Below are positions 1-64,000 of a stretch of 64,000 nt of DNA, in pieces. Made by a program: the position numbers and the translations under genes. The notes beneath the pieces are model-generated. The model was not told the DNA's origin. It was given only the letters and a program-made list of their open reading frames with translations, and searched no databases. How positions within the stretch are numbered: the first letter of the stretch is position 1; the number at the start of each line of letters is the position of its first letter. Source of the DNA: Microthrixaceae bacterium (lineage in GTDB: Bacteria > Actinomycetota > Acidimicrobiia > Acidimicrobiales > Microtrichaceae); assembly GCA_041394325.1 (NCBI GenBank), contig JAWKIJ010000001.1, forward strand, positions 1,381,096 through 1,445,095, written 5' to 3'.

Positions 1-199
1 TCCACTCGTGGGAGTTCTGCGCGTAGACGCCGACGTGGTCGCCGGGGCCGACGCCACGTTCCGCGAGGGCGTGAGCGATGCGGTTCGACGCGGCGTCGAG
101 CTGAGCGAACGTCTGACGGGACCTGCGGTCGACCAGCGCGATCCGGTCGGGCACCGCATCGGTGATGTGCTCGTACAGGTCCGCGATGTTGTAGGCCAT
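1..199 (-). CDS. AMP-dependent acyl-CoA synthetase/ligase (FadD-like), 5' end only; gene continues past window start
   Basis: Edge-truncated, so absent from the ORF track. Minus strand from ATG (199-197) reads MAYNIADLYEHITDAVPDRIALVDRRSRQTFAQLDAASNRIAHALAERGVGPGDHVGVYAQNSHEW, a typical FadD N-terminus. A KstR-type palindrome lies about 12 nt upstream. Confidence 0.7.
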   Translation of the reverse strand, partial: MAYNIADLYEHITDAVPDRIALVDRRSRQTFAQLDAASNRIAHALAERGVGPGDHVGVYAQNSHEW

Positions 200-208
200 G
201 CCCGAAAT

Positions 209-224
209 CTAGAACATGTTCTCG
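209..224. promoter_or_regulatory. KstR-type operator palindrome, site 1 (CTAGAACATGTTCTCG)
   Basis: Perfect 12-bp palindrome AGAACATGTTCT (211-222) fits the mycobacterial KstR motif TnnAACnnGTTnnA. It lies between the FadD-like start (199) and the stop of the upstream gene (233). One of four near-identical sites in the window. Confidence 0.6.
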
Positions 225-232
225 TTGGCCGT

Positions 233-1983
233 TCAGGTGGCCGGGGCCTTCTTCGCGGCCGCCTTCCTCGCGGGGGCCTTCTTGGTGGGGGCCTTCGCGG
301 TCGCCTTCCTCGCGGGGGCCTTCTTGGTGGGGCCTTCGCGGTCGCCTTCTTCGCCGGGGTCGCAGCAGGCGATCGCGTCGGGCGACGTACGCGGCGGCGC
401 GGGCTTCGCTCGTTCCTCGAGCACCTCCTTCGCGGTGCTGCGACGGAGCATCGGCTTGGAGGACTCGTCGATCCGCTCGTGGTCTTTCGCGCCGGCGGCC
501 CCCTCGATCCCCGACCTTTCGATCCCCGGCTCGATGCGGACCGGCGTTGCGTCGACGTCGACGCCGAGCGATCCTCGGCGATCTCGCCGAGCCCCGCAGC
601 CACCAGCAACTCGTCGAAGGCCACCCGGACATGGTCGGCGAGGGACCAGACGTCGGGCACGAGATGCGGATCGACCATGAAGCCGAAGTCCACCGAGTCC
701 CGGTAGCTCAGCACCGTGACGTTGAGGCCGACACCCTCCATGATCGGACCCATCGGATACGCCGCGACGAGTTCGGCACCGGCCAGATACAGCGGGAAGG
801 GGGGTCCGGGCACGTTGGAGATGACGAGGTTGTGGATCGGCCGGTGGTGGTCGGCCAGGTTCATCCCCGAGTACAGCCGTGACGCGATGGCGAACGTCCG
901 CGGCGCCGCATACTCACCCCAGTCGGTGAGCATCCGTGCGCCGAGCGCGTTGTGCTCGACCTTGGCCCCCGCCGTCGACGCGGCGATGGTCCGCAACCGC
1001 TCGAGCGGGTCGTCCACGTCGGTGGCGAGCGACGTGAACATCGCCGACACCCGGTTGCCGAGCTGGCCGGACTCCTCGTCGGTGCGAACCGAGACCGGGC
1101 ACACCGAGATCAGCGAATCGTCGGGGAGCGCGTCCTGTGAGTCGAGGTAGCGCCGCAACGTGCCCGAGGTGATCGCAAGGATCACGTCGTTGACCTTTAC
1201 GTCGAGGGTCTTGGCCAGCCTCTTGACGTCGGCAAGCGGCAGCCGGGCGAACGACACCTTTCGGGCGCCGGAGATCGCGCCGTTCCACGGCGCCCGCGGG
1301 GCGGTGAGCGGCGTCGCACCGACCTTCCCCTCGGGGTTGCGGCGATTGTTGATCACCGTTGCGACGCTCTGCGCCGTACGCGCCACCAGGGGGACCATGT
1401 CCCGTCCGCGTCGGAGTTTGGACAACAGGGCGTAGCCGACGAGTTCGACGTCACTCGGGACGGCCTCGGCCTCGCTGGGCTCGATCGGAGGACGGGGCGG
1501 TGGTGACGGTTCGAGGTCGTACAACTCGGTCATGATCTCGGCCCCCGACGCACCGTCGATGGCCGAGTGATGGACCTTTGCCACGAAGCCGATCCGGTTC
1601 TGCTTCAGTCCCTCGATGACCCAGACCTCCCACAGCGGGCGTGTCCGGTCGAGGGGGATCGACGCGATCCGTGCCGCGACCTCGGCCAGTTCGCGTCGCC
1701 CGCCGGGGGCGGGGGCCGCGATGTGGCGGATGTGGTAGTCGGCTTCGAAGTGGGGGTCCTCGATCCACACCGGATGGTTGAGTTGGAAGGGCACCTCCGC
1801 GAGACGGCGGGTGAACGCCGGGATTCGATGGAACCGGCTCATGATGTGGTCTCGGAAGGCCTCGAACGAGTAGCCGTCCGGCATCGTCGAGGTGTCGTAG
1901 ATCCCGGTCATCGCGACGTGCATGTGTGCCGTCGGCGTCTCCAGGTACAGAAATGTGGCGTCCACGCCCGACAGTCGCTGCAT
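233..1983 (-). CDS. wax ester synthase/diacylglycerol acyltransferase (WS/DGAT); 3' end unresolved (frame change, Lys/Ala/Pro-rich tail)
   Basis: Minus frame from ATG 1983 (GAGGAGG just upstream) reads MQRLSGVDATFLYLETPTAHMHVAM...KVHHSAIDGASGAEIM (HHxxxDG motif)...NVPGPPFPLYLAGAELVAAYPMGPI. This frame stays open to the window edge, so it is missing from the track. A frame change near 560-600 and/or in the 41-bp repeat copy is needed to reach TGA 235-233. The core 600-1983 is secure; the 3' end is not. Confidence 0.8.
261..343. repeat. 42-bp/41-bp direct tandem repeat, 2 copies plus partial flanks
   Basis: 261-302 (gccttcctcgcgggggccttcttggtgggggccttcgcggtc) recurs at 303-343 with one G fewer (G5 versus G4 run). 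On the minus strand it encodes KKAPARKATAKAPT-type units. Confidence 0.85.
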
Positions 1984-2054
1984 GGTTCCTCCTCGCCACC
2001 ACCATCACGGCGGTTTCGTTGCGCACCGTACCCGCGGCGTCACAGGATGGTCCC

Positions 2055-3287
2055 ATGAAGTCGAACCTCATCTGGTCGCTCGTCCGGCTCGGGGTCGTGG
2101 GAAATGCACGAAAGCCGGCGATCCGGAACCGTGCGCTCACGATTCCGTCGTTCTTCGCCGGCTGGATCGCGACCGAGGGCGCCGTCCCGCTCGCCGTACT
2201 CCACGCCGCACGCTCCGTTCGCAACGCTCGCCGAGGTGCATACCGTGGCCGGGAGGGCCGGGTTGCCGCGGCCACCGACCTCGTGACCCTCGGCGGGCTC
2301 TCCAAGCTCGTGTTGGACGCACGACGGACCGACGACGAGTTCGTCGAGGCGCTCTCGCCGTACCTCGGTGCGGAGGAGCTGGCCGAACGGCCCCGTACCG
2401 TGCGCTACGGGGCTGCGTTGCCCGTCGTGACCGGCGGCCGGACCACCGTTCGGGAGCGTCGGATCGGCTACGTGCCCGACGCTCATTGGCGCAACATGTT
2501 GGACGTCTACCTGCCCAAGGCGTCACCTGCCCCGACCGGTGCAGACGGCACCCCGCTCCGCCGCCCGGCGATCGTGGAGATCCACGGTGGCGGTTGGGTC
2601 GTGGGCAACAAGGACCAGCAGGGCGTGCCGTTGTTGCACCACATGGTTCGGCAGGGTTGGGTCGGCTTCAACATCAACTACCGGCTTGCGCCCCGGTCGC
2701 GGTTTCCGACCCAGCTCGTCGATTGCAAGCGGGCCCTCGCCTACATACGGGCCAACGCCGACCGCTTCGGCATCGATCCGGATTTCGTCTGCGTCACCGG
2801 CGGCTCCGCGGGAGGCCACCTCTGCGCGCTCGTGGCACTCACCGCCAACGATCCCGAGTTCCAACCGGGCTTCGAGGACGCCGACACCACCGTCGCCGCG
2901 GCCGTGCCCTTCTACGGCGTGTACGACCTGGCCGACGAGGAGGGGGTGATGGTCGATGGTTTCGTCAAGTTCATCGAGCAGGTCGTCGTCGGGTCGAAGT
3001 TCGCGGGTGACGAGGAGCGGTGGCGCCGCTACTCACCGGTCAACCGGGTTCGGGCCGATGCGCCGCCGACGATGATCGTCCATGGGTCCGTCGACACGCT
3101 CGTACCCGTCGAGCAGGGCCGCACGTTCGCGAGGCGGATGGCCGAGACGTCCGAGCACGCGGTGGTCTACGCGGAACTGGCCGGCGCGAACCATGCCTTC
3201 GACATCTTCCCGTCCACCCGCTCGCTCCGTACCGTCGAGTACGTGGAGCGCTTCCTCACGGGGGTGCGCGAGGGTCGGATCAAGTGA
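2055..3287 (+). CDS. alpha/beta hydrolase, esterase/lipase (HSL-like)
   Basis: Track ORF 1926-3287. Start moved to ATG 2055 (MKSNLIWSL) to avoid overlap with the divergent WS/DGAT. Carries HGGGW oxyanion motif (EIHGGGWVVG), GGSAGG nucleophile elbow and a C-terminal HAFD. Confidence 0.8.
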   Translation: MKSNLIWSLVRLGVVGNARKPAIRNRALTIPSFFAGWIATEGAVPLAVLHAARSVRNARRGAYRGREGRVAAATDLVTLGGLSKLVLDARRTDDEFVEALSPYLGAEELAERPRTVRYGAALPVVTGGRTTVRERRIGYVPDAHWRNMLDVYLPKASPAPTGADGTPLRRPAIVEIHGGGWVVGNKDQQGVPLLHHMVRQGWVGFNINYRLAPRSRFPTQLVDCKRALAYIRANADRFGIDPDFVCVTGGSAGGHLCALVALTANDPEFQPGFEDADTTVAAAVPFYGVYDLADEEGVMVDGFVKFIEQVVVGSKFAGDEERWRRYSPVNRVRADAPPTMIVHGSVDTLVPVEQGRTFARRMAETSEHAVVYAELAGANHAFDIFPSTRSLRTVEYVERFLTGVREGRIK

Positions 3288-5266
3288 GCGACGATCCACT
3301 CTGGACGCCGTCTCCCGATGTCGCGACATCCTGCGCGATGGGTCGGCTCATCGATGAGAGCGGCCTGGACGGCTACCCGGCGCTTCATCGATGGTCGGTG
3401 GAGCACCCCGACCGGTTCTGGGCCGAGGTGTGGGACCGCTGCGGAGTACTCGGCGACCGCGGCACGGTGATCCTCGACGGGTCGGGCGGCGTCGACTGGA
3501 CCGACGTGCGCTTCTTCCCCGACGCCCGGCTCAACGTCGCCGAGAACATCCTCGACGGCCGTGGTGCCGACGACGACACCATGTTCGTCGAGGTGGGTGA
3601 ACCACGCGACGGCGGTACGACTCCCGTGGTGCGCGAGTTCACCCGTGGTGAGGTGCGGCGCGAGGTCGCCGCGTTCGCACGGGCCCTGACCGGCGTGGGG
3701 GTGGCTGCGGGCGACCGCGTCGCCGCGTGGATGCCCAACGTCGCGGAGACGGCCATCGCCATGTTGGGGGCGGCGGCGATCGGCGCGGTGTTCGTATCGA
3801 CGTCGCCCGATTTCGGGGTCGACGGGGTGCTCGACCGCTTCGGCCAGGTCGAACCGGTGGTGCTGGTCGTGGCCGACGGCTACCGCTACGGCGGTAAGCG
3901 GCTCGATTGCCTCGACCGCCTCGAAGCCATCCGGCCGGAGTTGGCGTCGCTGCGACGGGTGGTGCTTGTGGGTGACCTCGACGGCCGGGGAGCGCCACCA
4001 CAAGGCGTCGACCGGATCGCCGACGCCCGGAGCTGGGACGACTTCGTCGGCCCACATCGTGGTGGTGCCCTCGCCTCCTTCGAGCGCTTCGGGTTCGACC
4101 ATCCCTGGTACGTGCTGTTCAGCTCGGGGACCACCGGCGTGCCCAAGTGCATCGTGCACCGCGCCGGAGGGGTGCTGCTCCAACACCTCAAGGAGCACCA
4201 GTTCCACTGCGACATCCGACGTGGTGACCGGGTCGCCTACTACACGACGTGTGGCTGGATGATGTGGAACTGGCTGATGTCGGTGCCGGCGTCGGGCGCC
4301 GCGGCGGTCCTGTACGACGGCTCCCCGTTCCACCCCGGCCCCGAGGTCTTGCCGAGCCTGGTCGACCGGCTGGGCATCACGTTCCTGGGGATCTCCGCGA
4401 AGTACCTCGACTCGCTTCGCAAGGCCGGGGTGTGCGCCCGGGAGGTCGCGCCGATGCCCACGCTCCGCTCGATGGCCTCCACCGGTTCGCCGCTGTCGCC
4501 GGAGACCAACGAATGGGCGGTGCGAACCTGGCCCGAGGGCACACACCTCGCGTCGATCTCGGGCGGCACCGATCTGTGCTCATGCTTCGTGCTGGGAGAT
4601 CCGACGTCGCCGGCCTATCCCGGCGAGCTGCAACGACCGGGCCTGGGCATGGCGGTCGAGGTGGTCGGACCCGACGGCACACCGGTGGGGGTGGGCGAGC
4701 GAGGTGAGTTGGTGTGCACCCGACCGTTCCCCTCCCGGCCGCTCGGGTTCTGGGGTGACGACGACGGGTCGCGCTATCGCGGTGCCTACTTCGACAAGTG
4801 GCCGGGGGTATGGGCACACGGCGACTTCGCGTCGTGGACCCCCCACGGCGGCATGGTCCTCCACGGTCGCAGCGACACGACGCTGAACCCCGGTGGGGTG
4901 CGCATCGGCACAGCGGAGATCTACCGTCGAGTCGAAGAGATCCCCGAGGTGGTCGAGAGCCTGGTGTTCGGCCAAGAGGTCGACGACGACACCCGGATCG
5001 TGCTGTTGGTCCGGCTCGCGGACGGGGCCACCCTCGACGACGACCTGGTCGAGCGCGTCAAGCGGACCATCCGCCTGGGCTGCACACCGCGGCACGTCCC
5101 CGCAGTGGTGGCGGCGGTCGCCGACCTGCCGAGGACGCGCTCGGGCAAGTTGGCCGAGTTGGCGGTCAGCGACGCGGTCAACGGCAGGCCGGTGCGCAAC
5201 ACCTCCGCGCTTGCCAACGCCGAGGTGCTCGACGACATCGCCGCATTGGCCGCACTCCGCGTCTGA
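3284..5266 (+). CDS. acetoacetyl-CoA synthetase (acetoacetate-CoA ligase)
   Basis: Track ORF 3020-5266. GTG 3284 overlaps the upstream stop (GTGA). N-terminus DPLWTPSPDV...HPDRFWAEVW, AMP-binding motif FSSGTTGVPKCIVH, about 660 aa as expected for this family. Confidence 0.85.
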   Translation: MSDDPLWTPSPDVATSCAMGRLIDESGLDGYPALHRWSVEHPDRFWAEVWDRCGVLGDRGTVILDGSGGVDWTDVRFFPDARLNVAENILDGRGADDDTMFVEVGEPRDGGTTPVVREFTRGEVRREVAAFARALTGVGVAAGDRVAAWMPNVAETAIAMLGAAAIGAVFVSTSPDFGVDGVLDRFGQVEPVVLVVADGYRYGGKRLDCLDRLEAIRPELASLRRVVLVGDLDGRGAPPQGVDRIADARSWDDFVGPHRGGALASFERFGFDHPWYVLFSSGTTGVPKCIVHRAGGVLLQHLKEHQFHCDIRRGDRVAYYTTCGWMMWNWLMSVPASGAAAVLYDGSPFHPGPEVLPSLVDRLGITFLGISAKYLDSLRKAGVCAREVAPMPTLRSMASTGSPLSPETNEWAVRTWPEGTHLASISGGTDLCSCFVLGDPTSPAYPGELQRPGLGMAVEVVGPDGTPVGVGERGELVCTRPFPSRPLGFWGDDDGSRYRGAYFDKWPGVWAHGDFASWTPHGGMVLHGRSDTTLNPGGVRIGTAEIYRRVEEIPEVVESLVFGQEVDDDTRIVLLVRLADGATLDDDLVERVKRTIRLGCTPRHVPAVVAAVADLPRTRSGKLAELAVSDAVNGRPVRNTSALANAEVLDDIAALAALRV

Positions 5267-5401
5267 TCGATCCCGGTGTCGGGACAGCGGTCGGTCGGCC
5301 GGTTGGCCGTCGGGGCGCGGTCGGGCCCCTCGGCACAGCACTGCTCGGGTGACGGGTGATCGGGGGCTCGGGGGGCTGGTGATCGATGGCCGGTTGCGGG
5401 G

Positions 5402-6632
5402 TCAGGGTCCGGCTCGCTGTGGATCGGTTGGTAGTCGGCCGTGTTGTTGGCCGGTGAGGGTGTGGCCGTGTGGTGTGGTGATGGTGGTCCGGCCGTGGGT
5501 GTCGATGGTGGTGCCCGAGCCGTGTCGGTGGATGACTCCGTGGTGGTGTCGGCAGAACAGTGCCATGTGCGCGACGTCGGTACGGCCCAGATCGCGGGTC
5601 CAGTGATCGATGTGGTGTGCGTCGCAGTGTTGGGGTGGCCGGTCGCATCCTGGGAAGCAGCATCCGCCGTCGCGTAACGCCAGGGCGCGGCGTTGCGCCT
5701 GGTTCGCCAAGCGGATCTGTCGTCCCATGTCGAGGGGCACACCCAGCGAGTTGACGATCACGGGATGCAACCGGAGATCACACGCCAGCGCACCCGGATC
5801 GCGGCGAGTCCCGTACCGGTCCGCCACGACTTCTGCTTCTTCGGCGGGGATGACCAGCGTTGCCTCCGCGCCCGGCGACGGTGCGTCGGGTTCGGGATTG
5901 CCCGCAGCTCGTCGGCAGATCTCGACGAGCGCCAAGGCGCAATGTCGCCCGCGACGGGATGTCGACCGCGCCGTCGGTCGCGGTGTGGTCGTCGCGGTAG
6001 CGCCGCCAGAGTTCGTCGGTCACCGACTCGATGACATGTTCGGTGACGAGACCGTGTTCCCCGCAGAGTTGCCCGTCGAAGAACACGTTGTCACCCGTCG
6101 AGCGCATCCGGAGCCGGTTGGTTTCGATGTCGTCGGCGGGGTTGTGGCCGCCGTCCTGGTCCAACAGGTCGGCGATCGCGAAGACCTCGCGGCGCCACCG
6201 GTCGAACACCATCACCGGCACCAGGCTCAACAACATCTCTTGCATCTCGGCGAACGCGGTTTCGATCCGAGGGTTGCACGCTCTCGCCATGACCTGGGCG
6301 TGGTCGAACCCGATCCGCCCGTCCGCCAACGCCGCCGCGGTTTGATCGAGCACCCGCCGCAACGTGCACGCGACCGACACGCGCATTCCAGCGGTATGCG
6401 GTGACACGCCCGCTTCACGCGACAGCCAGCCTTTGGTGCGCAACCCGTGGTGACGGTCGGTCGCGTCACGGGAGTGCAGTTCGGCCAACAGGGCGCACTC
6501 CGCCGCGTCCAGCCTCGCCCGCGCCTGTTCGAGGCCCACCACCCCGTCGAACAGTTCGGCGTCGCTCAACGACGACGCGTCGAGCGCCGCAACATGGGAG
6601 GCTTGCTCCGCCAACAGCACCGAATCGAACAT
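5402..6632 (-). pseudogene. DUF222 / HNH endonuclease (REP13E12-like family), one frame break near 5935
   Basis: ORF 5778-6677 (from MFDSVLLAEQASHVAALDASSLSDAELFDG...) gives the DUF222 N-terminus. ORF 5402-5935 gives ALVEICRRA...CCFPGCDRPPQHCDAHHIDHW...FCRHHHGVIH (HNH). The two halves are in different frames. Confidence 0.8.
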
Positions 6633-6722
6633 GCGTTCATCATCCCACGGACCCCTGACAGTCGGAATCGATCGCACTGCTCGGAGCCTTGGTCGGTGGC
6701 CGCCGACGGCGGTCCGGCAGGG

Positions 6723-7517
6723 CTACTCCGAGCGTCGCGCCGTGATCGCGGCGCGGGCGTCGTCGGGGTCCTCGAGGCGGCCGGCACGGTTCTCCTCGAG
6801 GAGCCAGCGCAGCAGTCGACCCATCTCGGGTCCACGGGGTACGCCCAACTCGGCCAGGTCGTTGCCGTCGAGCACGGGTCGCTCGGCGCGGCGGGCGTCC
6901 TCGATCAGCAGGTCGTCACTGCGGGTCGTGAGCGCGTCGACGGCCTGGTGCACCCGGCGGTGCACATGCGCGTGCTTCGACGTGACGTCGGAATGTGCCA
7001 GACGAATCGCACCATCCCAGCGGTCGCCGGCATCGTGGCGGATACGACGGACCGACGAATCGGTCCAGGAGTCGTCATAGGACTGCGCCCGCGCCGCGAC
7101 GAAGATCGTGGTGACGATCGGTTCGGGGTCGATGCCCCACTCCTTGCAGCGACGGCGTACCAGACGCGCCCCGACGACCTCGTGGCCGTGGAAGCTCACC
7201 TGGCCGCGGTCCACCCGGCGGGTCGTCGGCTTGCCCACGTCGTGGAACAGGGCGGCCAACAGTGTCGTGTCGTCGGTCTCACCGCACTGGTCGATCACCT
7301 TCACGGTGTGGACGAAGTTGTCCTTGTGGAGATCGCCCATGGGATCGTCCGACAGGGCCTTCAACGCCCACACCTCCGGAAGCGCCTCGCGATGCTCCTC
7401 CAGAAACGTCGTCAACGGTCCGGGCCCGCTTCGGAGGGCGACCACCAACCCGTCGAGAACGGGATCGATGCGGTCGGGTTCGCCGCCGGGGATGCTGCCG
7501 GTGTTCGCGGAGGTCAC
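6723..7517 (-). CDS. HD-domain protein resembling the C-terminal half of CCA-adding/poly(A) polymerase enzymes
   Basis: ORF 6723-7670; GTG 7517 preferred as start. Carries LAALFHDVGKP (HD motif) and FHGHEVVG, with a C-terminal RNA-binding-like region. The N-terminal boundary is uncertain. Confidence 0.6.
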   Translation of the reverse strand: MTSANTGSIPGGEPDRIDPVLDGLVVALRSGPGPLTTFLEEHREALPEVWALKALSDDPMGDLHKDNFVHTVKVIDQCGETDDTTLLAALFHDVGKPTTRRVDRGQVSFHGHEVVGARLVRRRCKEWGIDPEPIVTTIFVAARAQSYDDSWTDSSVRRIRHDAGDRWDGAIRLAHSDVTSKHAHVHRRVHQAVDALTTRSDDLLIEDARRAERPVLDGNDLAELGVPRGPEMGRLLRWLLEENRAGRLEDPDDARAAITARRSE

Positions 7518-7573
7518 GGTCGTCGTCTCTGGTGGGGTTCGCCTGACGGGGGTGACGGCGGAGGCGACATTGT

Positions 7574-8549
7574 TCAACGGCTTGCCGGTCCGGGTCCATT
7601 CGGCCCTCGGGGACGGTCTAGCCGCTCGAGAAGCGTCGGGAGTTCGGTGGGGTGTTCGATGGCCGCCCACCGTGCACCCACCGACGCCGCGAAGGCCTCT
7701 GCGTCCTCGGTGTCCCCCTTCGGTGCGAGCACGACAAGATCGGCGATGGCGGCCAGTCGTGTCGCTGCCTCGGCCGGGTCGGGTCCACTGGTCGACCGGC
7801 AGTCCGACAACAACAGCACCCGACGATCCCTCGCCGTCGAACGACCCAGCTGCCGGTAGGCCTCACCGAGCGCTGCGGAAAGGTCGGTGGTCCCGTGGCG
7901 CGCAGCGACAGTAGAGCGCCGGTGACGGCGTCGCCGATCCCGCCCTGGGGGCGCAGCACCATCACCTCCCGCGAAGGCGAGCACCGACGAGTCGGTCGGA
8001 GCCCGAGAGGCCACTGCGGCCGCGGCGATCGCGGCGGTGGCGACCCGGTTGCCCGACATCGACCCCGACCGGTCGACCAGCAGGCACCATGCGGTCGATG
8101 CACCGCGCCAACGCTCGACCACCAGCTCTTCGATGTCCGGTGCCCGACCCCGGGCGTGCCGACAACACCGCATCGAGACTGGCATCGAGGTCCACGTCGC
8201 CCTCGCCGCGGCCGCGGGTCAGGTGGTCGACGCGTCGCCGGTGCCGGGGGCGTGGTGCGTGAGCCGGAGCACCAGACGCGCGGCGAGACGCCGGGCGAGC
8301 GCGGCGAGCACCGGGTCGGTCGCGTTGGCGGCCTCCGCAAGCAGTTCGAGCAGCGTGTCGGGATCGTCGTCGAACGACTGCTCGACGGCGTCGGGATCGA
8401 GCTCGCCGACCTCGGGGCTCAGGCGGCCGAACGTCGGGTTGCGTTCGAGTTCCTTGCGCGAGACCGTTCGACGCCCCGCCTCGGCGACGGCCCGGACCAC
8501 GTCGTCGCCTTCGAGGACGTCGGGTGTGCCGCCCGGAGGCGTCAGCCAT
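7574..8549 (-). pseudogene. VWA-domain protein, MoxR partner, broken by at least 4 frame changes
   Basis: Family-like peptides are spread over three frames. They are TPDVLEGDDVVRAVAEAG...LAARLVLRL (ORF 8219-8677), LTRGRGEGDVDLDASLDAVLSA (ORF 7962-8726) and APDIEELVVERWRGASTAWCLLVDRSGSMSG (ORF 7574-8185). Further pieces are REVMVLRPQGGIGDAVTGALLSLRATG (ORF 7618-8340) and TTDLSAALGEAY...VLLLSD (ORF 7574-8185). The start is uncertain. Confidence 0.55.
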
Positions 8550-9486
8550 ATCCCGGATCGTCCTCCCCGGACGCACCGGGTGCGGTCCCGTCCTCTTCGT
8601 CGGAGGGGTGCCCGTCCGGACCGCCGAACCATCGCCACCACAACTCGTCGACCACGTCGGCTCCGCTGCGGCCACATCCGTCACGCACGCCGACCCGACC
8701 CGACAGGGCGAGCTGTGCGGCGTCACGGGTGACCGACGGCTCGGTCGGTGCGCAGTCGCGCAACACCGCCAGCTCCGCGGCGACCATCACGAGGTCGATC
8801 GCTCCGCGTACCGACGAACCGGTTGCCAGGTCGGGATGCTCGCGCGTCGCGCGCACCATCGACGTGGCCGACAGGACGAACCCCGGTCCGAGGGTGCGGG
8901 CCGCGTCGGTGGCCTGGCGTGCAACCACCGCGAGCTCGTCGTCGAGGCTCTGATAGTCCACGGCGAGCCGGCACACCCGGTCGTAGACCGCGCCGGCGAT
9001 TCGGGCGGTGCCCACCGCGTCGAACGGGTTCATCGCCGCGACAAGCCGGAAGCCGTCCGAGGCGCGCACCGATCCGAGGCGGGGGACCTCGATCGCCGCC
9101 TCGCTCATCACCGAGATCAGGACGTTCAACGTCTCCTCGGGGATGCGGTTGAGCTCCTCCACATACAGCAGCGCCCCGTCGCGGAGGGCCCGGACGAGGG
9201 GGCCGTCGAGGAAGGTCGCGGCGGAATACCCGCGCTCGATCACCGCGGAGGGGTCGAAGGTGCCGACGAGCCGGCCGGGGGTCAGCTCGGCATTTCCCTC
9301 GACGAACACGAATCCCCGACCCGACGCGGTCGCGACCGCGCGCAGCAAGGTCGACTTTCCGGTACCGGGAGGACCCTCCAGTACGAGGTGTCGACCCGCG
9401 GCGAGCGCGGCGACGACCTGCTCGATCTCGGCGCGTCGCCCGACGACGGTTCGACCGAGCGCGTCGACGAGATCGGCTGAGGTCAA
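8542..9486 (-). CDS. AAA+ ATPase, MoxR family
   Basis: ORF 8542-9486. Walker A LEGPPGTGKS, Walker B LLYVEELNR, and the typical MoxR C-terminal helical region. Confidence 0.9.
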   Translation of the reverse strand: MTSADLVDALGRTVVGRRAEIEQVVAALAAGRHLVLEGPPGTGKSTLLRAVATASGRGFVFVEGNAELTPGRLVGTFDPSAVIERGYSAATFLDGPLVRALRDGALLYVEELNRIPEETLNVLISVMSEAAIEVPRLGSVRASDGFRLVAAMNPFDAVGTARIAGAVYDRVCRLAVDYQSLDDELAVVARQATDAARTLGPGFVLSATSMVRATREHPDLATGSSVRGAIDLVMVAAELAVLRDCAPTEPSVTRDAAQLALSGRVGVRDGCGRSGADVVDELWWRWFGGPDGHPSDEEDGTAPGASGEDDPGYG

Positions 9487-9525
9487 GGATCCGCTGAAGG
9501 GGTGGACGGGGGGGCTCGGCGGTGG

Positions 9526-10644
9526 TCAGTCGAACGTGATGACGCCGCGGATGTTCTTGCCGTCGCGCATGTCCTGGTAGCCCTCGTTCACCTGGTCGAG
9601 GGTGTAGGTCCTGGTGACGAGTTCGTCGAGCTTCAGCTTGCCGTCGCGGTACAGGTTCAGGAGGGCCGGGATGTCGACGCGGGGGTTGCCGGATCCGAAC
9701 AGGCAGCCCTTCAGTTCCTTGTTGAGCATCGTGAACATGAACGGGTTCATGGTCACCTCGTTGTCGAGCATGTTCGCCACCGCGGTCATCACACAGGTGC
9801 CGCCCTTGGCGGTGATGGTGAGGGCCGGTTCGACCATGTCGCCCTTCATCACACCGGGGGTGAGGATGACCTTGTCGCACATCTCGCCCCAGGTGAGCGC
9901 ACCGATCTCGCCGATGGCCTCCTCGGTGGACGCGAATGTGTGCGTCGCCCCGAACTCCATCGCCTTCTCCCGCTTGAACTCGACGGGGTCGATGGCGATG
10001 ACGCGCCGGGCACCCGACAGTGCGGCACCCTGGATGGCGTTCATACCGAGTCCACCACAACCGATGACCGCGACGGTGTCGCCGGCTTTCACCTCGGCGC
10101 GGTGCACCGCGGACCCGTAGCCGGTGGCGACGCCGCACGACACGAGGGCCACCGCGTTCCACGGCAGGTCGGGGTCGACCTTGACCACGGCCGCCTCGGC
10201 CACGAGGAGGTGCTCGGCGAACGTGCCGAGCTGGCACATGCGGGCGAGGTCCCGGTCACCCACGTGATGGGCGACCCGACCGTCGGTCATCATGCCGAGG
10301 TCGAAGAGCTTGGCGCCGAGGTCGCACAGGTTGGAATGGCCCGACACGCACCACTTGCAGCGGCCGCACGACGGGATGAACGACATCGACACGTGGTCGC
10401 CCGGAGCGACCGACGTGACACCCGGGCCGACCGCGAGCACCTCGGCGGCACCCTCGTGGCCGCCGATGCACGGGAGGTGGGGCAGCAGCATGTCGCCGGT
10501 GACGGCGTGCTCGTCGGAGTGGCACATCCCCGCGGCCTTGGTCTGCAGGAGCACCTCGCCGGGACCGGGATCGTCGATGGTGACGTCCTCGATCTTCCAC
10601 GGCTCGTTGAGCCCCCACAACACCGCGGCACGTGACTGCACCAT
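9526..10644 (-). CDS. zinc-type alcohol dehydrogenase, probably the NDMA-dependent / mycofactocin-linked subfamily
   Basis: ORF 9526-10644. N-terminus SRAAVLWGLNEPWKIEDV, zinc ligands GMCHSDEH and CGRCKWC, Rossmann motif GCGGLG. Confidence 0.85.
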   Translation of the reverse strand: MVQSRAAVLWGLNEPWKIEDVTIDDPGPGEVLLQTKAAGMCHSDEHAVTGDMLLPHLPCIGGHEGAAEVLAVGPGVTSVAPGDHVSMSFIPSCGRCKWCVSGHSNLCDLGAKLFDLGMMTDGRVAHHVGDRDLARMCQLGTFAEHLLVAEAAVVKVDPDLPWNAVALVSCGVATGYGSAVHRAEVKAGDTVAVIGCGGLGMNAIQGAALSGARRVIAIDPVEFKREKAMEFGATHTFASTEEAIGEIGALTWGEMCDKVILTPGVMKGDMVEPALTITAKGGTCVMTAVANMLDNEVTMNPFMFTMLNKELKGCLFGSGNPRVDIPALLNLYRDGKLKLDELVTRTYTLDQVNEGYQDMRDGKNIRGVITFD

Positions 10645-10732
10645 CGTCGACCCCCTGGTCTGCCATCGGGCGTCGGTCAGCCCGTCTGTGCGACAGTTCT
10701 ACTACCGGTACCGGCGGTGGCACGATACGAGG

Positions 10733-11812
10733 ATGCAAGCGGAGCCGGCTTCGCCCCACGACGACCTCGACGGGGAGCAGATCCGTCGCATCCACAGGAT
10801 CGTCGGGCTGGCGCCTCCGACGCTGCGCCGCGACGACGTCGCCGCCAGAGGTGGCGTCGACCTCGACTCGATCATGCACTGGTGGAGGGCGATGGGCTTC
10901 CCCGAGGTGGACGAGTCGACCGTCATGTTCAACGCGGCCGACGTCGACATGGTGGCCCGATTGGTGGAGTATCTCGAGGCGGGGCTCTTCACCGACGAGG
11001 GGATCCTGCGCGTGACCCGGCTGTTGGGCGCGTCGATGCAGCGGATCGCCGAGTCCCAGGTGGAGTCCGCAGTGGACTTCGTCGATCGTGCGGTCGAGCC
11101 GGGCGTCGATACGGACGGCGACGACCCGATCGTCGACCTCCTGGGTGACGGCGCGCTCGCGTTGATACCGATGATGGAGAGTGCGCTGCTGTACGTGTGG
11201 CGACGACATCTGCTGGCGGCGATCGGTCACCGACTCAGCGCGCCGATGGACTCGCCCGATCGGGCGGTGGGGTTCGCGGACCTGTCCGGGTTCACCAAGT
11301 TGTCCAAGCAACTCTCGCCGGACGATCTCGCCTCCCTGGTCGACGCGTTCGAGGCCACCGCGTTCGACGTGGCCAGCGGCCTGGACGCACGGGTGGTGAA
11401 GTTGATCGGTGACGAGGTGATGTTCGTCGCGGCGGATCTGCCCACTGCGGCGAGGGTCGCCCTGATCCTGGGCGAGCAACTCGCGAGGATTCCCGACATG
11501 CCCCCGGTCCACTGCGGTCTCGCCTTCGGCCCCACCGTCAACGTCGGCGGCGACGTCTTCGGCAACACCGTCAACCTCGCCGCCCGCCTGACCACCATCG
11601 CGAGGCGCGGTTCGGTGGTGATCCCGCGGTCGCAGGCGGTGCTGTTGGCCGACCAGGCCGACCTGACGGTGCGCACGATGCGCCGGGTGCAGTTCCTGAA
11701 GGGGATCGGCGACACCGCGACGTCGGTCGTCCGCCTCGCCGAGCCACCCCCCGGACCGGATCCGGTCGACCCGGACGGGGATCCGCGGACGAGCGAACCG
11801 GTCGGGGCGTAA
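10733..11812 (+). CDS. class III adenylate/guanylate cyclase
   Basis: Tail of ORF 10292-11812 from ATG 10733. Motifs VGFADLSGFTKLS, KLIGDEVMFV and GDVFGNTVNLAARL. Confidence 0.8.
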   Translation: MQAEPASPHDDLDGEQIRRIHRIVGLAPPTLRRDDVAARGGVDLDSIMHWWRAMGFPEVDESTVMFNAADVDMVARLVEYLEAGLFTDEGILRVTRLLGASMQRIAESQVESAVDFVDRAVEPGVDTDGDDPIVDLLGDGALALIPMMESALLYVWRRHLLAAIGHRLSAPMDSPDRAVGFADLSGFTKLSKQLSPDDLASLVDAFEATAFDVASGLDARVVKLIGDEVMFVAADLPTAARVALILGEQLARIPDMPPVHCGLAFGPTVNVGGDVFGNTVNLAARLTTIARRGSVVIPRSQAVLLADQADLTVRTMRRVQFLKGIGDTATSVVRLAEPPPGPDPVDPDGDPRTSEPVGA

Positions 11813-11822
11813 GGTCCGCTCC

Positions 11823-13190
11823 ATGTCGGGCACGCTCGCCAACTTCGACCCGCACAACAAGACGTCGACCTTCGTGCACGATCGTGCACACGTGTTCCAC
11901 TCGTGGTCCGCGCAGGCGCACATCAACCCCCTGCCGGTGGCCGGCGCGGAGGGATCGTGGTTCTGGGACTACGACGGCAACCGCTACCTCGACTTCTCCT
12001 CGCAGTTGATGAACGTCAACGTCGGCCATCAACACCCGGTGCTGGTGGCCGCCATCCAGGAGGCCGCCGGCCGCTTGTGCACGATCGCGCCGTTCCACGC
12101 CAATGCCGATCGCTCCGAGGCGGCACGGCGGATCGCGGATGTGGCGCCGGCGGGGCTCGACAAGGTGTTCTTCACCAACGGGGGGGCGGAGGCCACCGAG
12201 AACGCGATCCGGATGGCCCGCCGACACACCGGCCGCCACAAGGTGTTGGCCGCCTATCGCAGCTATCACGGCGCCACCCACGGGGCCATCTCGGCGACGG
12301 GCGACCCACGCCGTTGGGCCTCGGAACCCGCGATCCCGGGGATCGTGCGATTCCTCGGACCCTACCCGTACCGGTCGTCGTTCCACGCGACCTCGACCAC
12401 CCAGGAATGCGAGCGCGCGCTGGCCCACCTCGACGAGTTGGTGATGTTCGAGGGCGCCCACACGATCGCAGCGATCATCCTCGAACCCGTCGTGGGCACC
12501 AATGGCGTCCTCGTACCGCCCGACGGCTATCTGGCCGGAGTGCGGGAACTCTGCGACCGTCACGGCATCGTGATGATCGCCGACGAGGTGATGGCGGGGT
12601 TCGGGCGGTGCGGGCAGTGGTTCGCCGCCGACCACTGGGGGGTGGTCCCCGATCTGATCTGCTTCGCCAAGGGGGTCAACTCCGGGTACGTACCGCTGGG
12701 CGGGGTGATCATCGGAGAGGAGATCGCCGCGACGTTCGACGACGCGGTGTATCCGGGTGGGCTCACGTACTCGGGTCATCCACTCGCGTGCGCGGCGGCG
12801 GTCGCGTCGATCCAGGTGTTCCACGACGACGACGTGTGCGGACGGGCGCGGCGGTTGGGCGAGGAGGTGTTGGGACCCGGCTTGGCCGCGATCGCCGAAC
12901 GTCACCCCGCGGTCGGCGAGGTCCGGGGTTTGGGTGCTCTGTGGGCGGTCGAGTTGGTCCGTGACCCTCGAACGCGCGAGATGCTGGTGCCGTTCAACGC
13001 GACGGGTGACGCGGCGAAGCCCATGGCCGAGATCGCCGCGGCGTGCCGGGCCGAGGGTGTGTGGGTCTTCACCCACTTCAACCGGGTGCACGTCGCCCCG
13101 CCGTGCAACATCGACGACACCGATGCCCGGACCGGCCTCGCCGTGTTGGACCGGGCGCTCACGATCGCGGACTCCCTCGTCGGCCGCTGA
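11823..13190 (+). CDS. class III PLP-dependent aminotransferase (omega-aminotransferase type)
   Basis: ORF 11823-13190. Motifs FTNGGAEATENAIRMAR, DEVMAGFGRCGQWF and FAKGVNSGYVPLG. Confidence 0.9.
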   Translation: MSGTLANFDPHNKTSTFVHDRAHVFHSWSAQAHINPLPVAGAEGSWFWDYDGNRYLDFSSQLMNVNVGHQHPVLVAAIQEAAGRLCTIAPFHANADRSEAARRIADVAPAGLDKVFFTNGGAEATENAIRMARRHTGRHKVLAAYRSYHGATHGAISATGDPRRWASEPAIPGIVRFLGPYPYRSSFHATSTTQECERALAHLDELVMFEGAHTIAAIILEPVVGTNGVLVPPDGYLAGVRELCDRHGIVMIADEVMAGFGRCGQWFAADHWGVVPDLICFAKGVNSGYVPLGGVIIGEEIAATFDDAVYPGGLTYSGHPLACAAAVASIQVFHDDDVCGRARRLGEEVLGPGLAAIAERHPAVGEVRGLGALWAVELVRDPRTREMLVPFNATGDAAKPMAEIAAACRAEGVWVFTHFNRVHVAPPCNIDDTDARTGLAVLDRALTIADSLVGR

Positions 13191-13218
13191 GATCTACGCT
13201 CGGGCGTGGAGGTGCTTC

Positions 13219-13659
13219 ATGAAGAACGACACGGTCGTGGAGACGGGTGCCTGGCTGTTGGAGCACGGCCATCGCCTGCTGTTGAAGGTCAGCGGCGGAC
13301 GGTTCCCCCGGCGTGTCCTGGGGATGCAACCGGTCGAACTGTTCACCACCGGCCGGAAGTCGGGGCTCCGCCGCGGCACCATGCTCACCGCTCCGGTCGT
13401 GGAGGGCGAGCGGGTGATCCTCGTCGCGTCCAAGGGTGGTCACAGCAGCAATCCGGCCTGGTATCTCAACCTCGTCGCGAACCCCGAGGTCGACCTCACG
13501 ATGGGTGGCACCGAACGGGCCATGCTCGCACGCACGGCGACCCCCGAGGAGAAGGCCGAGCTGTGGCCTCGTATCGTGAGGTCCTACAAGGGCTACGCCG
13601 CGTACCAGAGGAGCACCGACCGTGACATCCCCGTGGTGATCTGCGAACCGCGCCCCTGA
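13219..13659 (+). CDS. deazaflavin (F420)-dependent nitroreductase-family oxidoreductase (Ddn-like)
   Basis: Tail of ORF 12757-13659 from ATG 13219. Reads MKNDTVVETGAWLLEHGH...TTGRKSGLRR...GGHSSNPAWYLNL...EEKAELWPRIV. Confidence 0.8.
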   Translation: MKNDTVVETGAWLLEHGHRLLLKVSGGRFPRRVLGMQPVELFTTGRKSGLRRGTMLTAPVVEGERVILVASKGGHSSNPAWYLNLVANPEVDLTMGGTERAMLARTATPEEKAELWPRIVRSYKGYAAYQRSTDRDIPVVICEPRP

Positions 13660-13867
13660 GGGGCGTCGCGCCACAGGGCCGGTCCGACGAGGGCCTTGTT
13701 CCGTTGCCGCAGTGTGGGGCCGGGCTTTCGTTTGGAGGCTGCCGGGAACGCGATGACCCGGCAGGACATGGTCGGAAGCGTTCCCGTCGACGACGGGCGA
13801 GCCGGTACCGTGTCGTGCGGCATCGACCCGGCCGGGTCGGCCGTCCCTCACCCGATAGGAGCCACCC

Positions 13868-14044
13868 ATGAGCCTCGACATCGTCGACCGGAACTCCGAC
13901 ATCGTCGACCACGACCCCGCCGCCGTCATCGCCGACGGACCGTCGCTCGGGGCGGACGACGCGACCGCTGTCGACGGCACCTTCGTCGAGGACGAGTTCC
14001 TCGTCGAGGAGATCTCCATCGACGGGATGTGCGGGGTCTACTGA
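13868..14044 (+). CDS. mftA: mycofactocin precursor peptide MftA (58 aa, not in ORF track)
   Basis: ATG 13868 with AGGAG 6 nt upstream. Translation is MSLDIVDRNSDIVDHDPAAVIADGPSLGADDATAVDGTFVEDEFLVEEISIDGMCGVY, ending in the MftA signature IDGMCGVY. It sits immediately upstream of mftB and mftC. Confidence 0.9.
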   Translation: MSLDIVDRNSDIVDHDPAAVIADGPSLGADDATAVDGTFVEDEFLVEEISIDGMCGVY

Positions 14045-14088
14045 GCCGTTCGACGCCGCGCACCCCGGCCAACAACGATCGGACCCCG

Positions 14089-14379
14089 ATGTCGATCCTG
14101 CTCGACGACGCCTACGAGCTACACCCACAGGTCTCGCTCCGCGACGAGCCGTTCGGCGCGCTTGCCTACCACTTCGGCAACCGTCGCCTCAGCTTCCTTC
14201 GCTCCCACGAGATGGTCCGTGTCGTCACCGAGCTCGCCGACTCGCCCGACGTCACGACCGCCTTCGACCGGGCGGGGATCGAAACGGCGCGCCGTCCCTC
14301 GTTCGTGCGGGCACTCGAGCGCCTGGCCGCGGGTGACATGATCCGGCCGCGCCGGGCCGACACCGCGGAGCCGGCGTGA
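14089..14379 (+). CDS. mftB: mycofactocin biosynthesis chaperone MftB
   Basis: Tail of ORF 13696-14379 from ATG 14089. Reads MSILLDDAYELHPQVSLRDEPFGALAYHFGNRRLSFL (PqqD/RRE-like). The stop overlaps the mftC start. Confidence 0.85.
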   Translation: MSILLDDAYELHPQVSLRDEPFGALAYHFGNRRLSFLRSHEMVRVVTELADSPDVTTAFDRAGIETARRPSFVRALERLAAGDMIRPRRADTAEPA

Positions 14380-15605
14380 TGACGGTGGCCGTCGGGTCGG
14401 TACCGGTGGAGCCCACCTCCCGTTCCACCCGTCGTGAAGGTGCGCCGGTGCATTCGGTGCAGCCACCCGCGCCGCGTCGGTCGACGCTGGTCGAGGACAT
14501 GAAGCGAGGTCTCGACGCGCCGATCTGTCTCACGTGGGAGCTGACCTACGCATGCAACCTGGCGTGTACGCACTGCCTCAGCTCGTCGGGCCGACGCGAT
14601 CCCCGCGAGCTCGACACCGACGAGTGCCTCGCATTGATCGACGACCTGGAGCGGATGCAGGTCTTCTACGTCAACCTCGGTGGTGGCGAGCCGATGCTGC
14701 GGCGCGACTTCTTCGACATCGTCGAATACGCGACCGCTCACCGGGTGGGGGTGAAGTTCTCGACCAATGGCACTTACCTCGACGCCGCCAACGCGGCGCG
14801 CCTCGCGTCGATGGACTACCTCGACGTGCAGGTCTCCATCGACGGTGCCGACGCTTCGGTCAACGACGCGGTGCGCGGCACCGGCTCGTTCGCGGCGGCC
14901 CGCACTGCGATGGAGCACCTCGCGAACGCGGCGTTCGGACCGTTCAAGATCAGCATCGTGGCGACGCGCCACAACGTCGACCAACTCGACGCGTTCAAGG
15001 CCATCGCCGACTCCTACGGTGCCCAACTCCGGATCACCCGCCTGCGGCCGTCGGGGCGCGGTGCGGGCACGTGGAACGAGTTGCATCCCACCGCGGAGCA
15101 GCAACGCCGCCTGTACGACTGGCTCATCGACCGCCCCGACGTGTTGACGGGTGACTCCTTCTTCCACCTGTCCGCCTTCGGCGAGGCGCTCCCCGGTCTC
15201 AACCTGTGTGGCGCCGGCCGGGTGGTGTGCCTGATCGACCCGGTCGGCGACGTCTACGCGTGCCCCTTCGTCATCCACGACGAGTTCCTCGCCGGCAACG
15301 TCCGTGGTCCCGGGGGATTCGCGGCGGTGTGGCGAGAGTCGGACCTGTTCCGCGAGCTGCGCGAACCGACCTCGGCCGGTGCGTGCGCCTCCTGTGGCAG
15401 CTACGACGCGTGTCAGGGCGGCTGCATGGCCTCCAAGTTCTTCGTGGGCCTCGACCGCTCCGACCCCGACCCCGAATGTGTGCACGGCCACGCCGAGGGT
15501 CTGCTCGCCACCGTCGACCCGTCGAAGGTGCCCGTCTCCGGTGTCGACCATTCGCGTCCGGCGGCCGTCGCGGTGTCGATCGGCTCGGCCCCTCCGAACC
15601 GGTGA
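14376..15605 (+). CDS. mftC: mycofactocin radical SAM maturase MftC
   Basis: ORF 14376-15605. DAPICLTWELTYACNLACTHC (CxxxCxxC cluster) and SPASM cysteines (CGAGRVVCLIDPVGDVYACPF, CASCGSYDACQGGC). Confidence 0.95.
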   Translation: MMTVAVGSVPVEPTSRSTRREGAPVHSVQPPAPRRSTLVEDMKRGLDAPICLTWELTYACNLACTHCLSSSGRRDPRELDTDECLALIDDLERMQVFYVNLGGGEPMLRRDFFDIVEYATAHRVGVKFSTNGTYLDAANAARLASMDYLDVQVSIDGADASVNDAVRGTGSFAAARTAMEHLANAAFGPFKISIVATRHNVDQLDAFKAIADSYGAQLRITRLRPSGRGAGTWNELHPTAEQQRRLYDWLIDRPDVLTGDSFFHLSAFGEALPGLNLCGAGRVVCLIDPVGDVYACPFVIHDEFLAGNVRGPGGFAAVWRESDLFRELREPTSAGACASCGSYDACQGGCMASKFFVGLDRSDPDPECVHGHAEGLLATVDPSKVPVSGVDHSRPAAVAVSIGSAPPNR

Positions 15606-17668
15606 AACTCGTCGAGCCGATCGTCGTCGGTTCGCGCACGGCGCCGAGCCGTGTGCTGTTCGGTCCTCACGAGACGAACCTCGGCGACGGCCGATCCATT
15701 GGCGAACGCCACGCCGCGTACTACGGGCGCCGTGCCGCGGGCGGTGCGGGGGTGATCGTCACCGAGATCGCGTCGGTTCACCCGAGCGACTGGCCCTACG
15801 AGCGTGCGCCGCTCGCCACCGAGTGTCGGCAGGGTTGGGCCGCGGTGGTGCGGGAGTGCCGTCCCCACGGTGCGCTCGTGATCGCCGGGTTGGGCCACGC
15901 AGGGGGTCAGGGCTCGAGCGCGTACAGCCAACGCGAGCTCTGGGCGCCGTCGGGTGTCCCCGAGGTCAACACCCGTGAGGTGCCCAAGGTGATGGAGGAC
16001 GACGACATCGCCGCGGTCATCGCCGGTTTCGCCGAGGGGGCGGCCGCCGCGATCGCGGCGGGATGTGACGGCGTGGAGCTCAACGCGGGGCAGCACTCGC
16101 TGATCCGCCAGTTCCTGTCGGGCCTCACGAACCAGCGCGGCGACGGCTGGGCGGACCGCACCCGCTTCGCCGAGGAGGTGCTCGCCGCGACCGTCACCGC
16201 GGCCCGGGCGGTCGATCCCGCCGCCGTGGTCGGGCTGCGGCTGAGCGGCGACGAACTGGCTCCGTGGGCGGGGATCACCCCCGATGACGCCCCCCCGCTG
16301 GCGGCGACGCTCGCCCGCCACATCGACTACCTGGTGGTCGTCCGGGGATCGATCTTCTCGGTACCCGCCACGCGCCCCGACTCCCACGTCGAGACGGGCT
16401 TCAACCTCGCATTGTGCGGTTCGATCCGCGACGCCGTTCGAGCCGGGCACGGCGACCGGGTCGCGGTCTTCGCACAGGGCTCGATCGTCGAGGTCGCCCA
16501 GGCCGAGGCCGCGATCGTCGAGGGGGTCTGCGACGGCGTCGAGATGACCCGGGCCCAACTCGCCGACGCCTCGCTCGTGGCCAAGGTCCGCGCCGGCCGG
16601 GCCGATCGGGTGCGGCCCTGTGTGCTGTGCAACCAGACGTGCATGGTGCGCGATGCACGCAATCCGGTGGTCACCTGCGTGGTCGATCCTCGGACCGGAC
16701 ACGAACGCCGCGACCCCGAGGTGGACCCGGCGGTGTCTTCGTCGTCGCCGGTCGATCGGCGATCGGCCGACGGTGCGCCGGTCGTCGTGGTGGGTGCAGG
16801 TGTCGCCGGGCTCGAGGCGGCGCGCGTCGCCGCTATTCGAGGCCATCGGGTGACGGTCCTGGAACGCTCGGCCCACCCCGGAGGGATGGTGCGTGTCGCG
16901 TCGGCCGGCTCGGGGCGTGCCCGCCTGGCCGTGTTCGTCGACTGGCTGGTGGGCGAATGCGAGAATCTCGGGGTCGAGTTCCGCTACCACACCTCGCTCG
17001 ACCGGGCCGAGGACGTCCCGCCCGGTTCGGCGGTCGTGGTGGCCACCGGATCGACCGAGGGGCTCGCCGACTACACCCGCACGAAGGCGGCCGTCGTGCT
17101 CGGGCCCGCGGCGGTGCTCGACGCGCTCGAAGAAGCGGCAATACCGGCCGGTCGTGTACTGGTGTGGGACCCGATCGGCGGACCGATCGGCGTCTCGTCG
17201 GCCGAGACGCTGGCCGAAAGGGGGCGCGACGTCGTGCTGGCGACCCCGGACCAGTTGGCGGGCAACGAGTTGAGCCGTACGGGGGACCTGGCACCGGCGA
17301 ACGGCCGACTCCAACAGCGGGGGATCGTGATCGAACGGCGCGTGGTGCTGCGGGCGGTCCGCAAGGGCAGTGCCGAAGTCGAGGACCGGTTCTCGGGCCG
17401 GCGACGGACCATCCGGTGTGCGGTGGTGGTCGACGCGGGCCACCGGCTCCCCGACGACGCGTTGTTCCACACGCTCGCCGGCGAGGGTGGCGACAGTCGT
17501 CAGGACGCGTTCGTCGTGCGGGCGGGCGACTCGGTGGCCCCGCGCACCATCCTCGAGGCGGTGCGCGAAGGGCGCGCCGCGGCCATCGCGCTCGACGGGG
17601 GGATCCGGCTCAGTGACGGGGTGCCGATGGGCACCGGCGCCATACCCGGAGTGGGGATGACGCGGTGA
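15602..17668 (+). CDS. FadH/OYE-family flavin oxidoreductase (2,4-dienoyl-CoA reductase-like), mycofactocin-system type 1
   Basis: Tail of ORF 15206-17668 from GTG 15602, which overlaps the mftC stop. It has an OYE/FMN barrel, a CVLCNQTC iron-sulfur motif and a VVGAGVAGLEAA dinucleotide fold. Length 688 aa. Confidence 0.85.
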   Translation: MKLVEPIVVGSRTAPSRVLFGPHETNLGDGRSIGERHAAYYGRRAAGGAGVIVTEIASVHPSDWPYERAPLATECRQGWAAVVRECRPHGALVIAGLGHAGGQGSSAYSQRELWAPSGVPEVNTREVPKVMEDDDIAAVIAGFAEGAAAAIAAGCDGVELNAGQHSLIRQFLSGLTNQRGDGWADRTRFAEEVLAATVTAARAVDPAAVVGLRLSGDELAPWAGITPDDAPPLAATLARHIDYLVVVRGSIFSVPATRPDSHVETGFNLALCGSIRDAVRAGHGDRVAVFAQGSIVEVAQAEAAIVEGVCDGVEMTRAQLADASLVAKVRAGRADRVRPCVLCNQTCMVRDARNPVVTCVVDPRTGHERRDPEVDPAVSSSSPVDRRSADGAPVVVVGAGVAGLEAARVAAIRGHRVTVLERSAHPGGMVRVASAGSGRARLAVFVDWLVGECENLGVEFRYHTSLDRAEDVPPGSAVVVATGSTEGLADYTRTKAAVVLGPAAVLDALEEAAIPAGRVLVWDPIGGPIGVSSAETLAERGRDVVLATPDQLAGNELSRTGDLAPANGRLQQRGIVIERRVVLRAVRKGSAEVEDRFSGRRRTIRCAVVVDAGHRLPDDALFHTLAGEGGDSRQDAFVVRAGDSVAPRTILEAVREGRAAAIALDGGIRLSDGVPMGTGAIPGVGMTR

Positions 17669-19673
17669 GCGAACAGTTGTTGTGGTCGCCGTTGCGCATC
17701 GGACCCGTCACCGTGCGGAACCGTGTGGTGTTCTCGGCTCATCTCACCAACTACGCCACCCAGGATGGGCTGGCCTCGCCGCAGCACGCCGCCTACTACG
17801 CCGAACGCGCACGTGGTGGCGCCGGGCTGATCATCACCGAGGAGCACTCGACCCATCTCACCGACTGGCCCTACGAGAAGCTGATCCACGGCTTCCGGCC
17901 CGAGGTGGTCGAGGGCTACCGGGCGATCACCGAGGCGGTGCACCGGCATCGGACGCCGATCTTCGCTCAGATCAACCACAACGGGGGGCAGGCCTCGTCG
18001 ATGTTCAGCCGCCTGCCCGTGTGGGCGCCTTCGGCGGTGGCCGACCCGTTGTTCCGGGAGGTTCCAAAGGCGGTGAGCGCGTCGGAGATCGACGAGATCG
18101 TTGCCGGTTACGCGCTCGTCGCCGCGCACTGCCGGGAGGGCGGCTTCGACGGGATCGAACTCCAGTGCAGCCACAGTTCGATCGTGCGCGGATTCCTGTC
18201 GCCGGCCACCAACCGGAGGACCGACGACTACGGCGGGCCGATCGAGGCGAGGGCACGGTTACTGGTCGAGATCGTCTCGGCGGTCCGAGAGGCGATCGGT
18301 CCGGGCCTCGCCCTGGGGGTCCGCCTGTGCGGTGACGAACTGATCGACGGTGGCACCACAATCGCCGACGCGGTCGCCACCGCTCGCATCGTCGAGGCGA
18401 CCGGGCACGTCGACTACATCAACACCTCCATCGGGGTGGCGACCGCGTCGCTGTTCATGATCGAGGCGTCGATGCACATCCCTCCCAACTACGCGATGTT
18501 CATCCCCTCCGCCCTGCGCGCCGCGGTGGAACTCCCCGTCGTCGGGGTGGGTCGTTTCAAGGATCCGCTCCAGGCGGACCGGGCGCTCCGTGAGGGCCTG
18601 TGCGACCTCGTGGGAGTGGTGCGCGGCCAGATCGCCGACGCGGACTTCGTCCGCAAGGCCCGGGCCGGTCGCGCCGAAGACGTGCGGTTGTGCCTGTCGT
18701 GCAACCAGGAGTGCGTCGGCCGAATGGGCCTCAACCGTTGGCTCGGCTGCATCGAGAACCCGAGGACCGGTCGCGAGTCACAGGGGGTCGGGCTGGCGGC
18801 GCCGGTCGCCCGTCGCCGCCGGGTCCTGGTCGTCGGCGCGGGTCCCGCGGGTATGCAGGCGGCGATCGCAGCGGCCCGCAACGGACATCACGTCACGGTG
18901 CTCGAACGCGAACGCGAGGTCGGCGGGCAGCTTCGGATCGCCGCGACGGTGCCCAACCGCGCGGAGCTGGGCGACCTGGTGCGCAACCAGCTCGCCGAAT
19001 GCGGGCGCCTCGGCGTGGTCGTCGAGACGGATGTGGACGCGACCGTCGAAGGGGTGCGGGCGCACGGGGCCGACGAGGTCGTCGTCGCGACCGGCGCCGT
19101 GCCTGCACGGCCGTGGTGGGCGCCCGAAGAGGCCGACTGGATCGTCGACGTGCGCGACGTCCTCGAAGGCCGTGCGCATCCCCAGGGCGACGTCGTCGTG
19201 CTCGACGAGGTCGGCTTCCACCACGCCACCTCGGTGGCCGAGCTCCTCGCCGACCGAGGTTGTCGGGTCGAGGTCGTCACCCCGGCATGGTCGTCGGCCA
19301 GGACCTCGGGATCACGTTGGACATGGAGAACTGGTGGATCCGGGCGACGGCCAAGGGGATCGTCCAGACGATCGAACTCGTGCCGATGGGCGTCGACGCG
19401 GCGACCCGCACGGTCGCGTTCCAACATCATCCGACCGGCCGGGACGTGCAGCGCACGGTGGATGCGATGGTGTTGGCGGTGCCCGCTTCGCCGGCGGACT
19501 CCCTCTACTTCGCGTTGAAGGAGGCGGGTGTCGCGGTGCAACGGGTGGGCGACTGCGTCGCACCGAGGCGCGCGCATGCGGCGGTGATCGACGGTGAACG
19601 GGTCGGCTCGGCAATCGGCAGCCGTCTGGCGGGCAGGCCTCCCATGTTGCGGCGCTCTATGCGTCGTCGTTGA
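17665..19673 (+). pseudogene. FadH/OYE-family flavin oxidoreductase, mycofactocin-system type 2; one frame break near 19285
   Basis: ORF 17665-19518 carries the N-terminal OYE domain, CLSCNQECVG and VVGAGPAGMQAAI. From about 19285 the family-like sequence GMVVGQDLGITLDMENWWIRATAKG...GDCVAPRRAHAAVIDG continues in the frame of ORF 18600-19673. GTG 17665 overlaps the previous stop. Confidence 0.8.
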
Positions 19674-19739
19674 CCGATGCCGAACTGTTCGACGGGGCGG
19701 TCGCTCTCGAACAGGCGCGGGCCCGGCTCGACGCGGCGG
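19627..19739 (+). repeat. truncated remnant of the 5' end of a DUF222-HNH (REP13E12-like) gene
   Basis: About 100 of 114 nt are identical, by manual alignment, to the reverse complement of 6500-6614. It encodes ASHVAALYASSLTDAELFDGAVALEQARARLDAA versus ASHVAALDASSLSDAELFDGVVGLEQARARLDAA in the full copy. Confidence 0.8.
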
Positions 19740-19750
19740 TAGTTCCGGCC

Positions 19751-20578
19751 TCAGCCGAGTCCGACGTCGCTGACGACGATGAAACCGGCGTTGAACGAGG
19801 TGACGTCGTCGGTGCCGGTGGCGCTGCTCGTGCAGTCGACACCCGCGACCAGTGCCCGGTCGGTCGGGGAGAGGGCGGGAGGCTCCTCGACCGTGCCCCT
19901 CACCTTGCCCGAAGCGCAACTCGGTGCGTTGATGTTGGCCACGGTGGCCTTCTGCAACGATCCGGCGTGTTCGTCGAGCCATGCCATGGCCGCCTGCACC
20001 GCTGCGGAATAGTCGATCTCGGTGCCGCCGGCGGGTAGTCCCTGGCTGATCGCCACCGCCGGCAGGCCGCGCCGCGCCGCGGCTCGGGCCGCGCCGACGG
20101 TCCCCGAGATCGACAGAACCGGTCCGAGGTTCTGACCGAGGTTCACACCGCTCATGACCAGATCCGGCGGAGTCCCGGCCAGCACGGTGTCGAGCCCGTA
20201 GACGACCGAGTCCGCGGGTGTTCCCTTCACCGCCACCGCGGCAAGCCCACCGGCAGTGGCCGTGTCCGTCGCGGTCGGTGACGGTGTCGTGGAGTCGCCC
20301 TTGCCGCTCTGGTTCTCGGCCGGGGCGACGATTACGACACGCGAGACGTCGGCGCGGCCGGACAGTGCACGGGTGAGCTGGTCGATTCCCTCGGCGTGCA
20401 CCCCGTCGTCGTTGCTCACCAGTACGACCAGCCCTCTCGCCGGGGTGTTCGTGCTGGTCGTCGTCCTCGCAGCATCGAGCGTCGTCGGGCCCGAGGCGTT
20501 CCCGTCGCCACCGCACCCCGTCGTCGAGGCCGCAAGGGCGAGGGTTACGAGCAGGATCGTGTTCACCGATCGTCGCAT
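19751..20578 (-). CDS. surE: SurE-family 5'/3'-nucleotidase with lipoprotein signal peptide
   Basis: ORF 19751-20578. MRRSVNTILLVTLALAASTTGC (lipobox-like) is followed by VLVSNDDGVHAEGI (SurE motif) and SGVNLGQNLG. Confidence 0.8.
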   Translation of the reverse strand: MRRSVNTILLVTLALAASTTGCGGDGNASGPTTLDAARTTTSTNTPARGLVVLVSNDDGVHAEGIDQLTRALSGRADVSRVVIVAPAENQSGKGDSTTPSPTATDTATAGGLAAVAVKGTPADSVVYGLDTVLAGTPPDLVMSGVNLGQNLGPVLSISGTVGAARAAARRGLPAVAISQGLPAGGTEIDYSAAVQAAMAWLDEHAGSLQKATVANINAPSCASGKVRGTVEEPPALSPTDRALVAGVDCTSSATGTDDVTSFNAGFIVVSDVGLG

Positions 20579-20623
20579 CGCCGCACGATATCGAGTCGAA
20601 CCCCGATGGCGACGGTGTTCGAC

Positions 20624-21649
20624 TCACTCGAACTCGGCCGGCAACTCCCAGGGGGCGGTCGGTAGTGGATCGCCCGTCTCCAGGAAGGTCTTCAGGTTGG
20701 ACAGGGCGGCCGGCCAGCCATGCTCGGCGGCCGTCCGGGTCGATCCCTCCAGTCCTTCGTGCAGCACCGTGAGACGGGTGACCGTCGTGAAGTCGTCGAG
20801 TCGGTAGGTGACCCGCGACGGTGGGGTTTCCGGTCCGGTTCGCTCCTCCCATGTCGTGACAAGGCGCTTCGGCCGTGTCGCCTCCAGGACCTCGCCGTCG
20901 ACGACGGTCGCCCCCGCACCGTCGTCGTGTCGGTTGCGCCACCGCGACCCCACTTCCCATGACGACTCGTTGCGACGGCCCCACCACGCGGCCGTGAGGT
21001 CCCCGTCGGTCAGCGCAGCCCACACGTCGTCGGCCGAGGCGCCCAGGTACAGCACGACCTGCAACGGCAGCGCGTCCGCGCCACGGTCCACGGTGGGTGC
21101 CACATCGACCGCGCCCGCCGGGTGGGTGGAGAGGTCAACGGGTCCGAGGGCGTGGATCCATCGGGTGTCGTGCTCGCCGGGTCTGCGGTCGAGTGGTCGC
21201 ACGAGTGGATCGGTCCGTACGGCCATGGACTCGAGCGCGGCGTCGACGGCGCCGCGGTCGGCGAAGGGGTGGAGCCGCTCGGATCTGGTCTTCAGCTCAC
21301 CGGCGGACTGGGGGCCGCGCAACAGCAACAACGTCACGATCGCCCGTTCGGCGTCGTCGATCCCGATTCGCTCGTCGAGCACCTGCCGGAATTTCACCGC
21401 CCGGGCACCGCCTGACGCGTAGACGATCCGTGCGAGGCCACGGGCCTTCAGGCGGTCGATCGCCTCGGTCACCGTCCGGTCGTCGAAGTCGACGACCGGG
21501 TCCCGGCTGTTCTTCTGGTTGCACGCCGTGCGTAGAGCGTTGAGCGTCATCGGGTACGTGTCGGGAACGGTGCGCTGCTTCTCCATCAGCGCCCCGATCA
21601 CCCGTTGCTCGACGGTGTCGAGTTCGGGAAGGCCGTCGGATGGCTCCAT
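20624..21649 (-). CDS. YceH (DUF480)-like domain fused to an SRPBCC/AHSA1 domain
   Basis: ORF 20624-22036. Start moved to ATG 21649 (MEPSDGLPELDTVEQRVIGALMEKQ, matching the start of E. coli YceH). C-terminal part reads ADDVWAALTDGDLTAAWWG...TRLTVLHEG. The Pro/Ser-repeat N-terminal extension in the track ORF is treated as the antisense shadow of the 48-bp repeat. Confidence 0.7.
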   Translation of the reverse strand: MEPSDGLPELDTVEQRVIGALMEKQRTVPDTYPMTLNALRTACNQKNSRDPVVDFDDRTVTEAIDRLKARGLARIVYASGGARAVKFRQVLDERIGIDDAERAIVTLLLLRGPQSAGELKTRSERLHPFADRGAVDAALESMAVRTDPLVRPLDRRPGEHDTRWIHALGPVDLSTHPAGAVDVAPTVDRGADALPLQVVLYLGASADDVWAALTDGDLTAAWWGRRNESSWEVGSRWRNRHDDGAGATVVDGEVLEATRPKRLVTTWEERTGPETPPSRVTYRLDDFTTVTRLTVLHEGLEGSTRTAAEHGWPAALSNLKTFLETGDPLPTAPWELPAEFE

Positions 21650-21719
21650 CGACCAGACGCTATTGCCCGTGCCGTCGACCTGCGGCGGGCCGTTCGCCGG
21701 TAGTGGATACAGTCCGCTC

Positions 21720-21956
21720 ATGACCATCACCGATGACGACATCACCGCCGGCCCCGCGGACGAAGAGCTCACGACGCTGACACTCGGCGACTCCGACGCC
21801 TCCGACGGCGGCGACAGTGACGGCACCGACGGCGGCGACTCCGACGGGTCCGACGGGGGCGACAGTGACGGCACCGACGGCGGCGACTCCGACGGGTCCG
21901 ACGGGGGCGACAGTGACGGCACCGACGGCGGCGACTCCGACGGGTCCGACGCCTGA
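21720..21956 (+). CDS. 78-codon acidic Asp/Gly/Ser/Thr-repeat ORF; either a separate small protein or (favoured) the frameshifted N-terminal extension of the downstream JmjC/cupin gene
   Basis: Tail of ORF 21519-21956 from ATG 21720. Reads MTITDDDITAGPADEELTTLTLGDSDASDGG(DSDGTDGGDSDGSDGG)x2 DSDGTDGGDSDGSDA. No strong SD. See finding. Confidence 0.35.
   Translation: MTITDDDITAGPADEELTTLTLGDSDASDGGDSDGTDGGDSDGSDGGDSDGTDGGDSDGSDGGDSDGTDGGDSDGSDA
21786..21950. repeat. 48-bp perfect tandem repeat, about 3.4 copies
   Basis: Unit gacagtgacggcaccgacggcggcgactccgacgggtccgacgggggc at 21813-21860 and 21861-21908 (identical). 21909-21950 is the first 42 nt of a third copy, and a diverged partial copy lies at 21786-21812. 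Confidence 0.9.
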
Positions 21957-22189
21957 ACGACCGAGTTCCTCCCGAGCAGGACGAGTCGGCCCTGTTCGAT
22001 TCCGAAGCGCACTGGCAGGTCCGGCGCGTCCTCCATCGGGACGCGCCGGACCTCGCCGCGCTCGTCGACGACGCCGCGACGTTCCGTTCGATCGACCTGT
22101 TCACCCGGCCCCGGGCATTTCCCGCACCGACCGGATCCGGCACGCCTGCTCTCACCTTCACCGACCCCGATCGCCTGTGGGACGACTTC

Positions 22190-23239
22190 TTGGGGCGCGG
22201 CACTCGTCGGCCCGCGTTCCGTCTGGTGGAGAACGGAGTCAACCTCGTGGCGTCCACCGTCACCCGTCGTGTGGGGATGGGCAATCGATCCCTCGACGAC
22301 GTGGTCGATCCCGCGGCCGTGGTTCGCCGCTACCGGGACGGGGCGACCGTCTCGCTACAAGGCCTGCAGCACACCGACCCGGAGCTGGCCCGGCTGGCCA
22401 ACAACCTCGCACTCGAACTCGATCACCGCACCCAGGTCAACGCGTACCTGTCGCCCTCGAATGCCCGGGGCCTCGACCTCCACCTCGACTTCCACGACGT
22501 GTTCGTGGTGCAGGTGCGCGGTGTCAAGCGGTGGCGCGTCTGGGACCCGCTCCCCGATGTCCGCCATCCTGTGAAGGGTCTGCACCGCGCGACGGGCCCG
22601 ACACTCGACGAACTCGGCGATCCGTCCCTCGACCTGACGATGCGGCCCGGTGACCGCCTCTACCTGCCACGGGGCTTCCTCCACGCCGCCGAGACGATCG
22701 ACGTCGCATCGGAGCACCTCACCGTCGGGCTCGTGCCGCTCCGCTGGGATCGGGTGCTGCACCGCTGCATCGACGCCGAGGTCGCGGGCGGGCGTTTCGC
22801 CGAGTCGCTTCCCGCCGGGCTGCTGTCGCCGGGCGCGGTCGCCGCACTCGGGTCCGCGGTCGCGTTCCCCTCGCTGCCGGCCGACGCGGTGGCGCGATGG
22901 GCGGGCTCGTCACTACAGCGGTGGATGGTCACCGAGATATGGCGTCGGCAACCGCTGACCCGCGTCCCGCCGCGGGATCTTCCCAGACCGGGCGACGGGG
23001 CGCCGTTGCACTGGACGCCCGGCCCACTGATCTGGCTGACCACAGAAGGCGGTCGCGCACGGCTCGGCTTCGGCGACCGGCGACTCGACCTGCCGATCGG
23101 TGCACTCGGATACCTGTCGTCACTGGTGGCCGCCGACCCGGCGGTCGACCTCGCATCGATCGAAGCCGACCTCGATGCGTCGTCCAGAGGTGTCGTCCTC
23201 CGGCGGATGTTGGGCGAGGGGCTCGTCGCGCATGACTGA
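22190..23239 (+). CDS. JmjC/cupin_4-family oxygenase (ribosomal-oxygenase-like); true 5' end probably further upstream
   Basis: ORF 22190-23239 (TTG start). Reads RPAFRLVENG..., VNAYLSPSNARGLDLHLDFHDVFVVQVRGVKRWRV and GDRLYLPRGFLHAAET. The same frame stays open and family-like upstream to about 21915, but has no ATG/GTG/TTG there. Confidence 0.75.
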   Translation: MGRGTRRPAFRLVENGVNLVASTVTRRVGMGNRSLDDVVDPAAVVRRYRDGATVSLQGLQHTDPELARLANNLALELDHRTQVNAYLSPSNARGLDLHLDFHDVFVVQVRGVKRWRVWDPLPDVRHPVKGLHRATGPTLDELGDPSLDLTMRPGDRLYLPRGFLHAAETIDVASEHLTVGLVPLRWDRVLHRCIDAEVAGGRFAESLPAGLLSPGAVAALGSAVAFPSLPADAVARWAGSSLQRWMVTEIWRRQPLTRVPPRDLPRPGDGAPLHWTPGPLIWLTTEGGRARLGFGDRRLDLPIGALGYLSSLVAADPAVDLASIEADLDASSRGVVLRRMLGEGLVAHD

Positions 23240-24191
23240 ACGCTCCGCACCGCGCTTCGAGTGTGCCCCGGCGTCGTGCGCGCGGGCCGAGCCGCTCGAC
23301 GCCACCGCAAGCAGGGTGCCTTCGTGGCTGTTGATCGAGGTGCACGGCGCGTGGGGGGCCGCGGCGATCGAGCAGAGCGCGTTGGGAGAGCACCTGCCAC
23401 CGGGTTGGCGAGCCGAGTTGAAACGGCACGGCATCCGCCCTGTTTGCATCCGCCGCCCGCGCCGCCCGCCCGCGTCGGACGACACGTCGGCGGCGACGGT
23501 GTTCCACGTGCGGCCGCGCCGCCCCGGCGAGGGACGCTCCGAGGTGTGGACGGCCACGGTCGGAGGACTCGACGCGATCGCCGGGCTCTCTGCCGCGATC
23601 GTGGCCGGGCTCGGCGCGCCCGATGCGGGACCGGGGCCACCATGGACACCGACGACCGATCCGATCGCGCTGATCTGCACCAACGGTCGTCACGATCCGT
23701 GCTGCGCGAACTTCGGCCGCCCGCTTGTCCGTGCCCTCGCGGAGGGTCCGTGGGCGGACCGATTGTGGGAGTGCTCCCACATCGGCGGCGACCGGTTCGC
23801 GCCCAACATGGTGTTGCTCCCCGAGGGCCTGTACTTCGGTCGGCTCGATCCGCGATCAGCGGTGGAGGCGTTGCACGCGTACGCGGCGGGGACGATTTCA
23901 CCGACGCACTTCCGCGGACGGTCCACGTTCCGGCTCCTCGAACAGGCCGCGGAGATCGCCGTGCGCCGACGATTGGCCGATCGCGGCCAGTTTCCGGGGA
24001 TCGACGACGTGCAGGTCGAGTTGCGGGGGGTCCTCGACTCGGTCGCCGAGTTGGTGGTGACGGCTTGCCGGGTGCGGCATCTGGTACGGGTGCGGTGCTC
24101 GACCGAGCAGGTAAGTGAACCACTCACCTGCAAGGGCCCGGGAGACCAACGTGCTCCCCGCTTCGAGGTGCTGGAGATCGCGGCCCGCTGA
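23232..24191 (+). CDS. sucrase/ferredoxin-like (thioredoxin-like [2Fe-2S]) family protein
   Basis: Tail of ORF 23100-24191 from ATG 23232 (ATGACTGA overlap with the cupin stop). Motifs LICTNGRHDPCCANFGRP and WECSHIGGDRFAPNMVLLPEGLYFGR. Confidence 0.75.
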   Translation: MTERSAPRFECAPASCARAEPLDATASRVPSWLLIEVHGAWGAAAIEQSALGEHLPPGWRAELKRHGIRPVCIRRPRRPPASDDTSAATVFHVRPRRPGEGRSEVWTATVGGLDAIAGLSAAIVAGLGAPDAGPGPPWTPTTDPIALICTNGRHDPCCANFGRPLVRALAEGPWADRLWECSHIGGDRFAPNMVLLPEGLYFGRLDPRSAVEALHAYAAGTISPTHFRGRSTFRLLEQAAEIAVRRRLADRGQFPGIDDVQVELRGVLDSVAELVVTACRVRHLVRVRCSTEQVSEPLTCKGPGDQRAPRFEVLEIAAR

Positions 24192-24216
24192 TCCCGACCG
24201 GCGATTCGCGAGCGTG

Positions 24217-25101
24217 TCAGGCGACCTCGAAGCCTTTGATCATGCCCACCATCACGTGGGCGGGTGCGTTCTCGGGGGGCGCTCCGGCTCCGGTGTAGCC
24301 CACGGGACGCGGGCAGAGGATCACGTAGGTGCCCCTCGTCAGCCGTGCGGTCACGCTGCCGGTCCCTCCGGGAGTGGTGAACGCTCCGTCCACGACGTCC
24401 TTGCCGACCTTCGTCAGAGCCTCGAACGGATCTCCCGTGGCGTTCTTGATCGCATCGGTCACCGCCTTCACCGGGTCGCCGCGCACGTCCTTGTTGAGAC
24501 GGATGAGCACGATCATGTGGGCGTTCTGACCCTGCGACGTTCCCTTGAACGACACCGGACCTTCGGGGAGCGTTGCGGGCATCCCCTCGTATGCGTAGTC
24601 ACGGAAGGTCAGATCGACCTTGGTGAACCCGCAGTGGTCGTGCACCCAGTTCCCGAGGGTGCTGAAGGCGACGGTCGGCGAATCCGCCTCGAGTTGGGAC
24701 GTGTCGCCTCCCGCTGCCACCGCGGCGAGCGCGGAGGTGAGTGTGCCGAGCGGCGCCGTGAGCTCGGTCGGCGGGTCCTGGTCACGGGTGAGGAGCGCGT
24801 TCATCCGGAGAGCGTCGGCTTTGATCTCGTTGGGTGGCGTGCTCTCGTCGAAGATCTGCGATGCCACCTTGTCGACATCTATCCACGCGTCGCACAGCTC
24901 CCGATGGCCGCTCGTGACCCGCTTCGCGGTGGTCCCCGAGCCGGCGCGTCCGGAGGTCGTGGCGCTCCCGCTCGCGACGGAGCTCTTGGAGTCGGTCTTG
25001 GCGCATGCCGGCATCAGGAGGACGGCGGCGGCGAGCACGGTCGCGGGGATGAGCCCTCGATGTTGCCGGTGGCGCGGAGGTGAGGAGTGTTCGGTGCGCA
25101 T
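24217..25101 (-). CDS. putative lipoprotein of unknown function (C-terminal cupredoxin-like region?)
   Basis: ORF 24217-25200; start at ATG 25101. MRTEHSS...LIPATVLAAAVLLMPAC (lipobox). C-terminus reads AHMIVL...YVILCPRP...HVMVGMIKGFEV. Confidence 0.55.
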   Translation of the reverse strand: MRTEHSSPPRHRQHRGLIPATVLAAAVLLMPACAKTDSKSSVASGSATTSGRAGSGTTAKRVTSGHRELCDAWIDVDKVASQIFDESTPPNEIKADALRMNALLTRDQDPPTELTAPLGTLTSALAAVAAGGDTSQLEADSPTVAFSTLGNWVHDHCGFTKVDLTFRDYAYEGMPATLPEGPVSFKGTSQGQNAHMIVLIRLNKDVRGDPVKAVTDAIKNATGDPFEALTKVGKDVVDGAFTTPGGTGSVTARLTRGTYVILCPRPVGYTGAGAPPENAPAHVMVGMIKGFEVA

Positions 25102-25196
25102 GAGCGAATCCTCCTCGACCGTGCCCGCCGAGGCGAGGGTGTCAGCCGTCGGAGATCGGTGGTGCCAGCACCCCCGCGCCGTCGCCTGCGGCGGGC

Positions 25197-27699
25197 TCAC
25201 ACCGGTTCGAGCGCCCGTTCGATCACCTCTGCGACGTCCTCCACGAGGGTGATGACCAGTCGGTCGCGCACCGTTGCGGGGATGTCGTCGAGGTCGGCCT
25301 CGTTGCCCTTCGGAAGGATGACCTCGGTGATCCCCGCGCGGTGCGCCGCCAGCACCTTCTGCTTCACCCCGCCGATCGGAAGGACGCGCCCTTGCAACGT
25401 GACCTCGCCCGTCATGGCCACCTCGGCCCGTACGGCGCGGCCCGTCAGCAGGCTGGTGAGCGCGGTGGTCATCGTGATGCCCGCGGATGGTCCGTCCTTG
25501 GGGATCGCGCCCGCGGGGAAGTGCACGTGGATCGGGCGACGGTCCGCCCCCGGCGCGATGCCGAGTCGATCACGGTGCGCCCGCACGTAGGTGAGCGCGA
25601 TCGTCGCCGACTCCTTCATCACGTCACCGAGTTGACCGGTGACCGTCAGGGGGCCGGGGGCACCGGCCGACGTGTTCGGGCGAGGTCCGAAGGCGTCTTC
25701 ACTCCGCCACTCGGCGTCCTGTACGAGGGGAGCGTCGTCGGTGGGCAGCGCGGTCGTCTCGACGAACAGCACGTCGCCACCCGCGCCGGTCACCGCGAGC
25801 CCGGTTGCGACCCCGGGGGTCGAGACGCGGTCGCGGACGTCGTCGGAGTGGAACCGTGCGCGACCCAACACACCGGCAACGTCGTCCGAATCGATGCGCA
25901 CCGTCGGTCCGGGTGATCCGCTCCCCCCGACCGGAGGCTCGGTTGCCGCCGGTTGCGAGGCGACGGTCGTCGCCGTCTTGCGCAACAGCTTGGCGAGCGT
26001 GCGCTCCAGGGAGCGGACCCCGGCCTCGCGGGTGTAGTCGGCGACGACCCGGTGCAGCGCCTCGTCGGTCACTTCGACCTCGCCGGGGCGGAGACCGATC
26101 CGGTTGCCGAGCCGCGCCAGGAGGTGGTCACGTGCGATGGCGACCTTCTCGTCGATGGTGTAACCGTCGAGGGTGACCACCTCCATGCGGTCGAGCAGCG
26201 GCCCGGGGATGGTGTCGAGTTGGTTCGCGGTCGCCAGGAAGATCACGTCGCTGAGGTCGAGGTCGAACTCCAGGTAGTGATCCCGGAACGAGTGGTTCTG
26301 CGCGGGGTCGAGGACCTCGAGCAGTGCCGACGCGGGGTCGCCCCGCCAGTCGGTGCCCACCTTGTCGATCTCGTCGAGCAGGAAGACGGGGTTCATCGTC
26401 TTGGCCTCGATGAGGGCGCGCACGATCCGGCCTGGCCGCGCGCCGACGTAGGTGCGTCGATGACCTCGGACCTCCGCCTCGTCGCGGACGCCACCCAACG
26501 CGACACGCACGAACGTGCGGCCGAGTGCCCGGGCGATCGACTCGCCGAGCGATGTCTTGCCCACCCCGGGAGGGCCGACCAGTGTCAACACCGTTCCGTA
26601 CCGCCGGTCGGCCGGCGCCAGAGACGTCGGGGGTGCCTTCGTCGGGGTGCTCGCCGCGCTCGATGCGGAGCTTGCGGACCGCGAGCTCCTCGACGATGCG
26701 GTCCTTCACGTCGCCGAGCCCGTAGTGGTCGGCGTCGAGCACCTCGCGCGCCGCGGAGAGGTCGAGGTGATCCTTGGAGCGTTCGCCCCACGGCAGTTCG
26801 AGGACGGTGTCGACCCAGGTTCGGATCCAGCTCACCTCGGGTGATTGATCGCTGCTGCGTTCGAGGCGCGACAGCTCGCGTTCGGCCGCGTCGCGCACCG
26901 CCTCGGGGAGGTCGCGTGCGTCCAGCCGCCGGCGATACGAGACAGGGCTGTCGTCATCGCTGCCGTCGTCACCGAGCTCCTTGCGGATAGCGGCGAGCTG
27001 TTGGCGCAGCATGAACTCGCGCTGGGTCTTCTCCAGTCCCTCACTGACCTCGGTACGGATCCTGCGTGTCAGCTCGACCTCGGCCAGTGCCTCCTTGACC
27101 CAACCGAGGACCAACTCGAGGCGGTCGGTCAGCCCGAGCGTCTCGAGGAGTTCGACCTTGCGCTCGACGGCGAGGTCGGGCCACCAGCCCGCTGCGTCGA
27201 CGAGGGCCGCGGGGTCGTCGAGGCCCCGCAGCACACCGTCGAGACGCGGGCCGAACTGTTCGAACAACGCACGGAACGCCGCCCGCAGCTCCACTGCGAG
27301 TGAACGGTCGTGCTCGGTCGGTTCGGTCTCGTTGACAACCTCGGCCTGGAGCCACAGGGTGCTACCCGTGCCGGCCACGCCCGAGCGCAGCCGTGCCCGG
27401 CCGAGCGCCCGTACCACCAACGCCGGCGTGCCGGAGGGGAGCGTCCCTGTCGACTCGATCTTGGCGAGCGTGCCGACCGCAGCGTGGCGGCCGTCGATCC
27501 TGGGGACGAGCAGCAGCCGGTCGTCCTCGCCGGTGGCTTCCACCGCGGCGCGCGCGTCGTCGGTCTCGAGGGCGATCGTCAGGACCATGCCGGGGAGGAC
27601 CACCCCGTCGGGTAGGGGCAATACGGGCAGGGTCAGGGTGTCCGGGGCGGCGCCGGCGTCGCCGAGGCGGGCTGAATCGGTGTCGGTGGTGTCGGGCAT
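25197..27699 (-). pseudogene. lon: Lon protease, one frame break near 26595-26650
   Basis: ORF 26128-27699 gives the N-terminal and coiled-coil domains up to AVRKLRIERG. ORF 25197-26591 gives TLVGPPGVGKTS (Walker A), FLLDEIDK and PKDGPSAGITM (catalytic Ser). The two parts are in different frames. Confidence 0.9.
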
Positions 27700-27976
27700 C
27701 GGGCGTCCTCCGGCGTCGGGGCAAGGTCCGTTCGGCGGCAGGGACCTACCGCTCAGGTACGAACAACCAGCGCAATGAACCTGCTATTCCAACGCTCAAG
27801 TACCGGTATGACCGGAGGAGACCGCGATGCCGACGAGCGAATCGTCCACCGATGCGGGCGGTCGGGCGCGGAGCCGTCCTCGGTGATGCCGGTGACGACA
27901 GGTGGTGGGTACTGTCTGGCCCTGACGACGCCACCACAGGGGGAGCGATGACCGATCCGACACGGGGGACGAACCG

Positions 27977-29560
27977 ATGAGTAGCGCAGCGGCCGGCGAG
28001 GCGGGTACGGCGATGGTGGACGCACCGACGTTGTGGGATCTGGTGGAGCGCAGGGCTGCGGCCACCCCCGACGCCGTGCTGCTCATCGGCGCGGACGACC
28101 GCACACTCACCTGCAAGGAGTTCCGCGACCGCGCCGAGCGGGTTGCGGCCGGGTTCGCCGAGCGCGGTGTCAAGGCCGGGACCCGCGTCACCTGGGAACT
28201 GCCCAACCGCTTCGAGACGGTGCTGGCAAGCTTCGCGCTCGCACGGCTCGGCGCGATCCAGAACCCCATCCTGCACTTCTACCGTCACAAGGAGGTGGGG
28301 TACGCGATCCGGGCGACGACCGCGGAGTTCGTGTTGGTGCCGGGCACCTGGGGCGGGTTCGACTTCGGCGGCATGGTCGACGAACTCGTGGCCGATGTTC
28401 CCGAGGCCGAACGCCCGACGGTGATCGACGTGTTCGCCGACCTCCCCGATGCGGACCCCGCGGGCCTGCCGACGGCGCCGACCGACGGCGACGAGATCCG
28501 CTGGATCTACTTCACGTCCGGCACGACGTCGGATCCCAAGGGTGTGCGCCACAGTGACCGCACTCTCATCACCGGTGCCAACGGCCTCGCGGTCGCCCTC
28601 GACATGTCCTCCGACGACGTCGGATCGATCGCGTTCCCCTTCAGCCACATCGCCGGCCCCGACTACTTCGGCTCGATGCTGATCGGTGGGTTCGCCGCGG
28701 TGCTGTTCGAGACCTTCGTCCCCACCGACGCGATCCCCGTCCTCGCGCGGCACGGCGTCACGATGGTCGGCGGCGGTCCGGCGTTCTACTCCATGTACCT
28801 CGCCGAGCAGCGCAAGACGCCCGACGTGCCCGTCATCCCCACGCTGCGGAAGATGTCGGGCGGCGGGGCGCCGATGCCACCCGAGCAGTACGACGAGATC
28901 CAGCGCGAGTTCGGGGTGAAGACCTGCCACGGCTACGGCATGACCGAGTGCCCGATGATCTGTGAGGGGTCACCCCACGACACCGACGAGCAGCTCAAGA
29001 ACACCGTCGGCAAGCCGGTGGTCGGTCTCGACATGCGCGTGGTCGACGAGCACGGCGCCGAATGCGGTCCCGGAGCCGACGGCGAGATCCGCCTCAAGGG
29101 ACCGATGGTGTTCCGCGGCTACACCGACCCCGCAGCCACCGCGGAGGCGTTCGACGGCGAGGGCTGGTTCCGCACCGGCGATCTCGGACACCGCCGTCCC
29201 GACGGCCACGTTGTGCTCACAGGCCGGCTCAAGGACGTGATCATCCGCAAGGGTGAGAACATCTCGGCCAAGGAGATAGAGGACGTCCTGTACTCGCACC
29301 CCAAGGTCGGCGACGTGGCGGTGATCGGCCTGCCCGACGCCGAGCGTGGCGAGCGGGTGTGCGCGGTGGTCGAGCGGGCCGAAGGCGCCGACGACCTCAC
29401 CTTCGACGAGATGACCGAGACACTCCGCGACGCCCAACTCATGCGCCAGAAGTTCCCCGAACAACTCGAGGTGGTCGACGCGCTGCCCCGCAACGAGACG
29501 TTGCGCAAGGTGTTGAAGTTCAAGCTTCGCGAGGAGTACGGCGCCAAGCCGTGGCCATGA
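27977..29560 (+). CDS. AMP-dependent acyl-CoA synthetase/ligase
   Basis: ORF 27977-29560. Motifs YFTSGTTSDPKGV, GYGMTE, TGDLG and RKGENIS. The stop overlaps the ETF-alpha start (ATGA). Confidence 0.85.
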   Translation: MSSAAAGEAGTAMVDAPTLWDLVERRAAATPDAVLLIGADDRTLTCKEFRDRAERVAAGFAERGVKAGTRVTWELPNRFETVLASFALARLGAIQNPILHFYRHKEVGYAIRATTAEFVLVPGTWGGFDFGGMVDELVADVPEAERPTVIDVFADLPDADPAGLPTAPTDGDEIRWIYFTSGTTSDPKGVRHSDRTLITGANGLAVALDMSSDDVGSIAFPFSHIAGPDYFGSMLIGGFAAVLFETFVPTDAIPVLARHGVTMVGGGPAFYSMYLAEQRKTPDVPVIPTLRKMSGGGAPMPPEQYDEIQREFGVKTCHGYGMTECPMICEGSPHDTDEQLKNTVGKPVVGLDMRVVDEHGAECGPGADGEIRLKGPMVFRGYTDPAATAEAFDGEGWFRTGDLGHRRPDGHVVLTGRLKDVIIRKGENISAKEIEDVLYSHPKVGDVAVIGLPDAERGERVCAVVERAEGADDLTFDEMTETLRDAQLMRQKFPEQLEVVDALPRNETLRKVLKFKLREEYGAKPWP

Positions 29561-30606
29561 CCCCTCCCGCCCTGGTGGTGATCCCGGTTCGCGACGGTTT
29601 GGCGCCCACCGGGTCGCTCGACGCTGTCGCGCAGGCATCACGGCTCGGCGAGGTCCGGACGGTGCTCGTCGGTTCGCGCCCGGCCGGTGCGGTCGACGCG
29701 CTCGGCGCGATCGCGGCACCCGGCTCCGCCGTCGAACTGATCGAGGCAGGCGACTTCGCGCCCGCGGCGTGGGCCTCGGCGCTCGCGCCGCTCGTCGCGG
29801 AGTCGGGGGCGGTGGTCTTGCCCGGTTCACCCGACGGCCGTGATCTCGCCGCACGGCTCGCTGCCGTGACGGCCAGGCCGCTCCTGTCCAATGTGTTGTC
29901 GATCGCATCCGCCTCGGCGGGACCGGCGAACGATGGCGTGGAGGGCGGTGGGGGCATCGAGTTCGTCGTCGCCCACCACGGCGGACGGCTCGAGTCGGTG
30001 GTGCACGCGCACGCACGCGTCGTCGCGACCGTCCAACCGGGACTCCACGCCGCGGTGGGCGCCTCCGAGCCCACGACCCGCGTCGCGACGAAGGTGCTCG
30101 ACCTCGGGATCGGGAGTACGTCCGGGCCCCGATTCGACACCGCCGATCCACGGGTGGTGGCGATCGACCCTCCCGATGCCGCGACGATGGATCTCGCCGA
30201 CGCGACGCGCCTGGTGGGCGGGGGAGCGGGTCTGCTCGATCGCGACGGCGACGATTCACCCCGGCGTTTCGAGCGTCTGAAGGCCGTCGGCGAGGCACTC
30301 GGTGCGGCGATGGGTGCGACCCGGGTGGTCACCGACGCGGGGTTCGTCGGCCATGATCGCCAGATCGGCACGACGGGGGTGGTGGTCGACCCCGACCTGT
30401 ACCTGGCGTTCGGCATCAGCGGCGCGGTGCAGCACACCGCGGGCCTCGGATCGCCCGCGCATGTGATCTCGGTGAACACCGATCCCCACTGTCCGATGAT
30501 GGCGATGTCGAACCTGGCGATCGTGGCCGACGCCGATGCGACCGTCGTCGCACTGGCACGACGGCTGGGCGTCGACCCCGCTCCGACCGATCGGCCCGAC
30601 CGGTGA
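29557..30606 (+). CDS. etfA: electron transfer flavoprotein alpha subunit (mycofactocin-associated type)
   Basis: Tail of ORF 29359-30606 from ATG 29557. The C-terminal FAD domain reads LGAAMGATRVVTDAGFVGHDRQIGTTG...LYLAFGISGAVQHTAG. Confidence 0.8.
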   Translation: MTPPALVVIPVRDGLAPTGSLDAVAQASRLGEVRTVLVGSRPAGAVDALGAIAAPGSAVELIEAGDFAPAAWASALAPLVAESGAVVLPGSPDGRDLAARLAAVTARPLLSNVLSIASASAGPANDGVEGGGGIEFVVAHHGGRLESVVHAHARVVATVQPGLHAAVGASEPTTRVATKVLDLGIGSTSGPRFDTADPRVVAIDPPDAATMDLADATRLVGGGAGLLDRDGDDSPRRFERLKAVGEALGAAMGATRVVTDAGFVGHDRQIGTTGVVVDPDLYLAFGISGAVQHTAGLGSPAHVISVNTDPHCPMMAMSNLAIVADADATVVALARRLGVDPAPTDRPDR

Positions 30607-31900
30607 GCGATCCCGACGCGATCGTCGTCGGCGCCGGGCCGGCAGGCAGTGCGGCGGCCATCGCCCTCGCACGGGCGGGTCGTTCAGTGGTGCTGTTGGA
30701 ACGCGGCCCGTTCCCGGGTTCGAAGAACATGTACGGCGGCGTGATCTACGGCCGCATCCTCGACGGTCTCATTCCTCGGTGGTGGGAGGAGGCGCCGATC
30801 CAACGATGGGTCACCCGCCGGAGCACCATGACGATGACGCCGACCCAGGCGCTCACCGTCGACTACCGCAGCGAGGCCTGGGGGCGCCGCCCTACAACGG
30901 CGCGACCGCCTACCGCCCCGATTTCGACCACTGGCTGGCGGGCCACGCGGTCGATGCCGGTGCGGAGTTGATCTGTTCGACCACCGCGACGGGTCTGCTG
31001 CGAGACGGTGACAGGGTGGTGGGAGTCCGCACCGACCGCCCCGACGGCGATCTGTGTGCGGAGATCGTGATCGCGTGCGATGGGGTCAACTCATTCCTCG
31101 CGAAGGAGGCGGGGATGTATCCCCACGCCGATCCCGCGCACTTCACGGTCGGGGTCAAGGAGACGCTGCACGTCGGTCGCGACGTGATCGACCAGCGCTT
31201 CGGTGTGCGGGGCCGCGACGGGGTGGACATCGAGATCCTCGGGGCGACCGAGGGCATTCCGGGTGGCGGGTTCCTCTACACCAATCTCGACACGATCGCG
31301 ATCGGCCTGGTCCTGGGTGTGACGGCTCTGGGCGCGCAGCAGCGGCGACCCGAGGAGTTGATCGGAAGGTTGAAGGCGCACCCGGCGATCGCACCGCTCG
31401 TCGAGGGTGGTGAGGTGGTGGAGTACAGCGCGCACCTCATCCCCGAGGGAGGCTTCGCCCACATGCCCGAACTGGTCGGCGACGGGATGTTGGTCGCGGG
31501 CGATGCCGCGGCGATGTGCCTTGCGGCGGGGATCTGGCTCGAAGGGGTGAACTTCGCGATCGGCTCGGGGCTCGCGGCGGGTCATGCGGCGGTCGAGGCG
31601 CTGCGACTCGGCGACACGTCCGCCGCAGGCCTGTCGGGATACCGTCGCCGCCTCGACCACGGCTTCGTCCTCGCGGATCACCGGAAGCTGGCCGCGGTCC
31701 CCGACCTGATCCTGGGCGAGCGAGTCCAACGTCGGTACCCACAGGTGGCGTGCAACGTCGCCGAGCGGATCTTCACCGTGCAGAACCCACGGCCCAAACC
31801 CGGCTTCGGGGCGATCGTCCGCTCCGAGATCAAGGCCGCCGGACTGAAGGCCCGCGACGTCACCCGCGACGCCGTCGCCGGACTGAAGGCCTTCGGATGA
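30603..31900 (+). pseudogene. fixC: FixC-type FAD-dependent oxidoreductase (ETF-quinone oxidoreductase-like), frame break in the G-run at about 30883-30888
   Basis: ORF 30603-30971 reads MSDPDAIVVGAGPAGSAAAIALARAG...DYRSEAWG. The sequence then continues as APPYNGATAYRPDFDHWLA...ACDGVNSFLAKE...LVAGDAA in the frame of ORF 30536-31900. Confidence 0.8.
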
Positions 31901-32214
31901 GCGACAGCGAGCTTCCGATGACGGACCTGTATCCCGAGATCGGCTTCGAGCGGAGGATGGACACCGTCGAGTTCCGGGTTGGCGAACGCGCCCACATCAC
32001 CGTCGACGGCGACACGTGTCGGGGATGCACCACCAGGGCGTGCGTGGTGGCCTGCCCGGCCAACCTGTTCGTCCCCACCGCCGACGGCGGCATCCTGTTC
32101 AACTACGAGCAGTGCTTCGAATGCGGCACCTGCTACATGGTGTGCAACGACGAAGGCGCCATCACCTGGACCTACCCCGACGGTGGTCAGGGCGTCGTGT
32201 TCCGGAGCACGTGA
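31897..32214 (+). CDS. fixX: FixX-type ferredoxin-like protein
   Basis: Tail of ORF 31516-32214 from ATG 31897 (ATGA overlap). Motifs CRGCTTRACVVACPANLF and CFECGTCYMVC. Confidence 0.8.
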   Translation: MSDSELPMTDLYPEIGFERRMDTVEFRVGERAHITVDGDTCRGCTTRACVVACPANLFVPTADGGILFNYEQCFECGTCYMVCNDEGAITWTYPDGGQGVVFRST

Positions 32215-32221
32215 GCGCGCC

Positions 32222-33070
32222 GTGACCGTCGTCGTCTGCGCGAACTGGGTCGACCTGCACCCGAAGCTCGATCCCCTCACCGGGGAGGTTTCCACCGACC
32301 CTCGGCGGGGTGGCTTCTCCGATGCCGATCACGCCGCGCTCGCCGTCGCGCTCGATCTGGCCGCACCGACGGCCACCTCGGTGGTGGTGATGAGCGTTGC
32401 TCCCGAGGTGGCCGCCCCTTCGATCGCGGCGTTCGCCGCGCGAGGTGCGGATCGTGGAGTCCACCTGGTGGCGGACTCGCCGCTCGATCCGATCACCGCG
32501 GCGGGTGTCCTCGTCGAGGCGCTCACCGCGATGGACGACCTGACATGGGTGCTGTGCGGCGATCTGTCGCCGGACTGGGGCTCCGGCGCCGTCCCGCGCT
32601 GGTCGCGGCCGGTCTCGGCGCGGCGCAGGCGTTGGGCCTCGTCGAGGTTGCCAACGCCACGAGTGGGCGAGGCGCCGGCGCCGAGGTGGTCGTGGCGGTG
32701 CGGCGCCTGGACGGAGGTCGGCGGGAGCGGCTGGAGGTTCGGGCCCCTGCGGTGCTGTCGGTGGAGGGTTCGGTCGCCCGGCCCGGCCGTGCACCGTTGT
32801 CGGCATTGCGGGCGGCCACCGACCGCATCGAGTCGCGGGCCGTCCGGGTCGCCCGGCCAGCCGCGGGGCTGCACTGGGGATCGCCGCGGCCGATCCGGCC
32901 GCCGACGACCGGTCTCGAGCCGCCCGAAGGTGACGCGCGTTCGGCCGGATCGTGTCGCTGACGGGTGCGCTGGTCGAGCGCACCCCACCCCGTCGGGTCG
33001 ACGCGACCCCGAGGAGGCCGCCGAGCTCATCGTCGATCAGCTCGGCGTGTGGGGCTACGACCTCGGCTGA
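32222..33070 (+). pseudogene. etfB: electron transfer flavoprotein beta subunit (mycofactocin-associated type), 3 frame changes
   Basis: GTG 32222 opens VTVVVCANWVDLHPKLDPLTGEV...WVLCGDLSPDWGSGAVP (frame of ORF 31979). Next comes LVAAGLGAAQALGLVEV...APAVLSVEG (ORF 32545-32961). Then SLTGALVERTPPRRVDATP (ORF 32952-), then EEAAELIVDQLGVWGYDLG back in the first frame. Confidence 0.65.
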
Positions 33071-33786
33071 TGGCGGCGATCCGGCCCCTGCTCGCGTTGG
33101 GCGATCGCACCTGGACCGAGCTCGGCGAGCGGGCCTGGTTGATCGTGCCGCTGGGTTCGACCGAACAGCACGGGCCGCATCTCCCGTTGGACACCGACAC
33201 GCGCATCGCGGTGGCGATCGCCGAGCGCCTGGCGGCCAACTTGAGCGACAGTCCCGGGAGGTCGGCGGCGAGGGAGGTGCTGGTGGCCCCCGCGATGGCG
33301 ATCGGTGCGTCGGGTGAGCACGCCGGTTTCGCCGGCACGCTCTCGGTGGGGACCTCGGTGTTGGAGGAGGTCGTCGTGGAGATCGGCCGTTCCGCCGACC
33401 GTTTCGCCGGGGTCGTGTGGTGCAACGCGCACGGCGGCAACGCGGCCGCCTTGGAGCGGGCCCATCGCCGCCTCGTCGAGGAAGGCCGTCGGTCGCGGTG
33501 CGTGCACGTGGCGTTCGACGGCGATCTGCACGCCGGGCGTACCGAGACCTCGGTGATGCTGGCGATCGCACCGGAGACCGTCCGCGTCGACCGGATGCAA
33601 CCGGGTGTGACCGGGCCGTGGTCCGAGATCGGCGAGCGGATACGTCGCCGAGGCGTCGCCGCGGTCAGCCGAAACGGTGTCCTCGGCGACCCCACCGGTG
33701 CGTCGGCGGCCGAGGGTGAGCGCCTCATCGGGGACCTCGTCGCCCGCCTCGCCACCGATCTCGCGGCCGGGCCCGAGACCATCTGA
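33070..33786 (+). CDS. mftE: mycofactocin precursor peptidase MftE (creatininase family)
   Basis: Tail of ORF 32965-33786 from ATG 33070, which shares one nt with the etfB stop. Motifs LIVPLGSTEQHGPHLPLDTD, SGEHAGFAGT and NAHGGN. Confidence 0.85.
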   Translation: MAAIRPLLALGDRTWTELGERAWLIVPLGSTEQHGPHLPLDTDTRIAVAIAERLAANLSDSPGRSAAREVLVAPAMAIGASGEHAGFAGTLSVGTSVLEEVVVEIGRSADRFAGVVWCNAHGGNAAALERAHRRLVEEGRRSRCVHVAFDGDLHAGRTETSVMLAIAPETVRVDRMQPGVTGPWSEIGERIRRRGVAAVSRNGVLGDPTGASAAEGERLIGDLVARLATDLAAGPETI

Positions 33787-33891
33787 TCCGCGCCGCACGG
33801 CGGTATCACACGAACCGACACCCCGCAGGCCGATAGCGCTGGGAGGCGGATGGAACGACCCTGGTTCGCGTCGGCCACCTAGGGTTCGGCC

Positions 33892-34725
33892 ATGGCAACG
33901 TCGCAGCCCTCCGGCGCCATCACCGAGGACGTCGACGCGCCCGTCGCGCTGATCACCGGTGCCGCCCGCGGGATCGGGGCGGCGACCGCCGTGCGGCTCG
34001 CCGCCGACGGCTGGCGGGTGGCCGCGGCGGACATCTGCGCCGACATCGACGTGCTGCGCTACCACCTGGGAACCCGGGCCGATCTCGACGCCACCGTCGC
34101 CGCGTGTGCCGAGCGGGGGACCGAGGCGATCGGTCTGGTGGCCGACGTTCGCGACCAGTCGCAGGTCGACCATGCCGTCCTGGAAGCGGTGGCACGGTTC
34201 GGGCGGATCGACGCGGTGGTGGCCGCGGCGGGAGTGATCACCGGTGGTGACCCGGCCTGGGAGATCGACGAGGAGGTGTTCACGACCAACGTCGACGTCA
34301 ACCTCACCGGTGTCTGGCGCACCTTCAAGGCGGCCGTCCCCCACCTGCTCGCGACCCCCCGCCCGCGGCACGGTCGGCTGGTCGCCATCGCGTCTGCGGC
34401 GGGGATGCGGGGCAACCCGACCATCGCCGACTACACGGTCGCCAAACACGGTGTCGTCGGTCTGGTTCGTTCGCTTGCACTGGAACTGGGTCGCCGAGGG
34501 ATCACCGTCAACGCGGTGGCGCCGGGCTCGACCACCACGGCGATCCTGGACGCCACGGCGGAGTTGTACCACCTCGACGACGTCGGGGAGTTCGCCGTGC
34601 ACCACACCATCGGCCGCAATCTCGATCCGTCCGAGATCGCGGCCGGGGTCGCGTGGCTCGTCTCACCCGAGCGCGACGGTGTGACCGGGATCGTCCTACC
34701 CGTCGACGGGGGGATGACGATCTGA
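33892..34725 (+). CDS. mycofactocin-coupled SDR-family oxidoreductase (carveol dehydrogenase-like)
   Basis: ORF 33892-34725. TGAARGIGAA, YxxxK (YTVAKHG), and the insert ICADIDVLRYHLGTRADLDATV typical of the mycofactocin-linked SDR subfamily. Confidence 0.85.
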   Translation: MATSQPSGAITEDVDAPVALITGAARGIGAATAVRLAADGWRVAAADICADIDVLRYHLGTRADLDATVAACAERGTEAIGLVADVRDQSQVDHAVLEAVARFGRIDAVVAAAGVITGGDPAWEIDEEVFTTNVDVNLTGVWRTFKAAVPHLLATPRPRHGRLVAIASAAGMRGNPTIADYTVAKHGVVGLVRSLALELGRRGITVNAVAPGSTTTAILDATAELYHLDDVGEFAVHHTIGRNLDPSEIAAGVAWLVSPERDGVTGIVLPVDGGMTI

Positions 34726-34735
34726 TCGGCCGCCC

Positions 34736-36367
34736 GTGTCCGTCACCGGTTCGACGATGAGGTTGCGCTATCGCCTCGACCACGACGTCGTGGTGCTCGA
34801 CGACGGCGCGACCCTCCTGGGCGGCTTCCCGTGGCGGATCCTGCGGCTCGGTGCCGCGGGCACACGGATCGTCGAACAAGCCGCCTCGCGGGAGGGGCTG
34901 TCGCCCGGTCACGACGCCGGCGGGACCTCCGGAGACGGACGGCGAGACATGTCCGGGGCGCCGCGGTTCGTGCATCGACTGGTCGATGCGTCGGTCCTTC
35001 ATCCCGTACCCGAACCGGCCACCGGCAATGACGTCCGCGCCGTGGGAGGCTCCGAGGACTCCCGGCCCGAAGCGGCCGACGTGGTGGTGGTCGTGCCGGT
35101 GAAGGACCGGCCCGACGCGCTCGACCGCTGCCTCTCGGCCCTGGTGGCCTCGGGACTCGATCGCCTCGTAGTGGTCGACGACGGATCGATCGATTCCGAC
35201 TCGCATCGCCGGGTCGCCCAGCGTTACGGCGCCGACCTCGTCGCTCATGACCGTTCCCGCGGCCCGGCCGCCGCCCGAAACACGGGTGCCCGTCACGGCG
35301 TGCGCGTCGCGCACCTCCGCCCCGACGAGCCTCCACCACGGTTGTCGCCACCCACGGCGATCGCGTTCGTGGACTCCGACGTCGAGGTCCCGTCCGGGTG
35401 GATCGAACCGTTGTCGGCCCACCTCGGGGACCCCGGTGTGGGGTTCGTCGCGCCGAGGCTCGTGCATCTCCGGACCAGCACCGGCGCACCGCCCCCGAGC
35501 GCGACCCGCGTCGCTTCTCGACGGCCCAGGGGTGACTCCCGGCTCGACCGCTACGAGGCGGCCGCGTCCCCGCTCGACCTCGGCCGACGCCGCAGCCCGA
35601 TCGGTCGCGGTCATCGTGTCACCTACGTTCCCGCGGCGGCCCTGCTGGTGCGGACCGAGGCGTTCGAGGAGGTCGGTGGCTTCGACGAGTCGATGTCCAC
35701 CGGGGAGGACGTCGACCTGGTCTGGCGGTTGCGCGACGCGCGGTGGCGGGGACGCTACGAGCCCGACTCATGGGCAGGCCACCGCGGCGACCGCGCGTGG
35801 CCCGCCCTTCTGGGTCGCCGCTACGCGTACGGTCGGGCCGCGGCCGTTCTGGATCGCGCGCACCCCGGGTCGGTCGCACCGGTGGTGCTCGGCCCGCGTG
35901 GAGCGCTGATCGCCGGTGCCACGCTGTGGGCCGGGCCGCCGGCCGCGCTGGCCGGCTGGGCTCTCGATGCGGCCGCGTTGTGGCGACGGCTGAACACGCC
36001 ATCGACCGGACCGGTGAGGCGGACGGTGACGCCGGGTCGCGTGGCGGGCATCGTCGCGCGCGGCCACCTCCAGGCGCTGGGCCAGGTCGCCAGGGCGATG
36101 GTGCGCCCGTACCTTCCGGTCACGCTTGCCGCGTGCCTCATCTCGCGTCGCGTCAGGCGGATCGTCCTCGTGTCGACCTTGGTCGAACGGCTCGCGCGCC
36201 GGCCGACCGGAGCGGAGAGGGTCGAGCCGCTCACCTGGCTGTGCGCCTCACTCGCCGACGACATCGCCTACAGCGCAGGTGTTTGGGCGGGTTGTATAGC
36301 GGAATGCAGCCCCGGTGCGCTGTTGCCCGCGACTCCCCGAGGAACCGCCGGGTCAGGACAAAACTAG
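34736..36367 (+). CDS. mftF: mycofactocin system glycosyltransferase MftF
   Basis: ORF 34736-36367. RYRLDHDVVVLDDGATLLGGFPWRILRL, GT2 core VVVVPVKDRPDALDRCL...VVDDGS...AAARNTG, and a C-terminal membrane region. Confidence 0.85.
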   Translation: MSVTGSTMRLRYRLDHDVVVLDDGATLLGGFPWRILRLGAAGTRIVEQAASREGLSPGHDAGGTSGDGRRDMSGAPRFVHRLVDASVLHPVPEPATGNDVRAVGGSEDSRPEAADVVVVVPVKDRPDALDRCLSALVASGLDRLVVVDDGSIDSDSHRRVAQRYGADLVAHDRSRGPAAARNTGARHGVRVAHLRPDEPPPRLSPPTAIAFVDSDVEVPSGWIEPLSAHLGDPGVGFVAPRLVHLRTSTGAPPPSATRVASRRPRGDSRLDRYEAAASPLDLGRRRSPIGRGHRVTYVPAAALLVRTEAFEEVGGFDESMSTGEDVDLVWRLRDARWRGRYEPDSWAGHRGDRAWPALLGRRYAYGRAAAVLDRAHPGSVAPVVLGPRGALIAGATLWAGPPAALAGWALDAAALWRRLNTPSTGPVRRTVTPGRVAGIVARGHLQALGQVARAMVRPYLPVTLAACLISRRVRRIVLVSTLVERLARRPTGAERVEPLTWLCASLADDIAYSAGVWAGCIAECSPGALLPATPRGTAGSGQN

Positions 36368-36379
36368 AATCTGTTCTAT
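36364..36379. promoter_or_regulatory. KstR-type operator palindrome, site 2 (CTAGAATCTGTTCTAT)
   Basis: Overlaps the mftF TAG stop (36365-36367) and lies 72 nt upstream of the DUF35 gene start. The left arm and AAA flank are shared with the other three sites. Confidence 0.55.
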
Positions 36380-36450
36380 ATTCGCTCTGCCCTCTCCGAA
36401 CCGTCGGACGGAACGGGCACCACCCATCGACGCGACGGCAAGGGGATCAC

Positions 36451-36936
36451 GTGGCCACTGCGCCTCCACCGGGAGGGGATCTGCTGCAGGCGGACCTCAT
36501 CATCGAGTACCCGTTCAACCGCACCACGGGGCCGGTCATCGGCGCCTTCTTCACCGGCCTGATCAACCGCCGGATCCTCGGCATCCGTGGTGTGGACGGC
36601 CGGGTGATCTGCCCACCGGTCGAATACGACCCCGTCACGGGTGAATCGCTCACCGAACTGGTACCCGTGGCCGACGCCGGTGTCGTCGAGTCGTGGACGT
36701 GGGTGTCGACCCCGAGGCCCACCGAACCGTTCGACGGACCCTACGCGTTGGCACTGATCCGCCTCGACGGGGCCGACACCGCGATGTTGCACGGCGTCGT
36801 CGCCCCCGCTCCCGACTCGGTGCGCACCGGTTCACGGGTGAGGGCCCGTTGGGCCGACGAACGCACCGGTGCGATCACCGACATCGTCGCATTCGATCTC
36901 GTCGAGGCGCCGACCTCCGGAGGTGCAACCCGATGA
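36451..36936 (+). CDS. DUF35 OB-fold protein (thiolase/aldolase partner)
   Basis: Tail of ORF 35743-36936 from GTG 36451 (AAGGGGA upstream). Reads GPVIGAFFTGL...GRVICPPVEYDPVTGE...YALALIRLDGADT. Confidence 0.75.
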   Translation: MATAPPPGGDLLQADLIIEYPFNRTTGPVIGAFFTGLINRRILGIRGVDGRVICPPVEYDPVTGESLTELVPVADAGVVESWTWVSTPRPTEPFDGPYALALIRLDGADTAMLHGVVAPAPDSVRTGSRVRARWADERTGAITDIVAFDLVEAPTSGGATR

Positions 36937-37511
36937 GTGACGATCGAACCATCACCCCTCTGCCCACCGGGTTGTGGAGTCAACCCACCGTCGACACCTC
37001 CGCGGTCGCCGACGCCCTCGACGGGACCGAGACGGTCCAGCGGGTCCGGCAGCCCGCGTCGATCCGCTACGACTTCGTTCCCGGCGTGGCGACCACGAGG
37101 TTCCTCAAGGGCCTCGCCAACAAGCAGATCTTCGGTGAGCGGGATCCCCTCACCGGCGACGTGTACGTCCCGCCCCGGGGTGTATGCCCGGTCTCGGCCC
37201 AACCCACCACCGAACAGGTCGAGCTCTCCCACAAGGGGTCGGTCTCCTCGTTCTGCGTGGTGCACATCGGCTTCGGCACCAACGCACCGCCGACTCCGTT
37301 CTGCTCTGCGCTGATCCTGTTGGACGGTGCGGTCATCTCCCTGTACGGACCGATCCAGGAGATCCCCTACGACCAGGTGCGCATCGGCATGCGGGTGGAG
37401 GCCGTGTGGGCCGACGACGCCGACCTGTCGCCCAGCTTCGAGTCGATCAAATGGTGGCGGCCCATCGACGAACCCGACGTCGCGGCCGAGACCCTGAAAG
37501 GACACATGTGA
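36933..37511 (+). CDS. second DUF35 OB-fold protein
   Basis: Tail of ORF 36693-37511 from ATG 36933 (ATGA overlap). Reads GERDPLTGDVYVPPRGVCP...SFCVVHIGF...MRVEAVW. Confidence 0.75.
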   Translation: MSDDRTITPLPTGLWSQPTVDTSAVADALDGTETVQRVRQPASIRYDFVPGVATTRFLKGLANKQIFGERDPLTGDVYVPPRGVCPVSAQPTTEQVELSHKGSVSSFCVVHIGFGTNAPPTPFCSALILLDGAVISLYGPIQEIPYDQVRIGMRVEAVWADDADLSPSFESIKWWRPIDEPDVAAETLKGHM

Positions 37512-38587
37512 TGGCGGGTGGTTCCGCAGGATCGCGCGACGTCGCGATCGTCAGCGTCGCGCAGAGCACCCACGAGCGGGCGAAGGTCGCGACCAACGAG
37601 GTCGAGCTCATCCAGCCGGTCATCCAGCAGGCACTCGAGCAGATCGGAGCCACGATCGCCGACATCGGCTTCGTGTGCTCGGGCAGCACCGACTACCTCG
37701 CCGGGCAGGCCTTCTCCTTCGTGATGACCCTCGACGCGGTGGGCGCGTGGCCTCCGATCGCCGAGTCCCACGTGGAGATGGACGGCGCGTGGGCGCTGTA
37801 CGAGGCGTGGGTGAAGATCCAGGCCGGCCACGCCGACACGGCGCTGGTGTTCAGCTACGGCAAGAGCTCGCCGGGCGATCTCCCCAACGTCTTGAGCCGC
37901 CAGCTCGACCCGTACTACTACCAGCCGCTGTGGCCGTCCTCGGTGGGCCTGGCCGGTATCCAGGCGAGGGCGATGATCGACGGTGGTGCGATCACCGAGC
38001 GCCGGATGGCCGAGATCGCGTACGCCTCGCGTACCGCTGCGGCGAACAATCCGTTCGCACAGCTCCGCTCCTCGGCAGCGGTCGACGACCTGCTGGCCGA
38101 GCCCTATCTCTCCGATCCGTTGCGGCGCCACGACTGCGCTCCCATCAGCGACGGCGGGGTCGCGGTGGTGTTGGCAACCGGCGACGCCGCGGCGCGTTGG
38201 GCCGATCGTCCGGCGTGGATACGGGGGATCGACCATCGCGTCGACGGCCACAACTTCGGAGCCCGTGACCTCACCGTCGCGCCCTCGGCCGCACTCGCCG
38301 GGCAACGCGCCGGGGTGGGTGACGACAAGGTGGACGTGGCCGAGTTGCACGCTCCGTTCACCCACCAGCACCAGATGCTGGTCGACGCGTTCGGTCTCGG
38401 CGACGGTACCGACGTCAACCCCTCGGGCGGGGCGCTCGCCGCCAATCCGATGATGGCCGCCGGGTTGTTGCGGCTCGGCGAGGTGGCCGGTCGCATCATG
38501 TCCGGTGCGGCCGACCGCGGGGTCGCGCATGCGACCAGCGGACACCTGTTGCAGCAGAACCTCGTTGCCGTCCTGGAAGGAGCCTGA
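37511..38587 (+). CDS. thiolase-like (Ltp/SCP-x type) protein
   Basis: Tail of ORF 37184-38587 from ATG 37511 (TGATG overlap). Reads VAIVSVAQS...DCAPISDGGVAVVL...NPSGGALAANPMMAAG. Confidence 0.8.
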   Translation: MAGGSAGSRDVAIVSVAQSTHERAKVATNEVELIQPVIQQALEQIGATIADIGFVCSGSTDYLAGQAFSFVMTLDAVGAWPPIAESHVEMDGAWALYEAWVKIQAGHADTALVFSYGKSSPGDLPNVLSRQLDPYYYQPLWPSSVGLAGIQARAMIDGGAITERRMAEIAYASRTAAANNPFAQLRSSAAVDDLLAEPYLSDPLRRHDCAPISDGGVAVVLATGDAAARWADRPAWIRGIDHRVDGHNFGARDLTVAPSAALAGQRAGVGDDKVDVAELHAPFTHQHQMLVDAFGLGDGTDVNPSGGALAANPMMAAGLLRLGEVAGRIMSGAADRGVAHATSGHLLQQNLVAVLEGA

Positions 38588-38588
38588 A

Positions 38589-39761
38589 ATGGCCGGACAG
38601 CTCGCCGGCGTCGTCGGCATCGGACAGACCCGCCACGCCGCCATCCGCGGCGACGTCTCGGTCGCGGGCCTCATCCGTGAGGCGGTCTTCCGTGCGTTGG
38701 ACGACGCGCACATGACCATGGCCGACATCGACGCCGTCGTGATCGGCAAGGCCCCCGACTTCTTCGAGGGCATGATGATGCCCGAGACCTACCTCGCCGA
38801 TGCCATCGGCGCGGTGGGAAAGCCGTTGCTGCGAGTGCACACCGCCGGGTCGGTGGGCGGATCCACGGCCATCGTGGCGACCAGTCACGTCGAGGCCGGG
38901 GTGGCCGAGCGGGTGCTCACCATCGCCTGGGAACAGCAGTCCTGTTCAGAGGCGATGTGGGCGCTGTCGTTCCCCATCCCGTTCCAACAGCAGCTCGTGG
39001 CAGGTGCGGGCGGCTATTTCGCTCCGTTCATCCGCGAGTACATGCGCCGGAGCGGTGCGCCCGAGGACATCGGGATCCTGGTCGCGTTGAAGGACCGGCT
39101 CAACGCATTGAAGAACCCCTACGCACATCTCCACGAACCCGACATCACCTACGACTCGGTGAAGGAGTCGTTCATGCTGTGGGAGCCCATCCGCTACTCC
39201 GAGACGTGCCCGTCGAGCGACGGTGCGATCGCGATGGTGATCGCCGGCGAGCAGGCGGCGGAGGCGTCGGCCGCGGCCTCGGGCAATCGTCCGGCCTGGA
39301 TCCGTGGAACGTCCATGCGGTCCGAGCCGGCCATGGCCAACGGTCGCGATCAGGTGTCACCACAGGCGGGCAAGGACTGCGCGGCCGACGTGTACCGCCA
39401 GGCGGGGATCACCGATCCCCGGGGACAGATCGACGTCGTCGAGATGTACGTGCCGTTCAGCTGGTACGAGCCGATGTGGTTGGAGAACCTCGGCTTCGCA
39501 CCCGAGGGCGAGGGCTGGAGGCTCACCGAGCAGGGTGTCACCCAGATGGACGGCGACCTGCCCGTGAACTGTTCGGGCGGGGTGTTGTCGACCAACCCGA
39601 TCGGGGCGTCGGGAATGTTGCGTTTCGGCGAGGCCGCCATGCAGGTCCGCGGAACCGCGGGTGACCATCAGATCGACGGTGCCCGCACCGCGCTCGGCCA
39701 GGCCTACGGCGGTGCGGCACAGTTCTTCGCGACCTGGGTCGTCAGCGCCGACAAGCCCTGA
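38589..39761 (+). CDS. thiolase-like (Ltp/SCP-x type) protein
   Basis: Tail of ORF 38505-39761 from ATG 38589. Reads VVGIGQTRH...ETCPSSDGAIAMVI...NCSGGVLSTNPIGASG. Confidence 0.8.
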   Translation: MAGQLAGVVGIGQTRHAAIRGDVSVAGLIREAVFRALDDAHMTMADIDAVVIGKAPDFFEGMMMPETYLADAIGAVGKPLLRVHTAGSVGGSTAIVATSHVEAGVAERVLTIAWEQQSCSEAMWALSFPIPFQQQLVAGAGGYFAPFIREYMRRSGAPEDIGILVALKDRLNALKNPYAHLHEPDITYDSVKESFMLWEPIRYSETCPSSDGAIAMVIAGEQAAEASAAASGNRPAWIRGTSMRSEPAMANGRDQVSPQAGKDCAADVYRQAGITDPRGQIDVVEMYVPFSWYEPMWLENLGFAPEGEGWRLTEQGVTQMDGDLPVNCSGGVLSTNPIGASGMLRFGEAAMQVRGTAGDHQIDGARTALGQAYGGAAQFFATWVVSADKP

Positions 39762-39793
39762 GGACCAGGCGTAACAAGCCCGCGGGTCGCCGA

Positions 39794-40829
39794 TCAGGCG
39801 ATCGGCTTGGAGCCGTACGTCTGGCTCGCGGAAGGAGCCAACTCCTCGACCTCGCTCAGCTCGTCAGGCGGGTACAGGTCGGTGGTCACCTCGACCCCCT
39901 CGGCGTAGAACTGTGAGGCCCAGCGCCGGAACTTGGTGAACGGACCGTCGGTGTCGGCCAGTGCGGGTCGGGGAGGAACGCCTTGTTCTCCCAGATCGGA
40001 CGATCCTCACGGACCTGTCGGTCGATCTCGGCCACGAAGGCGTCGCCGACCGTGGAGTTGATCGAGTCGTCACCCAGTTTGCGGACGCTGAAGCTGAACC
40101 GCATCTCGCAGTGCTGGTCGTCGATGGGTGTGTTGCAGCCCATGAGCACCGTGTCGACGATGCCGCCGAAGTGGATCACCGAGAAGCCGGGGCCGTACGA
40201 GTCGGCGAAGATGTGCCCGTCCACCACACCGCGCGGCGTCGGGAACTTCTGGATCGAGCGCATCCGGGCGATGGGGCCGTCGGTGTCGTAGCCGGTGAGC
40301 TCGGGCACCTCCTCGGTGTTGTGCACGTAGCGGAAATGTGCGGAGTCGACCCCGTTCTCGGCCAGTTCCTGCCACGGCGCCTTCACGTCGTAGCGACGGG
40401 TCACCATCGGGGTGAACTGCTCGTCGCCGTTGAACTCGGGGACCTCGGGGACCTCCCACTGCGGCGGTCCGTCGGTGGGGTGGTACCAGGCCATCATCAG
40501 GCCGTTGCGCTCGATCAGCGGATAGGTGCGCAGGCGCCCCTTGGCGTTGGTGCGCTTGGAGTAGGGAATGAGGGTGTTGGTGCCCTCGCAGTCGAAGCGC
40601 CAGCCGTGGAAGGGCGCGCAGCTCACAACCAACCACTTTGCCGCCCACGCCGAGGTGTGCGCCCATGTGGGGGCAGAACGTCCTGGAGGTGAGCGGTGCC
40701 CTCCTCGTCGCGCCACAGGACCAGGTGGCGTCCGAAGTACTGGAGGGGCTTGGACTCGCCGACCGCGACGTCGCCCGGCCAGCCGATCTGGAACCAGCCG
40801 AACGGTACGGGAAACGGTGACCTTGCCAT
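39794..40829 (-). pseudogene. KshA-like Rieske non-heme-iron oxygenase, at least 3 frame changes
   Basis: Four pieces in different frames. MARSPFPVPFGWFQIGW...EEGTAHLQD (ORF 40623-40829). CPHMGAHLGVGGKVVG (ORF 40070-40666). FHGWRFDCEGTN...GVDSAHFRYVHN...DRPIWENKAFL (ORF 39886-40851). PRPALADTDGPFTKFRRWASQFYAEG... runs to TGA 39796-39794. Confidence 0.75.
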
Positions 40830-40852
40830 TGGATTCCTCCGAGGACGACAAA

Positions 40853-40868
40853 CTAGAACGTGTTCTCG
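40853..40868. promoter_or_regulatory. KstR-type operator palindrome, site 3 (CTAGAACGTGTTCTCG)
   Basis: Lies 24 nt upstream of the Rieske oxygenase ATG (40829), just beyond its GGAGG SD. Confidence 0.6.
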
Positions 40869-40940
40869 TTCAGCCTAGGCGCTGGCCTCCGACCATGTGG
40901 TTGGGTCGGGCGGCGGCGAGCCCGACAGGTGCCGGACCAC

Positions 40941-40968
40941 GACCCGGCGCACCGTGAGGCGCCGGGTC
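40941..40968 (-). terminator. stem-loop at the end of the aldose-epimerase gene
   Basis: gacccggcgc (40941-40950) pairs with gcgccgggtc (40959-40968), giving a 10-bp stem and an 8-nt loop. It overlaps the stop codon. Confidence 0.5.
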
Positions 40969-41769
40969 AGTCCTCCCGCCGCCAGGCGAGCGTCATCGAC
41001 CCGACGAGTGGCTCACCCGGAAGCACCACACGGGGTGAACGGTTCGGTTCGTCGGGGGCACCACTCTCGGGCTCGACGCACAGGGCGTGCTCGGGCTCGG
41101 TGAACACGACCCAATGGTCGAAAGTGGACGACAGGCTCAGCGTCAACACGCCCGGCCAACGGATGGTGGGATCGTGGTCGAGGCCGACGAAGCAGGCGTC
41201 CCACGGCCCGGGCGGCACTGGTTCCGTCTCGCCGGTGGGGATGGCGTCCTCGTCGACGGCGTACACGGAGCCCCCGGAGACGGTGAGCTCGGCCGGTCCA
41301 CCGCGGCCCAACTCACGACGGAACCACGGGTGCCAGCCCGCCATCGCCGGCATCGGACGCTCACCCGCGTGGACCTCGACGGTGACCTTCAGGCGGTTGC
41401 TGCTCAACTCGAAGCGTTGTACGACGTGGCCTCCGAACGGCCACGCCGCGCCCGGTGAACCCGCCCCACCCAACCCGGTCCTGATCGTCGCCGCCGTGGC
41501 ATCGGCATCGACCACGGTCCAGGGTTGAAGGTGAGCGAAACCGTGATTCGCGTGGGGAGGGCTCGTCAGCGGAAAGTCATAGGTCGCGCCGTCGAAGTCG
41601 AGCCGGCCCCCACGCAGCCGACCACACCACGGGACCATCGGGAACGAACCCCAACGGGCCGGTCTCGATCCTTCGGTGACGAGCAACTCGATCCCGTCCG
41701 CGGCGAGGAGGAGAGCCGACCGCCGAACAGATCGACGGTGGCGGTATCGTCGCCCGAGTTCAGTCGCAT
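40967..41769 (-). pseudogene. aldose 1-epimerase family protein, one frame break near 41705
   Basis: ORF 41566-41796 from M10 reads MRLNSGDDTATVDLFGGRLSS. The sequence continues as LAADGIELLVTEGSRPARWGSFPMVPWCGRL... in ORF 40967-41686. Confidence 0.7.
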
Positions 41770-41803
41770 CGCAACGGCCGGGAGGATCGGCGGCACCCCA
41801 TCC

Positions 41804-42670
41804 TCAGAGGCGCAACAGGCGCACCGCGTTGTGCCGGAGGAACTTGGGCCACACGTCGTCGTGGAAGCCGACGTCGGGCAACTCGCCGAAGATCCGGTCC
41901 AGTGACAGGCCCATCGGGAAGTAGCCGGCGTACATCACCTTGTCCGCCCCGCGGGTGTTGGCGTAGCGGACGATCGACTCGGGGTAGTAGCGCGGCGAGA
42001 ACGCGGACGTCGAGTAGTAGAGGTTGGGCCACTTGATCATCAGCTTCACGGCGAGGTCGGTCCACGGTTCGGCCCCGTGGCGCATCACGAACTTCAACTC
42101 CGGGAAGAACCAGCACACCTCGTCGACCGCCTCGACGTGCTGGCAGCGCATGGGAACCCGCGGACCCGGAACCCCCACGCAACAGAACACGGGGATGTCG
42201 AGCTCGCACGCCTTGGCGTAGATCGGGTACATCCGCTTGTCGTCGATGGGCACCTGGGGGGAGTATCCGGCGGGAAACAGGGTTATCGCCTTCAGGTCGA
42301 GCGAGTCGTGGGCCTCGACGATCTTGTGGATCGCCTTCATGCCCTCGTTGGGGTCGACCGACAGCGCCGCCATGAAGCGGTCCGGGTGCCGGAGCGCCGC
42401 GTCGTACTGGATGCCGCCGCCCAGCTTCACCCCGATGAGCGAACGCTCGATCCCGAAGGTGTCCATCTGCTCGATGGTGTAGGCGACCATGTCGTCGGTG
42501 TCGGGGTCCTCCGGTACCTCTTTGAACATGTACTCCGCCGGGAACTTGAACGTCGCGCTCTCGGGGTCGCGGAGGTTGGGCTTCAGGAAGTCGTACCACG
42601 ACTCCTTCTTCCCGGGATCGGGGATCCCCATCATGAGGTCGATGACACCGATGTCGCGAGGCATGCCCAT
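41804..42670 (-). CDS. amidohydrolase-2 (ACMSD-like) family protein
   Basis: ORF 41804-42742; start at ATG 42670 (MGMPRDIGVIDLMMGIP). Reads ...FPAGY...VPMRCQHV...FVMRHGAEPW. Confidence 0.8.
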   Translation of the reverse strand: MGMPRDIGVIDLMMGIPDPGKKESWYDFLKPNLRDPESATFKFPAEYMFKEVPEDPDTDDMVAYTIEQMDTFGIERSLIGVKLGGGIQYDAALRHPDRFMAALSVDPNEGMKAIHKIVEAHDSLDLKAITLFPAGYSPQVPIDDKRMYPIYAKACELDIPVFCCVGVPGPRVPMRCQHVEAVDEVCWFFPELKFVMRHGAEPWTDLAVKLMIKWPNLYYSTSAFSPRYYPESIVRYANTRGADKVMYAGYFPMGLSLDRIFGELPDVGFHDDVWPKFLRHNAVRLLRL

Positions 42671-42681
42671 GGGCGACCAAA

Positions 42682-42697
42682 CTAGAACACGTTCCAC
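42682..42697. promoter_or_regulatory. KstR-type operator palindrome, site 4 (CTAGAACACGTTCCAC)
   Basis: Sits in the 121-bp divergent region between the amidohydrolase (start 42670) and the ferredoxin (start 42792). The core TAGAACACGTTC matches the published KstR consensus half-sites. Confidence 0.6.
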
Positions 42698-42791
42698 CCG
42701 CCGATCGAAGGCTCTACGGTGGGACCCATCCCCCCCCGGCAACAGGCCGCGGGTCCGCGTCCGCCCGCTCGTCGGGCAGAGGGAGGCTCAC

Positions 42792-42986
42792 ATGAAGATC
42801 GTGGTCGACTATGACCTCTGCGAGTCCAACGCCATCTGCATGGGCATCTCACCGGAGGTCTTCGAGGTTCGTGACGACGACCTCCTGTACATCCTCCAGG
42901 AGCACCCCGACGAGTCGCTCCGCGACAAGATGGAGGAGGCGGTCCGCCGCTGCCCCAAGCAGGCCCTCTCCATCGAGGAGGACTGA
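42792..42986 (+). CDS. 3Fe-4S-type ferredoxin (64 aa)
   Basis: Tail of ORF 42489-42986 from ATG 42792 (GGGAGG upstream). Reads MKIVVDYDLCESNAICMGISPEVFEV...CPKQALSIEE. Confidence 0.85.
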   Translation: MKIVVDYDLCESNAICMGISPEVFEVRDDDLLYILQEHPDESLRDKMEEAVRRCPKQALSIEED

Positions 42987-43026
42987 GCCCGGCGGCGCGT
43001 TCCCCGATCGGTAACAGCCGTTCGAC

Positions 43027-44349
43027 GTGCTCGACGGTCTCGAGTCACTCGGCCCCCCACGTCGGATCGCCGTCGTGGGAGCCTCGGTCGCCGGCGTCTG
43101 CGCGGCCGCCGAGCTTCGGCGGGCGGGCTTCGAGGGTGATCTGTTGCTCCTCGACCGTTCGCCGACGGCTCCGGCCGACCCCCCGCCACTGTCCAAGGAG
43201 CATCTCGCCGGCACGATGTCGTCGGGGCAGGCCGTCGCCCGGTTGTGGGACCGCCTCGACGGGATCGAGGTGAGCCTGCGCCTCGGCACCACCGCCACCG
43301 GCTTGCGGATCCCCTTCCGCGGCGATGCCCACGCCGCCGCGGGTGGCCCGGTGCCTCCGGTCGACGCGGCGCACGACGGTCGGTCGATCGAGCTCGACGT
43401 CCTCGACGCCGACGGATCCGCCCGGACCGTCGTGCTCGACGGAGTCGTGATCGCGACGGGCTCCTCACCCCGGTGGCCCGAGGGCATGGCACCGACGAGC
43501 CGGCCGTCGGGGGTGCACGTGATCCGCGAGCTCGCCGACTCGGTCCGCCTCCGCGAGGATCTCGAGCACGGACCCCGCCACGTAGTGGTGGTGGGCGCCG
43601 GCTTCATCGGGGCGGAGGTCGCGGCAACCGCCCGCGCCGGAGGCCACGAGGTGACCATGGTCGAAGCCGCACCGCTGCCGATGAGCCGCGCGGTCGGTCC
43701 GTTGGTGGGTCGCTGGGTCGCCGACCTTCACCGTGAACAAGGGGTCGACGTCCGCCTGGGGGTGACGGTGCTCGACGTCGAGGTTGACTCCGGCGGCGCG
43801 CTGTGCGCGGTCGTCCTGAGCGACGGCACCCGCATCGACGCGACCGTCGCGGTGTTCGGGTTGGGCGCCGCCCCCGAGTTGGGGTGGCTGAACGGGTCCG
43901 GTTTGGTCGTACGCGACGGCGTGGTCTGTGACGAGACGCTCTCCGCAGCCCACGGTGTGGTCGCCGCGGGGGATGTCGCGCGATGGCAACATCGGCTCTT
44001 CGGGGAGGAGATGCGCGTGGAGCACTGGGAGAACGCCATCGAGCAGGGTGAGCACGCGGCCCGCCGCCTGTTGGGTCGTACCGAACCGTTCACGTCGGTG
44101 CCGTGGTTCTGGTCGGACCAGTACGGACACAAGATCCAACTGGCGGGCCGCCCCAGAGGTGACGACCAGGTGCAGGTGATCCGCGGTGACCCGACGTCGC
44201 GACGGTTCTGTGTGGCCTTCCGGCGAGGCGATCGTTGTACCGGGGTGTTCGGCGTCGATCAACCGGTCCCGGTGGTACGGGCACGGACCAAGATGGCGTC
44301 CTCGCTCGACTGGTCCGACGTCTGGCCGTCCGAGGGGGGCGAGAAATGA
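43027..44349 (+). CDS. FAD-dependent ferredoxin reductase (putidaredoxin-reductase type)
   Basis: ORF 43027-44349. Motifs VVGASVAGV, VVVGAGFIGAEVA, AAGDVA and WFWSDQYG. Confidence 0.85.
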   Translation: MLDGLESLGPPRRIAVVGASVAGVCAAAELRRAGFEGDLLLLDRSPTAPADPPPLSKEHLAGTMSSGQAVARLWDRLDGIEVSLRLGTTATGLRIPFRGDAHAAAGGPVPPVDAAHDGRSIELDVLDADGSARTVVLDGVVIATGSSPRWPEGMAPTSRPSGVHVIRELADSVRLREDLEHGPRHVVVVGAGFIGAEVAATARAGGHEVTMVEAAPLPMSRAVGPLVGRWVADLHREQGVDVRLGVTVLDVEVDSGGALCAVVLSDGTRIDATVAVFGLGAAPELGWLNGSGLVVRDGVVCDETLSAAHGVVAAGDVARWQHRLFGEEMRVEHWENAIEQGEHAARRLLGRTEPFTSVPWFWSDQYGHKIQLAGRPRGDDQVQVIRGDPTSRRFCVAFRRGDRCTGVFGVDQPVPVVRARTKMASSLDWSDVWPSEGGEK

Positions 44350-45038
44350 GCGCCGTCCAACTCGTCACCGGAGTGATCGAGGCGCGGGGCCTCGGGATCG
44401 GGGTGTGGGTGTTGTTCGCCGTCGCGGCCGTCCTGGCGCTGACCGACTGGTGGGCGGTGGCGGGCGAACATCGACCCGTCGAACTGTTCGCGAAGCCCGC
44501 GACGATGCTGCCGCTCATCGTGTCCGCAGCGGCGATGCCGACGTCGGAGACGGTGCTGCGCGGGTGGTTCGTCGTCGGCCTCGTGTGCTCCCTGGTGGGC
44601 GACGTGTTCCTGATGTCGCAACCTCCGGAGAGGTGGTTCGTTCCCGGACTGGCGGCCTTCCTCGTCGGTCACCTCGCGTACATCGTCGGTCTGTTGGCCG
44701 GCGGCGTCGACCGCGTCGCGGTCGTAATCGGCGCCGTCATGGTGGTGGCAGCGGTGTTCGTGCTCGGACCGAAGGTGTTGGCGGGAGCGCGGAGAGAGGA
44801 CCCACGGCTCGTCTCGCCGGTCGCCGCGTACATCGGGGTCATCTCGGTGATGGTCGTGTGTGCGATCGGCTCGACCGTGTGGTTGGCCATCCTCGGCGCG
44901 GTGCTGTTCTACCTGTCCGACCTGTGCATCGGATGGTCGAGTTTCGTCGGACCGTTCCGTCACTCCCGCCTCGTGATCATCACCACCTATCACCTGGCTC
45001 AGGCGCTGCTCGTCGCGTCGATCCACCTCTCGCGCTGA
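44346..45038 (+). CDS. YhhN-family (lysoplasmalogenase-like) membrane protein
   Basis: Tail of ORF 44235-45038 from ATG 44346 (ATGA overlap). Multi-TM protein with SLVGDVFLM and FYLSDLCIGW. Confidence 0.75.
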   Translation: MSAVQLVTGVIEARGLGIGVWVLFAVAAVLALTDWWAVAGEHRPVELFAKPATMLPLIVSAAAMPTSETVLRGWFVVGLVCSLVGDVFLMSQPPERWFVPGLAAFLVGHLAYIVGLLAGGVDRVAVVIGAVMVVAAVFVLGPKVLAGARREDPRLVSPVAAYIGVISVMVVCAIGSTVWLAILGAVLFYLSDLCIGWSSFVGPFRHSRLVIITTYHLAQALLVASIHLSR

Positions 45039-45042
45039 ACAC

Positions 45043-45075
45043 GAGGTCGGCCACGTCGGGGGTGCGGCCGACCTC
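45043..45075. terminator. bidirectional stem-loop between convergent yhhN-like and pepN genes
   Basis: gaggtcggcc (45043-45052) pairs with ggccgacctc (45066-45075), giving a perfect 10-bp stem and a 13-nt loop. Confidence 0.6.
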
Positions 45076-47626
45076 AGCCGGCGTCCAACACCGTGGCGAT
45101 CCCGCCCAGTCGTCTCCTGGCCGCCGCGTTGACCCGGGTTCGTTCGAGGTGCTGTGCAACGGTGAGGGCTCCGTGCTCCACGGGGTGCGCAGCGAAGAAC
45201 CCGCTGATCTCGGCGACGAGGTCCTCCCCGGCGAACGCCCTGATGCCACCGGCCATTCGCGCGATGCTCGACGACGGGAAGCGCTCGACGAGTTCGTCCC
45301 AGCGTGCCGAGACGAATCGCCACACGTCGGTGCCGCACACGGGGTTGCCCATCGCGGCGGCGAGCGTGAACGGGGCGTTCTGGGTTCGTACCTGGGTACG
45401 ACACAGCTCGCACAGGCGGGCGACCAGGACCGGATCGGTGAAAAGCGTCAGGCTGTTCAGCGCACGCATCTCCTCCTGTGGGGTGGAGGCGGCGAGGAAG
45501 CGGCTTTCGAGGACGTCGAACTCGTCGGTCCCACCGTGTCGGGCGACCACGTCGGGTACCGCGGCGGCGAGGTCGGGGTCGGTCGCGTCGAGTGCCGCAT
45601 CGTCGGTGAACAGGTGGCGGGCCCGTTCGACCACCGCGTCGACTCCGCCACGGATCCCGGCCAGTCGGAACAGCACCGCCCGTAGGTCGCGCCGTTCGGG
45701 GTCGTCGCCCCCGAGCGGTTCGCCCGAGAACTCCAGCCCCAGGCGCTGCGCCGCGGCCAGGGTCGTCGCGGCGACCCATCGGTACAGCGCCGGACGGTCC
45801 GACGGTTCGATCAGGAGTTCGAGCTCACCGGTGAGCGACGCGATCCGTCGCCAGGTCGCCGGGCCGGTCGCCACTCCCGCGACGCGTCCGACGGTGGACA
45901 CGAGACCGACCGGGTCCAGGCGGTCTCCGAGGAACGCCGCCCAGGCGTCGTCGATCAGGGCATAGCGATCGATCTCGTCGAGGCGCCCGGCAGCGAGGCC
46001 GAGTGCCTCACGTAGCTCCGGCGAGTACGCGCTGCGGTAGAAGCCGTTGAACCCGTCGTTGACGTTGACCCATTCCGGAGCCCCCCCGAGGTCGACCTCG
46101 AGCTCGGAGCCGTCCAACAGGACATGGTGGCTGGTGGTCGCCTCGCCGTTCCCCGCGGTGATCTGGATCGGGACCACCCAACGGTGCGACGCGACGGGGT
46201 CGGCACCGGCGAACGATGCCGGGGTCTGGCGGAGCCGCACCCCCCGGTCGGTGCGCTCGACGCCGATGACGGGGTGGCCGCCCTGCAGTATCCACGTGTC
46301 CATCACCGTTCCGACGTCGACGCCGGTCGCGGCCGAGAGTGCACGCCATAGATCCGCGGTGTCGGTGTTGGCGTGGGAGTGCTCCTTGAGATAGCGGTGG
46401 ATGCCGTCGCGGAACCGGTCGCTCCCCACCCAGGTATCGAACATCCGCAGCACGGAGGCGCCCTTCTCGTAGGTGAGGATGTCGAACATCGCCTCGGCAT
46501 CCGCGGGGGTGGGTACCTCGAACTCGATCGGTCGGGTGCTCGCCAGCGCGTCGGTGTCGAACGCCATGGACTTCGAGAGGCCGAACGAGCTCCACACCCG
46601 CCAGTCGGGTCGGAAGGCGTCGATGCAGGAGAACTCCATGAAGGTGGCGAACGCCTCGTTGAGCCAGATGCCGTTCCACCAGCGCATGGTGACGAGATCA
46701 CCGAACCACATGTGCGCGATCTCATGCGCGATCACCGTCGCCGAGCGTTCGAGCTCCGATCGGTTCGCATCGTGCTCGTCGACCAACAGGATCGACTCGC
46801 GGAACGTGACGCAGCCGAGGTTCTCCATCGCTCCGAACGCGAAGTCGGGGATCGCGATCAGGTCGAGTTTGTCGCCCGGATACGCGATGCCGTAGTAGTC
46901 CTCGAACCACTCGATCGAATGCGCCGCGACCTCCAGGGCGAACGCCGCGAGGTTGCCGTGCCCGGGGCGGTGCAGCACCCGGATGTCGATCCCGCGCGCC
47001 ACGACGGTCTCGGACGCCTCGAGGTCGCCGATCACCCACGCGACGAGATAGGTCGACATCGACATGGTGGGCGCGAAGTCCACGAGCACCCGACCGTCGG
47101 CCAGCGTGGTGCGCGACCGCTCCGCACCGTTGGACACCGCGGCGAGTCCCGCGTCGCACACCACCGATATCTGGAACACCGCCTTGAACTCGGGTTCGTC
47201 CCAGCAGGGAAACGCCATGCGGGCGTAGGGCGCCTCGAACTGCGTGACGCCGATGCGCCGGTCGCTCCCGTCGTGGTGGTAGTCGGAGGTGTAGAAGCCC
47301 ACGAGCCCTTCGCCGTAGGTGCCGTGGTATTCGAGTTGGATCCGGATGTCGGACGGTGACAGCGGGGTCGCCGGGTCGATGTACAGCAACTCGGCATCGT
47401 GGTCGTAGCGAACGGTGGCCGCCGTTGTCACCCCTCGCGAATCGAGGGTGACCGAATCGATCGTGAGCCCCTTGGCGTTGCAGACGATCGTGTCGACGGG
47501 CTGCACGACCCGGGCGTCGATCGTGACCGATCCGCGGAAGCGTTCGTCGTCGAGCGACGCGTCGACCACCAACTCGTAGCGGGACGGGACGACGTCGTGT
47601 GGAAGGCGGTGCGGGTCGGTGCTCAT
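45074..47626 (-). CDS. pepN: aminopeptidase N (M1 family)
   Basis: ORF 45074-47626, 850 aa. Motifs GAMENLG and HEIAHMWFGDLVTMRWWNGIWLNEAFA. Confidence 0.95.
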   Translation of the reverse strand: MSTDPHRLPHDVVPSRYELVVDASLDDERFRGSVTIDARVVQPVDTIVCNAKGLTIDSVTLDSRGVTTAATVRYDHDAELLYIDPATPLSPSDIRIQLEYHGTYGEGLVGFYTSDYHHDGSDRRIGVTQFEAPYARMAFPCWDEPEFKAVFQISVVCDAGLAAVSNGAERSRTTLADGRVLVDFAPTMSMSTYLVAWVIGDLEASETVVARGIDIRVLHRPGHGNLAAFALEVAAHSIEWFEDYYGIAYPGDKLDLIAIPDFAFGAMENLGCVTFRESILLVDEHDANRSELERSATVIAHEIAHMWFGDLVTMRWWNGIWLNEAFATFMEFSCIDAFRPDWRVWSSFGLSKSMAFDTDALASTRPIEFEVPTPADAEAMFDILTYEKGASVLRMFDTWVGSDRFRDGIHRYLKEHSHANTDTADLWRALSAATGVDVGTVMDTWILQGGHPVIGVERTDRGVRLRQTPASFAGADPVASHRWVVPIQITAGNGEATTSHHVLLDGSELEVDLGGAPEWVNVNDGFNGFYRSAYSPELREALGLAAGRLDEIDRYALIDDAWAAFLGDRLDPVGLVSTVGRVAGVATGPATWRRIASLTGELELLIEPSDRPALYRWVAATTLAAAQRLGLEFSGEPLGGDDPERRDLRAVLFRLAGIRGGVDAVVERARHLFTDDAALDATDPDLAAAVPDVVARHGGTDEFDVLESRFLAASTPQEEMRALNSLTLFTDPVLVARLCELCRTQVRTQNAPFTLAAAMGNPVCGTDVWRFVSARWDELVERFPSSSIARMAGGIRAFAGEDLVAEISGFFAAHPVEHGALTVAQHLERTRVNAAARRRLGGIATVLDAG

Positions 47627-47735
47627 GGCGGCGGTACGGTCCTCGGGTCGAGCGGGTGTGCTCCCACGGTACGCTCACCGCCGTACCCCTCGACGACGGA
47701 CCGACCGGCTCGATCGGGCGGGGGAGGTTGGGAGG

Positions 47736-48578
47736 ATGGCGATGACGACCACGCTGGAGGTTTCCCACGAGGGGCCGGTCGCCCACGTCCGTCTGTGCCG
47801 TCCCGACGAGCTGAACACGATGAACGCGGCCTTCTGGTCCGAACTTCCCGAGGTGGTCGACGAGATCGACCGGACCGGTGAGACCCGGGCCATGGTCCTG
47901 TCCTCGACCGGGCGCCACTTCTCCGCGGGGATGGACCTCGGGGTGTTCTCCGGATCGTCGGTGGGGGTCCTCCCGTCCGATGCCGTCGCCGAAGAGGGGC
48001 GCCGTCGCGCCCAGATCTGGATGCTCGTGCAGCACCTCCAGGAGAGCTTCAACTGCCTGGAGCGGGCACGGTTCCCGGTGCTCGCGGCGATCCAGGGTGG
48101 CTGCATCGGCGGTGCGGTCGACATGGTCTGCGCGGCCGACATGCGCTACGCCACGGCCGACGCGTTCTTCTGCATCCAGGAGATCAACATCGGCATGACG
48201 GCCGATCTCGGGACGCTCCAACGCCTGCCCAAGCTGGTCCCCGAAGGCCTCGCGCGTGAGCTTGCCTACACCGGAGATCGGATGCCCGCCTCCCGGGCGC
48301 GGGAGATCGGCCTCGTCAACGAGGTGTTCACCGACCACGACGAGATGCTCGGCAAGGTGATGGACGTCGCGGAGCGAATCGCCAAGCGCTCACCGCTGGC
48401 GATCTGGGGAACCAAGGAGATGGTCAACTTCGGCCGCGACCACGGGGTGGGCGACTCGCTCCGCTACATGGCCGCGTGGCAGAGCGGAATGTTCCAACCG
48501 GGCGACATGATGGAGGAGTTCGGCGCCAGGGCCGAGCGCCGTGATCCCTCCTTCGAGCGCAATCCCCGCCGCGTCTGA
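47736..48578 (+). CDS. enoyl-CoA hydratase/isomerase (dienoyl-CoA isomerase-like)
   Basis: Tail of ORF 47619-48578 from ATG 47736. Motifs FSAGMDL, AAIQGGCIGGAVDMVCAADMRYA and INIGMTADLGTLQRLP. Confidence 0.85.
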   Translation: MAMTTTLEVSHEGPVAHVRLCRPDELNTMNAAFWSELPEVVDEIDRTGETRAMVLSSTGRHFSAGMDLGVFSGSSVGVLPSDAVAEEGRRRAQIWMLVQHLQESFNCLERARFPVLAAIQGGCIGGAVDMVCAADMRYATADAFFCIQEINIGMTADLGTLQRLPKLVPEGLARELAYTGDRMPASRAREIGLVNEVFTDHDEMLGKVMDVAERIAKRSPLAIWGTKEMVNFGRDHGVGDSLRYMAAWQSGMFQPGDMMEEFGARAERRDPSFERNPRRV

Positions 48579-48590
48579 TCCCGCCCGATC

Positions 48591-49187
48591 TCAGTCGTCG
48601 TCGGGGGGCAGGTGCTCCATCGACAGGTCGCCCAGCTTCACGAGCACCGCGCTGATCCATCCCCCGAGCGCGGCGAAGTGTCCGTCGAGCTCGTCCCCGT
48701 CGGCGAGGACGTTCTCGTCGAGTTCGTAGGAGCCGTCGTAGGTGACCTCGATCGCGTGCCGGGCGCTCGTGAGGTCGTCCTCGTACTGGATCTCGACCAT
48801 CGGCAACGTACGCGTCAACCGCTCCTCGCCGACCGGCGGTGACTCCTCGGGGAGCACGGCGAGCACCTTCGCCGGATCGGGTGGTTCGGCGAGCCGTTGC
48901 ACTCGGAGCACCACCTCGATGTCGATCCGTGGTGGCTCGTCGAACTCGTCGCCGATGTACCACGAGCGGTACGCGGTCTGCGACCAGGTCGGCCACTGCA
49001 GGGTCAGGTCGCAACGCGTCCGCGGCGGCTCTCCTTCGCCGGGCAGCGAGTAGGAGGTCTCCCACGTGAGGTCGCCCAGCAGGACGTCGGCGTTGAAGCG
49101 CTCCTCGACGGCCTGGCGTTCGAGCATCGCCTGTTCGAGCGCGGCGCGCAGTGCGCCGATGGCGTCGGTGAAGACGTGGTCCAACAT
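48591..49187 (-). CDS. hypothetical acidic protein, no family recognised
   Basis: ORF 48591-49187 with non-shadow-like composition (MLDHVFTDAIGALRAALEQAML...). It fills the gap between two firm genes. Confidence 0.5.
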   Translation of the reverse strand: MLDHVFTDAIGALRAALEQAMLERQAVEERFNADVLLGDLTWETSYSLPGEGEPPRTRCDLTLQWPTWSQTAYRSWYIGDEFDEPPRIDIEVVLRVQRLAEPPDPAKVLAVLPEESPPVGEERLTRTLPMVEIQYEDDLTSARHAIEVTYDGSYELDENVLADGDELDGHFAALGGWISAVLVKLGDLSMEHLPPDDD

Positions 49188-49222
49188 GTCGTTGCTGGGA
49201 GGCTAACGGCGGTGGGTGAGGG

Positions 49223-51028
49223 TCAGGCGCTCGCGAGTTGCTCGGGTGACAGGGCGAACAGGTCCGACGCGCCTGCTGTCACCGAGGCGGCCATTCCCGC
49301 GACGCGGGGAACGAGCTGGGTGATGAAGAATCGAGCCGAGGTCACCCGGGCGGCCAGGTAGTCGGGGTCGTCGATTCCGGCGGCGAGGTCGGCCCGGGCG
49401 CCGAGCGCGAGGAGCGCCTGCATCCAGCCTCCGGTGACGGTGCCGAACATCGTCAGGTACGGCGTGGCACCGGCCAGTGCTTCGCGGGGATCCGCGAGGC
49501 CGTGTTCGAAGATCCAGTTGGTGACGTTCTCCAACTCGTCGAGCGCAGCGCCGAGCGGGCCGCCCAGCGGGGCGAGCTCGGCATCGGCCTCGAGATCCTT
49601 GATCGTCTCGCGGATACGAGCGAAGTGCTCCTGGGCCACCGCTCCCATGCGCATGGGCAGCTTCCGGCCGACGAGGTCCATCGCCTGGATGCCGTTGGTG
49701 CCCTCGTAGATGGGTGCGATCCGCATGTCCCGGAAGTGCTGGGCGACCCCGGACTCCTCGATGTAGCCCATTCCGCCGAACACCTGGATGGCGTCGGAGG
49801 TGACGGCCATCCCGACGTCGGTGCACCACGCCTTGCTCACCGGGGTCAGCAGTTCGGCGATCTCCTCCCACTTCTCCCGCTCTGCCGGGTCGGCGAGGCT
49901 GCGGCTGAAGTCGATGGCCGACGCGTTGTACACGACCAACGCCCGCATCGCGTCGACCTGGCTGCGCATCGACAGGAGCATGCGTCGAACGTCGGGGTGG
50001 GCGATGATGAACGCCGGTTCGTGGCCGGTGCCGCCGATTTCCTTGCCCTGGCGTCGCTCCTGGCTGTAGGCGAGCGCCTTCTGGTAGGCGGCGTCGCCGA
50101 GCGCGAAGCCCTGGATGCCGACGGCGAGGCGGGCGCTGTTCATCATGGTGAACATCGCCCGCATGCCCTGGCCCTCCTCGCCCACGAGGTAGCCGACCGC
50201 GCCGCCCCTGTCTCCGTAGCTGAGCACGCAGGTGGGCGATGCGTGGATACCCATCTTGTGTTCGATGGACACGCAGGTGACGTCGTTGCGTTCGCCGAGG
50301 GTGCCATCCGCGTTCACGAGGTACTTCGGCACGATGAACAGCGAGATGCCCTTGGTGCCGGGGGGTGATCCCGGTACGCGGGCCAGCACCAGGTGGATGA
50401 TGTTCTCGGCCATGTCGTGCTCGCCGAAGCTGATGAAGATCTTGGTCCCCGAGATCCGGTACGTACCGTCGTCGTGAGGCTCGGCCTTGGTGGTGCACAG
50501 GCCGACGTCGGAGCCGGCCTGTGGTTCGGTGAGGTTCATGGTGCCGGTCCACTCGCCGGTGACGAGGCGCCGGAGGTACACCTCCTTCTGCTCTTCGGTG
50601 CCCCAGTGCTGGAGGCACTCGATCGCACCCGTGGTCAGCCCCGGACACATCGTGAGTGCCCCGTTCGCCGCGGTCATGAACTCTGCGGCGATCGCGAACA
50701 CGGCCTCGGGAAATCCGGCCCCGCCGTACTCCTGAGTGGCGTTGAAACCCTGCCATCCGGCCTCGACGAACTTGGAGTACGCCTCTTTGAACCCGGTCGG
50801 CGTCGTGACGACACCACCGTCGAGACGCAGGCCCTCGATGTCGCCGGAGCGGTTCAGCGGCCCGAAAACCTCCTGCATGAACCGTCCGTGTTCCTCGAGG
50901 CACGCCGTCACCGTGTCGATGTCGGCGTGTGCGTACCGGTCGGTCGCCGCCAATTCGCCGATGCCGCCAACGTGGCGAAGTGCGAACAGGCCGTCGTGGA
51001 TGGGGGCACGGTATTCGGACATCCTCAA
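49223..51028 (-). CDS. long-type acyl-CoA dehydrogenase (FadE-like, about 600 aa)
   Basis: ORF 49223-51028. Motifs TEPQAGSD, KIFISFGEHD and GGMGYIEE. The start is either TTG 51028 or ATG 51022. Confidence 0.9.
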   Translation of the reverse strand: MRMSEYRAPIHDGLFALRHVGGIGELAATDRYAHADIDTVTACLEEHGRFMQEVFGPLNRSGDIEGLRLDGGVVTTPTGFKEAYSKFVEAGWQGFNATQEYGGAGFPEAVFAIAAEFMTAANGALTMCPGLTTGAIECLQHWGTEEQKEVYLRRLVTGEWTGTMNLTEPQAGSDVGLCTTKAEPHDDGTYRISGTKIFISFGEHDMAENIIHLVLARVPGSPPGTKGISLFIVPKYLVNADGTLGERNDVTCVSIEHKMGIHASPTCVLSYGDRGGAVGYLVGEEGQGMRAMFTMMNSARLAVGIQGFALGDAAYQKALAYSQERRQGKEIGGTGHEPAFIIAHPDVRRMLLSMRSQVDAMRALVVYNASAIDFSRSLADPAEREKWEEIAELLTPVSKAWCTDVGMAVTSDAIQVFGGMGYIEESGVAQHFRDMRIAPIYEGTNGIQAMDLVGRKLPMRMGAVAQEHFARIRETIKDLEADAELAPLGGPLGAALDELENVTNWIFEHGLADPREALAGATPYLTMFGTVTGGWMQALLALGARADLAAGIDDPDYLAARVTSARFFITQLVPRVAGMAASVTAGASDLFALSPEQLASA

Positions 51029-51030
51029 AT

Positions 51031-51046
51031 GTTACCGGTGGGTAAC
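51031..51046. promoter_or_regulatory. palindrome GTTACCggtgGGTAAC directly upstream of the acyl-CoA dehydrogenase start
   Basis: 6-bp inverted arms with a 4-bp spacer, 3 nt from the candidate start codon. This resembles a TetR-type operator, but it is a single occurrence. Confidence 0.35.
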
Positions 51047-51100
51047 TTCGGTCGCCACCCGCTCGGCACCGTGTTCGGTGTCGGTCGCCGCAGCACGCGC

Positions 51101-51131
51101 GAGGGCCCGGGTCATGCTGACCCGGGCCCTC
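51101..51131 (-). terminator. strong stem-loop downstream of the lipoprotein gene
   Basis: gagggcccgggtc (51101-51113) pairs with gacccgggccctc (51119-51131), giving a perfect 13-bp GC-rich stem and a 5-nt loop. It lies 44 nt past the stop at 51175. Confidence 0.7.
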
Positions 51132-51174
51132 GTCGGTGATGAACGGGGTCGGAGCGACCCCGGCTATCAGGTGA

Positions 51175-52056
51175 TCAGGCGGCTGCCGCGACCGGCCCCG
51201 CGTTGAAGTTCCAGGTGTGGCTACCACCGCAGCACGACCATTGCTGACCGTTGAAGTCCTTCGACGTCGTGGTCGTGTAGAAGCCGCCACGGGTGATGTC
51301 CGGTGGAAGGTCCACCGCCGGGATCGAAAGGTTCGGGAACGGAGTCGAGGCGATGGAGTTGTTGACGATGTCCGCCAGGCCGCCCTTGGCCGCGATTCCG
51401 ACGTACATGCCGCCGCCCATCACGTCGTCGCCCAAGCCGAACAGCGGGATGTTCTGGGCCAGGATCACGATGGCCGAGCCCAGGTTCGAGGTGATCAGGC
51501 TCAGCAGCTGGTTGGTGTCCGAAGGAACCGAACCCTTCGCGATGGTGTCGTTCAGGGCGTCCTTCAGCACCGAGGCGGTCTTGTCCGCGGCGGCTCCGAC
51601 GCCCACCGTGTCCTCCTCCATGGCCCAGACGTAGCTGCCCGTGATCTCGAGGTGGTTGTTGGTGTCGAGCAGGTCGAGCACGTCGAGCGGCACGACGTTG
51701 TTGAAGTTGGCGGTCGCCTGGGCGTTGCCGGTCACCGCGCGGGTCGAGCCGGCCCCCATGCTGCTCTGCGAATACGAGCGACTGCCGGTCACCCACGTCT
51801 GCGCCGAATCGGCCTCGCCGATCTTCACGCGGAAGTTGATCATCAGCACGTACGGCTCGTCGCTGCAGCCGGTCAGGCTGATGCAGGTGCCGAAGATGGG
51901 ATCGCGGATCTCGTCCTGGCTGCTGTTGACGGTGACCTGGGTCGCCTTGAACGCGAAGTTCACGGACTCGGGCGGCTGGGCCGGACAGGCCGTGGCCAGC
52001 AGGCTCGTCGTGGCGAGGACGCCGACGAGGACGCCCCTGCGAACGGTTTTCTTCAT
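51175..52056 (-). CDS. secreted lipoprotein of unknown function
   Basis: ORF 51175-52482; start at ATG 52056 (GGAGGGAC upstream). MKKTVRRGVLVGVLATTSLLATAC (lipobox). The mature part is rich in Asn/Ser/Thr and ends QQWSCCGGSHTWNFNAGPVAAAA. Confidence 0.7.
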   Translation of the reverse strand: MKKTVRRGVLVGVLATTSLLATACPAQPPESVNFAFKATQVTVNSSQDEIRDPIFGTCISLTGCSDEPYVLMINFRVKIGEADSAQTWVTGSRSYSQSSMGAGSTRAVTGNAQATANFNNVVPLDVLDLLDTNNHLEITGSYVWAMEEDTVGVGAAADKTASVLKDALNDTIAKGSVPSDTNQLLSLITSNLGSAIVILAQNIPLFGLGDDVMGGGMYVGIAAKGGLADIVNNSIASTPFPNLSIPAVDLPPDITRGGFYTTTTSKDFNGQQWSCCGGSHTWNFNAGPVAAAA

Positions 52057-52196
52057 GTCCCTCCTCAGGTCATCCGCCCCGACCGTTCGGCCCGCCGGCG
52101 GATCCGTACCGCGCAGGTGACGCGGTCGTTCACGAAAGGTATCCAAAATTGTCGACCAAGGCAACGTTCTCGGAACGGGATTCTCCGGATCGGACG

Positions 52197-52958
52197 CTAC
52201 GAGACGCGATGTCGTGCCGTCAGGACCGTCACCGGGAGTGAGATTCCGAGCGCTGATCGTCGAAGGCTGAGGATCTCCCGGCCCTCCTGTACGGCCGGTC
52301 GAGGCGGGCAGCACCGCTCGCCGAACCACGCCCGAGTAGCGACGAGATCGGGGCTGGAGAAGGCGAGTCCCCACACGACGGTGTCGGTCCCCAACGGAGC
52401 GACGGCGGCGGAGTCCGGGTCGGGCAGCATCGCGGTGAACGGGTGCTCCATCGGGATGGTCGCGTCGGCCGGGGCGACGCATTCCAGCAGCGTCGCACCG
52501 GCGGGGGCGAACAACTGCACGACGGCCACGCCGGCCATCTCGGTCGAGCGTTCCCGGCGGACGGCCAATCCCTTCCCTGCCAGGGCCGAACGCATCGAAT
52601 CGGCGGAGCGACCGCAGATCACGATGTGGTCCAACACGTCGATCCCGTTCGGGTGACGGTCGCCACGACCGGATTCGGCGCCGACGGCCGTGACATCGGT
52701 GGGGTCCGCGAGGGCGAGGCGCGGCGGTCGGCTGTCACCCGCGAGCTCGATCCGCAACCCGGCGAGCCGGACGCTCGGAGGGTCCCCGGGATCGTTCCTC
52801 ACGACGAAGCCGGCGCCGTACCCCGGTCCGGCGCCGTCGCCGAGACGGACCGAGGTCACCCCCACGCGTCGCCCGCGGGCGGGTTCGGTCGGGTCGGCGG
52901 CGGCCACGTCGGGGGAGCGTAGGTTGTGCCGGATGCAATCGGGCGACGACGCCGTCAT
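52197..52958 (-). CDS. glyoxalase-like/VOC-family domain protein
   Basis: ORF 52197-52958. Reads HPNGIDVLDHIVI...VQLFAP...VWGLAF. The start is uncertain because it overlaps the divergent neighbour. Confidence 0.5.
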   Translation of the reverse strand: MTASSPDCIRHNLRSPDVAAADPTEPARGRRVGVTSVRLGDGAGPGYGAGFVVRNDPGDPPSVRLAGLRIELAGDSRPPRLALADPTDVTAVGAESGRGDRHPNGIDVLDHIVICGRSADSMRSALAGKGLAVRRERSTEMAGVAVVQLFAPAGATLLECVAPADATIPMEHPFTAMLPDPDSAAVAPLGTDTVVWGLAFSSPDLVATRAWFGERCCPPRPAVQEGREILSLRRSALGISLPVTVLTARHRVS

Positions 52959-53598
52959 GCGATGGGCGCTCCTGTCGACGGCGGCCTACATCGGAGCGTC
53001 GCTGGTCGCGAACGTGATGTCCCTGCGCATCGTCAAGCTCGTCGGGGTGTCGATCGACGCGGGCACCATCCTCTATCCGATCACCTTCACCGTGAGGGAC
53101 CTGCTGCACCGCAGCGCCGGCAAGCGCGCCGCGCAGACCGTCGTGGTGGCAACGGCCGCCGCCAACGGGCTGATGGTGCTGGCGTTCTGGGCCGCAGCGG
53201 CGTTGCCCGCCGATCCTGCGGTCGGTGCCCAGCGAGGGTTCGGCGATGTGCTGTTGGTGACGTGGCGCATCGTCGCCGCGTCGGTGGCCGCCCAGTTGCT
53301 GAGCGAGTTGACCGACACCGAGGTGTATCAACGCATCGCGGATCGGATGGGCACGCGGCGGATGATCCTTCGGGTTCTGGGCTCGAACGCGGTGTCCATC
53401 CCGATCGACTCGATCGTGTTCACCGTGGTTGCGTTTGCGGGGAGCGTCCCGTTCGGTTCGATGGTGTCGATCGTCGTCGCGAACATCGCCCTCAAGGGCC
53501 TCTGCTCGGTGGTGCTGGCTCCGATGATCTACGCGGTACCGACACCGCGGTCGCCACCCCACCCCGACCCGGGCGGTGCGGACGTGGTGGTCGCGTGA
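52933..53598 (+). CDS. queuosine-precursor transporter (YhhQ/VUT family)
   Basis: Tail of ORF 52690-53598; start at ATG 52933 or 52957. Reads AAYIGASLVANVMSLRIV...GTILYPITFTVRDLL...SNAVSIPIDSIVF. Confidence 0.75.
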   Translation: MQSGDDAVMRWALLSTAAYIGASLVANVMSLRIVKLVGVSIDAGTILYPITFTVRDLLHRSAGKRAAQTVVVATAAANGLMVLAFWAAAALPADPAVGAQRGFGDVLLVTWRIVAASVAAQLLSELTDTEVYQRIADRMGTRRMILRVLGSNAVSIPIDSIVFTVVAFAGSVPFGSMVSIVVANIALKGLCSVVLAPMIYAVPTPRSPPHPDPGGADVVVA

Positions 53599-53634
53599 AC
53601 GGCCCGAGCGGTGGGTCCGGTCGTCGTCCGGTGG

Positions 53635-53724
53635 TCAGCTGTTGCGGCCGGCGTTGGGCTTGCGGCCGTGGTTGGCCTTCTTGCGGCGAACGTTCGCCTT
53701 CTTCTTGCTGGTCCGCTTCGACAT
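53635..53724 (-). CDS. 29-aa basic peptide resembling actinobacterial ribosomal protein bL37 (not in ORF track)
   Basis: Minus strand reads ATG...TGA = MSKRTSKKKANVRRKKANHGRKPNAGRNS. The KKANHG(K/R)(R/K)PNA core matches my recollection of mycobacterial bL37. No clear SD. Confidence 0.55.
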   Translation of the reverse strand: MSKRTSKKKANVRRKKANHGRKPNAGRNS

Positions 53725-53834
53725 AGGGGCGACAGCCTACCCGCACCCCGAGATCGGGATCGAGCCGTGATCGGTTCCGGTCGGGGAGCCCGATACTCCG
53801 GCGCCACCGGGACCGCGGCGGTAGCTTCGCCGCC

Positions 53835-54752
53835 GTGTCCGGACTCGATGGCTACAAGGAGCGGTTCGACGCGGTGCAGCGGGAGCGGCCGATCCTGGCA
53901 ATCCCCTTCGCCGTGGTGAAGAAGTACGGCGACGACAAGGGCTCACATCTCAGCGCGCTCCTCGCCTACTACGGCTTCTTCTCCCTGTTCCCGATGTTGC
54001 TGGCGGGCTTCACGATCCTCGGCTTCGTATTGCACGGGAACCCGTCGTTACGCCACGACATCGGCGACACGTTGCGCGAGCGACTCCCGTTGCCGGGCAT
54101 CGACGTGTCGACGATGAAGGGCTCGGGTCTCGCTCTCGTCGTCGGGCTCGTGTTGGCGGTGTGGTCGGGGCTCGGCGCGACCCAGGTCGCGCAGGACGCC
54201 TTGAACACGGTGTGGGACGTCCCCCGTAAGGACCGTCCGACGTTCGTACGCAAACGGCTCAAGGGTCTCGCGATGTTGGCGATCATCGGCACCGGGATCG
54301 TCGGGGCGACCGTCGCGGCATCCGCCGCGGCATTCCTCGGTCCGGCGGCCGGTCTCGGGGGAGCGGTGCTGTCGGTCCTCGTCAACGCGGCCGTGATCGC
54401 GACGCTCTTCCGACTGATGGTCGAACGTCCGCTGGGGTGGGGTGAGGTGCGCATCGGCGCTCTGTTCGGCGGTATCGGCTGGACCGTGCTGCAACTGGTG
54501 GGCGGTTGGTACACCGGTCGCCTGGTCGACAACGCCGACAAGACCTACGGAACCTTCGCGGTCGTCATCGGCCTGCTGTCGTGGATCTTCCTGCAGTCCC
54601 AGGTGCTGGTGTACGCGGCGGAGGTCGCGTCGGTGACGAGTCGTCGCCTGTGGCCGCGTTCGCTCGACCCAGGACGTCCCACCGACGCCGACGGTCGCGT
54701 CGCCGAGGCGATGGTCGCCCGGGTGTTGCCGCCGGACGCGGTCGGTGGGTAA
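53835..54752 (+). CDS. YihY/BrkB-family inner membrane protein
   Basis: ORF 53835-54752. Motifs LSALLAYYGFFSLFP, WSGLGATQV and YGTFAVVIGLLSWIFL. Confidence 0.85.
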   Translation: MSGLDGYKERFDAVQRERPILAIPFAVVKKYGDDKGSHLSALLAYYGFFSLFPMLLAGFTILGFVLHGNPSLRHDIGDTLRERLPLPGIDVSTMKGSGLALVVGLVLAVWSGLGATQVAQDALNTVWDVPRKDRPTFVRKRLKGLAMLAIIGTGIVGATVAASAAAFLGPAAGLGGAVLSVLVNAAVIATLFRLMVERPLGWGEVRIGALFGGIGWTVLQLVGGWYTGRLVDNADKTYGTFAVVIGLLSWIFLQSQVLVYAAEVASVTSRRLWPRSLDPGRPTDADGRVAEAMVARVLPPDAVGG

Positions 54753-54759
54753 GCGGCGA

Positions 54760-55794
54760 CTATCCGAGCGCTGCGAGCAGATCGTCCGCCGAGCGCGTGT
54801 TGAGGATGCGTTCGGGCGCGATGCCGTGCGCCACCGCCTTGTCGCACCCCGACGCCTGCCACTCGAGGTGGCCGGGCGCGTGTGCATCGGTGTCGATCGT
54901 CACCCGGCAGTCCCATTCGAGCGCGATCGCCAGCAGGTCGTCGGGTGGGTCCTGGCGTTCGGGGCGGCAGTTGATCTCGACCGCCGTACCGAAACGGGCG
55001 CACGCTGCGAAGACCATGTCGGCATCGAAGCGCGACGGAGCCCGGCCCGTGCCCACGATCTGGCGTCCGGTGCAGTGGCCGAGGATGTCGACGTGAGGGT
55101 TCGCGACCGCCCGGACCATCCGCGGGGTCATCTCCGCTGACGGCATCGCCAGTTTGGAGTGCACCGACGCGACCACCACGTCCAGGTCGGCGAGGATGTC
55201 GTCGGGCAGGTCGAGCGAACCGTCCTCGAGGATGTCCACCTCGGTCCCCCTCAGGATGCGGATGTCGGGGAGCTCGGCCTGGACGCGGTCGATCTCCTCG
55301 CGTTGTTGGCGGAGACGTTCGGGGCTGAGGCCGTGAGCGACGGTGAGCCGGGGCGAGTGGTCGGTGATGACGAGGTACTCATGGCCCAACGACCGTGCGG
55401 ATACGGCCATCTCACGGATCGAGGCTCCCCCGTCCGACCATGTCGTGTGCAGGTGGCAGTCGCCTCGGAGCATCGGCCGGAGCGTCGCACCTTCGCCGAT
55501 GGTGACCGTCGTCGCGGTGTCGAGCCGATCGAGGTAGCCACCCGTCGCACGGGTCACCGCGTCGATGATCACCGAGCCGGTGGACCGTCCGATCCCTTCC
55601 AGCGACGTGACCGACCCGGCCGATACCAGGCCGTCCAGGGTCGCGTCGTCGAGGTCGGCGATGACGGTGCGGGCGGTGCGGAACGCCTTGATCTTGGGCC
55701 TCGGGGCCAGGCTGCGGTCCAGGCAGTAGACGGCACGATCGAGCGCGTCGGTCGCTCGTCGTACCGCGCCGGACGGACCGGGCGCAGCGGTCAC
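54760..55794 (-). CDS. PHP-domain phosphoesterase (PolX C-terminal-like, with an N-terminal HhH region)
   Basis: ORF 54760-55794. Motifs GDCHLHTTWSDGG, VITDHS, SVHS and DTDAH. Confidence 0.8.
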   Translation of the reverse strand: MTAAPGPSGAVRRATDALDRAVYCLDRSLAPRPKIKAFRTARTVIADLDDATLDGLVSAGSVTSLEGIGRSTGSVIIDAVTRATGGYLDRLDTATTVTIGEGATLRPMLRGDCHLHTTWSDGGASIREMAVSARSLGHEYLVITDHSPRLTVAHGLSPERLRQQREEIDRVQAELPDIRILRGTEVDILEDGSLDLPDDILADLDVVVASVHSKLAMPSAEMTPRMVRAVANPHVDILGHCTGRQIVGTGRAPSRFDADMVFAACARFGTAVEINCRPERQDPPDDLLAIALEWDCRVTIDTDAHAPGHLEWQASGCDKAVAHGIAPERILNTRSADDLLAALG

Positions 55795-55876
55795 GACCCC
55801 TGCCGACCCGTCGTCGGAGTCGAGGTACCGGCACCGGAGCTCCGGACCACCCGACCGACTCCCGACATGGACCGCG

Positions 55877-56638
55877 ATGTTAGGAGCCCCGTACCGTGGA
55901 GGGATGCCTACCCCCGCTTCCCCTCACTCCGTGTCATCGACGACCCACTCCTCGCGTCGACGCTCCCGAAGGCTCACCGGTCTCGCGGCCATCGTGCTCG
56001 TGACCGTCACGGCGGCCTCGTGTATCCCCCCCGCACCCGCCACAGGTCGGGGCACCAACGTGCGGCGCGTCGAGCTGATGGGCGACTCGCTGAGCTGGGG
56101 ACTCTTCGGGACCACGCCCCGGGTTGATCCGGTGTTGCAGGAACTGCTTGCTCCGGCGGGGATCACCTTGACGATGGACGGAGGTCCTGGCGACAACCCC
56201 TACACGCTATGGCCGTGGGCGACCCATGCCCGGTGGGCGGATCAGCTGCGTTCGCGGATTGCGACCACCGATCCCGACATGGTGATCATCCAATCGGTGC
56301 TGTTCCCCGGTGGGACCGATCCGGCCAACCAGCAGCGGTACCGGGCCGCATTCACGGAGTTGGTGGACATCGCGCAGTCGCGGGGTGCACACGTGTACGT
56401 CGTGGCGCACCACCGTCCCAACAGCGAACCGGCGCGCACCGAGGCCGACATCGCCGAGCGGATCCAAGGTGAGGTGATCGCCGATCGTGGTGTCGCGGTC
56501 ATCCCGCTCAACTGGTGGCTCGACCGTTGCAAGTCGGCGTACACGACCGGCGGATGGCACCTGGCCAAGAACGGTGTCAACTGCTGGGCGGCGGCCGCGA
56601 ACGCGGCGGTCAACCAACTCCGCAACGCTGTGGGCTGA
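55877..56638 (+). CDS. SGNH/GDSL hydrolase, probable lipoprotein
   Basis: ORF 55877-56638. RRRSRRLTGLAAIVLVTVTAASC is followed by ELMGDSLSWG. The start may be ATG 55904. Confidence 0.7.
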   Translation: MLGAPYRGGMPTPASPHSVSSTTHSSRRRSRRLTGLAAIVLVTVTAASCIPPAPATGRGTNVRRVELMGDSLSWGLFGTTPRVDPVLQELLAPAGITLTMDGGPGDNPYTLWPWATHARWADQLRSRIATTDPDMVIIQSVLFPGGTDPANQQRYRAAFTELVDIAQSRGAHVYVVAHHRPNSEPARTEADIAERIQGEVIADRGVAVIPLNWWLDRCKSAYTTGGWHLAKNGVNCWAAAANAAVNQLRNAVG

Positions 56639-56662
56639 TCCCCGCGGTTCCTCCCCGGTTCT

Positions 56663-56703
56663 GTCGCGCGAAAGTCGCGCCGTGGACGCGACGATCGCGC
56701 GAC
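56663..56703. terminator. compound stem-loop between convergent genes
   Basis: gtcgcgcg-aaa-gtcgcg / ccgtgga / cgcgac-gat-cgcgcgac: 8+6 bp of pairing with symmetric 3-nt bulges. Confidence 0.5.
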
Positions 56704-56734
56704 AAAACGGGTGAGACGGTCGGCGGTGGGACGG

Positions 56735-57505
56735 TCAGGGGGTGGTCGTCGAGGTGGCGGCGGGGCTGGTTATCGGCGCGGAGTCGTCACCCTCCGTTGC
56801 GGTGGTCTTGTGGCCCAGGGCGGCCTCGGCGAGTCGCTTCACCTCGGCCTCGGTCATCTCGCCGCTGCCGCGTAGTGCGACCTTTCCGTCCTTGGTGACC
56901 GCGACGATGGTGGGGAATCCGGCGACGCCCATCGCGTTGAGCCCCTTGGTGTCGGCCGAGTCGACCAGCGTGTCGTTCTTCCAGTCGTCCTTGGCCAGCC
57001 ACGAAGCGGGCGGAAAGTTGCCCCGGGACTCGTCCGCCGCCGTCGAGATCCCCACGACCTTGACGGACTTGGGGATGGTTCCCGAGGCCTGCCACTCGAC
57101 CACCAGCGGCACCTCCTTCTGGCAGTGGGGGCACCAGTGGGCGATAACCGCGATCAACATCGGCTCGCCCGGTCTGATGGTGAGCGCGTCGCCGTCGAAG
57201 TTCTTGCCCGTGAGAGTCGGGATGGTCTGGCCGATCGCCGGGTCCGAGGAGGGGATGGCGGTCGCCGCGTCGGCGGGGAACGCCGCGAGCGGGGTGCCGG
57301 TCACCGTCACGCTGGAGTAAGCGGTGTAGTTGACCCCCTTGTTCTCACCCTGGTCCTTGACGGCGAACACGGCCACCGTGATCAGGGCGATCAGCACGAG
57401 CGCGGCGATCCCGACCTTGAGGGCCATCGACGGTCCGTCGCCGGCCGAGTCGGGGGTCCGACCGCCGTTGGGTCCGCCGTACTGGATCTTTGGTTGCTTG
57501 GCCAC
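56735..57505 (-). CDS. TlpA/ResA-like membrane-anchored thiol:disulfide oxidoreductase
   Basis: C-terminal part of ORF 56735-57964 from GTG 57505 (GGAGG 6 nt upstream). TM anchor ALKVGIAALVLIALITVAVFAV, thioredoxin motif AHWCPHCQ. Confidence 0.8.
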   Translation of the reverse strand: MAKQPKIQYGGPNGGRTPDSAGDGPSMALKVGIAALVLIALITVAVFAVKDQGENKGVNYTAYSSVTVTGTPLAAFPADAATAIPSSDPAIGQTIPTLTGKNFDGDALTIRPGEPMLIAVIAHWCPHCQKEVPLVVEWQASGTIPKSVKVVGISTAADESRGNFPPASWLAKDDWKNDTLVDSADTKGLNAMGVAGFPTIVAVTKDGKVALRGSGEMTEAEVKRLAEAALGHKTTATEGDDSAPITSPAATSTTTP

Positions 57506-57506
57506 G

Positions 57507-57964
57507 TCATGCCTCCGGGGTTGATCGGTCGATGGGTTCGTCGGGACGCTCGATCGTCGGGCCGGGCGCCGCCGTTTCGCGCCGAGCGAGCGCGTGCAGG
57601 CCGAGACCGATGATGAACACGAAGCAGCAGAGGGCCCCCACCTGGATGGTCGACCACCCGTGGTCGAAGCCCTTCCAGCGCAGCGTGCACGGGTTCGAGG
57701 GATCACATGATCCGGGGTCGCTGATCGCGCCGACGTCGATGAGGATGTGATATGTGCTGATCGCGGCACCGACGGTGGCGAGGGTGAGCGCCGGGGCCCA
57801 CGCACCTCGATCGCGATGGCGGAGCCCCACCCGAGGACCACGACGAGCGGATACGCACAGATCCGTTGGAACCAACAGAGCCTGCACGGCAGGTAGTGGA
57901 GCCCTTCGGACAGGTAGAGGCTCGCCGCGGTCATCAACGTGGCGCAGATGACCGCGAACACCAT
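57507..57964 (-). pseudogene. DsbB/BdbC-type disulfide bond formation protein, one frame break near 57800
   Basis: The N-terminus of ORF 56735-57964 reads MVFAVICATLMTAASLYLSEGLHYLPCRLCWFQRICAYPLVVVLGWG. The sequence continues as WAPALTLATVGAAISTYHILID...CDPSNPC...STIQVGALCCFVFIIGL in ORF 57507-58046. Confidence 0.7.
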
Positions 57965-58292
57965 CTCCTGGTCGGCGACGGCCCGGCGAACGACGCCGAC
58001 GCCCCCGGCAGTACCCGCAGGACGACCAATGCAATGCCCGTGGCACCAGCGACGTAGGCGGCCACGAGGATCAGCGTGCGCATCAGTTCAGCCACCGTGG
58101 CGTCCTTCCGGGGTGTCGCGAGGCCTCGACCCGTCCCGACCGGCCGGGACCGAACCCGTCGGCGTGGAGGTCGGCAAATTCTCGGTCATCTCGATGTCGG
58201 GCGGGTGTACCGGCTGTGAGCGTTCAAAGGCGCGCTCGAGCGCGGGTTCCGAGCCGAGACACTACGACGTCGACCGGTAGCGTGAGCGGACC

Positions 58293-59367
58293 ATGGAACG
58301 CTTCGGGTTCGTCGGACTCCCCAATGCCGGCAAGTCGTCGCTGTACAACGCGTTGGCCGGTGGTGGCGTTGGCCGCGCCGTGCGCGTTTGCGACGGTCGA
58401 CCCCAACGTGGGCGTCGCGACCGTGCCCGACCGTCGGGTCGAACGACTCGGCGAGATGTCGGGATCCAAGAGCCTGATCCACGCCACGGTGCAGTTCGTC
58501 GACATCGCGGGACTGGTCAAGGGGGCGTCTCGAGGTGAGGGCCTCGGGAACCGCTTCCTCTCCCACATCCGTGAGGTGGACGCGATCGTGTTCGTGCTGC
58601 GGGCCTTCCACGACGACGACGTGCCCGGAACCGACGATCCGGTGGACCAACTCGAGACGCTCGAACTGGAGCTCACCCTCGCCGACATCGAGACGCTCGA
58701 ACGCCAACTCGACAAACGACGCAAGGCCGCGAGGTCCGATCCGTCCGTCGCCGCCGAGGTGGCCGCCACCGACGTCGCGCTCGCGTCGCTCCATGCCGGG
58801 ACGCCGCTGTTCCGGGCGGGCATCGACGCGGACACCCGAGCACTGCTCCGGCCGCTGTTCCTGCTCACCAACAAACCGGCGATGGCGGTGGTCAACATCG
58901 GCGAGTCCCAACTCGATGAGGCCGACGCGATCGCCGCGTCGGTGTCGTCCGCACTCGGCGAGCAGGGCGCGGCCATCGCCGTGTGCGTGCAGGTCGAGGC
59001 CGAGGCGGTGATGCTGGACCCCCAGGACCGGGCCGAGATGCTCGACGCGTACGGTCTCGGCGAAGGAGCGTTGGCGACGTTCCTCCACGGCGCCTACCGG
59101 ATGCTCGGGCTCCGGACCTACCTCACGACCGGCGAGAAGGAGACCCGGGCATGGACGTTCCGGGCCGGGGCGCGGGCACCACAGGCGGCCGGCGTGATCC
59201 ACACCGACTTCGAGCGCGGCTTCATCCGCGCGGAGTGCATCCAGGCCGAGGAACTGATCGAGTGCGGGTCGTGGGCGAAGGCGCGCGAGGCCGGCACGGT
59301 GCGCGTGGAGGGCAAGGACTACGTGGTCTGCGACGGTGACGTGATGGACTTCCGCTTCAACGTGTAG
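58293..59367 (+). pseudogene. ychF: ribosome-binding ATPase YchF, one frame break near 58370
   Basis: ORF 58293-58538 starts MERFGFVGLPNAGKSSLYNALAGG (G1 motif). ORF 58216-59367 carries FATVDPNVGVATVPD...VDIAGLVKGAS...IHTDFERGFIRAE...DGDVMDFRFNV. Confidence 0.9.
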
Positions 59368-59376
59368 AACCGGACG

Positions 59377-59703
59377 GTGGCCTGGTTGGTTCGCGACGGC
59401 GAGGTGCTCGCGTCGGTCGAGGTGGCCACGGGCGCGGGCGCTCGGGCGCGGGGCCTGCTGGGGCGCGACGGCCTCGACGGCGCGATGTGGCTGCCCGGAG
59501 TCAAGTCGGTGCACAGCTTCGGGATGCGATTCGATCTCGACGTGGCGTTCGTCGACGCCGACGGGCTCGTCTTCAAGACGGTGCTCCTCAGGCGGAACCG
59601 GATCTCGGCACCTCACCCCCGGGCGGGCGGGGTGCTGGAGGCGCAGGCCGGGGCCTTCCGGGAGTGGACGTTGCACGTGGGCGACGTCGTCGAGATCCGG
59701 TGA
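59377..59703 (+). CDS. DUF192 domain protein
   Basis: ORF 59377-59703. Reads ARARGLLGRDGLDGAMWLPGVKSVHSFGMRFDLDVAFVD. Confidence 0.75.
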   Translation: MAWLVRDGEVLASVEVATGAGARARGLLGRDGLDGAMWLPGVKSVHSFGMRFDLDVAFVDADGLVFKTVLLRRNRISAPHPRAGGVLEAQAGAFREWTLHVGDVVEIR

Positions 59704-60635
59704 ACGGGGTGGGCCCTTCGCCTCGGATCCGGCTGGTCGCCACCCCCATCGGCAACCTGGACGACCTCACCGTCCGCGCCGCGGCGGCGTTGCGGTCGGC
59801 GGACGTCGTCGCGTGTGAGGACACCCGTCGAACCGGTCTGTTGCTCCGGCACCTCGGGATCCGGGTGCCCCGGCTCGTCGTCCTGAACGATCACACCGAG
59901 CGTTCCGTCGCCGAACGGCTCGTCGCCGACGCGGCGGAAGGCCTGCAGGTGGTCGTGGTGAGCGACGCGGGAATGCCGCTCGTGAGCGATCCCGGCCACG
60001 TGCTGGTCCGTGTCGCGATCGAAGCCGGAATCCGGCTGGAGTCGATTCCCGGGCCGTCGGCGTTGTTGGCGGCGCTCGTGGTCAGTGGCCTTCCCGCCGA
60101 TCGGTTCGTCTTCGAGGGCTTCCTGCCGCGAAAGGGCGCCGAGCGGCGAGGGCGGCTCGCCGCCGTCGCCGCAGAGCCGAGGACGACCGTGCTGTACGAG
60201 GCGCCACATCGCCTCGTGGCGACCATCGGCGATCTCAGCGCGGTCTGTGGGGCGTCGAGGTCGGTCGCGTTGGCACGCGAGTTGACCAAGCTCAACGAGG
60301 AGGTGTGGCGCGGAACCCTCGGTGAAGCGGTCGAACACGTCGCCGAGTCCGCACCCCGCGGCGAGTACGTCGTAGTGCTGGGAGGTGCTCCGGCGGTGGC
60401 CGCGACGACCGACGAGATCCGGCGGCGCGTCGACGAACGATCCGGCGAGGGGTTGTCGACCAGCGCGCTCGCTCGGGCGGTCGCCGAGGAGTTGGGGGTT
60501 CCCCGCCGCGAGGTGTACGACCTGGTGGTCTCCACCTCGATCGAGGACCGTACCGGCGGAGCGGCCGGCGAGGTCATCGGTGACGCGGTCGCTCCGCCGT
60601 CAGCGGATGGCGGTCATCACGACGGGGTTGGGTGA
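59700..60635 (+). CDS. rsmI: 16S rRNA (cytidine1402-2'-O)-methyltransferase RsmI
   Basis: Tail of ORF 59487-60635 from GTG 59700 (GTGA overlap). Reads LVATPIGNLDDLTVRA...VACEDTRRTGLLL...SDAGMPLVSDPG...IPGPSA. Confidence 0.85.
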   Translation: MNGVGPSPRIRLVATPIGNLDDLTVRAAAALRSADVVACEDTRRTGLLLRHLGIRVPRLVVLNDHTERSVAERLVADAAEGLQVVVVSDAGMPLVSDPGHVLVRVAIEAGIRLESIPGPSALLAALVVSGLPADRFVFEGFLPRKGAERRGRLAAVAAEPRTTVLYEAPHRLVATIGDLSAVCGASRSVALARELTKLNEEVWRGTLGEAVEHVAESAPRGEYVVVLGGAPAVAATTDEIRRRVDERSGEGLSTSALARAVAEELGVPRREVYDLVVSTSIEDRTGGAAGEVIGDAVAPPSADGGHHDGVG

Positions 60636-61349
60636 GCGCCATGGCACCGCGAAGCCCAGGCGGCGCCCCATGGCCCGGATCGACTCGATTCGGACCTCGG
60701 CGTAGCCCGCTTCGGCGGCCATTCGCCGGAGTTCCCCCGGCGAGTAGTGGTGGACCGGTACCGCCGTTCCGTCGAGCACGCTCAGATGGTCGTCGGGATC
60801 CACACGCAGGAGTCCGATCCGTCGGATCGCGCGTCGTGCCGCGAACCACAGCGCCCAATCGGGTCGTGCGTTGCGTTGCTGGAGCACCGCCATCAACACT
60901 CCGCCCGGACGAAGGAGGTGTGCCGTGTTCGCGAACGCCGCCGCCCGCCGACCGGCCGGTTGGGGGTAGCACAGCGCCGCGTTGAACGCCACGAGCATGT
61001 CGAACGGACCGCCGTCGCGAAGCTCGGCGACGTCGCCGCGCTCCGCGGAGCACCGGTCCAGGGATCGGTCGGCGATCCGCCGGCGGCAGGCGTCGACCAT
61101 CGGCTCGGAGATGTCCCAACCGACGATCTCGGCGTCGGGGAGCGCGGCGTGGATCTCGGGAAGCTCCCGACCGGCACCGATGCCGACGATCCCGACGCGT
61201 CGTACGGCCGACGTTCCCCCGGCCAACGCGACGCAGTCACGGAGTCCGCGGGCTTCGTACCGGGTCATCGTGTCGCGGTCGATCAGCGAACCCACCGCCG
61301 TCTCGGTGCTCCAGAACGACTCCGCGTGGACGACTCGGGCACGACGCAT
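60600..61349 (-). CDS. class I SAM-dependent methyltransferase
   Basis: ORF 60600-61349. Motif I VGIVGIGAGRE, plus LRPGGVLM. Its 3' end overlaps rsmI by 36 nt (convergent genes). Confidence 0.75.
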   Translation of the reverse strand: MRRARVVHAESFWSTETAVGSLIDRDTMTRYEARGLRDCVALAGGTSAVRRVGIVGIGAGRELPEIHAALPDAEIVGWDISEPMVDACRRRIADRSLDRCSAERGDVAELRDGGPFDMLVAFNAALCYPQPAGRRAAAFANTAHLLRPGGVLMAVLQQRNARPDWALWFAARRAIRRIGLLRVDPDDHLSVLDGTAVPVHHYSPGELRRMAAEAGYAEVRIESIRAMGRRLGFAVPWRSPNPVVMTAIR

Positions 61350-61443
61350 CCGCCGACGTTACGAGACGGGAGGCCGGCGCGGAGGGCTCCGCTGTCAGAG
61401 GACTCCGGTTCGGGCGTGTTTGGGGTTCGCCTAGCGTGAACGC

Positions 61444-62418
61444 ATGATCGAACCCACCGTCGACGTCGTCGGCATCGGAAACGCCCTCGTCGACGTCATC
61501 AGCCAGGAACCCTTCGAGTTCGTCGAGTCCGAGGGCCTCGTCGCCGGTTCGATGAACCTGATCGACACCGATCGACGTCATCAGCTCTACGGGGCGATGT
61601 CGGCGGGTGAGGAGCACAGCGGTGGGAGTTGCGCGAACACCACCGTCGGCGTCGGCTCCCTCGGCGGCACCGCGCACTATCTCGGACGTGTCGCGGACGA
61701 CCAGCTCGGCGAGGTGTTCGCCCACGACATCCGTGCGGCGGGTGTGGGCTTCGACAACGAGCCCGCTCCCGAAGGCCCCCCCACCGGCTGCAGTCTGGTG
61801 ATCGTCACCCCCGACGGTCAGCGGACGATGAACACCTACCTCGGGGCGGCAGAGCTGTTCGGCCCCGACGACGTCGCCCCCGACTCGGTTCGGACCGGTC
61901 GGGTGCTCTACCTGGAGGGCTATCTGTTCGACCGCCCCGAGGCCAAGGAGGCATTCCGGTTCGCGTCCGGCGTGGCGCACGAGGCCGGACGCTCGGTCGC
62001 TCACCCTCAGCGACCGGTTCTGCGTCGACCGCCACCGCTCGGAGTTCCTCGAGTTGGTGTCGGAACACGTCGACCTGGTCTTCGCGAACGAGAACGAGCT
62101 CCTGGCGCTGTTCGAGATCGACGACCTCGACCGCGCCCTTCAGGAACTGGCGACCGTGTGTCCGTTGGCCGCCGTCACCCGAAGTGAGCACGGTTCGGTG
62201 GTCGTGTCGGGGTCGGAGCGCACCGTCGTGGCGGCGAGGCCGGTCGCCCACGTCGTCGACACCACCGGGGCCGGCGACATGTACGCGGCCGGGTTCCTGT
62301 TCGGAATGTCCCGGGGGCGGGACCATCGGACCTGTGCCGAGATCGGTTCGATCGCGGCGGCCGAGGTGATCTCCACATCGGGGCCCGGCCCGAGGTCGAG
62401 CTCCGCACGTTGCTGTAG
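61444..62418 (+). pseudogene. PfkB-family carbohydrate/adenosine kinase, 2 frame changes (about 61998 and about 62372)
   Basis: ORF 61444-62187 reads MIEPTVDVVGIGNALVDV...SGGSCANT...RVLYLEGYLF. ORF 62054-62527 carries LVFANENELLAL...DTTGAGDMYAAGFLFG. The last codons, HIGARPEVELRTLL, run to TAG 62416-62418 back in the first frame. Confidence 0.8.
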
Positions 62419-62513
62419 CAGGGTGCGGAACGCATCGGGTTCGCCACCGTGCAAACGCCTGCCGGCACGGGGCGCGGGACCGAACCGTTCGGCGGGCCGA
62501 GATCTCGAGATGG

Positions 62514-64000
62514 CTACCGGCTGCTGACGTCGGTGATGTGCACGACGGCTCGGCCGGCTTCGTTGCTGGCGGCAAGATCGACGAGGGCGTGGATGCGCCA
62601 ATCGTGGTCGTCGGCGGGATCGTGGAGGATCTGGCGGACCGCCCAGCACCCCGGGTGCCCGACCGGATGCTCGTCGATCAACAACAGGTCATGATTGCGG
62701 GCGTCGGAGCCGATGCCGATCGTGTCGTGCTCGTCGAAGTACGGAGCCATGGCGTTCAACCATCGCTGGGCGTCCCACCCGTCGTCGCCGTCGAGTTCCT
62801 CCAACCGTTGCCACTGCCGCGTGCCGATGAACTCCACCCGCTGAAACAGGGCGTTGCGCACCAGGATCGTGAACGCCCGGCGGTTGTCGGTGAGCGCCGG
62901 TGGCGGCCGATCGACGGGTGAGGCCCCACCGGCGGGCGACACGCTCGGGTTCCGCAACTCCTCCCACTCGTCCAGCAGGCTGGAATCCACCTGGCGGACC
63001 AACTCGCCCAACCACTCGGTGAAGTCGATGAGCCCGTCGGTCTTGGCGTCCTCGGGGATCGTCCGGAGCAGCGCCTTGTAGACGTCGGACAGGTAGCGCA
63101 GGACGGTGCCCTCGGAGCGGGCGAGGTTGTAGAAGCGGATGTAGTCGCCGAAGTCCATCGCCCGTTCCCAGAGATCCCGAGCGACGGACTTGGGCGAGAG
63201 CGGGTGCTCGGCCACCCAGGGGTTGCGTTCGCGGTAGACGGCGAACATCGGCTCGAGCAACTCGGCGAGGGGCTGCGGCCAGGTGATCTCGTCGAGCGCG
63301 GCCATCCGGTCCTCGTACTCGATTCCCTCGACTTTCATGGCGGCGACGGCCTCGCCTTTCGCCTTGATCAACTGGGCGCTCAGGACCTGTCGGGGGTCGT
63401 CGAGCACGGACTCGATCACCGACACGACGTCGAGGGTGTGTGTGTCGGACTCGGGGTCGAGCAGGTCCAACGCGGCGAGCGCGAACGGCGACAGCGGCTG
63501 GTTCAGCGCGAAGGTCTGCTGGAGGTCGATGGTGACCCGGACGGTGCGTCCGAGCTCGTCGGGCTCGTCGAGTTCCTCGACCACCTCGGCGTCGAGGAGC
63601 GCGGCGAACAGCTCCTCGGCGCGGGCGACGTGGTGGGCCTGCTTGGCCGCGGTCTCGTAGTTCTCCGTCAGTAGACGGTGAAGTGCGGCTCGCCCGTCGC
63701 CGGGGCGGTCGAGCACGTTCAACAGCATCGCGTGGTTCACGGTGAACGACGACGTGAGCGGTTCGGGCGGTGCCCCGACCAGGCGGTCGAAGGTGGGCTG
63801 CCCCCAGGACACCTGGCCCGGAGGTGGCTTCTTCTTCTGGATCTTGCGGACCTTCCGGTCGAGCGCAGTCCGCGCCGCGGCCTTCGCTGCCGCCTTGTGG
63901 TTCTCGATGACGTGGTCGGGCGCGAGTGCGATGACGGTACCCGTCGTGTCGAAGCCGGCACGTCCGGCGCGGCCGCCGATCTGGTGGAACTCGCGGGCGC
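62514..64000 (-). CDS. DEAD/DEAH-box helicase with DUF3516-like C-terminal domain; 5' part lies beyond the window end
   Basis: ORF 62514-63812. The same frame stays open to position 64000 and reads AREFHQIGGRAGRAGFDTTGTV (helicase motif VI). Confidence 0.8.
   Translation of the reverse strand, partial: AREFHQIGGRAGRAGFDTTGTVIALAPDHVIENHKAAAKAAARTALDRKVRKIQKKKPPPGQVSWGQPTFDRLVGAPPEPLTSSFTVNHAMLLNVLDRPGDGRAALHRLLTENYETAAKQAHHVARAEELFAALLDAEVVEELDEPDELGRTVRVTIDLQQTFALNQPLSPFALAALDLLDPESDTHTLDVVSVIESVLDDPRQVLSAQLIKAKGEAVAAMKVEGIEYEDRMAALDEITWPQPLAELLEPMFAVYRERNPWVAEHPLSPKSVARDLWERAMDFGDYIRFYNLARSEGTVLRYLSDVYKALLRTIPEDAKTDGLIDFTEWLGELVRQVDSSLLDEWEELRNPSVSPAGGASPVDRPPPALTDNRRAFTILVRNALFQRVEFIGTRQWQRLEELDGDDGWDAQRWLNAMAPYFDEHDTIGIGSDARNHDLLLIDEHPVGHPGCWAVRQILHDPADDHDWRIHALVDLAASNEAGRAVVHITDVSSR

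What the first reader, a model, noticed from the sequence alone, without database searches (positions are those of the whole stretch)
209..42697. Four copies of a KstR-type palindrome define a steroid/lipid-catabolic regulon that abuts the mft locus
SEEN: 16-mers CTAGAACATGTTCTCG (209-224), CTAGAATCTGTTCTAT (36364-36379), CTAGAACGTGTTCTCG (40853-40868) and CTAGAACACGTTCCAC (42682-42697). Each is preceded by an A-rich flank (aaat, aaaa, caaa, caaa). All four are in promoter-proximal non-coding DNA: upstream of the FadD-like gene, the DUF35/thiolase operon, the KshA-like oxygenase, and the divergent amidohydrolase/ferredoxin pair. Site 2 overlaps the mftF stop codon. ESTABLISHED: the KstR operator of mycobacteria and rhodococci is TnnAACnnGTTnnA (TAGAACACGTTCTA-like). 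It controls cholesterol uptake and catabolism genes, including kshA, ltp, fadD and fadE genes. As I recall, transposon screens in M. tuberculosis flagged mft genes as needed for growth on cholesterol. INFERENCE: a KstR-like TetR repressor (not in the window) coordinates these four units. The physical fusion of this regulon with the mft/ETF operon suggests that mycofactocin-dependent redox chemistry serves sterol or lipid degradation in this organism.
Basis: partly seen in the sequence, partly recalled or inferred. Interest (0 to 1): 0.65.

Follow-up and report, generated by a model that had tools for sequence, protein, structure and literature searches.

The report
KstR-type operators in an Acidimicrobiia genome
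Four short palindromes in front of lipid/sterol side-chain breakdown genes are real binding sites of the well-known KstR repressor type, here in a Microthrix-like bacterium rather than a mycobacterium; their position next to the mycofactocin genes looks like a lineage-specific gene order, not evidence of a shared function.

Summary
All four 16-mers are at the stated coordinates. A weight matrix built only from the 16 published M. tuberculosis KstR operators gives exactly four hits in the 64-kb window. These are the four sites, at 23.9, 16.8, 26.9 and 24.6 bits. The real operators score 22.9-32.9, and 0.05 hits of 15 bits or more are expected by chance. All four are intergenic and overlap -10-like hexamers.

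The window is not from Mycobacterium or Rhodococcus. Its closest relatives are Microthrixaceae/Acidimicrobiales MAGs. In 80 related loci (1.2 Mb) the same motif sits at a fixed position upstream of orthologues of three units: the amidohydrolase (41/86), the KshA-like oxygenase (12/50) and the DUF35-Ltp4-Ltp3 operon (11/15). Of 81 hits, 74 are intergenic.

Seven of these loci encode a TetR whose best solved homologue is M. tuberculosis KstR, and it lies in operons headed by the motif. The conserved gene set mirrors M. tuberculosis Rv3515c-Rv3526.

No kstR is in the window, and the rest of the genome could not be reached. The KshA-like gene carries three indels, and no ring-cleavage genes were seen.

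The mft link is weak. No site precedes the mft/ETF operon, and adjacency holds only in the nearest relatives. The "mft needed on cholesterol" screen result was later attributed to the ethanol solvent.

Verdict: a new member of a known kind.

The parts
208..225 (.). KstR-type operator 1 (TCTAGAACATGTTCTCGT), 23.9 bits. Its minus-strand end forms a -10-like TAGATT (206-211), 6 nt before the FadD ATG.
2..199 (-). N-terminus (66 aa) of an AMP-binding acyl-CoA ligase that runs off the window. It is the target of operator 1. It is 53% identical to the FadD that follows kstR and a KstR site in L080.
36363..36380 (.). KstR-type operator 2 (ACTAGAATCTGTTCTATA), the weakest at 16.8 bits. It overlaps the mftF stop codon.
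   Evidence: The same AAT variant occurs upstream of DUF35a in L003 and L004.
36355..36382 (+). Sigma-70-like promoter AGGACA-16 nt-TATATT that encloses operator 2 and reads towards the DUF35 operon.
   Evidence: the only promoter-like hit in 36000-43000
36451..39761 (+). Operon DUF35a (36451-36936), DUF35b (36933-37511), Ltp4-type thiolase-like protein (37508-38587, NF005924/PRK07937, 515 bits vs cut-off 419) and Ltp3-type (38565-39761, NF006180/PRK08313, 664 vs 514).
40852..40869 (.). KstR-type operator 3 (ACTAGAACGTGTTCTCGT), 26.9 bits. A minus-strand -10-like TAGTTT (40850-40855) is followed by a GGAGGA ribosome-binding site and the ATG.
39797..40829 (-). KshA-like Rieske oxygenase gene, interrupted by three indels relative to its orthologues (frames -3/-1/-2/-1).
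42681..42698 (.). KstR-type operator 4 (ACTAGAACACGTTCCACC), 24.6 bits. A minus-strand -10-like TAGTTT (42679-42684) lies 8 nt before the ATG, so the transcript is probably leaderless.
41804..42670 (-). Amidohydro_2 family gene, the target of operator 4. In relatives this is the unit that most often carries the motif (41 of 86 orthologues).
42792..45038 (+). Divergent ferredoxin (42792-42986), ferredoxin reductase (43027-44349) and YhhN (44346-45038). Their membership of the regulon is uncertain: only 2 of 11 ferredoxin orthologues have a site nearby.
34736..36367 (+). mftF (TIGR03965, 332 bits vs cut-off 280), the last gene of the mft/ETF block. It is a neighbour, not a demonstrated member of the regulon.

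Best explanation
The four palindromes are operators for a KstR-family TetR repressor encoded elsewhere in this roughly 3-Mb Acidimicrobiia genome.

Each operator overlaps the -10 element of a promoter. Reading towards the target gene, the end of the operator plus its flank spells GTTCTAGTTT, GTTCTAGATT or GTTCTATATT, which contains a TAnnnT hexamer. A bound repressor dimer would therefore block RNA polymerase.

For the FadD and amidohydrolase genes the ATG follows 6-8 nt after that hexamer, so these transcripts are probably leaderless.

The controlled units are:
- an acyl-CoA ligase;
- a DUF35-DUF35-Ltp4-Ltp3 operon, whose mycobacterial and rhodococcal counterparts are aldol-lyase-type enzymes of C24-branched sterol side-chain breakdown;
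- a KshA-like Rieske oxygenase, disrupted in this sequence;
- an amidohydrolase.

By analogy with M. tuberculosis KstR, repression is probably relieved when an acyl-CoA thioester intermediate of the substrate binds the repressor. The substrate is most likely a sterol or a sterol-like branched lipid side chain.

What is shown: sequence, position, enrichment, cross-genome conservation, and the presence of the repressor family in relatives.

What is inferred: actual binding, the inducer, the substrate, and the presence of kstR in this particular genome.
For: (1) A PWM built from the M. tuberculosis operators alone recovers exactly these four sites and nothing else of 8 bits or more. Three of them fall within the range of the real operators.

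(2) Phylogenetic footprint. In 1.2 Mb of related loci there are 81 hits of 14 bits or more, and 74 are intergenic although only about 24% of the DNA is non-coding (binomial p about 5e-38). The motif lies upstream of 41/86 amidohydrolase, 12/50 KshA-like and 11/15 DUF35a orthologues, at a nearly fixed distance (median 10 nt for the amidohydrolase and DUF35a, 25 nt for KshA-like). A TAnnnT hexamer follows in 32 of 40 aligned amidohydrolase promoters.

(3) A TetR is present in 7 loci: L054, L055 (a Microthrixaceae MAG), L027, L056, L042, L063 and L080.
- Its best solved homologue is M. tuberculosis KstR over its full length (E = 6.7e-26). The next family, Mce3R, scores 3e-9.
- Its domains are TetR_N plus TetR_C_20.
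- Identity to M. tuberculosis KstR is 30/52 in the DNA-binding region.
- It lies downstream of an acyl-CoA dehydrogenase in operons headed by the motif (L042, L027), or has a site of its own (L080).

(4) The conserved cluster parallels the M. tuberculosis operators at Rv3520c/Rv3521, Rv3515c/Rv3516 and Rv3525c/kshA (Kendall 2007). It contains:
- an Rv3520c-family F420 oxidoreductase (TIGR03559, 473 vs cut-off 335);
- DUF35, Ltp4-type and Ltp3-type genes;
- an EchA19-like hydratase;
- a P450, a FadD and a KshA-like gene.

(5) Kendall 2007 describes the KstR operator as overlapping the -10 region. The only promoter-like hit in 36-43 kb encloses site 2.
Against: - No kstR is in the window. The rest of the genome could not be reached.
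- The nearest relatives (L001-L007) show no kstR within 10 kb.
- The Acidimicrobiia TetR is only 33% identical overall to M. tuberculosis KstR. That is the level Kendall 2007 judged only a 'possible' orthologue in Streptomyces.
- Site 2 scores below every M. tuberculosis operator.
- About half of the amidohydrolase orthologues lack the motif, mainly Ilumatobacteraceae and Acidimicrobiaceae.
- No ring-opening or ring-cleavage genes (KstD, HsaA-D) were seen in the window or in the neighbours that were annotated.
- The FadD proteins do not reach the steroid-CoA ligase cut-offs.
- The KshA-like protein is shorter than true KshA (346 vs about 390 aa) and is frameshifted here.
Confidence: 0.8

Rival explanations
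1. The operators and the KstR-family repressor are as described, but the regulon serves a non-steroid lipid, and 'steroid' is a mislabel. Candidates are branched, isoprenoid or long-chain fatty acids taken up by these lipid-storing Microthrix-like bacteria.
For: No KstD/Hsa ring-degradation genes were found in the window or in annotated neighbours. The FadD proteins resemble FadD4 or long-chain ligases and fall below the steroid-ligase cut-offs. A WS/DGAT lipid-storage gene lies immediately upstream of site 1. The M. tuberculosis KstR regulon also responds to palmitate and was first described as a lipid regulon (Kendall 2007; PMC6678751).
Against: The conserved set (Rv3520c-family LLM, DUF35, Ltp4/Ltp3 types, EchA19-like, P450, KshA-like) matches the sterol side-chain part of the M. 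tuberculosis cholesterol cluster. Ltp3/Ltp4 are tied to C24-branched sterol side chains (Wilbrink 2012 as cited in PMC7807495).
Confidence: 0.3
2. One reading: the KstR regulon and the mycofactocin/ETF system are functionally coupled, with mycofactocin-dependent redox enzymes feeding sterol or lipid degradation. On this view their physical junction at site 2 reflects co-regulation or read-through.
For: mftF and the DUF35 operon are co-directional and 83 nt apart, with no terminator-like site on the + strand. The same junction (mftF-site-DUF35a) recurs in L003 and L007, and mftF is near the operon in L005. The mft block here carries FadH/OYE reductases, an acyl-CoA ligase and an mft-type ETF. 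In M. tuberculosis the mft-coupled SDR Rv0687 has a predicted KstR motif (Kendall Table 3, EMSA not done; PMC5264612). In more distant relatives the KstR-controlled operon starts with a Zn-ADH related to the mycofactocin-associated TIGR03989 family, although below its cut-off (322 vs 440).
Against: No KstR-type site of 8 bits or more lies in or upstream of the mft/ETF genes. Adjacency holds in only 3 of the 15 loci with the DUF35 operon; elsewhere the neighbour is FadD or ADH. The cholesterol phenotype of mft mutants was traced to ethanol (PMC6529628).
Confidence: 0.15
3. The palindromes bind a different TetR paralogue that is unrelated in function to KstR, and the resemblance to the KstR operator is convergent.
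For: Overall identity of the candidate regulator to M. tuberculosis KstR is only 33%. No regulator gene lies in the window.
Against: The DNA-binding region is 58% identical, with a near-identical recognition stretch. The operator matches including the flanking AC/GT positions. Target genes and autoregulation also match.
Confidence: 0.05
4. The matches are chance, or the palindromes act as RNA hairpins or terminators with no operator function.
For: The terminator scan flags a weak 5-bp stem at site 3 on the minus strand.
Against: 0.05 random hits per 64 kb are expected against four observed. The sites hold conserved positions upstream of start codons in dozens of genomes. The arms are 6 nt with a 2-nt spacer, which cannot make a stable hairpin.
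Confidence: 0.01

Closest known systems
KstR (Rv3574/MSMEG_6042) regulon of Mycobacterium tuberculosis and M. smegmatis (Kendall et al. 2007, PMC1995591)
   Same: - The operator matches: ACTAGAAC-NN-GTTCTAGT, core TnnAACnnGTTnnA.
- Sites are intergenic and overlap the -10 region.
- Related loci encode a TetR that is homologous over its full length to the solved KstR structures (5cw8, 3mnl).
- The targets include DUF35/ltp4/ltp3-type, Rv3520c-type, kshA-type, fadD, echA19-type and P450 genes.
- The regulator gene is itself under a KstR site.
   Different: - The host is in the class Acidimicrobiia, not the Mycobacteriales.
- The regulator is only about 33% identical overall.
- In relatives kstR lies downstream of an acyl-CoA dehydrogenase on the same strand, rather than divergent from fadE34.
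- An Amidohydro_2 gene, not listed for M. tuberculosis, is the unit that most often carries the motif in relatives.
- No mce4 or ring-degradation genes were seen.
- No binding or expression data exist.
Predicted KstR regulon of Nocardioides simplex VKM Ac-2033D (PMC7807495)
   Same: It is a KstR regulon inferred outside the mycolic-acid bacteria. Its predicted sites precede fadD19, echA19, ltp3, ltp4 and cyp125, and those genes are induced by phytosterol.
   Different: Nocardioides is in the class Actinomycetes and has complete steroid clusters (kstD, kshA/B, hsa) with transcriptome support. Here only side-chain-type genes are in view and there are no expression data.
M. tuberculosis Rv0687 (mycofactocin-coupled SDR, TIGR03971), which has a predicted KstR motif and lies near the mft locus
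   Same: A KstR-type site lies physically close to mycofactocin genes.
   Different: In M. tuberculosis the site precedes an mft-dependent dehydrogenase (EMSA not done). Here the site follows mftF and precedes a DUF35/Ltp operon, and the mft-coupled SDR (33892-34725) has no site.

Membership tests
KstR operator / KstR regulon | The operator sequence conforms to the KstR motif (TnnAACnnGTTnnA; ACTAGAACnnGTTCTAGT) at the strength of experimentally supported operators. | tested here: met
   The PWM from 16 M. tuberculosis operators scores sites 1, 3 and 4 at 23.9, 26.9 and 24.6 bits, inside the 22.9-32.9 range. Site 2 scores 16.8 bits, which is below the range but far above chance. Only site 4 fits the strict consensus string.
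KstR operator / KstR regulon | Sites lie in intergenic promoter DNA and overlap the -10 region, and are not spread through coding DNA. | tested here: met
   In the window, 4 of 4 hits are intergenic and there are no coding hits of 8 bits or more. In relatives, 74 of 81 hits are intergenic. TAnnnT hexamers overlap the operator ends. A promoter-like site encloses site 2. The promoters themselves are predicted, not mapped.
KstR operator / KstR regulon | A KstR-family TetR repressor is encoded in the same genome. | tested here: inconclusive
   None is in the 64-kb window. The source contig (about 3.04 Mb) is not retrievable. A KstR homologue is present in 7 related Acidimicrobiia loci.
KstR operator / KstR regulon | The regulator gene is itself preceded by the operator (autoregulation). 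| tested here: met
   This was tested in relatives only. In L042 a site at 20171 heads ECH-ACAD-kstR. In L027 a site at 20527 heads ACAD-kstR. In L080 an 18.5-bit site lies directly upstream of kstR.
KstR operator / KstR regulon | Target genes are homologous to known KstR-controlled genes. | tested here: met
   - The Ltp4-type and Ltp3-type proteins are above their NCBIfam cut-offs.
- The best solved homologues of the KshA-like protein are KshA enzymes (E 1e-34 to 1e-39).
- In relatives there is an Rv3520c-family LLM above cut-off and an EchA19-like hydratase.
- Assigning PRK07937 to Ltp4 and PRK08313 to Ltp3 rests on my memory of the M. tuberculosis annotations.
KstR operator / KstR regulon | The repressor binds the sites and is released by a cholesterol-derived acyl-CoA thioester. 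| not testable with these tools
   This needs EMSA or footprinting and ligand assays. The M. tuberculosis data are summarised in PMC6678751.
Aerobic 9,10-seco steroid catabolic pathway | Presence of the core ring enzymes (KstD, KshA/KshB, HsaA-D). | tested here: inconclusive
   Only one KshA-like gene was found (346 aa in orthologues, frameshifted here), together with a ferredoxin and reductase pair rather than KshB. No KstD or Hsa families appeared among the proteins scanned against Pfam and NCBIfam (about 70 from the window and about 20 from neighbouring loci). The rest of the genome was not seen.
Mycofactocin system | [quoted passage not shown] | tested here: met
   MftA, MftB, MftC, MftE, MftF, an mft-coupled SDR, an mft ETF-alpha and both mft FadH/OYE proteins are all above their NCBIfam cut-offs. 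mftD was not found in the window.
Mycofactocin system | Co-regulation of mft genes with the KstR regulon. | tested here: not met
   No PWM hit of 8 bits or more lies upstream of, or within, 13.8-36.3 kb other than site 2 at the 3' end of mftF. Adjacency holds in only 3 of 15 loci.

The most novel reading that the evidence does not exclude
Microthrixaceae-like Acidimicrobiia are abundant in activated sludge and waters and are absent from the two main surveys of steroid degraders (no mention in PMC4810484 or PMC5790920). On this reading they carry an ancient KstR-controlled module for sterol (phytosterol-type, C24-branched) side-chain breakdown. In one subclade that module is physically joined to a mycofactocin/ETF/FadH redox block that supplies or drains its electrons. 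This would extend KstR-regulated steroid metabolism to a second actinobacterial class and give mycofactocin a lipid-linked role.
Probability: 0.25. Interest if true: 0.6.

Novelty: new member of a known kind. Interest (0 to 1): 0.4.

Why it matters
KstR is the master switch of cholesterol use in M. tuberculosis. So far it has been documented only in the class Actinomycetes (Mycobacteriales, and a predicted regulon in Nocardioides).

This window shows the same operator, promoter architecture and core gene set in Acidimicrobiia. That implies the regulon is much older and more widespread than its pathogen-centred description suggests. It also points to Microthrix-like wastewater bacteria as possible degraders of sterol or branched-lipid side chains.

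The finding gives a ready-made, testable regulon: four promoters here and dozens in relatives. It also corrects an attractive but weakly founded link to mycofactocin.

Tried and rejected
- My first PWM was mis-centred by one base before symmetrisation. It gave doubled hits and inflated random rates, so it was discarded and replaced.
- I tried to reach the rest of the source genome by exact-protein look-up. The amidohydrolase with two alternative starts, and P0001, were all 'not on record'. Presence of kstR in this genome therefore stays untested.
- The KstR2-type motif AnCAAGnnCTTGnT gave one 1-mismatch hit inside coding DNA, which is chance level.
- A homologue search with the Ltp4-type protein returned only unnamed or generically named Acidimicrobiia/Microthrixaceae proteins. 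No named mycobacterial Ltp4 was among the top 120. This helped the taxonomy but not the orthology.
- The inverted-repeat finder at a minimum length of 10 does not report the 6-nt arms.
- A regex and tblastn search for any TetR in the window found nothing.
- The 198-aa ORF at 48591-49187, which I suspected to be a TetR, has no Pfam match.
- Literature searches for KstR with Acidimicrobiia, or for steroids with Microthrixaceae, found nothing relevant.

Full report
**1. Observation**

The four 16-mers are present exactly as reported, with the stated A-rich 5' flanks. TAGAACNNGTTC with up to 1 mismatch gives nine matches: the four palindromes on both strands, plus one half-match inside a coding region at 9020. 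Shuffles give 0.86 on average, and none of 100 reaches nine. Only site 4 fits the strict string TnnAACnnGTTnnA.

As an independent test I took the 16 M. tuberculosis KstR operators from Table 3 of Kendall et al. 2007 (PMC1995591). From these I built a symmetrised 18-bp weight matrix and scanned the window. It returns exactly four hits of 8 bits or more:

| Hit position | Score (bits) |
|---|---|
| 208 | 23.9 |
| 36363 | 16.8 |
| 40852 | 26.9 |
| 42681 | 24.6 |

The M. tuberculosis operators themselves score 22.9-32.9 bits. Random 64-kb sequences give 0.05 hits of 15 bits or more. An earlier, mis-centred matrix was discarded. Site 2 (AAT in place of AAC) is clearly the weakest.

**2. Gene context**

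The window has 69% G+C. Codon-based gene calls with Pfam and NCBIfam annotation give the following.

- **Site 1.** It lies in the 33-bp gap between the stop of a Lys/Ala-rich ORF (233-451, minus strand) and the ATG (197-199) of an AMP-binding acyl-CoA ligase that runs off the window. That ORF is probably the tail of a WS/DGAT gene at about 547-1983.
- **Site 2.** It begins within the TAG stop of mftF and lies 72 nt before DUF35a. Downstream come DUF35b, an Ltp4-type protein (NF005924, 515 bits vs cut-off 419) and an Ltp3-type protein (NF006180, 664 vs 514).
- **Site 3.** It lies 24 nt before the ATG of a KshA-like Rieske oxygenase (KshA_C domain). The intact orthologue's best solved homologues are the KshA enzymes 4qdc and 2zyl, with E between 1e-39 and 1e-34.
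- **Site 4.** It lies 12 nt before the ATG of an Amidohydro_2 gene and 95 nt before a divergent ferredoxin / ferredoxin-reductase / YhhN unit.

The mycofactocin genes are real:

- mftA-mftB-mftC and two mft FadH/OYE reductases lie at 13.9-19.5 kb.
- About 8 kb of unrelated genes follows.
- An acyl-CoA ligase, mft ETF-alpha, FixC, FixX, an ETF-like ORF, mftE, an mft-coupled SDR and mftF lie at 28.0-36.4 kb.

mftD was not found in the window.

**3. Organism**

The amidohydrolase finds its best relatives (79-82% identity) in Microthrixaceae and other Actinomycetota MAGs. The remaining 80 loci come mostly from Acidimicrobiia (lineage). The closest named homologues of the Ltp4-type protein are also Microthrixaceae or Acidimicrobiales. 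That table also indicates that the window's protein sits on a contig of 3,044,961 bp. The window is therefore not from Mycobacterium or Rhodococcus.

**4. Conservation**

In the 80 loci (1.2 Mb) the M. tuberculosis-derived matrix finds 81 hits of 14 bits or more. Of these, 74 are intergenic, although only about 24% of the DNA is non-coding by my crude gene calls (p about 5e-38). Several of the 7 'coding' hits are evident start-codon miscalls.

A site lies within 200 nt upstream of three families of orthologues (raw lists):

| Orthologue family | With a site | Median distance |
|---|---|---|
| Amidohydrolase | 41 of 86 | 10 nt |
| KshA-like oxygenase | 12 of 50 | 25 nt |
| DUF35a | 11 of 15 | 10 nt |

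The aligned amidohydrolase promoters read ACTAGAACnnGTTCTAGTnT, then 6-8 nt, then ATG. A TAnnnT hexamer starts at the last TA of the palindrome in 32 of 40 of them.

The window follows the same pattern:

- TAGATT lies 6 nt before the FadD ATG.
- TAGTTT lies 8 nt before the amidohydrolase ATG.
- TAGTTT is followed by a GGAGGA site before the KshA-like ATG.
- For the plus-strand DUF35 operon, TATATT follows the operator with AGGACA 16 nt upstream. This is the only promoter-like hit in 36-43 kb.

It is the complement of the -10 element for the three minus-strand targets. Kendall 2007 likewise reports that the KstR operator partly overlaps the -10 region.

**5. The regulator**

No TetR gene is in the window (regex scan; tblastn).

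Seven related loci encode a conserved TetR of about 195 aa. They are L054, L055 (a Microthrixaceae MAG), L027, L056, L042, L063 and L080.

- Its best solved homologues are M. tuberculosis KstR (5cw8, 3mnl, 5aqc, 5ua2; E = 6.7e-26, aligned over residues 5-191). A Rhodococcus TetR (3bjb) follows. The next family, Mce3R, scores only 3e-9.
- It has TetR_N plus TetR_C_20 domains.
- Identity to M. tuberculosis KstR is 33% overall and 30/52 in the DNA-binding region.
- In L042 it is the last gene of an EchA19-like / acyl-CoA dehydrogenase / kstR operon headed by a 28-bit site that is shared with a divergent P450.
- In L027 a 26-bit site heads ACAD-kstR.
- In L080 an 18.5-bit site lies directly upstream of kstR, and a 27-bit site separates kstR from a FadD. 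That FadD is 53% identical to the window's FadD N-terminus.

**6. The regulon**

The recurrent Acidimicrobiia arrangement has three parts:

- An Rv3520c-family F420 oxidoreductase (TIGR03559, 473 vs cut-off 335), then a site, then the amidohydrolase and the KshA-like gene.
- SDR, Ltp3-type, Ltp4-type, DUF35b and DUF35a (sometimes with a Zn-ADH), read leftward from a site that also faces a FadD.
- kstR, ACAD and an EchA19-like hydratase, read leftward from a site that also faces a P450.

This mirrors the M. tuberculosis operators at Rv3520c/Rv3521, Rv3515c(fadD19)/Rv3516(echA19) and Rv3525c/Rv3526(kshA). It also matches the regulon members ltp3 and ltp4. Ltp3 and Ltp4 are linked to C24-branched sterol side-chain degradation (Wilbrink 2012 as cited in PMC7807495).

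Annotating 20 further neighbour genes showed CoA-transferases, aldolases and thiolase-like proteins. It showed no KstD or Hsa ring enzymes. No KstR2-type motif is present. 'Sterol side chain' is therefore the best-fitting substrate class, but it is not shown.

**7. The mycofactocin link**

No KstR-type site precedes or lies within the mft/ETF genes.

The order mftF-site-DUF35a recurs in L003 and L007, and mftF lies near the operon in L005. These are among the closest relatives (72-79% amidohydrolase identity). In the other 12 loci with the DUF35 operon the neighbour is a FadD or an ADH. The junction is therefore a stable, subclade-specific arrangement.

However, Krishnamoorthy et al. 2019 showed that the requirement for mft genes on cholesterol depended on the ethanol solvent (PMC6529628).

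Some weak points remain in favour of a link:

- M. tuberculosis Rv0687, an mft-coupled SDR (PMC5264612), has a predicted KstR motif. EMSA was not done.
- The mft block here is rich in acyl-CoA-type redox genes.
- No terminator-like site separates mftF from the DUF35 operon.

I rate functional coupling at about 0.15.

**8. Quality caveat**

Relative to L001, the KshA-like gene has two 2-nt deletions in the Rieske-motif region and one 1-nt deletion near the 3' end. This gives four frame segments. L003, a nanopore contig, also has an indel there. Neighbouring genes are intact. The gene may be a true pseudogene, or these may be local assembly errors. The operator upstream is intact either way.

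**9. Verdict**

These are genuine KstR-type operators, with a confidence of about 0.8. They define part of a conserved KstR-like regulon in Acidimicrobiia. This is a new member of a known kind of system and is moderately interesting (0.4). I found no description of KstR in Acidimicrobiia, and no mention of this class in the two main surveys of steroid degraders. The proposed mycofactocin coupling is not supported by the present evidence.

Noticed in passing
window 39797-40829 (-): The KshA-like Rieske oxygenase gene is broken by three indels relative to L001: two 2-nt deletions near the Rieske Cys/His motifs and one 1-nt deletion near the 3' end. L003 also has an indel here. It is either a pseudogene or a long-read assembly error.
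   Followed up: partly
window about 547-1983 (-) and 233-451 (-); tandem repeat 251-359: A WS/DGAT (wax ester synthase / diacylglycerol acyltransferase) gene lies just upstream of site 1. Its reading frame has no stop. A Lys/Ala-rich tail in another frame ends at 233 and is built on a 42-bp tandem repeat (2.6 copies, 94% matches). This suggests a frameshift or a repeat-length error.
   Followed up: partly
window 13868-19518 and 27977-36367: The mycofactocin locus is split into two blocks about 8 kb apart, mftABC plus two FadH/OYE reductases, and acyl-CoA ligase/ETF-alpha/FixC/FixX/mftE/SDR/mftF. No mftD and no MftR-type TetR were found in the window.
   Followed up: partly
L008-L016, L018-L026 (Ilumatobacteraceae and Acidimicrobiaceae MAGs): These loci keep the amidohydrolase / KshA-like gene pair but have no KstR-type site within 2 mismatches upstream. 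The regulon, or its operator, has apparently been lost or replaced in these lineages.
   Followed up: no
L069 9925, L072 2276, L073 4250, L078 848: MAGs labelled Rickettsiales, delta proteobacterium/Deltaproteobacteria (L072, L078) or Dadabacteria carry TGAAAC..GTTTCA-type or TAGAAC..GTTTCA-type KstR-like palindromes upstream of amidohydrolase orthologues. This reflects a wider distribution of the regulon, horizontal transfer or mis-binned contigs.
   Followed up: no
L054 16707-17789 (-), L056 16875-17954 (-), L063 16098-17183 (-): In more distant relatives a Zn-dependent alcohol dehydrogenase lies directly upstream of DUF35a on the same strand, so the KstR-controlled DUF35-Ltp operon appears to start with it. 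In L054 and L056 the KstR site precedes this gene, whereas in L063 the site lies between it and DUF35a. Its best NCBIfam match is the mycofactocin-associated TIGR03989 family, below the cut-off (322 vs 440 bits).
   Followed up: no
window 25197-27699 (-): Lon protease appears as two overlapping ORFs in different frames (25197-26591 with the AAA and Lon_C domains; 26128-27699). This suggests another frameshift in the sequence.
   Followed up: no
window 37508-38587 (protein P0001): The protein database lists the window's own Ltp4-type protein as coming from a contig of 3,044,961 bp, so the source is a near-complete long contig. The look-up by exact protein is nevertheless blocked or empty.
   Followed up: yes

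What the first reader, a model, noticed from the sequence alone, without database searches (positions are those of the whole stretch)
13868..19673. mftA-mftB-mftC chained by overlapping codons to two FadH/OYE flavoenzymes; no mftD, mftR or mftG in 64 kb
SEEN: the mftB stop overlaps the mftC start (14376). The mftC stop overlaps the GTG of a 688-aa protein with an OYE/FMN domain, a CVLCNQTC iron-sulfur motif and a FAD/NAD(P) fold (15602). That gene's stop overlaps the GTG of a paralogue (17665). I found no FMN-dependent alpha-hydroxyacid-oxidase-like (MftD), TetR (MftR) or GMC (MftG) sequence in any frame of the window. ESTABLISHED: MftD converts AHDP to premycofactocin in the characterised pathway. 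Families named mycofactocin-system FadH/OYE oxidoreductase 1 and 2 exist but are functionally uncharacterised. INFERENCE: either mftD is encoded elsewhere, or the tightly coupled FadH/OYE pair takes part in maturation or redox cycling of the cofactor in this lineage.
Basis: partly seen in the sequence, partly recalled or inferred. Interest (0 to 1): 0.6.

Follow-up and report, generated by a model that had tools for sequence, protein, structure and literature searches.

The report
MftD-less mycofactocin cluster with flavoprotein/ETF module
This actinobacterium makes the peptide-derived redox cofactor mycofactocin without the usual finishing enzyme MftD; comparison of many genomes shows that two iron-sulfur flavoenzymes plus a dedicated electron-transfer chain always stand in its place, which gives a directly testable candidate for an oxygen-independent route to the cofactor.

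Summary
mftA, mftB, mftC and FadH/OYE oxidoreductases 1 and 2 are there, joined by GTGA overlaps. No MftD, MftR or MftG exists in the window or in the 3.04-Mb chromosome contig.

- OYE_2 is not one open frame. A 1-nt deletion at 19285 splits it. lon, fixC and etfB are also frameshifted at G/C runs, so this is probably an assembly error.
- The rest of the system lies in the same window: etfA-fixC-fixX-etfB-mftE-SDR-mftF at 29.6-36.4 kb. About 9.9 kb of unrelated genes separates it from OYE_2.
- In relatives all these genes form one contiguous cluster.

The key result is a phyletic pattern. Among 62 mftC-positive Actinomycetota genomes, 41 have MftD only and 19 have OYE_2 only. Two fragmented assemblies have neither, and none has both. 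The state switches at least 6-11 times on the MftC tree. The ETF/FixCX genes go with OYE-type clusters only. The MftA core (…IDGMCGVY) is the same in both types.

The best reading is that the OYE pair with ETF/FixCX replaces MftD as an O2-independent AHDP dehydrogenase, and perhaps also recycles the cofactor. The families are already named in NCBIfam but are uncharacterised.

The parts
9526..10644 (-). NDMA-dependent (nicotinoprotein) Zn alcohol dehydrogenase, a mycofactocin client family
   Evidence: TIGR03989 scores 544 bits, cut-off 440. Haft 2011 (PMC3023750) lists the family as mycofactocin-linked. It is conserved upstream of mftA in 33 of 80 related loci.
13868..14044 (+). mftA precursor peptide, C-terminus ...EEISIDGMCGVY
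   Evidence: TIGR03969 scores 48 bits, cut-off 25. Translation.
14089..14379 (+). mftB chaperone
   Evidence: TIGR03967 scores 104 bits, cut-off 33. Its stop TGA at 14377-14379 overlaps the mftC GTG at 14376.
14376..15605 (+). mftC radical SAM/SPASM maturase
   Evidence: TIGR03962 scores 600 bits, cut-off 265.
15602..17668 (+). FadH/OYE family oxidoreductase 1 (688 aa): FMN barrel, CxxCxxxC...C 4Fe-4S motif, GxGxxG FAD/ADP fold
   Evidence: TIGR03996 scores 733 bits, cut-off 628. GTGA overlap with mftC. The best PDB hit is histamine dehydrogenase 6de6.
17665..19673 (+). FadH/OYE family oxidoreductase 2, split by a 1-nt deletion at 19285/19286
   Evidence: TIGR03997 scores 828 bits on frame 1 (model positions 2-536) plus 102 bits on 19287-19673 (model positions 537-645). 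GTGA overlap with OYE_1. The intact orthologue in L017 reads ...VITPGMVVGQ... across the break.
19751..29560 (.). About 9.9 kb that interrupts the ancestral cluster: SurE-like (-), DUF480/AHSA1 (-), JmjC (+), Suc_Fer-like (+), an unknown ORF, lon (-, frameshifted near 26600-26635), acyl-CoA ligase (+)
   Evidence: The SurE-like, DUF480 and JmjC genes have no match in any of the related loci, and the acyl-CoA ligase gives only 25-32% identical hits that lie outside the OYE_2-to-etfA gap. In those loci the space between OYE_2 and mftE holds etfA-fixC-fixX-etfB.
29557..30606 (+). Mycofactocin-associated ETF alpha subunit (etfA/fixB-like)
   Evidence: NF038209 scores 306 bits, cut-off 240. Its ATG overlaps the stop of the acyl-CoA ligase gene.
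30603..31900 (+). FixC-like FAD-dependent ETF:quinone oxidoreductase, split by a 1-nt deletion near 30886
   Evidence: The two pieces match PRK10015/FixC model positions 7-93 and 104-416. Sequence. Intact in L067.
31897..32214 (+). FixX-like ferredoxin
   Evidence: PRK15449 scores 51 bits, below its cut-off of 166. ATGA overlap with fixC.
32222..33070 (+). Mycofactocin-associated ETF beta subunit (etfB/fixA-like), with at least one and probably two frameshifts
   Evidence: TIGR04503 matches model positions 1-131 (79.5 bits) in one frame and 130-249 (94 bits) in another. The intact orthologue in L064 scores 222 bits, cut-off 200.
33070..33786 (+). mftE peptidase (creatininase family)
   Evidence: TIGR03964 scores 263 bits, cut-off 172. 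TGATG overlap with etfB.
33892..34725 (+). Mycofactocin-coupled SDR oxidoreductase
   Evidence: TIGR04504 scores 321 bits, cut-off 250.
34757..36367 (+). mftF glycosyltransferase
   Evidence: TIGR03965 scores 324 bits, cut-off 280.

Best explanation
The window holds a complete MftD-less ('ETF-type') mycofactocin system of an Acidimicrobiales bacterium. It lies in two pieces: mftA-mftB-mftC-OYE_1-OYE_2, and etfA-fixC-fixX-etfB-mftE-SDR-mftF.

Proposed mechanism:
- MftC and MftE produce the same intermediate, AHDP, as in mycobacteria.
- The FadH/OYE iron-sulfur flavoenzymes then oxidise the amine of AHDP to the imine, which hydrolyses to the keto-amide premycofactocin. This is the step that MftD performs elsewhere.
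- The two electrons do not go to O2. They pass FMN -> [4Fe-4S] -> the dedicated ETF -> FixCX -> menaquinone, as trimethylamine dehydrogenase does with its ETF.
- The same module may also re-oxidise reduced mycofactocin.

Shown here: gene identities, synteny, the strict either/or distribution with MftD, and the link between OYE and ETF/FixCX.

Inferred: the substrate, the direction of electron flow, and the division of labour between the two paralogues.

The frameshift in OYE_2 is most likely an assembly indel, not a dead gene.
For: 1. Distribution in the class sample. Of 201 Acidimicrobiia genomes, 39 are mftC-positive. Of these, 22 have MftD over the cut-off and no OYE_2, 16 have OYE_2 over the cut-off and no MftD, and 1 has neither.
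2. Distribution in the phylum sample. Of 391 genomes, 44 are mftC-positive: 31 MftD only, 11 OYE_2 only, 2 neither, 0 both. Every OYE_2-positive genome is mftC-positive.
3. Union of the two samples: 62 mftC-positive genomes, split 41/19/2/0. Fisher p = 5e-14. Phylogenetically independent pairs go opposite ways in 7 of 7, sign test p = 0.016. The state changes at least 11 times on the MftC tree, 6-8 of them forced by supported branches, including within genera g6 and g9.
4. The two 'neither' genomes carry mftC on contigs of 5.2 and 2.6 kb.
5. In nine further genomes OYE_1 is not next to OYE_2. None of the 9 has MftD, and 8 of 9 have OYE_2 elsewhere in the genome.
6. The MftA C-terminus ...IDGMCGVY is the same in both cluster types, so the same intermediate needs the same oxidation.
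7. etfA-fixC-fixX-etfB fill the OYE_2-to-mftE gap in at least 20 of 26 loci and in three non-Acidimicrobiia OYE-type clusters. They are absent from all 12 MftD-type genomes examined.
8. In MftD-type clusters mftD often sits next to mftE, which is the position where the module ends.
9. Both paralogues keep the 4Fe-4S cysteines and the GxGxxG of the middle domain. Their third domain lacks the NADPH GxGxxG of FadH and aligns with histamine dehydrogenase (vvvyDDDHYY..AE.LA). Tyr166 of FadH is Ser in both.
10. Several OYE-type genomes have no alpha-hydroxy-acid-oxidase homologue at all at E <= 1e-30.
Against: - There is no biochemical evidence. None of the four module families has been characterised, and the held literature does not mention them.
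- A dedicated ETF plus ETF:quinone oxidoreductase looks oversized for a low-flux biosynthetic step. It fits a recycling role better.
- The Cys that carries 6-S-cysteinyl-FMN in TMADH and histamine dehydrogenase is absent (Glu in OYE_1, Leu in OYE_2).
- By sequence, OYE_2 is closest to the ene-reductases FadH and NCR, not to amine dehydrogenases.
- In this assembly OYE_2, fixC and etfB are each broken, and I could not check reads.
- The genome samples cover Actinomycetota only. Co-occurrence of MftD and OYE_2 in unsampled lineages is not excluded. From memory, the TIGRFAMs note mentions Rhodococcus.
Confidence: 0.55

Rival explanations
1. Recycling only. The OYE/ETF/FixCX module is a mycofactocinol:menaquinone oxidoreductase, a functional analogue of MftG. 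It re-oxidises the reduced cofactor and feeds respiration. AHDP is deaminated by some other, unidentified enzyme.
For: - A dedicated ETF plus FixCX suggests a high-flux catabolic electron route.
- MftG is absent from all 201 Acidimicrobiia genomes sampled, this one included.
- 25% of mftC-positive genomes lack MftG, and the eLife 2025 paper asks what replaces it (PMC11778925).
Against: - MftG is equally absent from the MftD-type Acidimicrobiia, whose clusters carry no ETF/FixCX. The module therefore tracks the absence of MftD, not of MftG.
- No alternative deaminase is conserved. The class-III aminotransferase next to mftA occurs in only 3 of 80 related loci.
- The genome's LldD-like protein is an ordinary LldD, and several OYE-type genomes lack any homologue of that family.
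Confidence: 0.25
2. Client enzymes. OYE_1 and OYE_2 are ene-reductases or dehydrogenases (FadH/BaiCD-like) that act on some acyl-CoA or other metabolite. They use mycofactocin or ETF only as a redox partner and have no role in making the cofactor.
For: - OYE_2's best matches among solved structures are 2,4-dienoyl-CoA reductase and 2-naphthoyl-CoA reductase.
- Both paralogues hit the BaiCD and bilirubin reductase models.
- In this window an acyl-CoA ligase gene overlaps the etfA start.
Against: - Client dehydrogenases (SDR, Zn-ADH) occur in both cluster types. The OYE pair is strictly exclusive with MftD.
- The OYE genes sit between mftC and mftE and are translationally coupled to mftC.
- Tyr166, the proton donor of FadH, is Ser in both paralogues, and the NADPH motif is missing.
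- The acyl-CoA ligase is not conserved at this position in relatives.
Confidence: 0.1
3. Decaying system. The frameshifts in OYE_2, fixC and etfB are real, and the mycofactocin system of this organism is being lost.
For: Three of the six module genes are broken in the assembly.
Against: - The housekeeping lon gene is broken in the same way.
- All the breaks are single-base changes at C/G runs.
- No residues are lost at the OYE_2 junction: model positions 536 and 537 abut.
- The assembly is one 3.04-Mb contig plus 11 tiny ones, yet scores only 91% complete with 4% contamination. That is typical of an unpolished long-read assembly.
- Other long-read MAGs among the relatives show similar splits, for example L025, L050 and L075.
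Confidence: 0.07

Closest known systems
Canonical mycofactocin system mftR / mftA-B-C-D-E-F / mftG (Mycobacterium, Rhodococcus)
   Same: MftA with a ...IDGMCGVY core, MftB, MftC, MftE, MftF, a mycofactocin-coupled SDR and an NDMA-type Zn-ADH are all present and score above the curated cut-offs.
   Different: The genome has no MftD, MftR or MftG. Six flavoprotein or iron-sulfur genes are present instead. The cluster is split in two by about 9.9 kb.
NCBIfam families TIGR03996 and TIGR03997 (mycofactocin system FadH/OYE oxidoreductases 1 and 2), NF038209 and TIGR04503 (mycofactocin-associated ETF alpha and beta)
   Same: The window's proteins are members by curated score. The layout recurs in 80 related loci and in other actinobacterial families.
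   Different: The families are names only. No function is recorded, and I found no paper in the held library that mentions them. The strict exclusivity with MftD is not part of what I could find.
Trimethylamine dehydrogenase with its ETF (Methylophilus methylotrophus) and histamine dehydrogenase (PDB 3k30, 6de6)
   Same: - The domain plan is the same: FMN barrel, 4Fe-4S, ADP/FAD fold, and a third domain without a dinucleotide motif.
- A dedicated ETF is encoded alongside.
- The chemistry is the same kind, amine to imine.
- Histamine dehydrogenase is the best solved-structure hit for OYE_1.
   Different: - There is no Cys for covalent 6-S-cysteinyl-FMN.
- The sequence scores are low (phmmer 130 bits for OYE_1, 160-190 bits for OYE_2).
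- There are two paralogues instead of a homodimer.
- That ETF accepts electrons from TMADH comes from my own knowledge and was not tested here.
E. coli 2,4-dienoyl-CoA reductase FadH (1ps9) and 2-naphthoyl-CoA reductase (6qkg)
   Same: These are the best sequence matches for OYE_2 (236-263 bits). The cofactor domains and the 4Fe-4S motif are the same.
   Different: The alignment to FadH stops before its NADPH domain. The GxGxxG of that domain is missing. Tyr166 of FadH is Ser here.
FixABCX / ETF with ETF:quinone oxidoreductase
   Same: The gene set matches: etfA(fixB)-fixC-fixX-etfB(fixA). FixC-like and FixX-like homology is present.
   Different: - FixC and FixX score below the cut-offs of the E. 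coli-type models.
- The ETF subunits belong to their own mycofactocin-associated families.
- Whether this ETF bifurcates electrons is unknown.

Membership tests
Mycofactocin biosynthesis system | MftA precursor ending in GVY, MftB, and MftC radical SAM/SPASM | tested here: met
   TIGR03969, TIGR03967 and TIGR03962 all score over their cut-offs.
Mycofactocin biosynthesis system | MftE peptidase and MftF glycosyltransferase | tested here: met
   TIGR03964 scores 263 bits and TIGR03965 scores 324 bits, both over cut-off and both inside the window.
Mycofactocin biosynthesis system | MftD premycofactocin synthase (TIGR03966) | tested here: not met
   The best genome hit scores 244 bits against a cut-off of 471 and is an LldD. 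Haft 2011 already noted that this family is not universal.
Mycofactocin biosynthesis system | Accessory MftR (TetR family) and MftG (GMC family) | tested here: not met
   MftG: 232 bits against a cut-off of 387. MftR: tblastn with a verified MftR query gives 40 bits or less.
TIGR03996 / TIGR03997 FadH/OYE oxidoreductases 1 and 2 | HMM score over the curated cut-off | tested here: met
   733 bits against 628, and 828 bits against 793 from the first 540 residues of OYE_2 alone.
TIGR03996 / TIGR03997 FadH/OYE oxidoreductases 1 and 2 | Occurrence only in genomes that have the mycofactocin system | tested here: met
   OYE_2 over the cut-off occurs in 16 of 16 (class sample) and 11 of 11 (phylum sample) mftC-positive genomes, and in 0 of the mftC-negative genomes.
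TIGR03997 (OYE_2) | Intact open reading frame | tested here: not met
   A 1-nt deletion at 19285/19286. This is probably an assembly error, but reads could not be consulted.
TMADH / histamine dehydrogenase type amine dehydrogenases | FMN barrel, CxxCxxxC...C 4Fe-4S motif, GxGxxG ADP fold | tested here: met
   Full-length alignments to 6de6, 3k30 and 1djn. The motifs are visible.
TMADH / histamine dehydrogenase type amine dehydrogenases | Cys that forms 6-S-cysteinyl-FMN (PHC motif) | tested here: not met
   OYE_1 has PHETN and OYE_2 has AHLTN at that position.
TMADH / histamine dehydrogenase type amine dehydrogenases | Third domain without an NAD(P)H motif; external acceptor (ETF) | tested here: inconclusive
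   The motif is absent and a dedicated ETF is encoded in the cluster. Electron transfer itself cannot be tested with these tools.
FadH-type 2,4-dienoyl-CoA reductase | C-terminal NADPH-binding GxGxxG and the Tyr166 proton donor | tested here: not met
   The alignment to 1ps9 ends at residue 513 of the query. FadH's GCGGIG has no counterpart. Tyr166 aligns with Ser.
Mycofactocin-associated ETF (NF038209 / TIGR04503) | HMM score over the cut-off | tested here: met
   etfA scores 306 bits against 240. The two etfB pieces score 79.5 + 94 bits because of frameshifts, and the intact orthologue scores 222 bits against 200.

The most novel reading that the evidence does not exclude
One six-gene module (OYE_1, OYE_2, EtfAB, FixCX) replaces both oxygen-linked flavoenzymes of the mycobacterial pathway. 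One paralogue would be an O2-independent AHDP dehydrogenase that creates the cofactor's redox centre. The other, together with the ETF and FixCX, would be the mycofactocinol:menaquinone oxidoreductase that couples mycofactocin-dependent alcohol oxidation to respiration. That would make mycofactocin metabolism possible without O2.
Probability: 0.3. Interest if true: 0.75.

Novelty: new variant of a known kind. Interest (0 to 1): 0.6.

Why it matters
MftD creates the redox-active keto-amide of mycofactocin. Without that step the cofactor cannot work, yet about 30% of the mftC-positive Actinomycetota genomes I sampled (19 of 62) lack MftD.

A strict either/or pattern with a defined six-gene module turns 'MftD is not universal' (Haft 2011) into a concrete hypothesis that can be assayed. 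The hypothesis is that an iron-sulfur flavoenzyme and ETF route makes, and perhaps recycles, mycofactocin independently of O2.

It would also assign a function to four NCBIfam families that so far are only names. It bears on the open question raised for MftG as well: what links mycofactocin to respiration in organisms that lack MftG.

Tried and rejected
- **Genome-wide frameshift survey.** Two attempts by tblastn timed out. I rely on the five breaks seen between 19 and 33 kb, lon included.
- **Papers not held.** The mycofactocin review PMC6449177 and the MftD paper PMC6716157 are not in the library. What I say about MftD's use of O2 and the cofactor's redox potential is from memory.
- **MftG as a confounder.** Rejected: 0 of 201 class genomes have it.
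- **The LldD-like gene at C1:883821 as a hidden MftD.** Rejected: it matches the PRK11197 LldD model at 525 bits and TIGR03966 at only 245 bits.
- **The class-III aminotransferase at 11823-13190 as an alternative deaminating enzyme.** Largely rejected: it occurs in 3 of 80 related loci only.
- **The OYE_2 break as programmed frameshifting.** Rejected: orthologues are in frame.
- **A mis-extracted 'MftD' query.** It was a neighbouring ORF. The LldD-derived probe did find every true mftD, so the negatives stand.
- **Structure prediction.** Not run. It would not discriminate between the hypotheses.

Full report
**What is in the stated region**

The window has about 70% G+C and lies on a 3,044,961-bp contig of a 3.07-Mb assembly. 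The nearest relatives of its proteins are Acidimicrobiales/Microthrixaceae MAGs, about 62% identical for OYE_1.

| Gene | Coordinates | Model | Bits (cut-off) |
|---|---|---|---|
| mftA | 13868-14044 | TIGR03969 | 48 (25) |
| mftB | 14089-14379 | TIGR03967 | 104 (33) |
| mftC | 14376-15605 | TIGR03962 | 600 (265) |
| OYE_1 | 15602-17668 | TIGR03996 | 733 (628) |
| OYE_2 | from 17665 | TIGR03997 | 828 (793) |

The three GTGA overlaps are in the sequence.

OYE_2 is not one open frame.
- The frame from 17665 matches model positions 2-536 and then degenerates, reaching a stop at 19518.
- Positions 537-645 are encoded in another frame, at 19287-19673.
- The break is a single missing base in caCCCCGGcatg.
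- An intact orthologue reads VITPGMVVGQ across it.

**The rest of the system is in the same window**

- mftE (33070-33786) and mftF (34757-36367) score over their cut-offs.
- A mycofactocin-coupled SDR (TIGR04504) lies between them.
- Directly upstream of mftE lie four genes: etfA (NF038209, 'mycofactocin-associated ETF alpha', 306 bits, cut-off 240), a FixC-like flavoprotein, a FixX-like ferredoxin, and etfB (TIGR04503).
- These genes are chained by ATGA, GTGA or TGATG overlaps.
- An NDMA-type Zn-ADH (TIGR03989), a known mycofactocin client family, lies at 9526-10644.

In 80 related loci the order is mftB-mftC-OYE_1-OYE_2, then 3-6 kb, then mftE-(SDR)-mftF. In at least 20 of 26 loci that gap holds etfA-fixC-fixX-etfB. 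The window therefore carries the same cluster, interrupted after OYE_2 by about 9.9 kb. The SurE-like, DUF480/AHSA1 and JmjC genes in that stretch have no match in the related loci. The acyl-CoA ligase has only weak paralogous hits elsewhere in them.

**Absences**

- **MftD.** No hit reaches the cut-off in the genome. The best, 244 bits about 500 kb away, is an LldD: it scores 525 bits on PRK11197.
- **MftG.** The best hit scores 232 bits against a cut-off of 387.
- **MftR.** A verified MftR query (TIGR03968, 294 bits) finds only TetR helix-turn-helix hits of 40 bits or less, none of them in the window.

Because the chromosome is essentially one contig, assembly gaps are an unlikely explanation.

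**Frameshifts**

Besides OYE_2, three more genes are split:
- fixC, near 30886 (ccc reduced to cc);
- etfB, near 32595 and probably again near 32950;
- the housekeeping lon, at 26597-26635, at a C5 run.

Three points make assembly error the likely cause (my estimate about 0.8):
- All are single-base events at G/C runs.
- No residues are lost.
- The assembly is one large contig, yet scores only 91% complete with 4% contamination.

**Phyletic pattern**

I searched the same genome samples with the curated models.

| Sample | Genomes | mftC+ | MftD only | OYE_2 only | Neither | Both |
|---|---|---|---|---|---|---|
| Class Acidimicrobiia | 201 | 39 | 22 | 16 | 1 | 0 |
| Phylum Actinomycetota | 391 | 44 | 31 | 11 | 2 | 0 |
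| Union | – | 62 | 41 | 19 | 2 | 0 |

- All mftC-positive genomes of the class sample belong to one order.
- Every MftD-positive genome and every OYE_2-positive genome is mftC-positive.
- The two 'neither' genomes carry mftC on contigs of 5.2 and 2.6 kb.
- Nine further genomes were chosen because OYE_1 is not next to OYE_2. None has MftD, and 8 have OYE_2 elsewhere in the genome.
- MftG is over the cut-off in 0 of 201 class genomes, so it cannot explain the dichotomy.

On an MftC tree, which follows taxonomy, the state changes at least 11 times. Supported branches force 6-8 of these changes. Switches occur inside two genera. Seven of seven independent contrasts go opposite ways (sign test p = 0.016). 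The uncorrected Fisher test gives p = 5e-14.

**What goes with what**

- The 20-kb regions around mftC or mftD in 12 MftD-type genomes contain no etfA, fixC, fixX, etfB or OYE genes.
- Three OYE-type clusters from two other actinobacterial families have OYE_2-etfA-fixC-fixX-(etfB)-mftE.
- In MftD-type clusters mftD often abuts mftE, the position where the module ends.
- The MftA C-terminus (...S/A-I/V-D-G-M/L/I-C-G-V-Y) is the same in both types. MftC and MftE should therefore deliver the same AHDP.
- The probe used for negative calls does find true mftD genes.

**Mechanistic reading**

MftD deaminates AHDP to premycofactocin and so creates the redox-active keto-amide (PMC11778925).

OYE_1 and OYE_2 belong to the FMN/4Fe-4S/ADP-or-FAD superfamily. 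That superfamily holds ene-reductases (FadH, NCR) and also amine dehydrogenases (trimethylamine and histamine dehydrogenase).
- Histamine dehydrogenase is the best solved-structure hit for OYE_1. FadH and NCR are the best for OYE_2.
- Both paralogues keep the four cluster cysteines and the GxGxxG of the middle domain.
- Their third domain lacks FadH's NADPH GxGxxG and aligns with the dinucleotide-free domain of histamine dehydrogenase.
- FadH's proton donor Tyr166 is Ser in both.
- The Cys for covalent FMN is absent.

From my own knowledge, TMADH passes electrons from its 4Fe-4S cluster to an ETF. A dedicated ETF with an ETF:quinone oxidoreductase in the cluster fits that model.

I therefore propose AHDP -> imine -> premycofactocin on an OYE enzyme, with electrons flowing to ETF, FixCX and menaquinone. 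This replaces MftD's O2-linked reaction (the O2 dependence is from memory, not re-read).

The size of the electron chain suggests it may also re-oxidise reduced mycofactocin. That is the main rival if taken alone. It does not explain why the module tracks the absence of MftD while MftG is absent everywhere in the class.

**Comparison with what is known**

- Haft (2011) already wrote that TIGR03966, TIGR03964 and TIGR03968 occur in most but not all mycofactocin species.
- NCBIfam names all four module families as mycofactocin-associated.
- In the held library no paper links mycofactocin with FadH/OYE enzymes in this sense, with ETF, or with Acidimicrobiia.
- Earlier notes of this scan reached the same idea in other genomes. 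I consulted them after my own tests. They are not independent evidence.

**Verdict**

- This is a real, complete but assembly-damaged member of a widespread, database-named and experimentally unstudied variant of the mycofactocin system.
- The new content is the strict, repeatedly evolved either/or relation between MftD and the OYE/ETF/FixCX module.
The exact role still needs an enzyme assay.

Noticed in passing
window 25197-27783 (-): The lon protease gene is split into two frames. The break lies at about 26597-26635, at a C5 run. A housekeeping gene broken in this way points to indel errors in the assembly.
   Followed up: partly
window 8542-10644 (-): A MoxR-like AAA ATPase and an NDMA-dependent Zn-ADH (TIGR03989, 544 bits) lie upstream of mftA. 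The ADH is conserved near mft genes in 33 of 80 related loci and the ATPase in 24 of 80. Both also occur in MftD-type loci.
   Followed up: partly
window 11823-13190 (+): A class-III aminotransferase (PRK06062 family, 736 bits) lies directly upstream of mftA. It could in principle transaminate AHDP, but it is present in only 3 of 80 related loci.
   Followed up: yes
window 27977-29560 (+): The stop of an acyl-CoA ligase gene overlaps the etfA start (ATGA at 29557). In this genome the gene is therefore translationally coupled to the ETF genes. It is not conserved there in relatives.
   Followed up: partly
window 36645-38587 (+): ORFs with a ChsH2-type OB fold and a thiolase-like domain lie just downstream of mftF. 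They may be part of a steroid or lipid side-chain degradation set.
   Followed up: no
L107-L122 (MftD-type Acidimicrobiales genomes): These genomes have MftD but neither MftG nor the ETF/FixCX module near their mft genes. How they re-oxidise mycofactocin is open. In family f3, mftC and mftD lie 0.16-3.6 Mb apart.
   Followed up: no
L123 (G229, family f63): A divergent system: MftC scores only 331 bits and MftA ends ...AVDGICGVY. It has a single OYE_2-type gene next to etfA-fixC-fixX and no OYE_1 nearby. This suggests OYE_2 is the core enzyme of the module.
   Followed up: no
L098-L105 (G561-G568, Ilumatobacteraceae-like): In these genomes OYE_1 stays near mftC, while OYE_2 lies on another contig or far away next to an SDR gene. 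Adjacency of the paralogues is therefore common but not required.
   Followed up: partly

What the first reader, a model, noticed from the sequence alone, without database searches (positions are those of the whole stretch)
21720..22190. Perfect 48-bp x3.4 tandem repeat encoding an Asp/Gly/Ser/Thr array, upstream of a JmjC/cupin gene whose conserved N-terminus has no start codon
SEEN: there are three head-to-tail units, two full identical copies plus 42 nt of a third. In the plus frame from ATG 21720 they read (DSDGTDGGDSDGSDGG)n and stop at 21954-21956. The antisense frame that shares wobble positions reads SDPSESPPSVPSLSPP. Between 21957 and 22176 there is no ATG, GTG or TTG in any plus frame. 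Yet the cupin frame is open there and reads ...ALFDSEAHWQVRRVLHRDAPDLAALVDDAATFRSIDLFTRPRAF...FTDPDRLWDDFLGRGTRRPAFRLVENG. This looks like the usual N-terminal region of cupin_4/JmjC proteins. INFERENCE, model A (favoured): a 1-nt deletion near 21952 (gacgcctga versus gacgccctg) separates the acidic-repeat ORF from the cupin. The real product would then be a roughly 500-aa JmjC oxygenase with a hyper-acidic, length-variable N-terminal tail. Model B: a separate 78-aa acidic repeat peptide lies next to a 2-oxoglutarate/Fe oxygenase plus a thioredoxin-like ferredoxin. That would be a precursor-plus-modifying-enzyme arrangement, for example for Asp hydroxylation. Perfect unit identity implies recent expansion and probable copy-number variation.
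Basis: partly seen in the sequence, partly recalled or inferred. Interest (0 to 1): 0.6.

Follow-up and report, generated by a model that had tools for sequence, protein, structure and literature searches.

The report
Acidic repeat peptide, CTG-started JmjC oxygenase
The repeat is the coding core of a real, conserved 78-residue acidic peptide gene that sits in front of an intact protein-hydroxylase gene whose missing start codon is not a sequencing error: most sampled relatives that carry the peptide gene share it, and the enzyme is most likely started at a rare CTG codon overlapping the peptide's stop codon.

Summary
There is a 48-nt repeat of 3.5 copies, perfect over 142 nt. An ORF runs from ATG 21720 to TGA 21954-56. 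The JmjC frame is open from 21917 and has no ATG, GTG or TTG before 22190.

The favoured reading, a 1-nt deletion and a fused protein, is not supported. In 45 of 58 related Acidimicrobiia loci the same small ORF precedes the JmjC gene and a Suc_Fer-like gene. It has a conserved N-terminus (M-S/G-I-S/T-N/D-D-D-I), a (G-D-S/T-D-G-T-D-G)n core and a TGA stop. Three more peptides with unrelated, SD-led leaders have the same two neighbours.

All 45 ORFs carry a TAnnnT hexamer 6-8 nt before the ATG, which implies a leaderless mRNA.

In 22 loci, the window included and Illumina assemblies among them, the JmjC frame is +2 to the peptide frame. There is no canonical start, and a CTG overlaps the stop as CTGA. 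Spacer lengths differ only by multiples of three.

The best model is two separate proteins, with the oxygenase restarted at CTG 21953 (or 21992) by translational coupling. That the peptide is the oxygenase's substrate (Asp hydroxylation) is inference.

The parts
21708..21713 (+). -10-like hexamer TACAGT, 6 nt upstream of the small ORF's ATG. It is the inferred promoter of a leaderless transcript that starts at A 21720.
   Evidence: A TAnnnT hexamer begins 12-14 nt before the ATG in 45 of 45 related small ORFs. The background chance of such a hit is 0.27%. The base at -1 is C in 45/45. No experimental TSS is available.
21720..21956 (+). Small ORF of 78 aa plus TGA. It has a conserved N-terminal leader (MTITDDDI...DEEL) and an acidic (GDSDG[TS]DG)n core (25 Asp, 20 Gly, pI about 4).
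   Evidence: Homologous ORFs sit directly upstream of the JmjC gene in 45 of 58 loci. A profile search gave 260 hits, all unnamed and without Pfam domains. GC by codon position is 0.71/0.58/0.92. This exact sequence is not in the protein collection searched, so no stored gene call has it.
21785..21951 (+). Tandem repeat: 48-nt period x 3.5 (24-nt sub-period x 7). It is perfect from 21810 to 21951 and encodes the peptide core.
21953..21956 (+). CTGA overlap. CTG 21953-55 is in the JmjC frame and overlaps the peptide's TGA stop at 21954-56. This is the proposed coupled (termination-reinitiation) start of the oxygenase.
   Evidence: A CTG at -1 from the stop, in phase with JmjC and with no ATG, GTG or TTG available, occurs in 22 loci. 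In L056 a TAG in the JmjC frame lies immediately before the CTG. Stop-to-Trp distances are 17, 29, 50 and 59 nt and differ by multiples of 3.
21992..21994 (+). Second in-frame CTG, 21 nt before the conserved Trp codon, preceded by AGGACGAG 8 nt upstream. It is the alternative start of the oxygenase.
   Evidence: and direct reading of the sequence. In relatives the CTG (or the ATG in L037, L038, L067) lies 18 nt before the Trp codon. The window alone has 42 extra nt between the CTGA and the Trp.
21953..23239 (+). ROX-type JmjC (PF08007) Fe(II)/2-oxoglutarate oxygenase gene, 428 codons if it starts at CTG 21953. The public call of 337 aa from GTG 22226 is truncated.
   Evidence: Pfam JmjC_2 1.4e-23. 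PDB profile hits: NO66 7e-22, MINA53 1e-17, YcfD 8e-9. Full-length Foldseek matches to NO66, MINA53 and YcfD with TM about 0.6. H189/D191/H256 and about 100 other positions are invariant across 20 homologues, the window included. P0002 is the stored 337-aa call.
22017..22053 (+). Perfect 15-bp hairpin (22017-22031 with 22039-22053, 7-nt loop). It lies over the codons for V-R-R-V...D-A-P-D at the start of the oxygenase.
   Evidence: The region 21940-22070 folds at -74.6 kcal/mol, z -5.08. In 20 relatives 79% of cells pair, against 27-45% when the partner is slid, but covariation is not above shuffles. Its role is unresolved.
23232..24191 (+). Suc_Fer-like (PF06999) thioredoxin-fold, presumed [2Fe-2S] protein of 319 aa. 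Its start overlaps the oxygenase stop (ATGACTGA).
   Evidence: Pfam 1.7e-16. It follows the JmjC gene in every locus whose gene content was listed. The motifs CTNG[RK]HDxCC and SH[IVL]GGDRF are present in 59/59 loci.
20624..21649 (-). Divergent neighbour, a DUF480 + AHSA1 protein. It is not part of the cassette. Its long ORF extension runs antisense through the repeat by chance.
   Evidence: The Pfam DUF480 match starts at residue 139 of the 470-aa ORF. ATG 21649 gives MEPSDGLPELD. The upstream neighbour differs in other loci.

Best explanation
The window carries one copy of a three-gene operon that is conserved but patchy in Acidimicrobiia.

(1) A leaderless mRNA starts at the A of ATG 21720. 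It first encodes a free-standing 78-residue peptide that is very acidic and probably disordered. The peptide has a conserved N-terminal leader and a tandem (G-D-S-D-G-T/S-D-G)n core, which is the 48-nt DNA repeat.

(2) The peptide ORF ends at TGA 21954-56. The ROX-type JmjC Fe(II)/2-oxoglutarate oxygenase gene is intact and lies in the +2 phase. It has no ATG, GTG or TTG because that phase of a Cys/Trp-free ORF cannot contain an NTG codon before the TGA itself. Ribosomes that finish the peptide most likely restart at the CTG overlapping the stop (CTGA, 21953). The less likely site is the SD-preceded CTG at 21992. Either way the oxygenase is made as a separate protein, probably at a low ratio to the peptide.

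(3) The Suc_Fer-like iron-sulfur-type protein is coupled to the oxygenase by an ATGACTGA overlap.

(4) Function (inferred): the peptide is the oxygenase's dedicated substrate or partner. The most likely reaction is hydroxylation at many Asp residues (beta-hydroxy-Asp), with the Fe-S protein as a redox helper or second tailoring step.

Shown: the gene structure, its conservation, the phase relation, and the fold and catalytic triad of the oxygenase. Inferred: the leaderless start, CTG reinitiation and all of the chemistry.
For: Small ORF. It is conserved in 45 of 58 loci, including the isolate genomes Aquihabitans sp. McL0605 and A. daechungensis DSM 27986. Three peptides with unrelated, SD-led leaders are also followed by JmjC_2 and Suc_Fer-like genes. 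A TAnnnT hexamer and C at -1 are present in 45/45. The codon-position GC pattern is that of coding sequence.

Not an assembly error. 22 loci, the window included, share the +2 phase, the CTGA overlap and the lack of a canonical start. They include Illumina assemblies, judging by contig names of megahit, SPAdes and 'ilm_asm' type. This arrangement is spread over the whole JmjC tree, including its deepest branches.

The spacer is coding. Stop-to-Trp distances are 17 nt in 14 loci, then 29, 50 and 59 nt, all congruent modulo 3.

Position of the start. ATG-started relatives begin exactly 18 nt before the Trp codon, which is where the CTG lies in most +2 loci. In L056, L049 and L023 an in-frame stop lies 0-2 codons before the CTG.

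The N-terminus is needed. It is a confident beta-strand with invariant residues H40, L46, L49, D52, F56 and P65.

The enzyme looks functional. The HxD...H triad is intact and the ROX fold is complete.

Precedents. NUGA overlaps and termination-reinitiation onto SD-less genes occur in Mycobacterium tuberculosis (PMC11260477; bioRxiv 10.1101/2022.06.01.494293). JmjC hydroxylases act on precursor peptides: CzlI (PMC11575548) and BipG (PMC12707348). A Fe/2OG Asp hydroxylase works in a RiPP: SmaO (PMC12186529).
Against: CUG is a poor and rarely used start codon in Actinobacteria. The mycobacterial survey of 515 NUGA overlaps found no CUG starts, and AUG-to-CUG was used there as a null mutation (bioRxiv 10.1101/2022.06.01.494293; PMC11260477).

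The C before TGA is present in 45/45 loci whatever the phase, and C makes up 68% of third positions. The CTG itself is therefore not clearly under selection as a start.

In the window the CTGA lies 59 nt before the Trp codon, not 17 nt, so the exact start (21953 or 21992) is open.

There is no TSS, ribosome-profiling, proteomic or read-level evidence.

Substrate role: no conserved protease or exporter lies nearby. The oxygenase is not notably basic, with pI 5.5-9.2. No chemistry has been shown.

The window's JmjC sits on a long branch (0.88, best identity 58%).
Confidence: 0.6

Rival explanations
1. One reading: a 1-nt indel, either an assembly error or a recent mutation near 21952, splits what is really one gene for a JmjC oxygenase of about 500 aa with an acidic repeat tail.
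For: The genome is a MAG (12 contigs, 91% complete). Related long-read MAGs do show frameshifts, for example the L076 small ORF and the truncated L059 and L076 JmjC genes. Reads could not be checked.
Against: The same phase offset and stop are found in 22 loci from independent assemblies, Illumina ones included. In-frame stops in the JmjC frame lie just before the junction in L056, L049 and L023. ATG-started relatives have no acidic tail. Fusion would need a different correction in each phase class.
Confidence: 0.03
2. Programmed recoding: ribosomes slip -1 at the TGA without releasing the peptide, so the main product is a peptide-oxygenase fusion.
For: A minor frameshifted fusion was seen at the AUGA overlap of uPPE2-PPE2 in mycobacteria (PMC11260477). 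A strong hairpin lies downstream. CUG is a weak start codon.
Against: There is no slippery heptamer. The last sense codon varies (TCC, GCC, AGC), so P-site re-pairing after a -1 slip is not conserved. The hairpin starts 19 nt after the stop in relatives and 60 nt after it in the window, outside the usual 5-9 nt. Other lineages would need +1 slippage or read-through. ATG-started lineages make the enzyme alone.
Confidence: 0.07
3. The oxygenase really starts downstream, at TTG 22190 or at GTG 22226 as in the stored 337-aa gene call. The region 21957-22189 would then be an untranslated remnant.
For: These are the first canonical start codons. The stored gene call for this genome is 337 aa.
Against: The upstream 60 residues align with all homologues and contain invariant residues. 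They have coding-type GC by codon position. They form confident secondary structure inside the fold. Spacer indels keep the frame.
Confidence: 0.04
4. The small ORF is mainly a translational landing pad or regulatory upstream ORF for an SD-less oxygenase gene. Its product would have no function of its own, or would be a partner such as a metal buffer, inhibitor or chaperone rather than a substrate. The oxygenase would then hydroxylate something else, such as a ribosomal protein, as other ROX enzymes do.
For: All characterised ROX enzymes act on ribosomal proteins (names of the PDB entries). There is no conserved protease or exporter. The uORF landing-pad precedent is PMC11260477.
Against: The acidic DxDG repeat core is retained even where the leader and the mode of initiation differ completely (SD-led L077, L078, L080). 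It is also retained where the oxygenase has its own ATG (L037, L038). All three divergent peptides whose context was looked up were next to the enzyme pair. A landing pad does not need a conserved composition or a conserved N-terminus.
Confidence: 0.22

Closest known systems
Ribosomal oxygenases (ROX): human NO66/RIOX1 and MINA53/RIOX2, E. coli and Rhodothermus YcfD/RoxA (Pfam JmjC_2, PF08007)
   Same: Sequence profile and full-length fold match (JmjC barrel, helical dimerisation region, C-terminal winged-helix-like domain). The HxD...H iron triad is intact.
   Different: Identity is only 17-21%. Known ROX enzymes hydroxylate Arg or His of basic ribosomal proteins and, in the literature held here, are not described as encoded with a private peptide. 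This one is always preceded by a hyper-acidic repeat peptide and followed by a Suc_Fer-like protein.
JmjC and Fe/2OG tailoring hydroxylases of RiPP pathways: CzlI (curacozole), BipG (biphenomycin), SmaO (Asp to beta-hydroxy-Asp)
   Same: A small precursor-like ORF with a conserved leader and a variable core lies next to a JmjC or Fe/2OG hydroxylase. Peptide hydroxylation by this enzyme class is established (PMC11575548, PMC12707348, PMC12186529).
   Different: CzlI is YxbC-like, not NO66-like. Those clusters also contain cyclases, proteases or exporters, which are absent here. The core here is a long polyanionic repeat rather than a short bioactive core. No product is known.
NUGA stop/start overlaps with termination-reinitiation in Actinobacteria (M. 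tuberculosis uPPE2-PPE2)
   Same: A four-base overlap in the +2 phase, a downstream gene that seems to depend on translation of a short upstream ORF, and an Actinomycetota host (PMC11260477; bioRxiv 10.1101/2022.06.01.494293; PMC6728339).
   Different: The overlapping start here is CUG, which the mycobacterial survey did not find at all. The upstream ORF is itself leaderless and conserved as a protein.
Apd1/Aim32-type thioredoxin-like [2Fe-2S] ferredoxins (Pfam Suc_Fer-like, PF06999)
   Same: Pfam match, with the paired Cys motif and the HxGG motif present.
   Different: The second His of HxGGH is Asp (HxGGD) in all 59 cassette members. The Apd1/Aim32 ligand set is recalled from my own knowledge and was not checked here. 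The partner relationship with a JmjC enzyme is undescribed.

Membership tests
JmjC_2 / ROX oxygenases (PF08007) | Profile match above the curated threshold | tested here: met
   83.2 bits against a cut-off of 22, E 1.4e-23. PDB profile hits to NO66, MINA53 and YcfD.
JmjC_2 / ROX oxygenases (PF08007) | HxD/E...H iron-binding triad | tested here: met
   H189, D191 and H256 are invariant in 20 homologues, the window included. They align with the NO66 core.
JmjC_2 / ROX oxygenases (PF08007) | Three-part ROX architecture (JmjC, dimerisation helices, C-terminal winged helix) | tested here: met
   Foldseek aligns 415-500 columns to full-length NO66, MINA53 and YcfD, TM 0.5-0.63. The linker at residues 276-321 has low confidence.
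JmjC_2 / ROX oxygenases (PF08007) | Ribosomal-protein substrate | not testable with these tools
   No biochemical data. Gene context points to the acidic peptide instead.
RiPP-like peptide-modification system | Short precursor with a conserved leader and a variable core, next to the modifying enzyme | tested here: met
   The M[SG]I[ST][ND][DE]DI leader and a repeat core of 3-16 DxDG units lie directly upstream of the JmjC gene in 45 loci.
RiPP-like peptide-modification system | Leader peptidase and/or exporter in the cluster | tested here: not met
   Neighbours beyond the three genes differ from locus to locus.
RiPP-like peptide-modification system | Demonstrated post-translational modification | not testable with these tools
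   Needs mass spectrometry.
NUGA termination-reinitiation coupling | Four-base stop/start overlap in the +2 phase | tested here: met
   CTGA at 21953-56 and in 22 loci in all, the window included.
NUGA termination-reinitiation coupling | Canonical start codon (AUG, GUG or UUG) in the overlap | tested here: not met
   CTG in all 22 loci.
NUGA termination-reinitiation coupling | Downstream expression depends on upstream translation | not testable with these tools
   Needs reporter constructs.
Leaderless actinobacterial mRNA | -10 TANNNT 6-8 nt upstream of the start codon, with no SD | tested here: met
   45/45 loci against a 0.27% background; window hexamer TACAGT at 21708-13. The generic sigma-70 scan finds nothing.
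Leaderless actinobacterial mRNA | Mapped transcription start at the start codon | not testable with these tools
-1 programmed ribosomal frameshift | Slippery X XXY YYZ site with a structure 5-9 nt downstream | tested here: not met
   No heptamer at GAC GCC TGA or GAC TCC TGA. The hairpin lies 19 nt downstream in relatives and 60 nt in the window.
Suc_Fer-like (PF06999) | Profile match and cluster-ligand motifs | tested here: met
   61.3 bits against a cut-off of 34.9. CTNG[RK]HDxCC and SH.GGDRF in 59/59 loci, with Asp in place of the second His.

The most novel reading that the evidence does not exclude
The cassette is a self-contained, undescribed protein-modification system. A NO66-like ROX oxygenase would convert many Asp residues of its own genetically encoded, length-variable polyanionic peptide into beta-hydroxy-Asp, possibly processed further by the HxGGD iron-sulfur protein. 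The product would be a ribosomally made metal-chelating (Ca/Fe) polymer. The enzyme-to-substrate ratio would be set by an evolutionarily fixed CUG restart codon on a leaderless mRNA.
Probability: 0.2. Interest if true: 0.85.

Novelty: new variant of a known kind. Interest (0 to 1): 0.62.

Why it matters
There are two points.

First, a conserved enzyme gene lacks any canonical start codon in 22 of the loci sampled, the window included. It can only be opened by a CTG overlapping the upstream stop, or by a recoding event there. If confirmed, this would be a natural, conserved case of CUG-dependent termination-reinitiation in Actinomycetota, where surveys found none. It also explains why gene finders truncate the oxygenase. 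In this genome the stored call is 337 aa instead of about 428, and no stored call has the peptide's sequence.

Second, the strict peptide / ROX-type JmjC / Suc_Fer-like trio gives bacterial ROX oxygenases a candidate non-ribosomal substrate. That substrate can be tested directly by co-expression and mass spectrometry. I found no description of the cassette in the literature I could search. Earlier notes of this scan report the same cassette in other genomes.

Tried and rejected
- NCBIfam has no family for the peptide, the oxygenase or the Fe-S protein. Pfam has none for the peptide.
- I first thought the T/P/A-rich +1 reading of the repeat, seen as an N-terminal tail in Aquihabitans-type homologues, meant a 1-nt insertion in the window. 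I rejected this when the closest relatives proved to share the window's +2 phase.
- A basic oxygenase would have fitted an acidic substrate, but its pI is 5.5-9.2, so the overall charge of the enzyme gives no support for binding an acidic substrate.
- Hairpin covariation test: pairing is conserved but not above shuffles, and it is confounded by the conserved VRRV..DAPD codons.
- To gauge the assembly's indel rate I ran tblastn of the FadH paralogue. Homology ends near 19284, but the cause was not resolved.
- Literature searches for the cassette found precedents only, no description. The Sci Rep 2015 paper on reinitiation at non-canonical codons concerns a eukaryotic system and was set aside.
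- The search of earlier findings by sequence returned nothing.
Full report
**Observation**

Tandem Repeats Finder reports an array at 21785-21951 with period 48, 3.5 copies and 97% matches; it also scores as seven 24-nt units. The strictly perfect period-48 stretch is 21810-21951, 142 nt.

From ATG 21720 the plus frame reads MTITDDDITAGPADEELTTLTLGDSDASDGG(DSDGTDGGDSDGSDGG)n...DA and stops at TGA 21954-56. The JmjC frame is offset by +2. It is open from 21917 to TGA 23237-39. It has no ATG, GTG or TTG before TTG 22190, and no such triplet occurs in any plus frame between 21957 and 22178. The only near-cognate codons in that frame before the conserved Trp codon (22013) are CTG 21953 and CTG 21992.

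**The region upstream of 22190 is coding**

- Homologues align from 'HWQVRRVxHxDAPxL' onwards, and this segment contains invariant residues.
- GC by codon position is 0.74/0.51/0.82 for 21956-22189 and 0.78/0.51/0.84 for the rest of the gene.
- In the AlphaFold model, residues 1-29 of the open frame have pLDDT below 50. From residue 31 the pLDDT is 86-88, and WQVR forms a beta-strand.

The stored gene call for this genome is 337 aa from GTG 22226 and is therefore truncated. No stored call has the 78-residue ORF's exact sequence.

**What the proteins are**

The long ORF matches Pfam JmjC_2 (1.4e-23). A profile of 20 homologues hits NO66 (7e-22), MINA53 (1e-17) and YcfD (8e-9) in the PDB. The model aligns over its full length with these ribosomal oxygenases, with TM about 0.6. 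The iron triad H189/D191/H256 is invariant.

The next gene, 23232-24191, overlaps the JmjC stop as ATGACTGA and matches Suc_Fer-like (1.7e-16).

The minus-strand ORF 20624-22036 is a DUF480 + AHSA1 protein. Its domain match begins at residue 139, and its likely start is ATG 21649. Its antisense passage through the repeat is incidental, because the upstream neighbour differs in other loci.

**Comparative evidence for the small ORF**

I collected 58 related loci from Acidimicrobiia, including two isolate genomes of Aquihabitans. In 45 of them a small ORF of the same family lies directly upstream of the JmjC gene. It has a conserved N-terminus M-[SG]-I-[ST]-[ND]-[DE]-D-I, a core of DxDG-type repeats (3-16 units, 46-151 aa in total, 31% Asp and 25% Gly) and a TGA stop. 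Several of the remaining loci are cut at the contig end or were missed only by my leader pattern.

A profile search found 260 such proteins, all unnamed and without Pfam domains. Three divergent members have unrelated leaders and strong Shine-Dalgarno sites. They are also followed by JmjC_2 and Suc_Fer-like genes.

Codon-position GC is coding-like: 0.55/0.39/0.88 in the first 20 codons across loci.

In all 45 loci a TAnnnT hexamer begins 12-14 nt before the ATG, and the base before the ATG is C. The chance rate for such a hexamer is 0.27%. This is the usual layout of actinobacterial leaderless transcripts; that statement rests on established knowledge, and the review PMC9031893 turned up but was not read. 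In the window the hexamer is TACAGT at 21708-13.

**The missing start codon is a conserved feature, not an error**

The phase of the JmjC gene relative to the small ORF falls into three classes:

- **+1 class** (Aquihabitans and others). ATG or GTG codons arise inside the repeat. The oxygenase then carries a T/P/A-rich tail, which is the +1 reading of the repeat.
- **In-phase class** (L037, L038; also L067, where no small ORF was detected). The oxygenase has its own ATG exactly 18 nt before the Trp codon.
- **+2 class.** This holds 22 loci, the window included, and covers three peptide subtypes. There is no ATG, GTG or TTG between the upstream in-frame stop and the start of homology. A CTG overlaps the TGA as CTGA.

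The +2 loci include Illumina assemblies, judging by contig names of megahit, SPAdes and 'ilm_asm' type, as well as long-read ones. On the JmjC tree the +2 class is spread over the whole tree, including the deepest branches.

The stop lies 17 nt before the Trp codon in 14 loci, and 29, 50 and 59 nt before it in L035, L046 and the window. All of these are congruent modulo 3, so the spacer is read in the JmjC frame.

In L056 a TAG in the JmjC frame directly precedes the CTG. In L049 and L023 a stop lies 1-2 codons before it. Entry into the JmjC frame must therefore happen at the junction itself.

The absence of canonical starts has a simple cause. In the +2 phase an NTG codon needs a TGN codon in the peptide frame. 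A peptide without Cys or Trp offers that only at its TGA stop.

**Mechanism**

The most economical reading is termination-reinitiation. Ribosomes that finish the peptide restart on the overlapping CTG. In most loci this CTG sits exactly where the ATG of separately started relatives sits.

Four-base NUGA overlaps that feed SD-less downstream genes are common and experimentally supported in Mycobacterium tuberculosis (PMC11260477; bioRxiv 10.1101/2022.06.01.494293; general case PMC6728339).

The weak point is that CUG starts are rare there. None was found among 515 NUGA overlaps, and AUG-to-CUG served as a null mutation. In addition, the C before TGA is present in 45/45 loci regardless of phase, while C is 68% of third positions. 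Selection for CTG as such is therefore not shown.

A -1 slip at the stop is less likely. There is no slippery site, and the last sense codon varies (TCC, GCC, AGC). The other phase classes would need different recoding events.

In the window 42 extra nucleotides separate the CTGA from the Trp codon. A second CTG at 21992 has AGGACGAG 8 nt upstream. I cannot decide between 21953 and 21992.

**Hairpin**

A perfect 15-bp hairpin (22017-31 with 22039-53) covers the V-R-R-V...D-A-P-D codons. The region 21940-22070 folds at -74.6 kcal/mol with z -5.08. In 20 relatives 79% of cells pair, against 27-45% when the partner is slid. Covariation does not exceed shuffles (51 of 500), and the pairing is confounded with the conserved peptide motif. 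Its role is open.

**Function**

The strict association of peptide, ROX-type oxygenase and Suc_Fer-like protein persists across changes of leader, of initiation mode and of phase. That argues the peptide matters as a product. The likeliest role is substrate.

JmjC and other Fe/2OG hydroxylases acting on precursor peptides are documented: CzlI (PMC11575548), BipG (PMC12707348) and the Asp hydroxylase SmaO (PMC12186529). Beta-hydroxylation of Asp is therefore the best guess.

Against a classical RiPP, there is no conserved protease or exporter. The enzyme is also not notably basic.

The Suc_Fer-like partner carries CTNG[RK]HDxCC and SH.GGDRF in 59/59 loci.

Close orthologues of the oxygenase occur in only 3 of 301 sampled genomes of the class, so the cassette is patchy.

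Model A (a deletion and a fused 500-aa protein) is not supported. Model B fits the gene structure, but its chemistry is untested.

Earlier notes of this scan describe the same cassette in other genomes, and one of them describes the CTG restart and a hairpin. I reached the CTG conclusion before reading them. I then tested the hairpin here, with an inconclusive result.

**Limits**

There are no reads, no TSS data, no proteomics and no biochemistry.

Noticed in passing
window 22017-22053: A perfect 15-bp hairpin lies over the oxygenase's conserved VRRV..DAPD codons. The local fold has z -5.08. Pairing potential is kept in relatives, but covariation is not significant.
   Followed up: partly
L020, L022, L041, L042, L044, L048 (junction regions): In the +1 phase class a different hairpin (CGAGCCAC-loop-GTGGCTCG) starts about 4 nt after the peptide's TGA and spans the Trp codon. 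It may push ribosomes back to start codons inside the repeat.
   Followed up: no
window 17665-19673: Two overlapping ORFs in different frames (17665-19518 and 18600-19673) both look like parts of one FadH/OYE-type flavoenzyme. Homology to the upstream paralogue stops near 19284. This could be a frameshift or a rearrangement.
   Followed up: partly
window 23232-24191 and 59 related loci: The Suc_Fer-like partner always has SH[IVL]GGDRF. From memory, the yeast relatives Apd1 and Aim32 have a second His ligand at the Asp position, so this would be a distinct ligand set kept throughout the cassette.
   Followed up: partly
window 21956-22012: The window alone has 14 extra codons (NDRVPPEQDESALF...) between the CTGA overlap and the conserved Trp. 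Its oxygenase also sits on a long tree branch (0.88 against a median of 0.2).
   Followed up: partly
L076 2799-2987; L059, L076 JmjC genes: In these long-read MAG loci the small ORF (L076) or the JmjC gene (L059, L076) is broken by apparent frameshifts. Real indel errors therefore do occur in this data type.
   Followed up: no
L080 4196-4207: In a distant relative (GCA_016185275.1) the oxygenase is in phase with the peptide. It follows the TGA by two codons and was called with a CTG start by the source's own gene finder.
   Followed up: no
L020-L022, L040-L044, L048 (repeat regions): Rare GAT GGT or AGT codons inside the acidic repeat create ATG or GTG in the +1 frame. The window has GTG at 21817, 21865 and 21913 from GAC AGT GAC, although its oxygenase is not in that frame.
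   Followed up: partly
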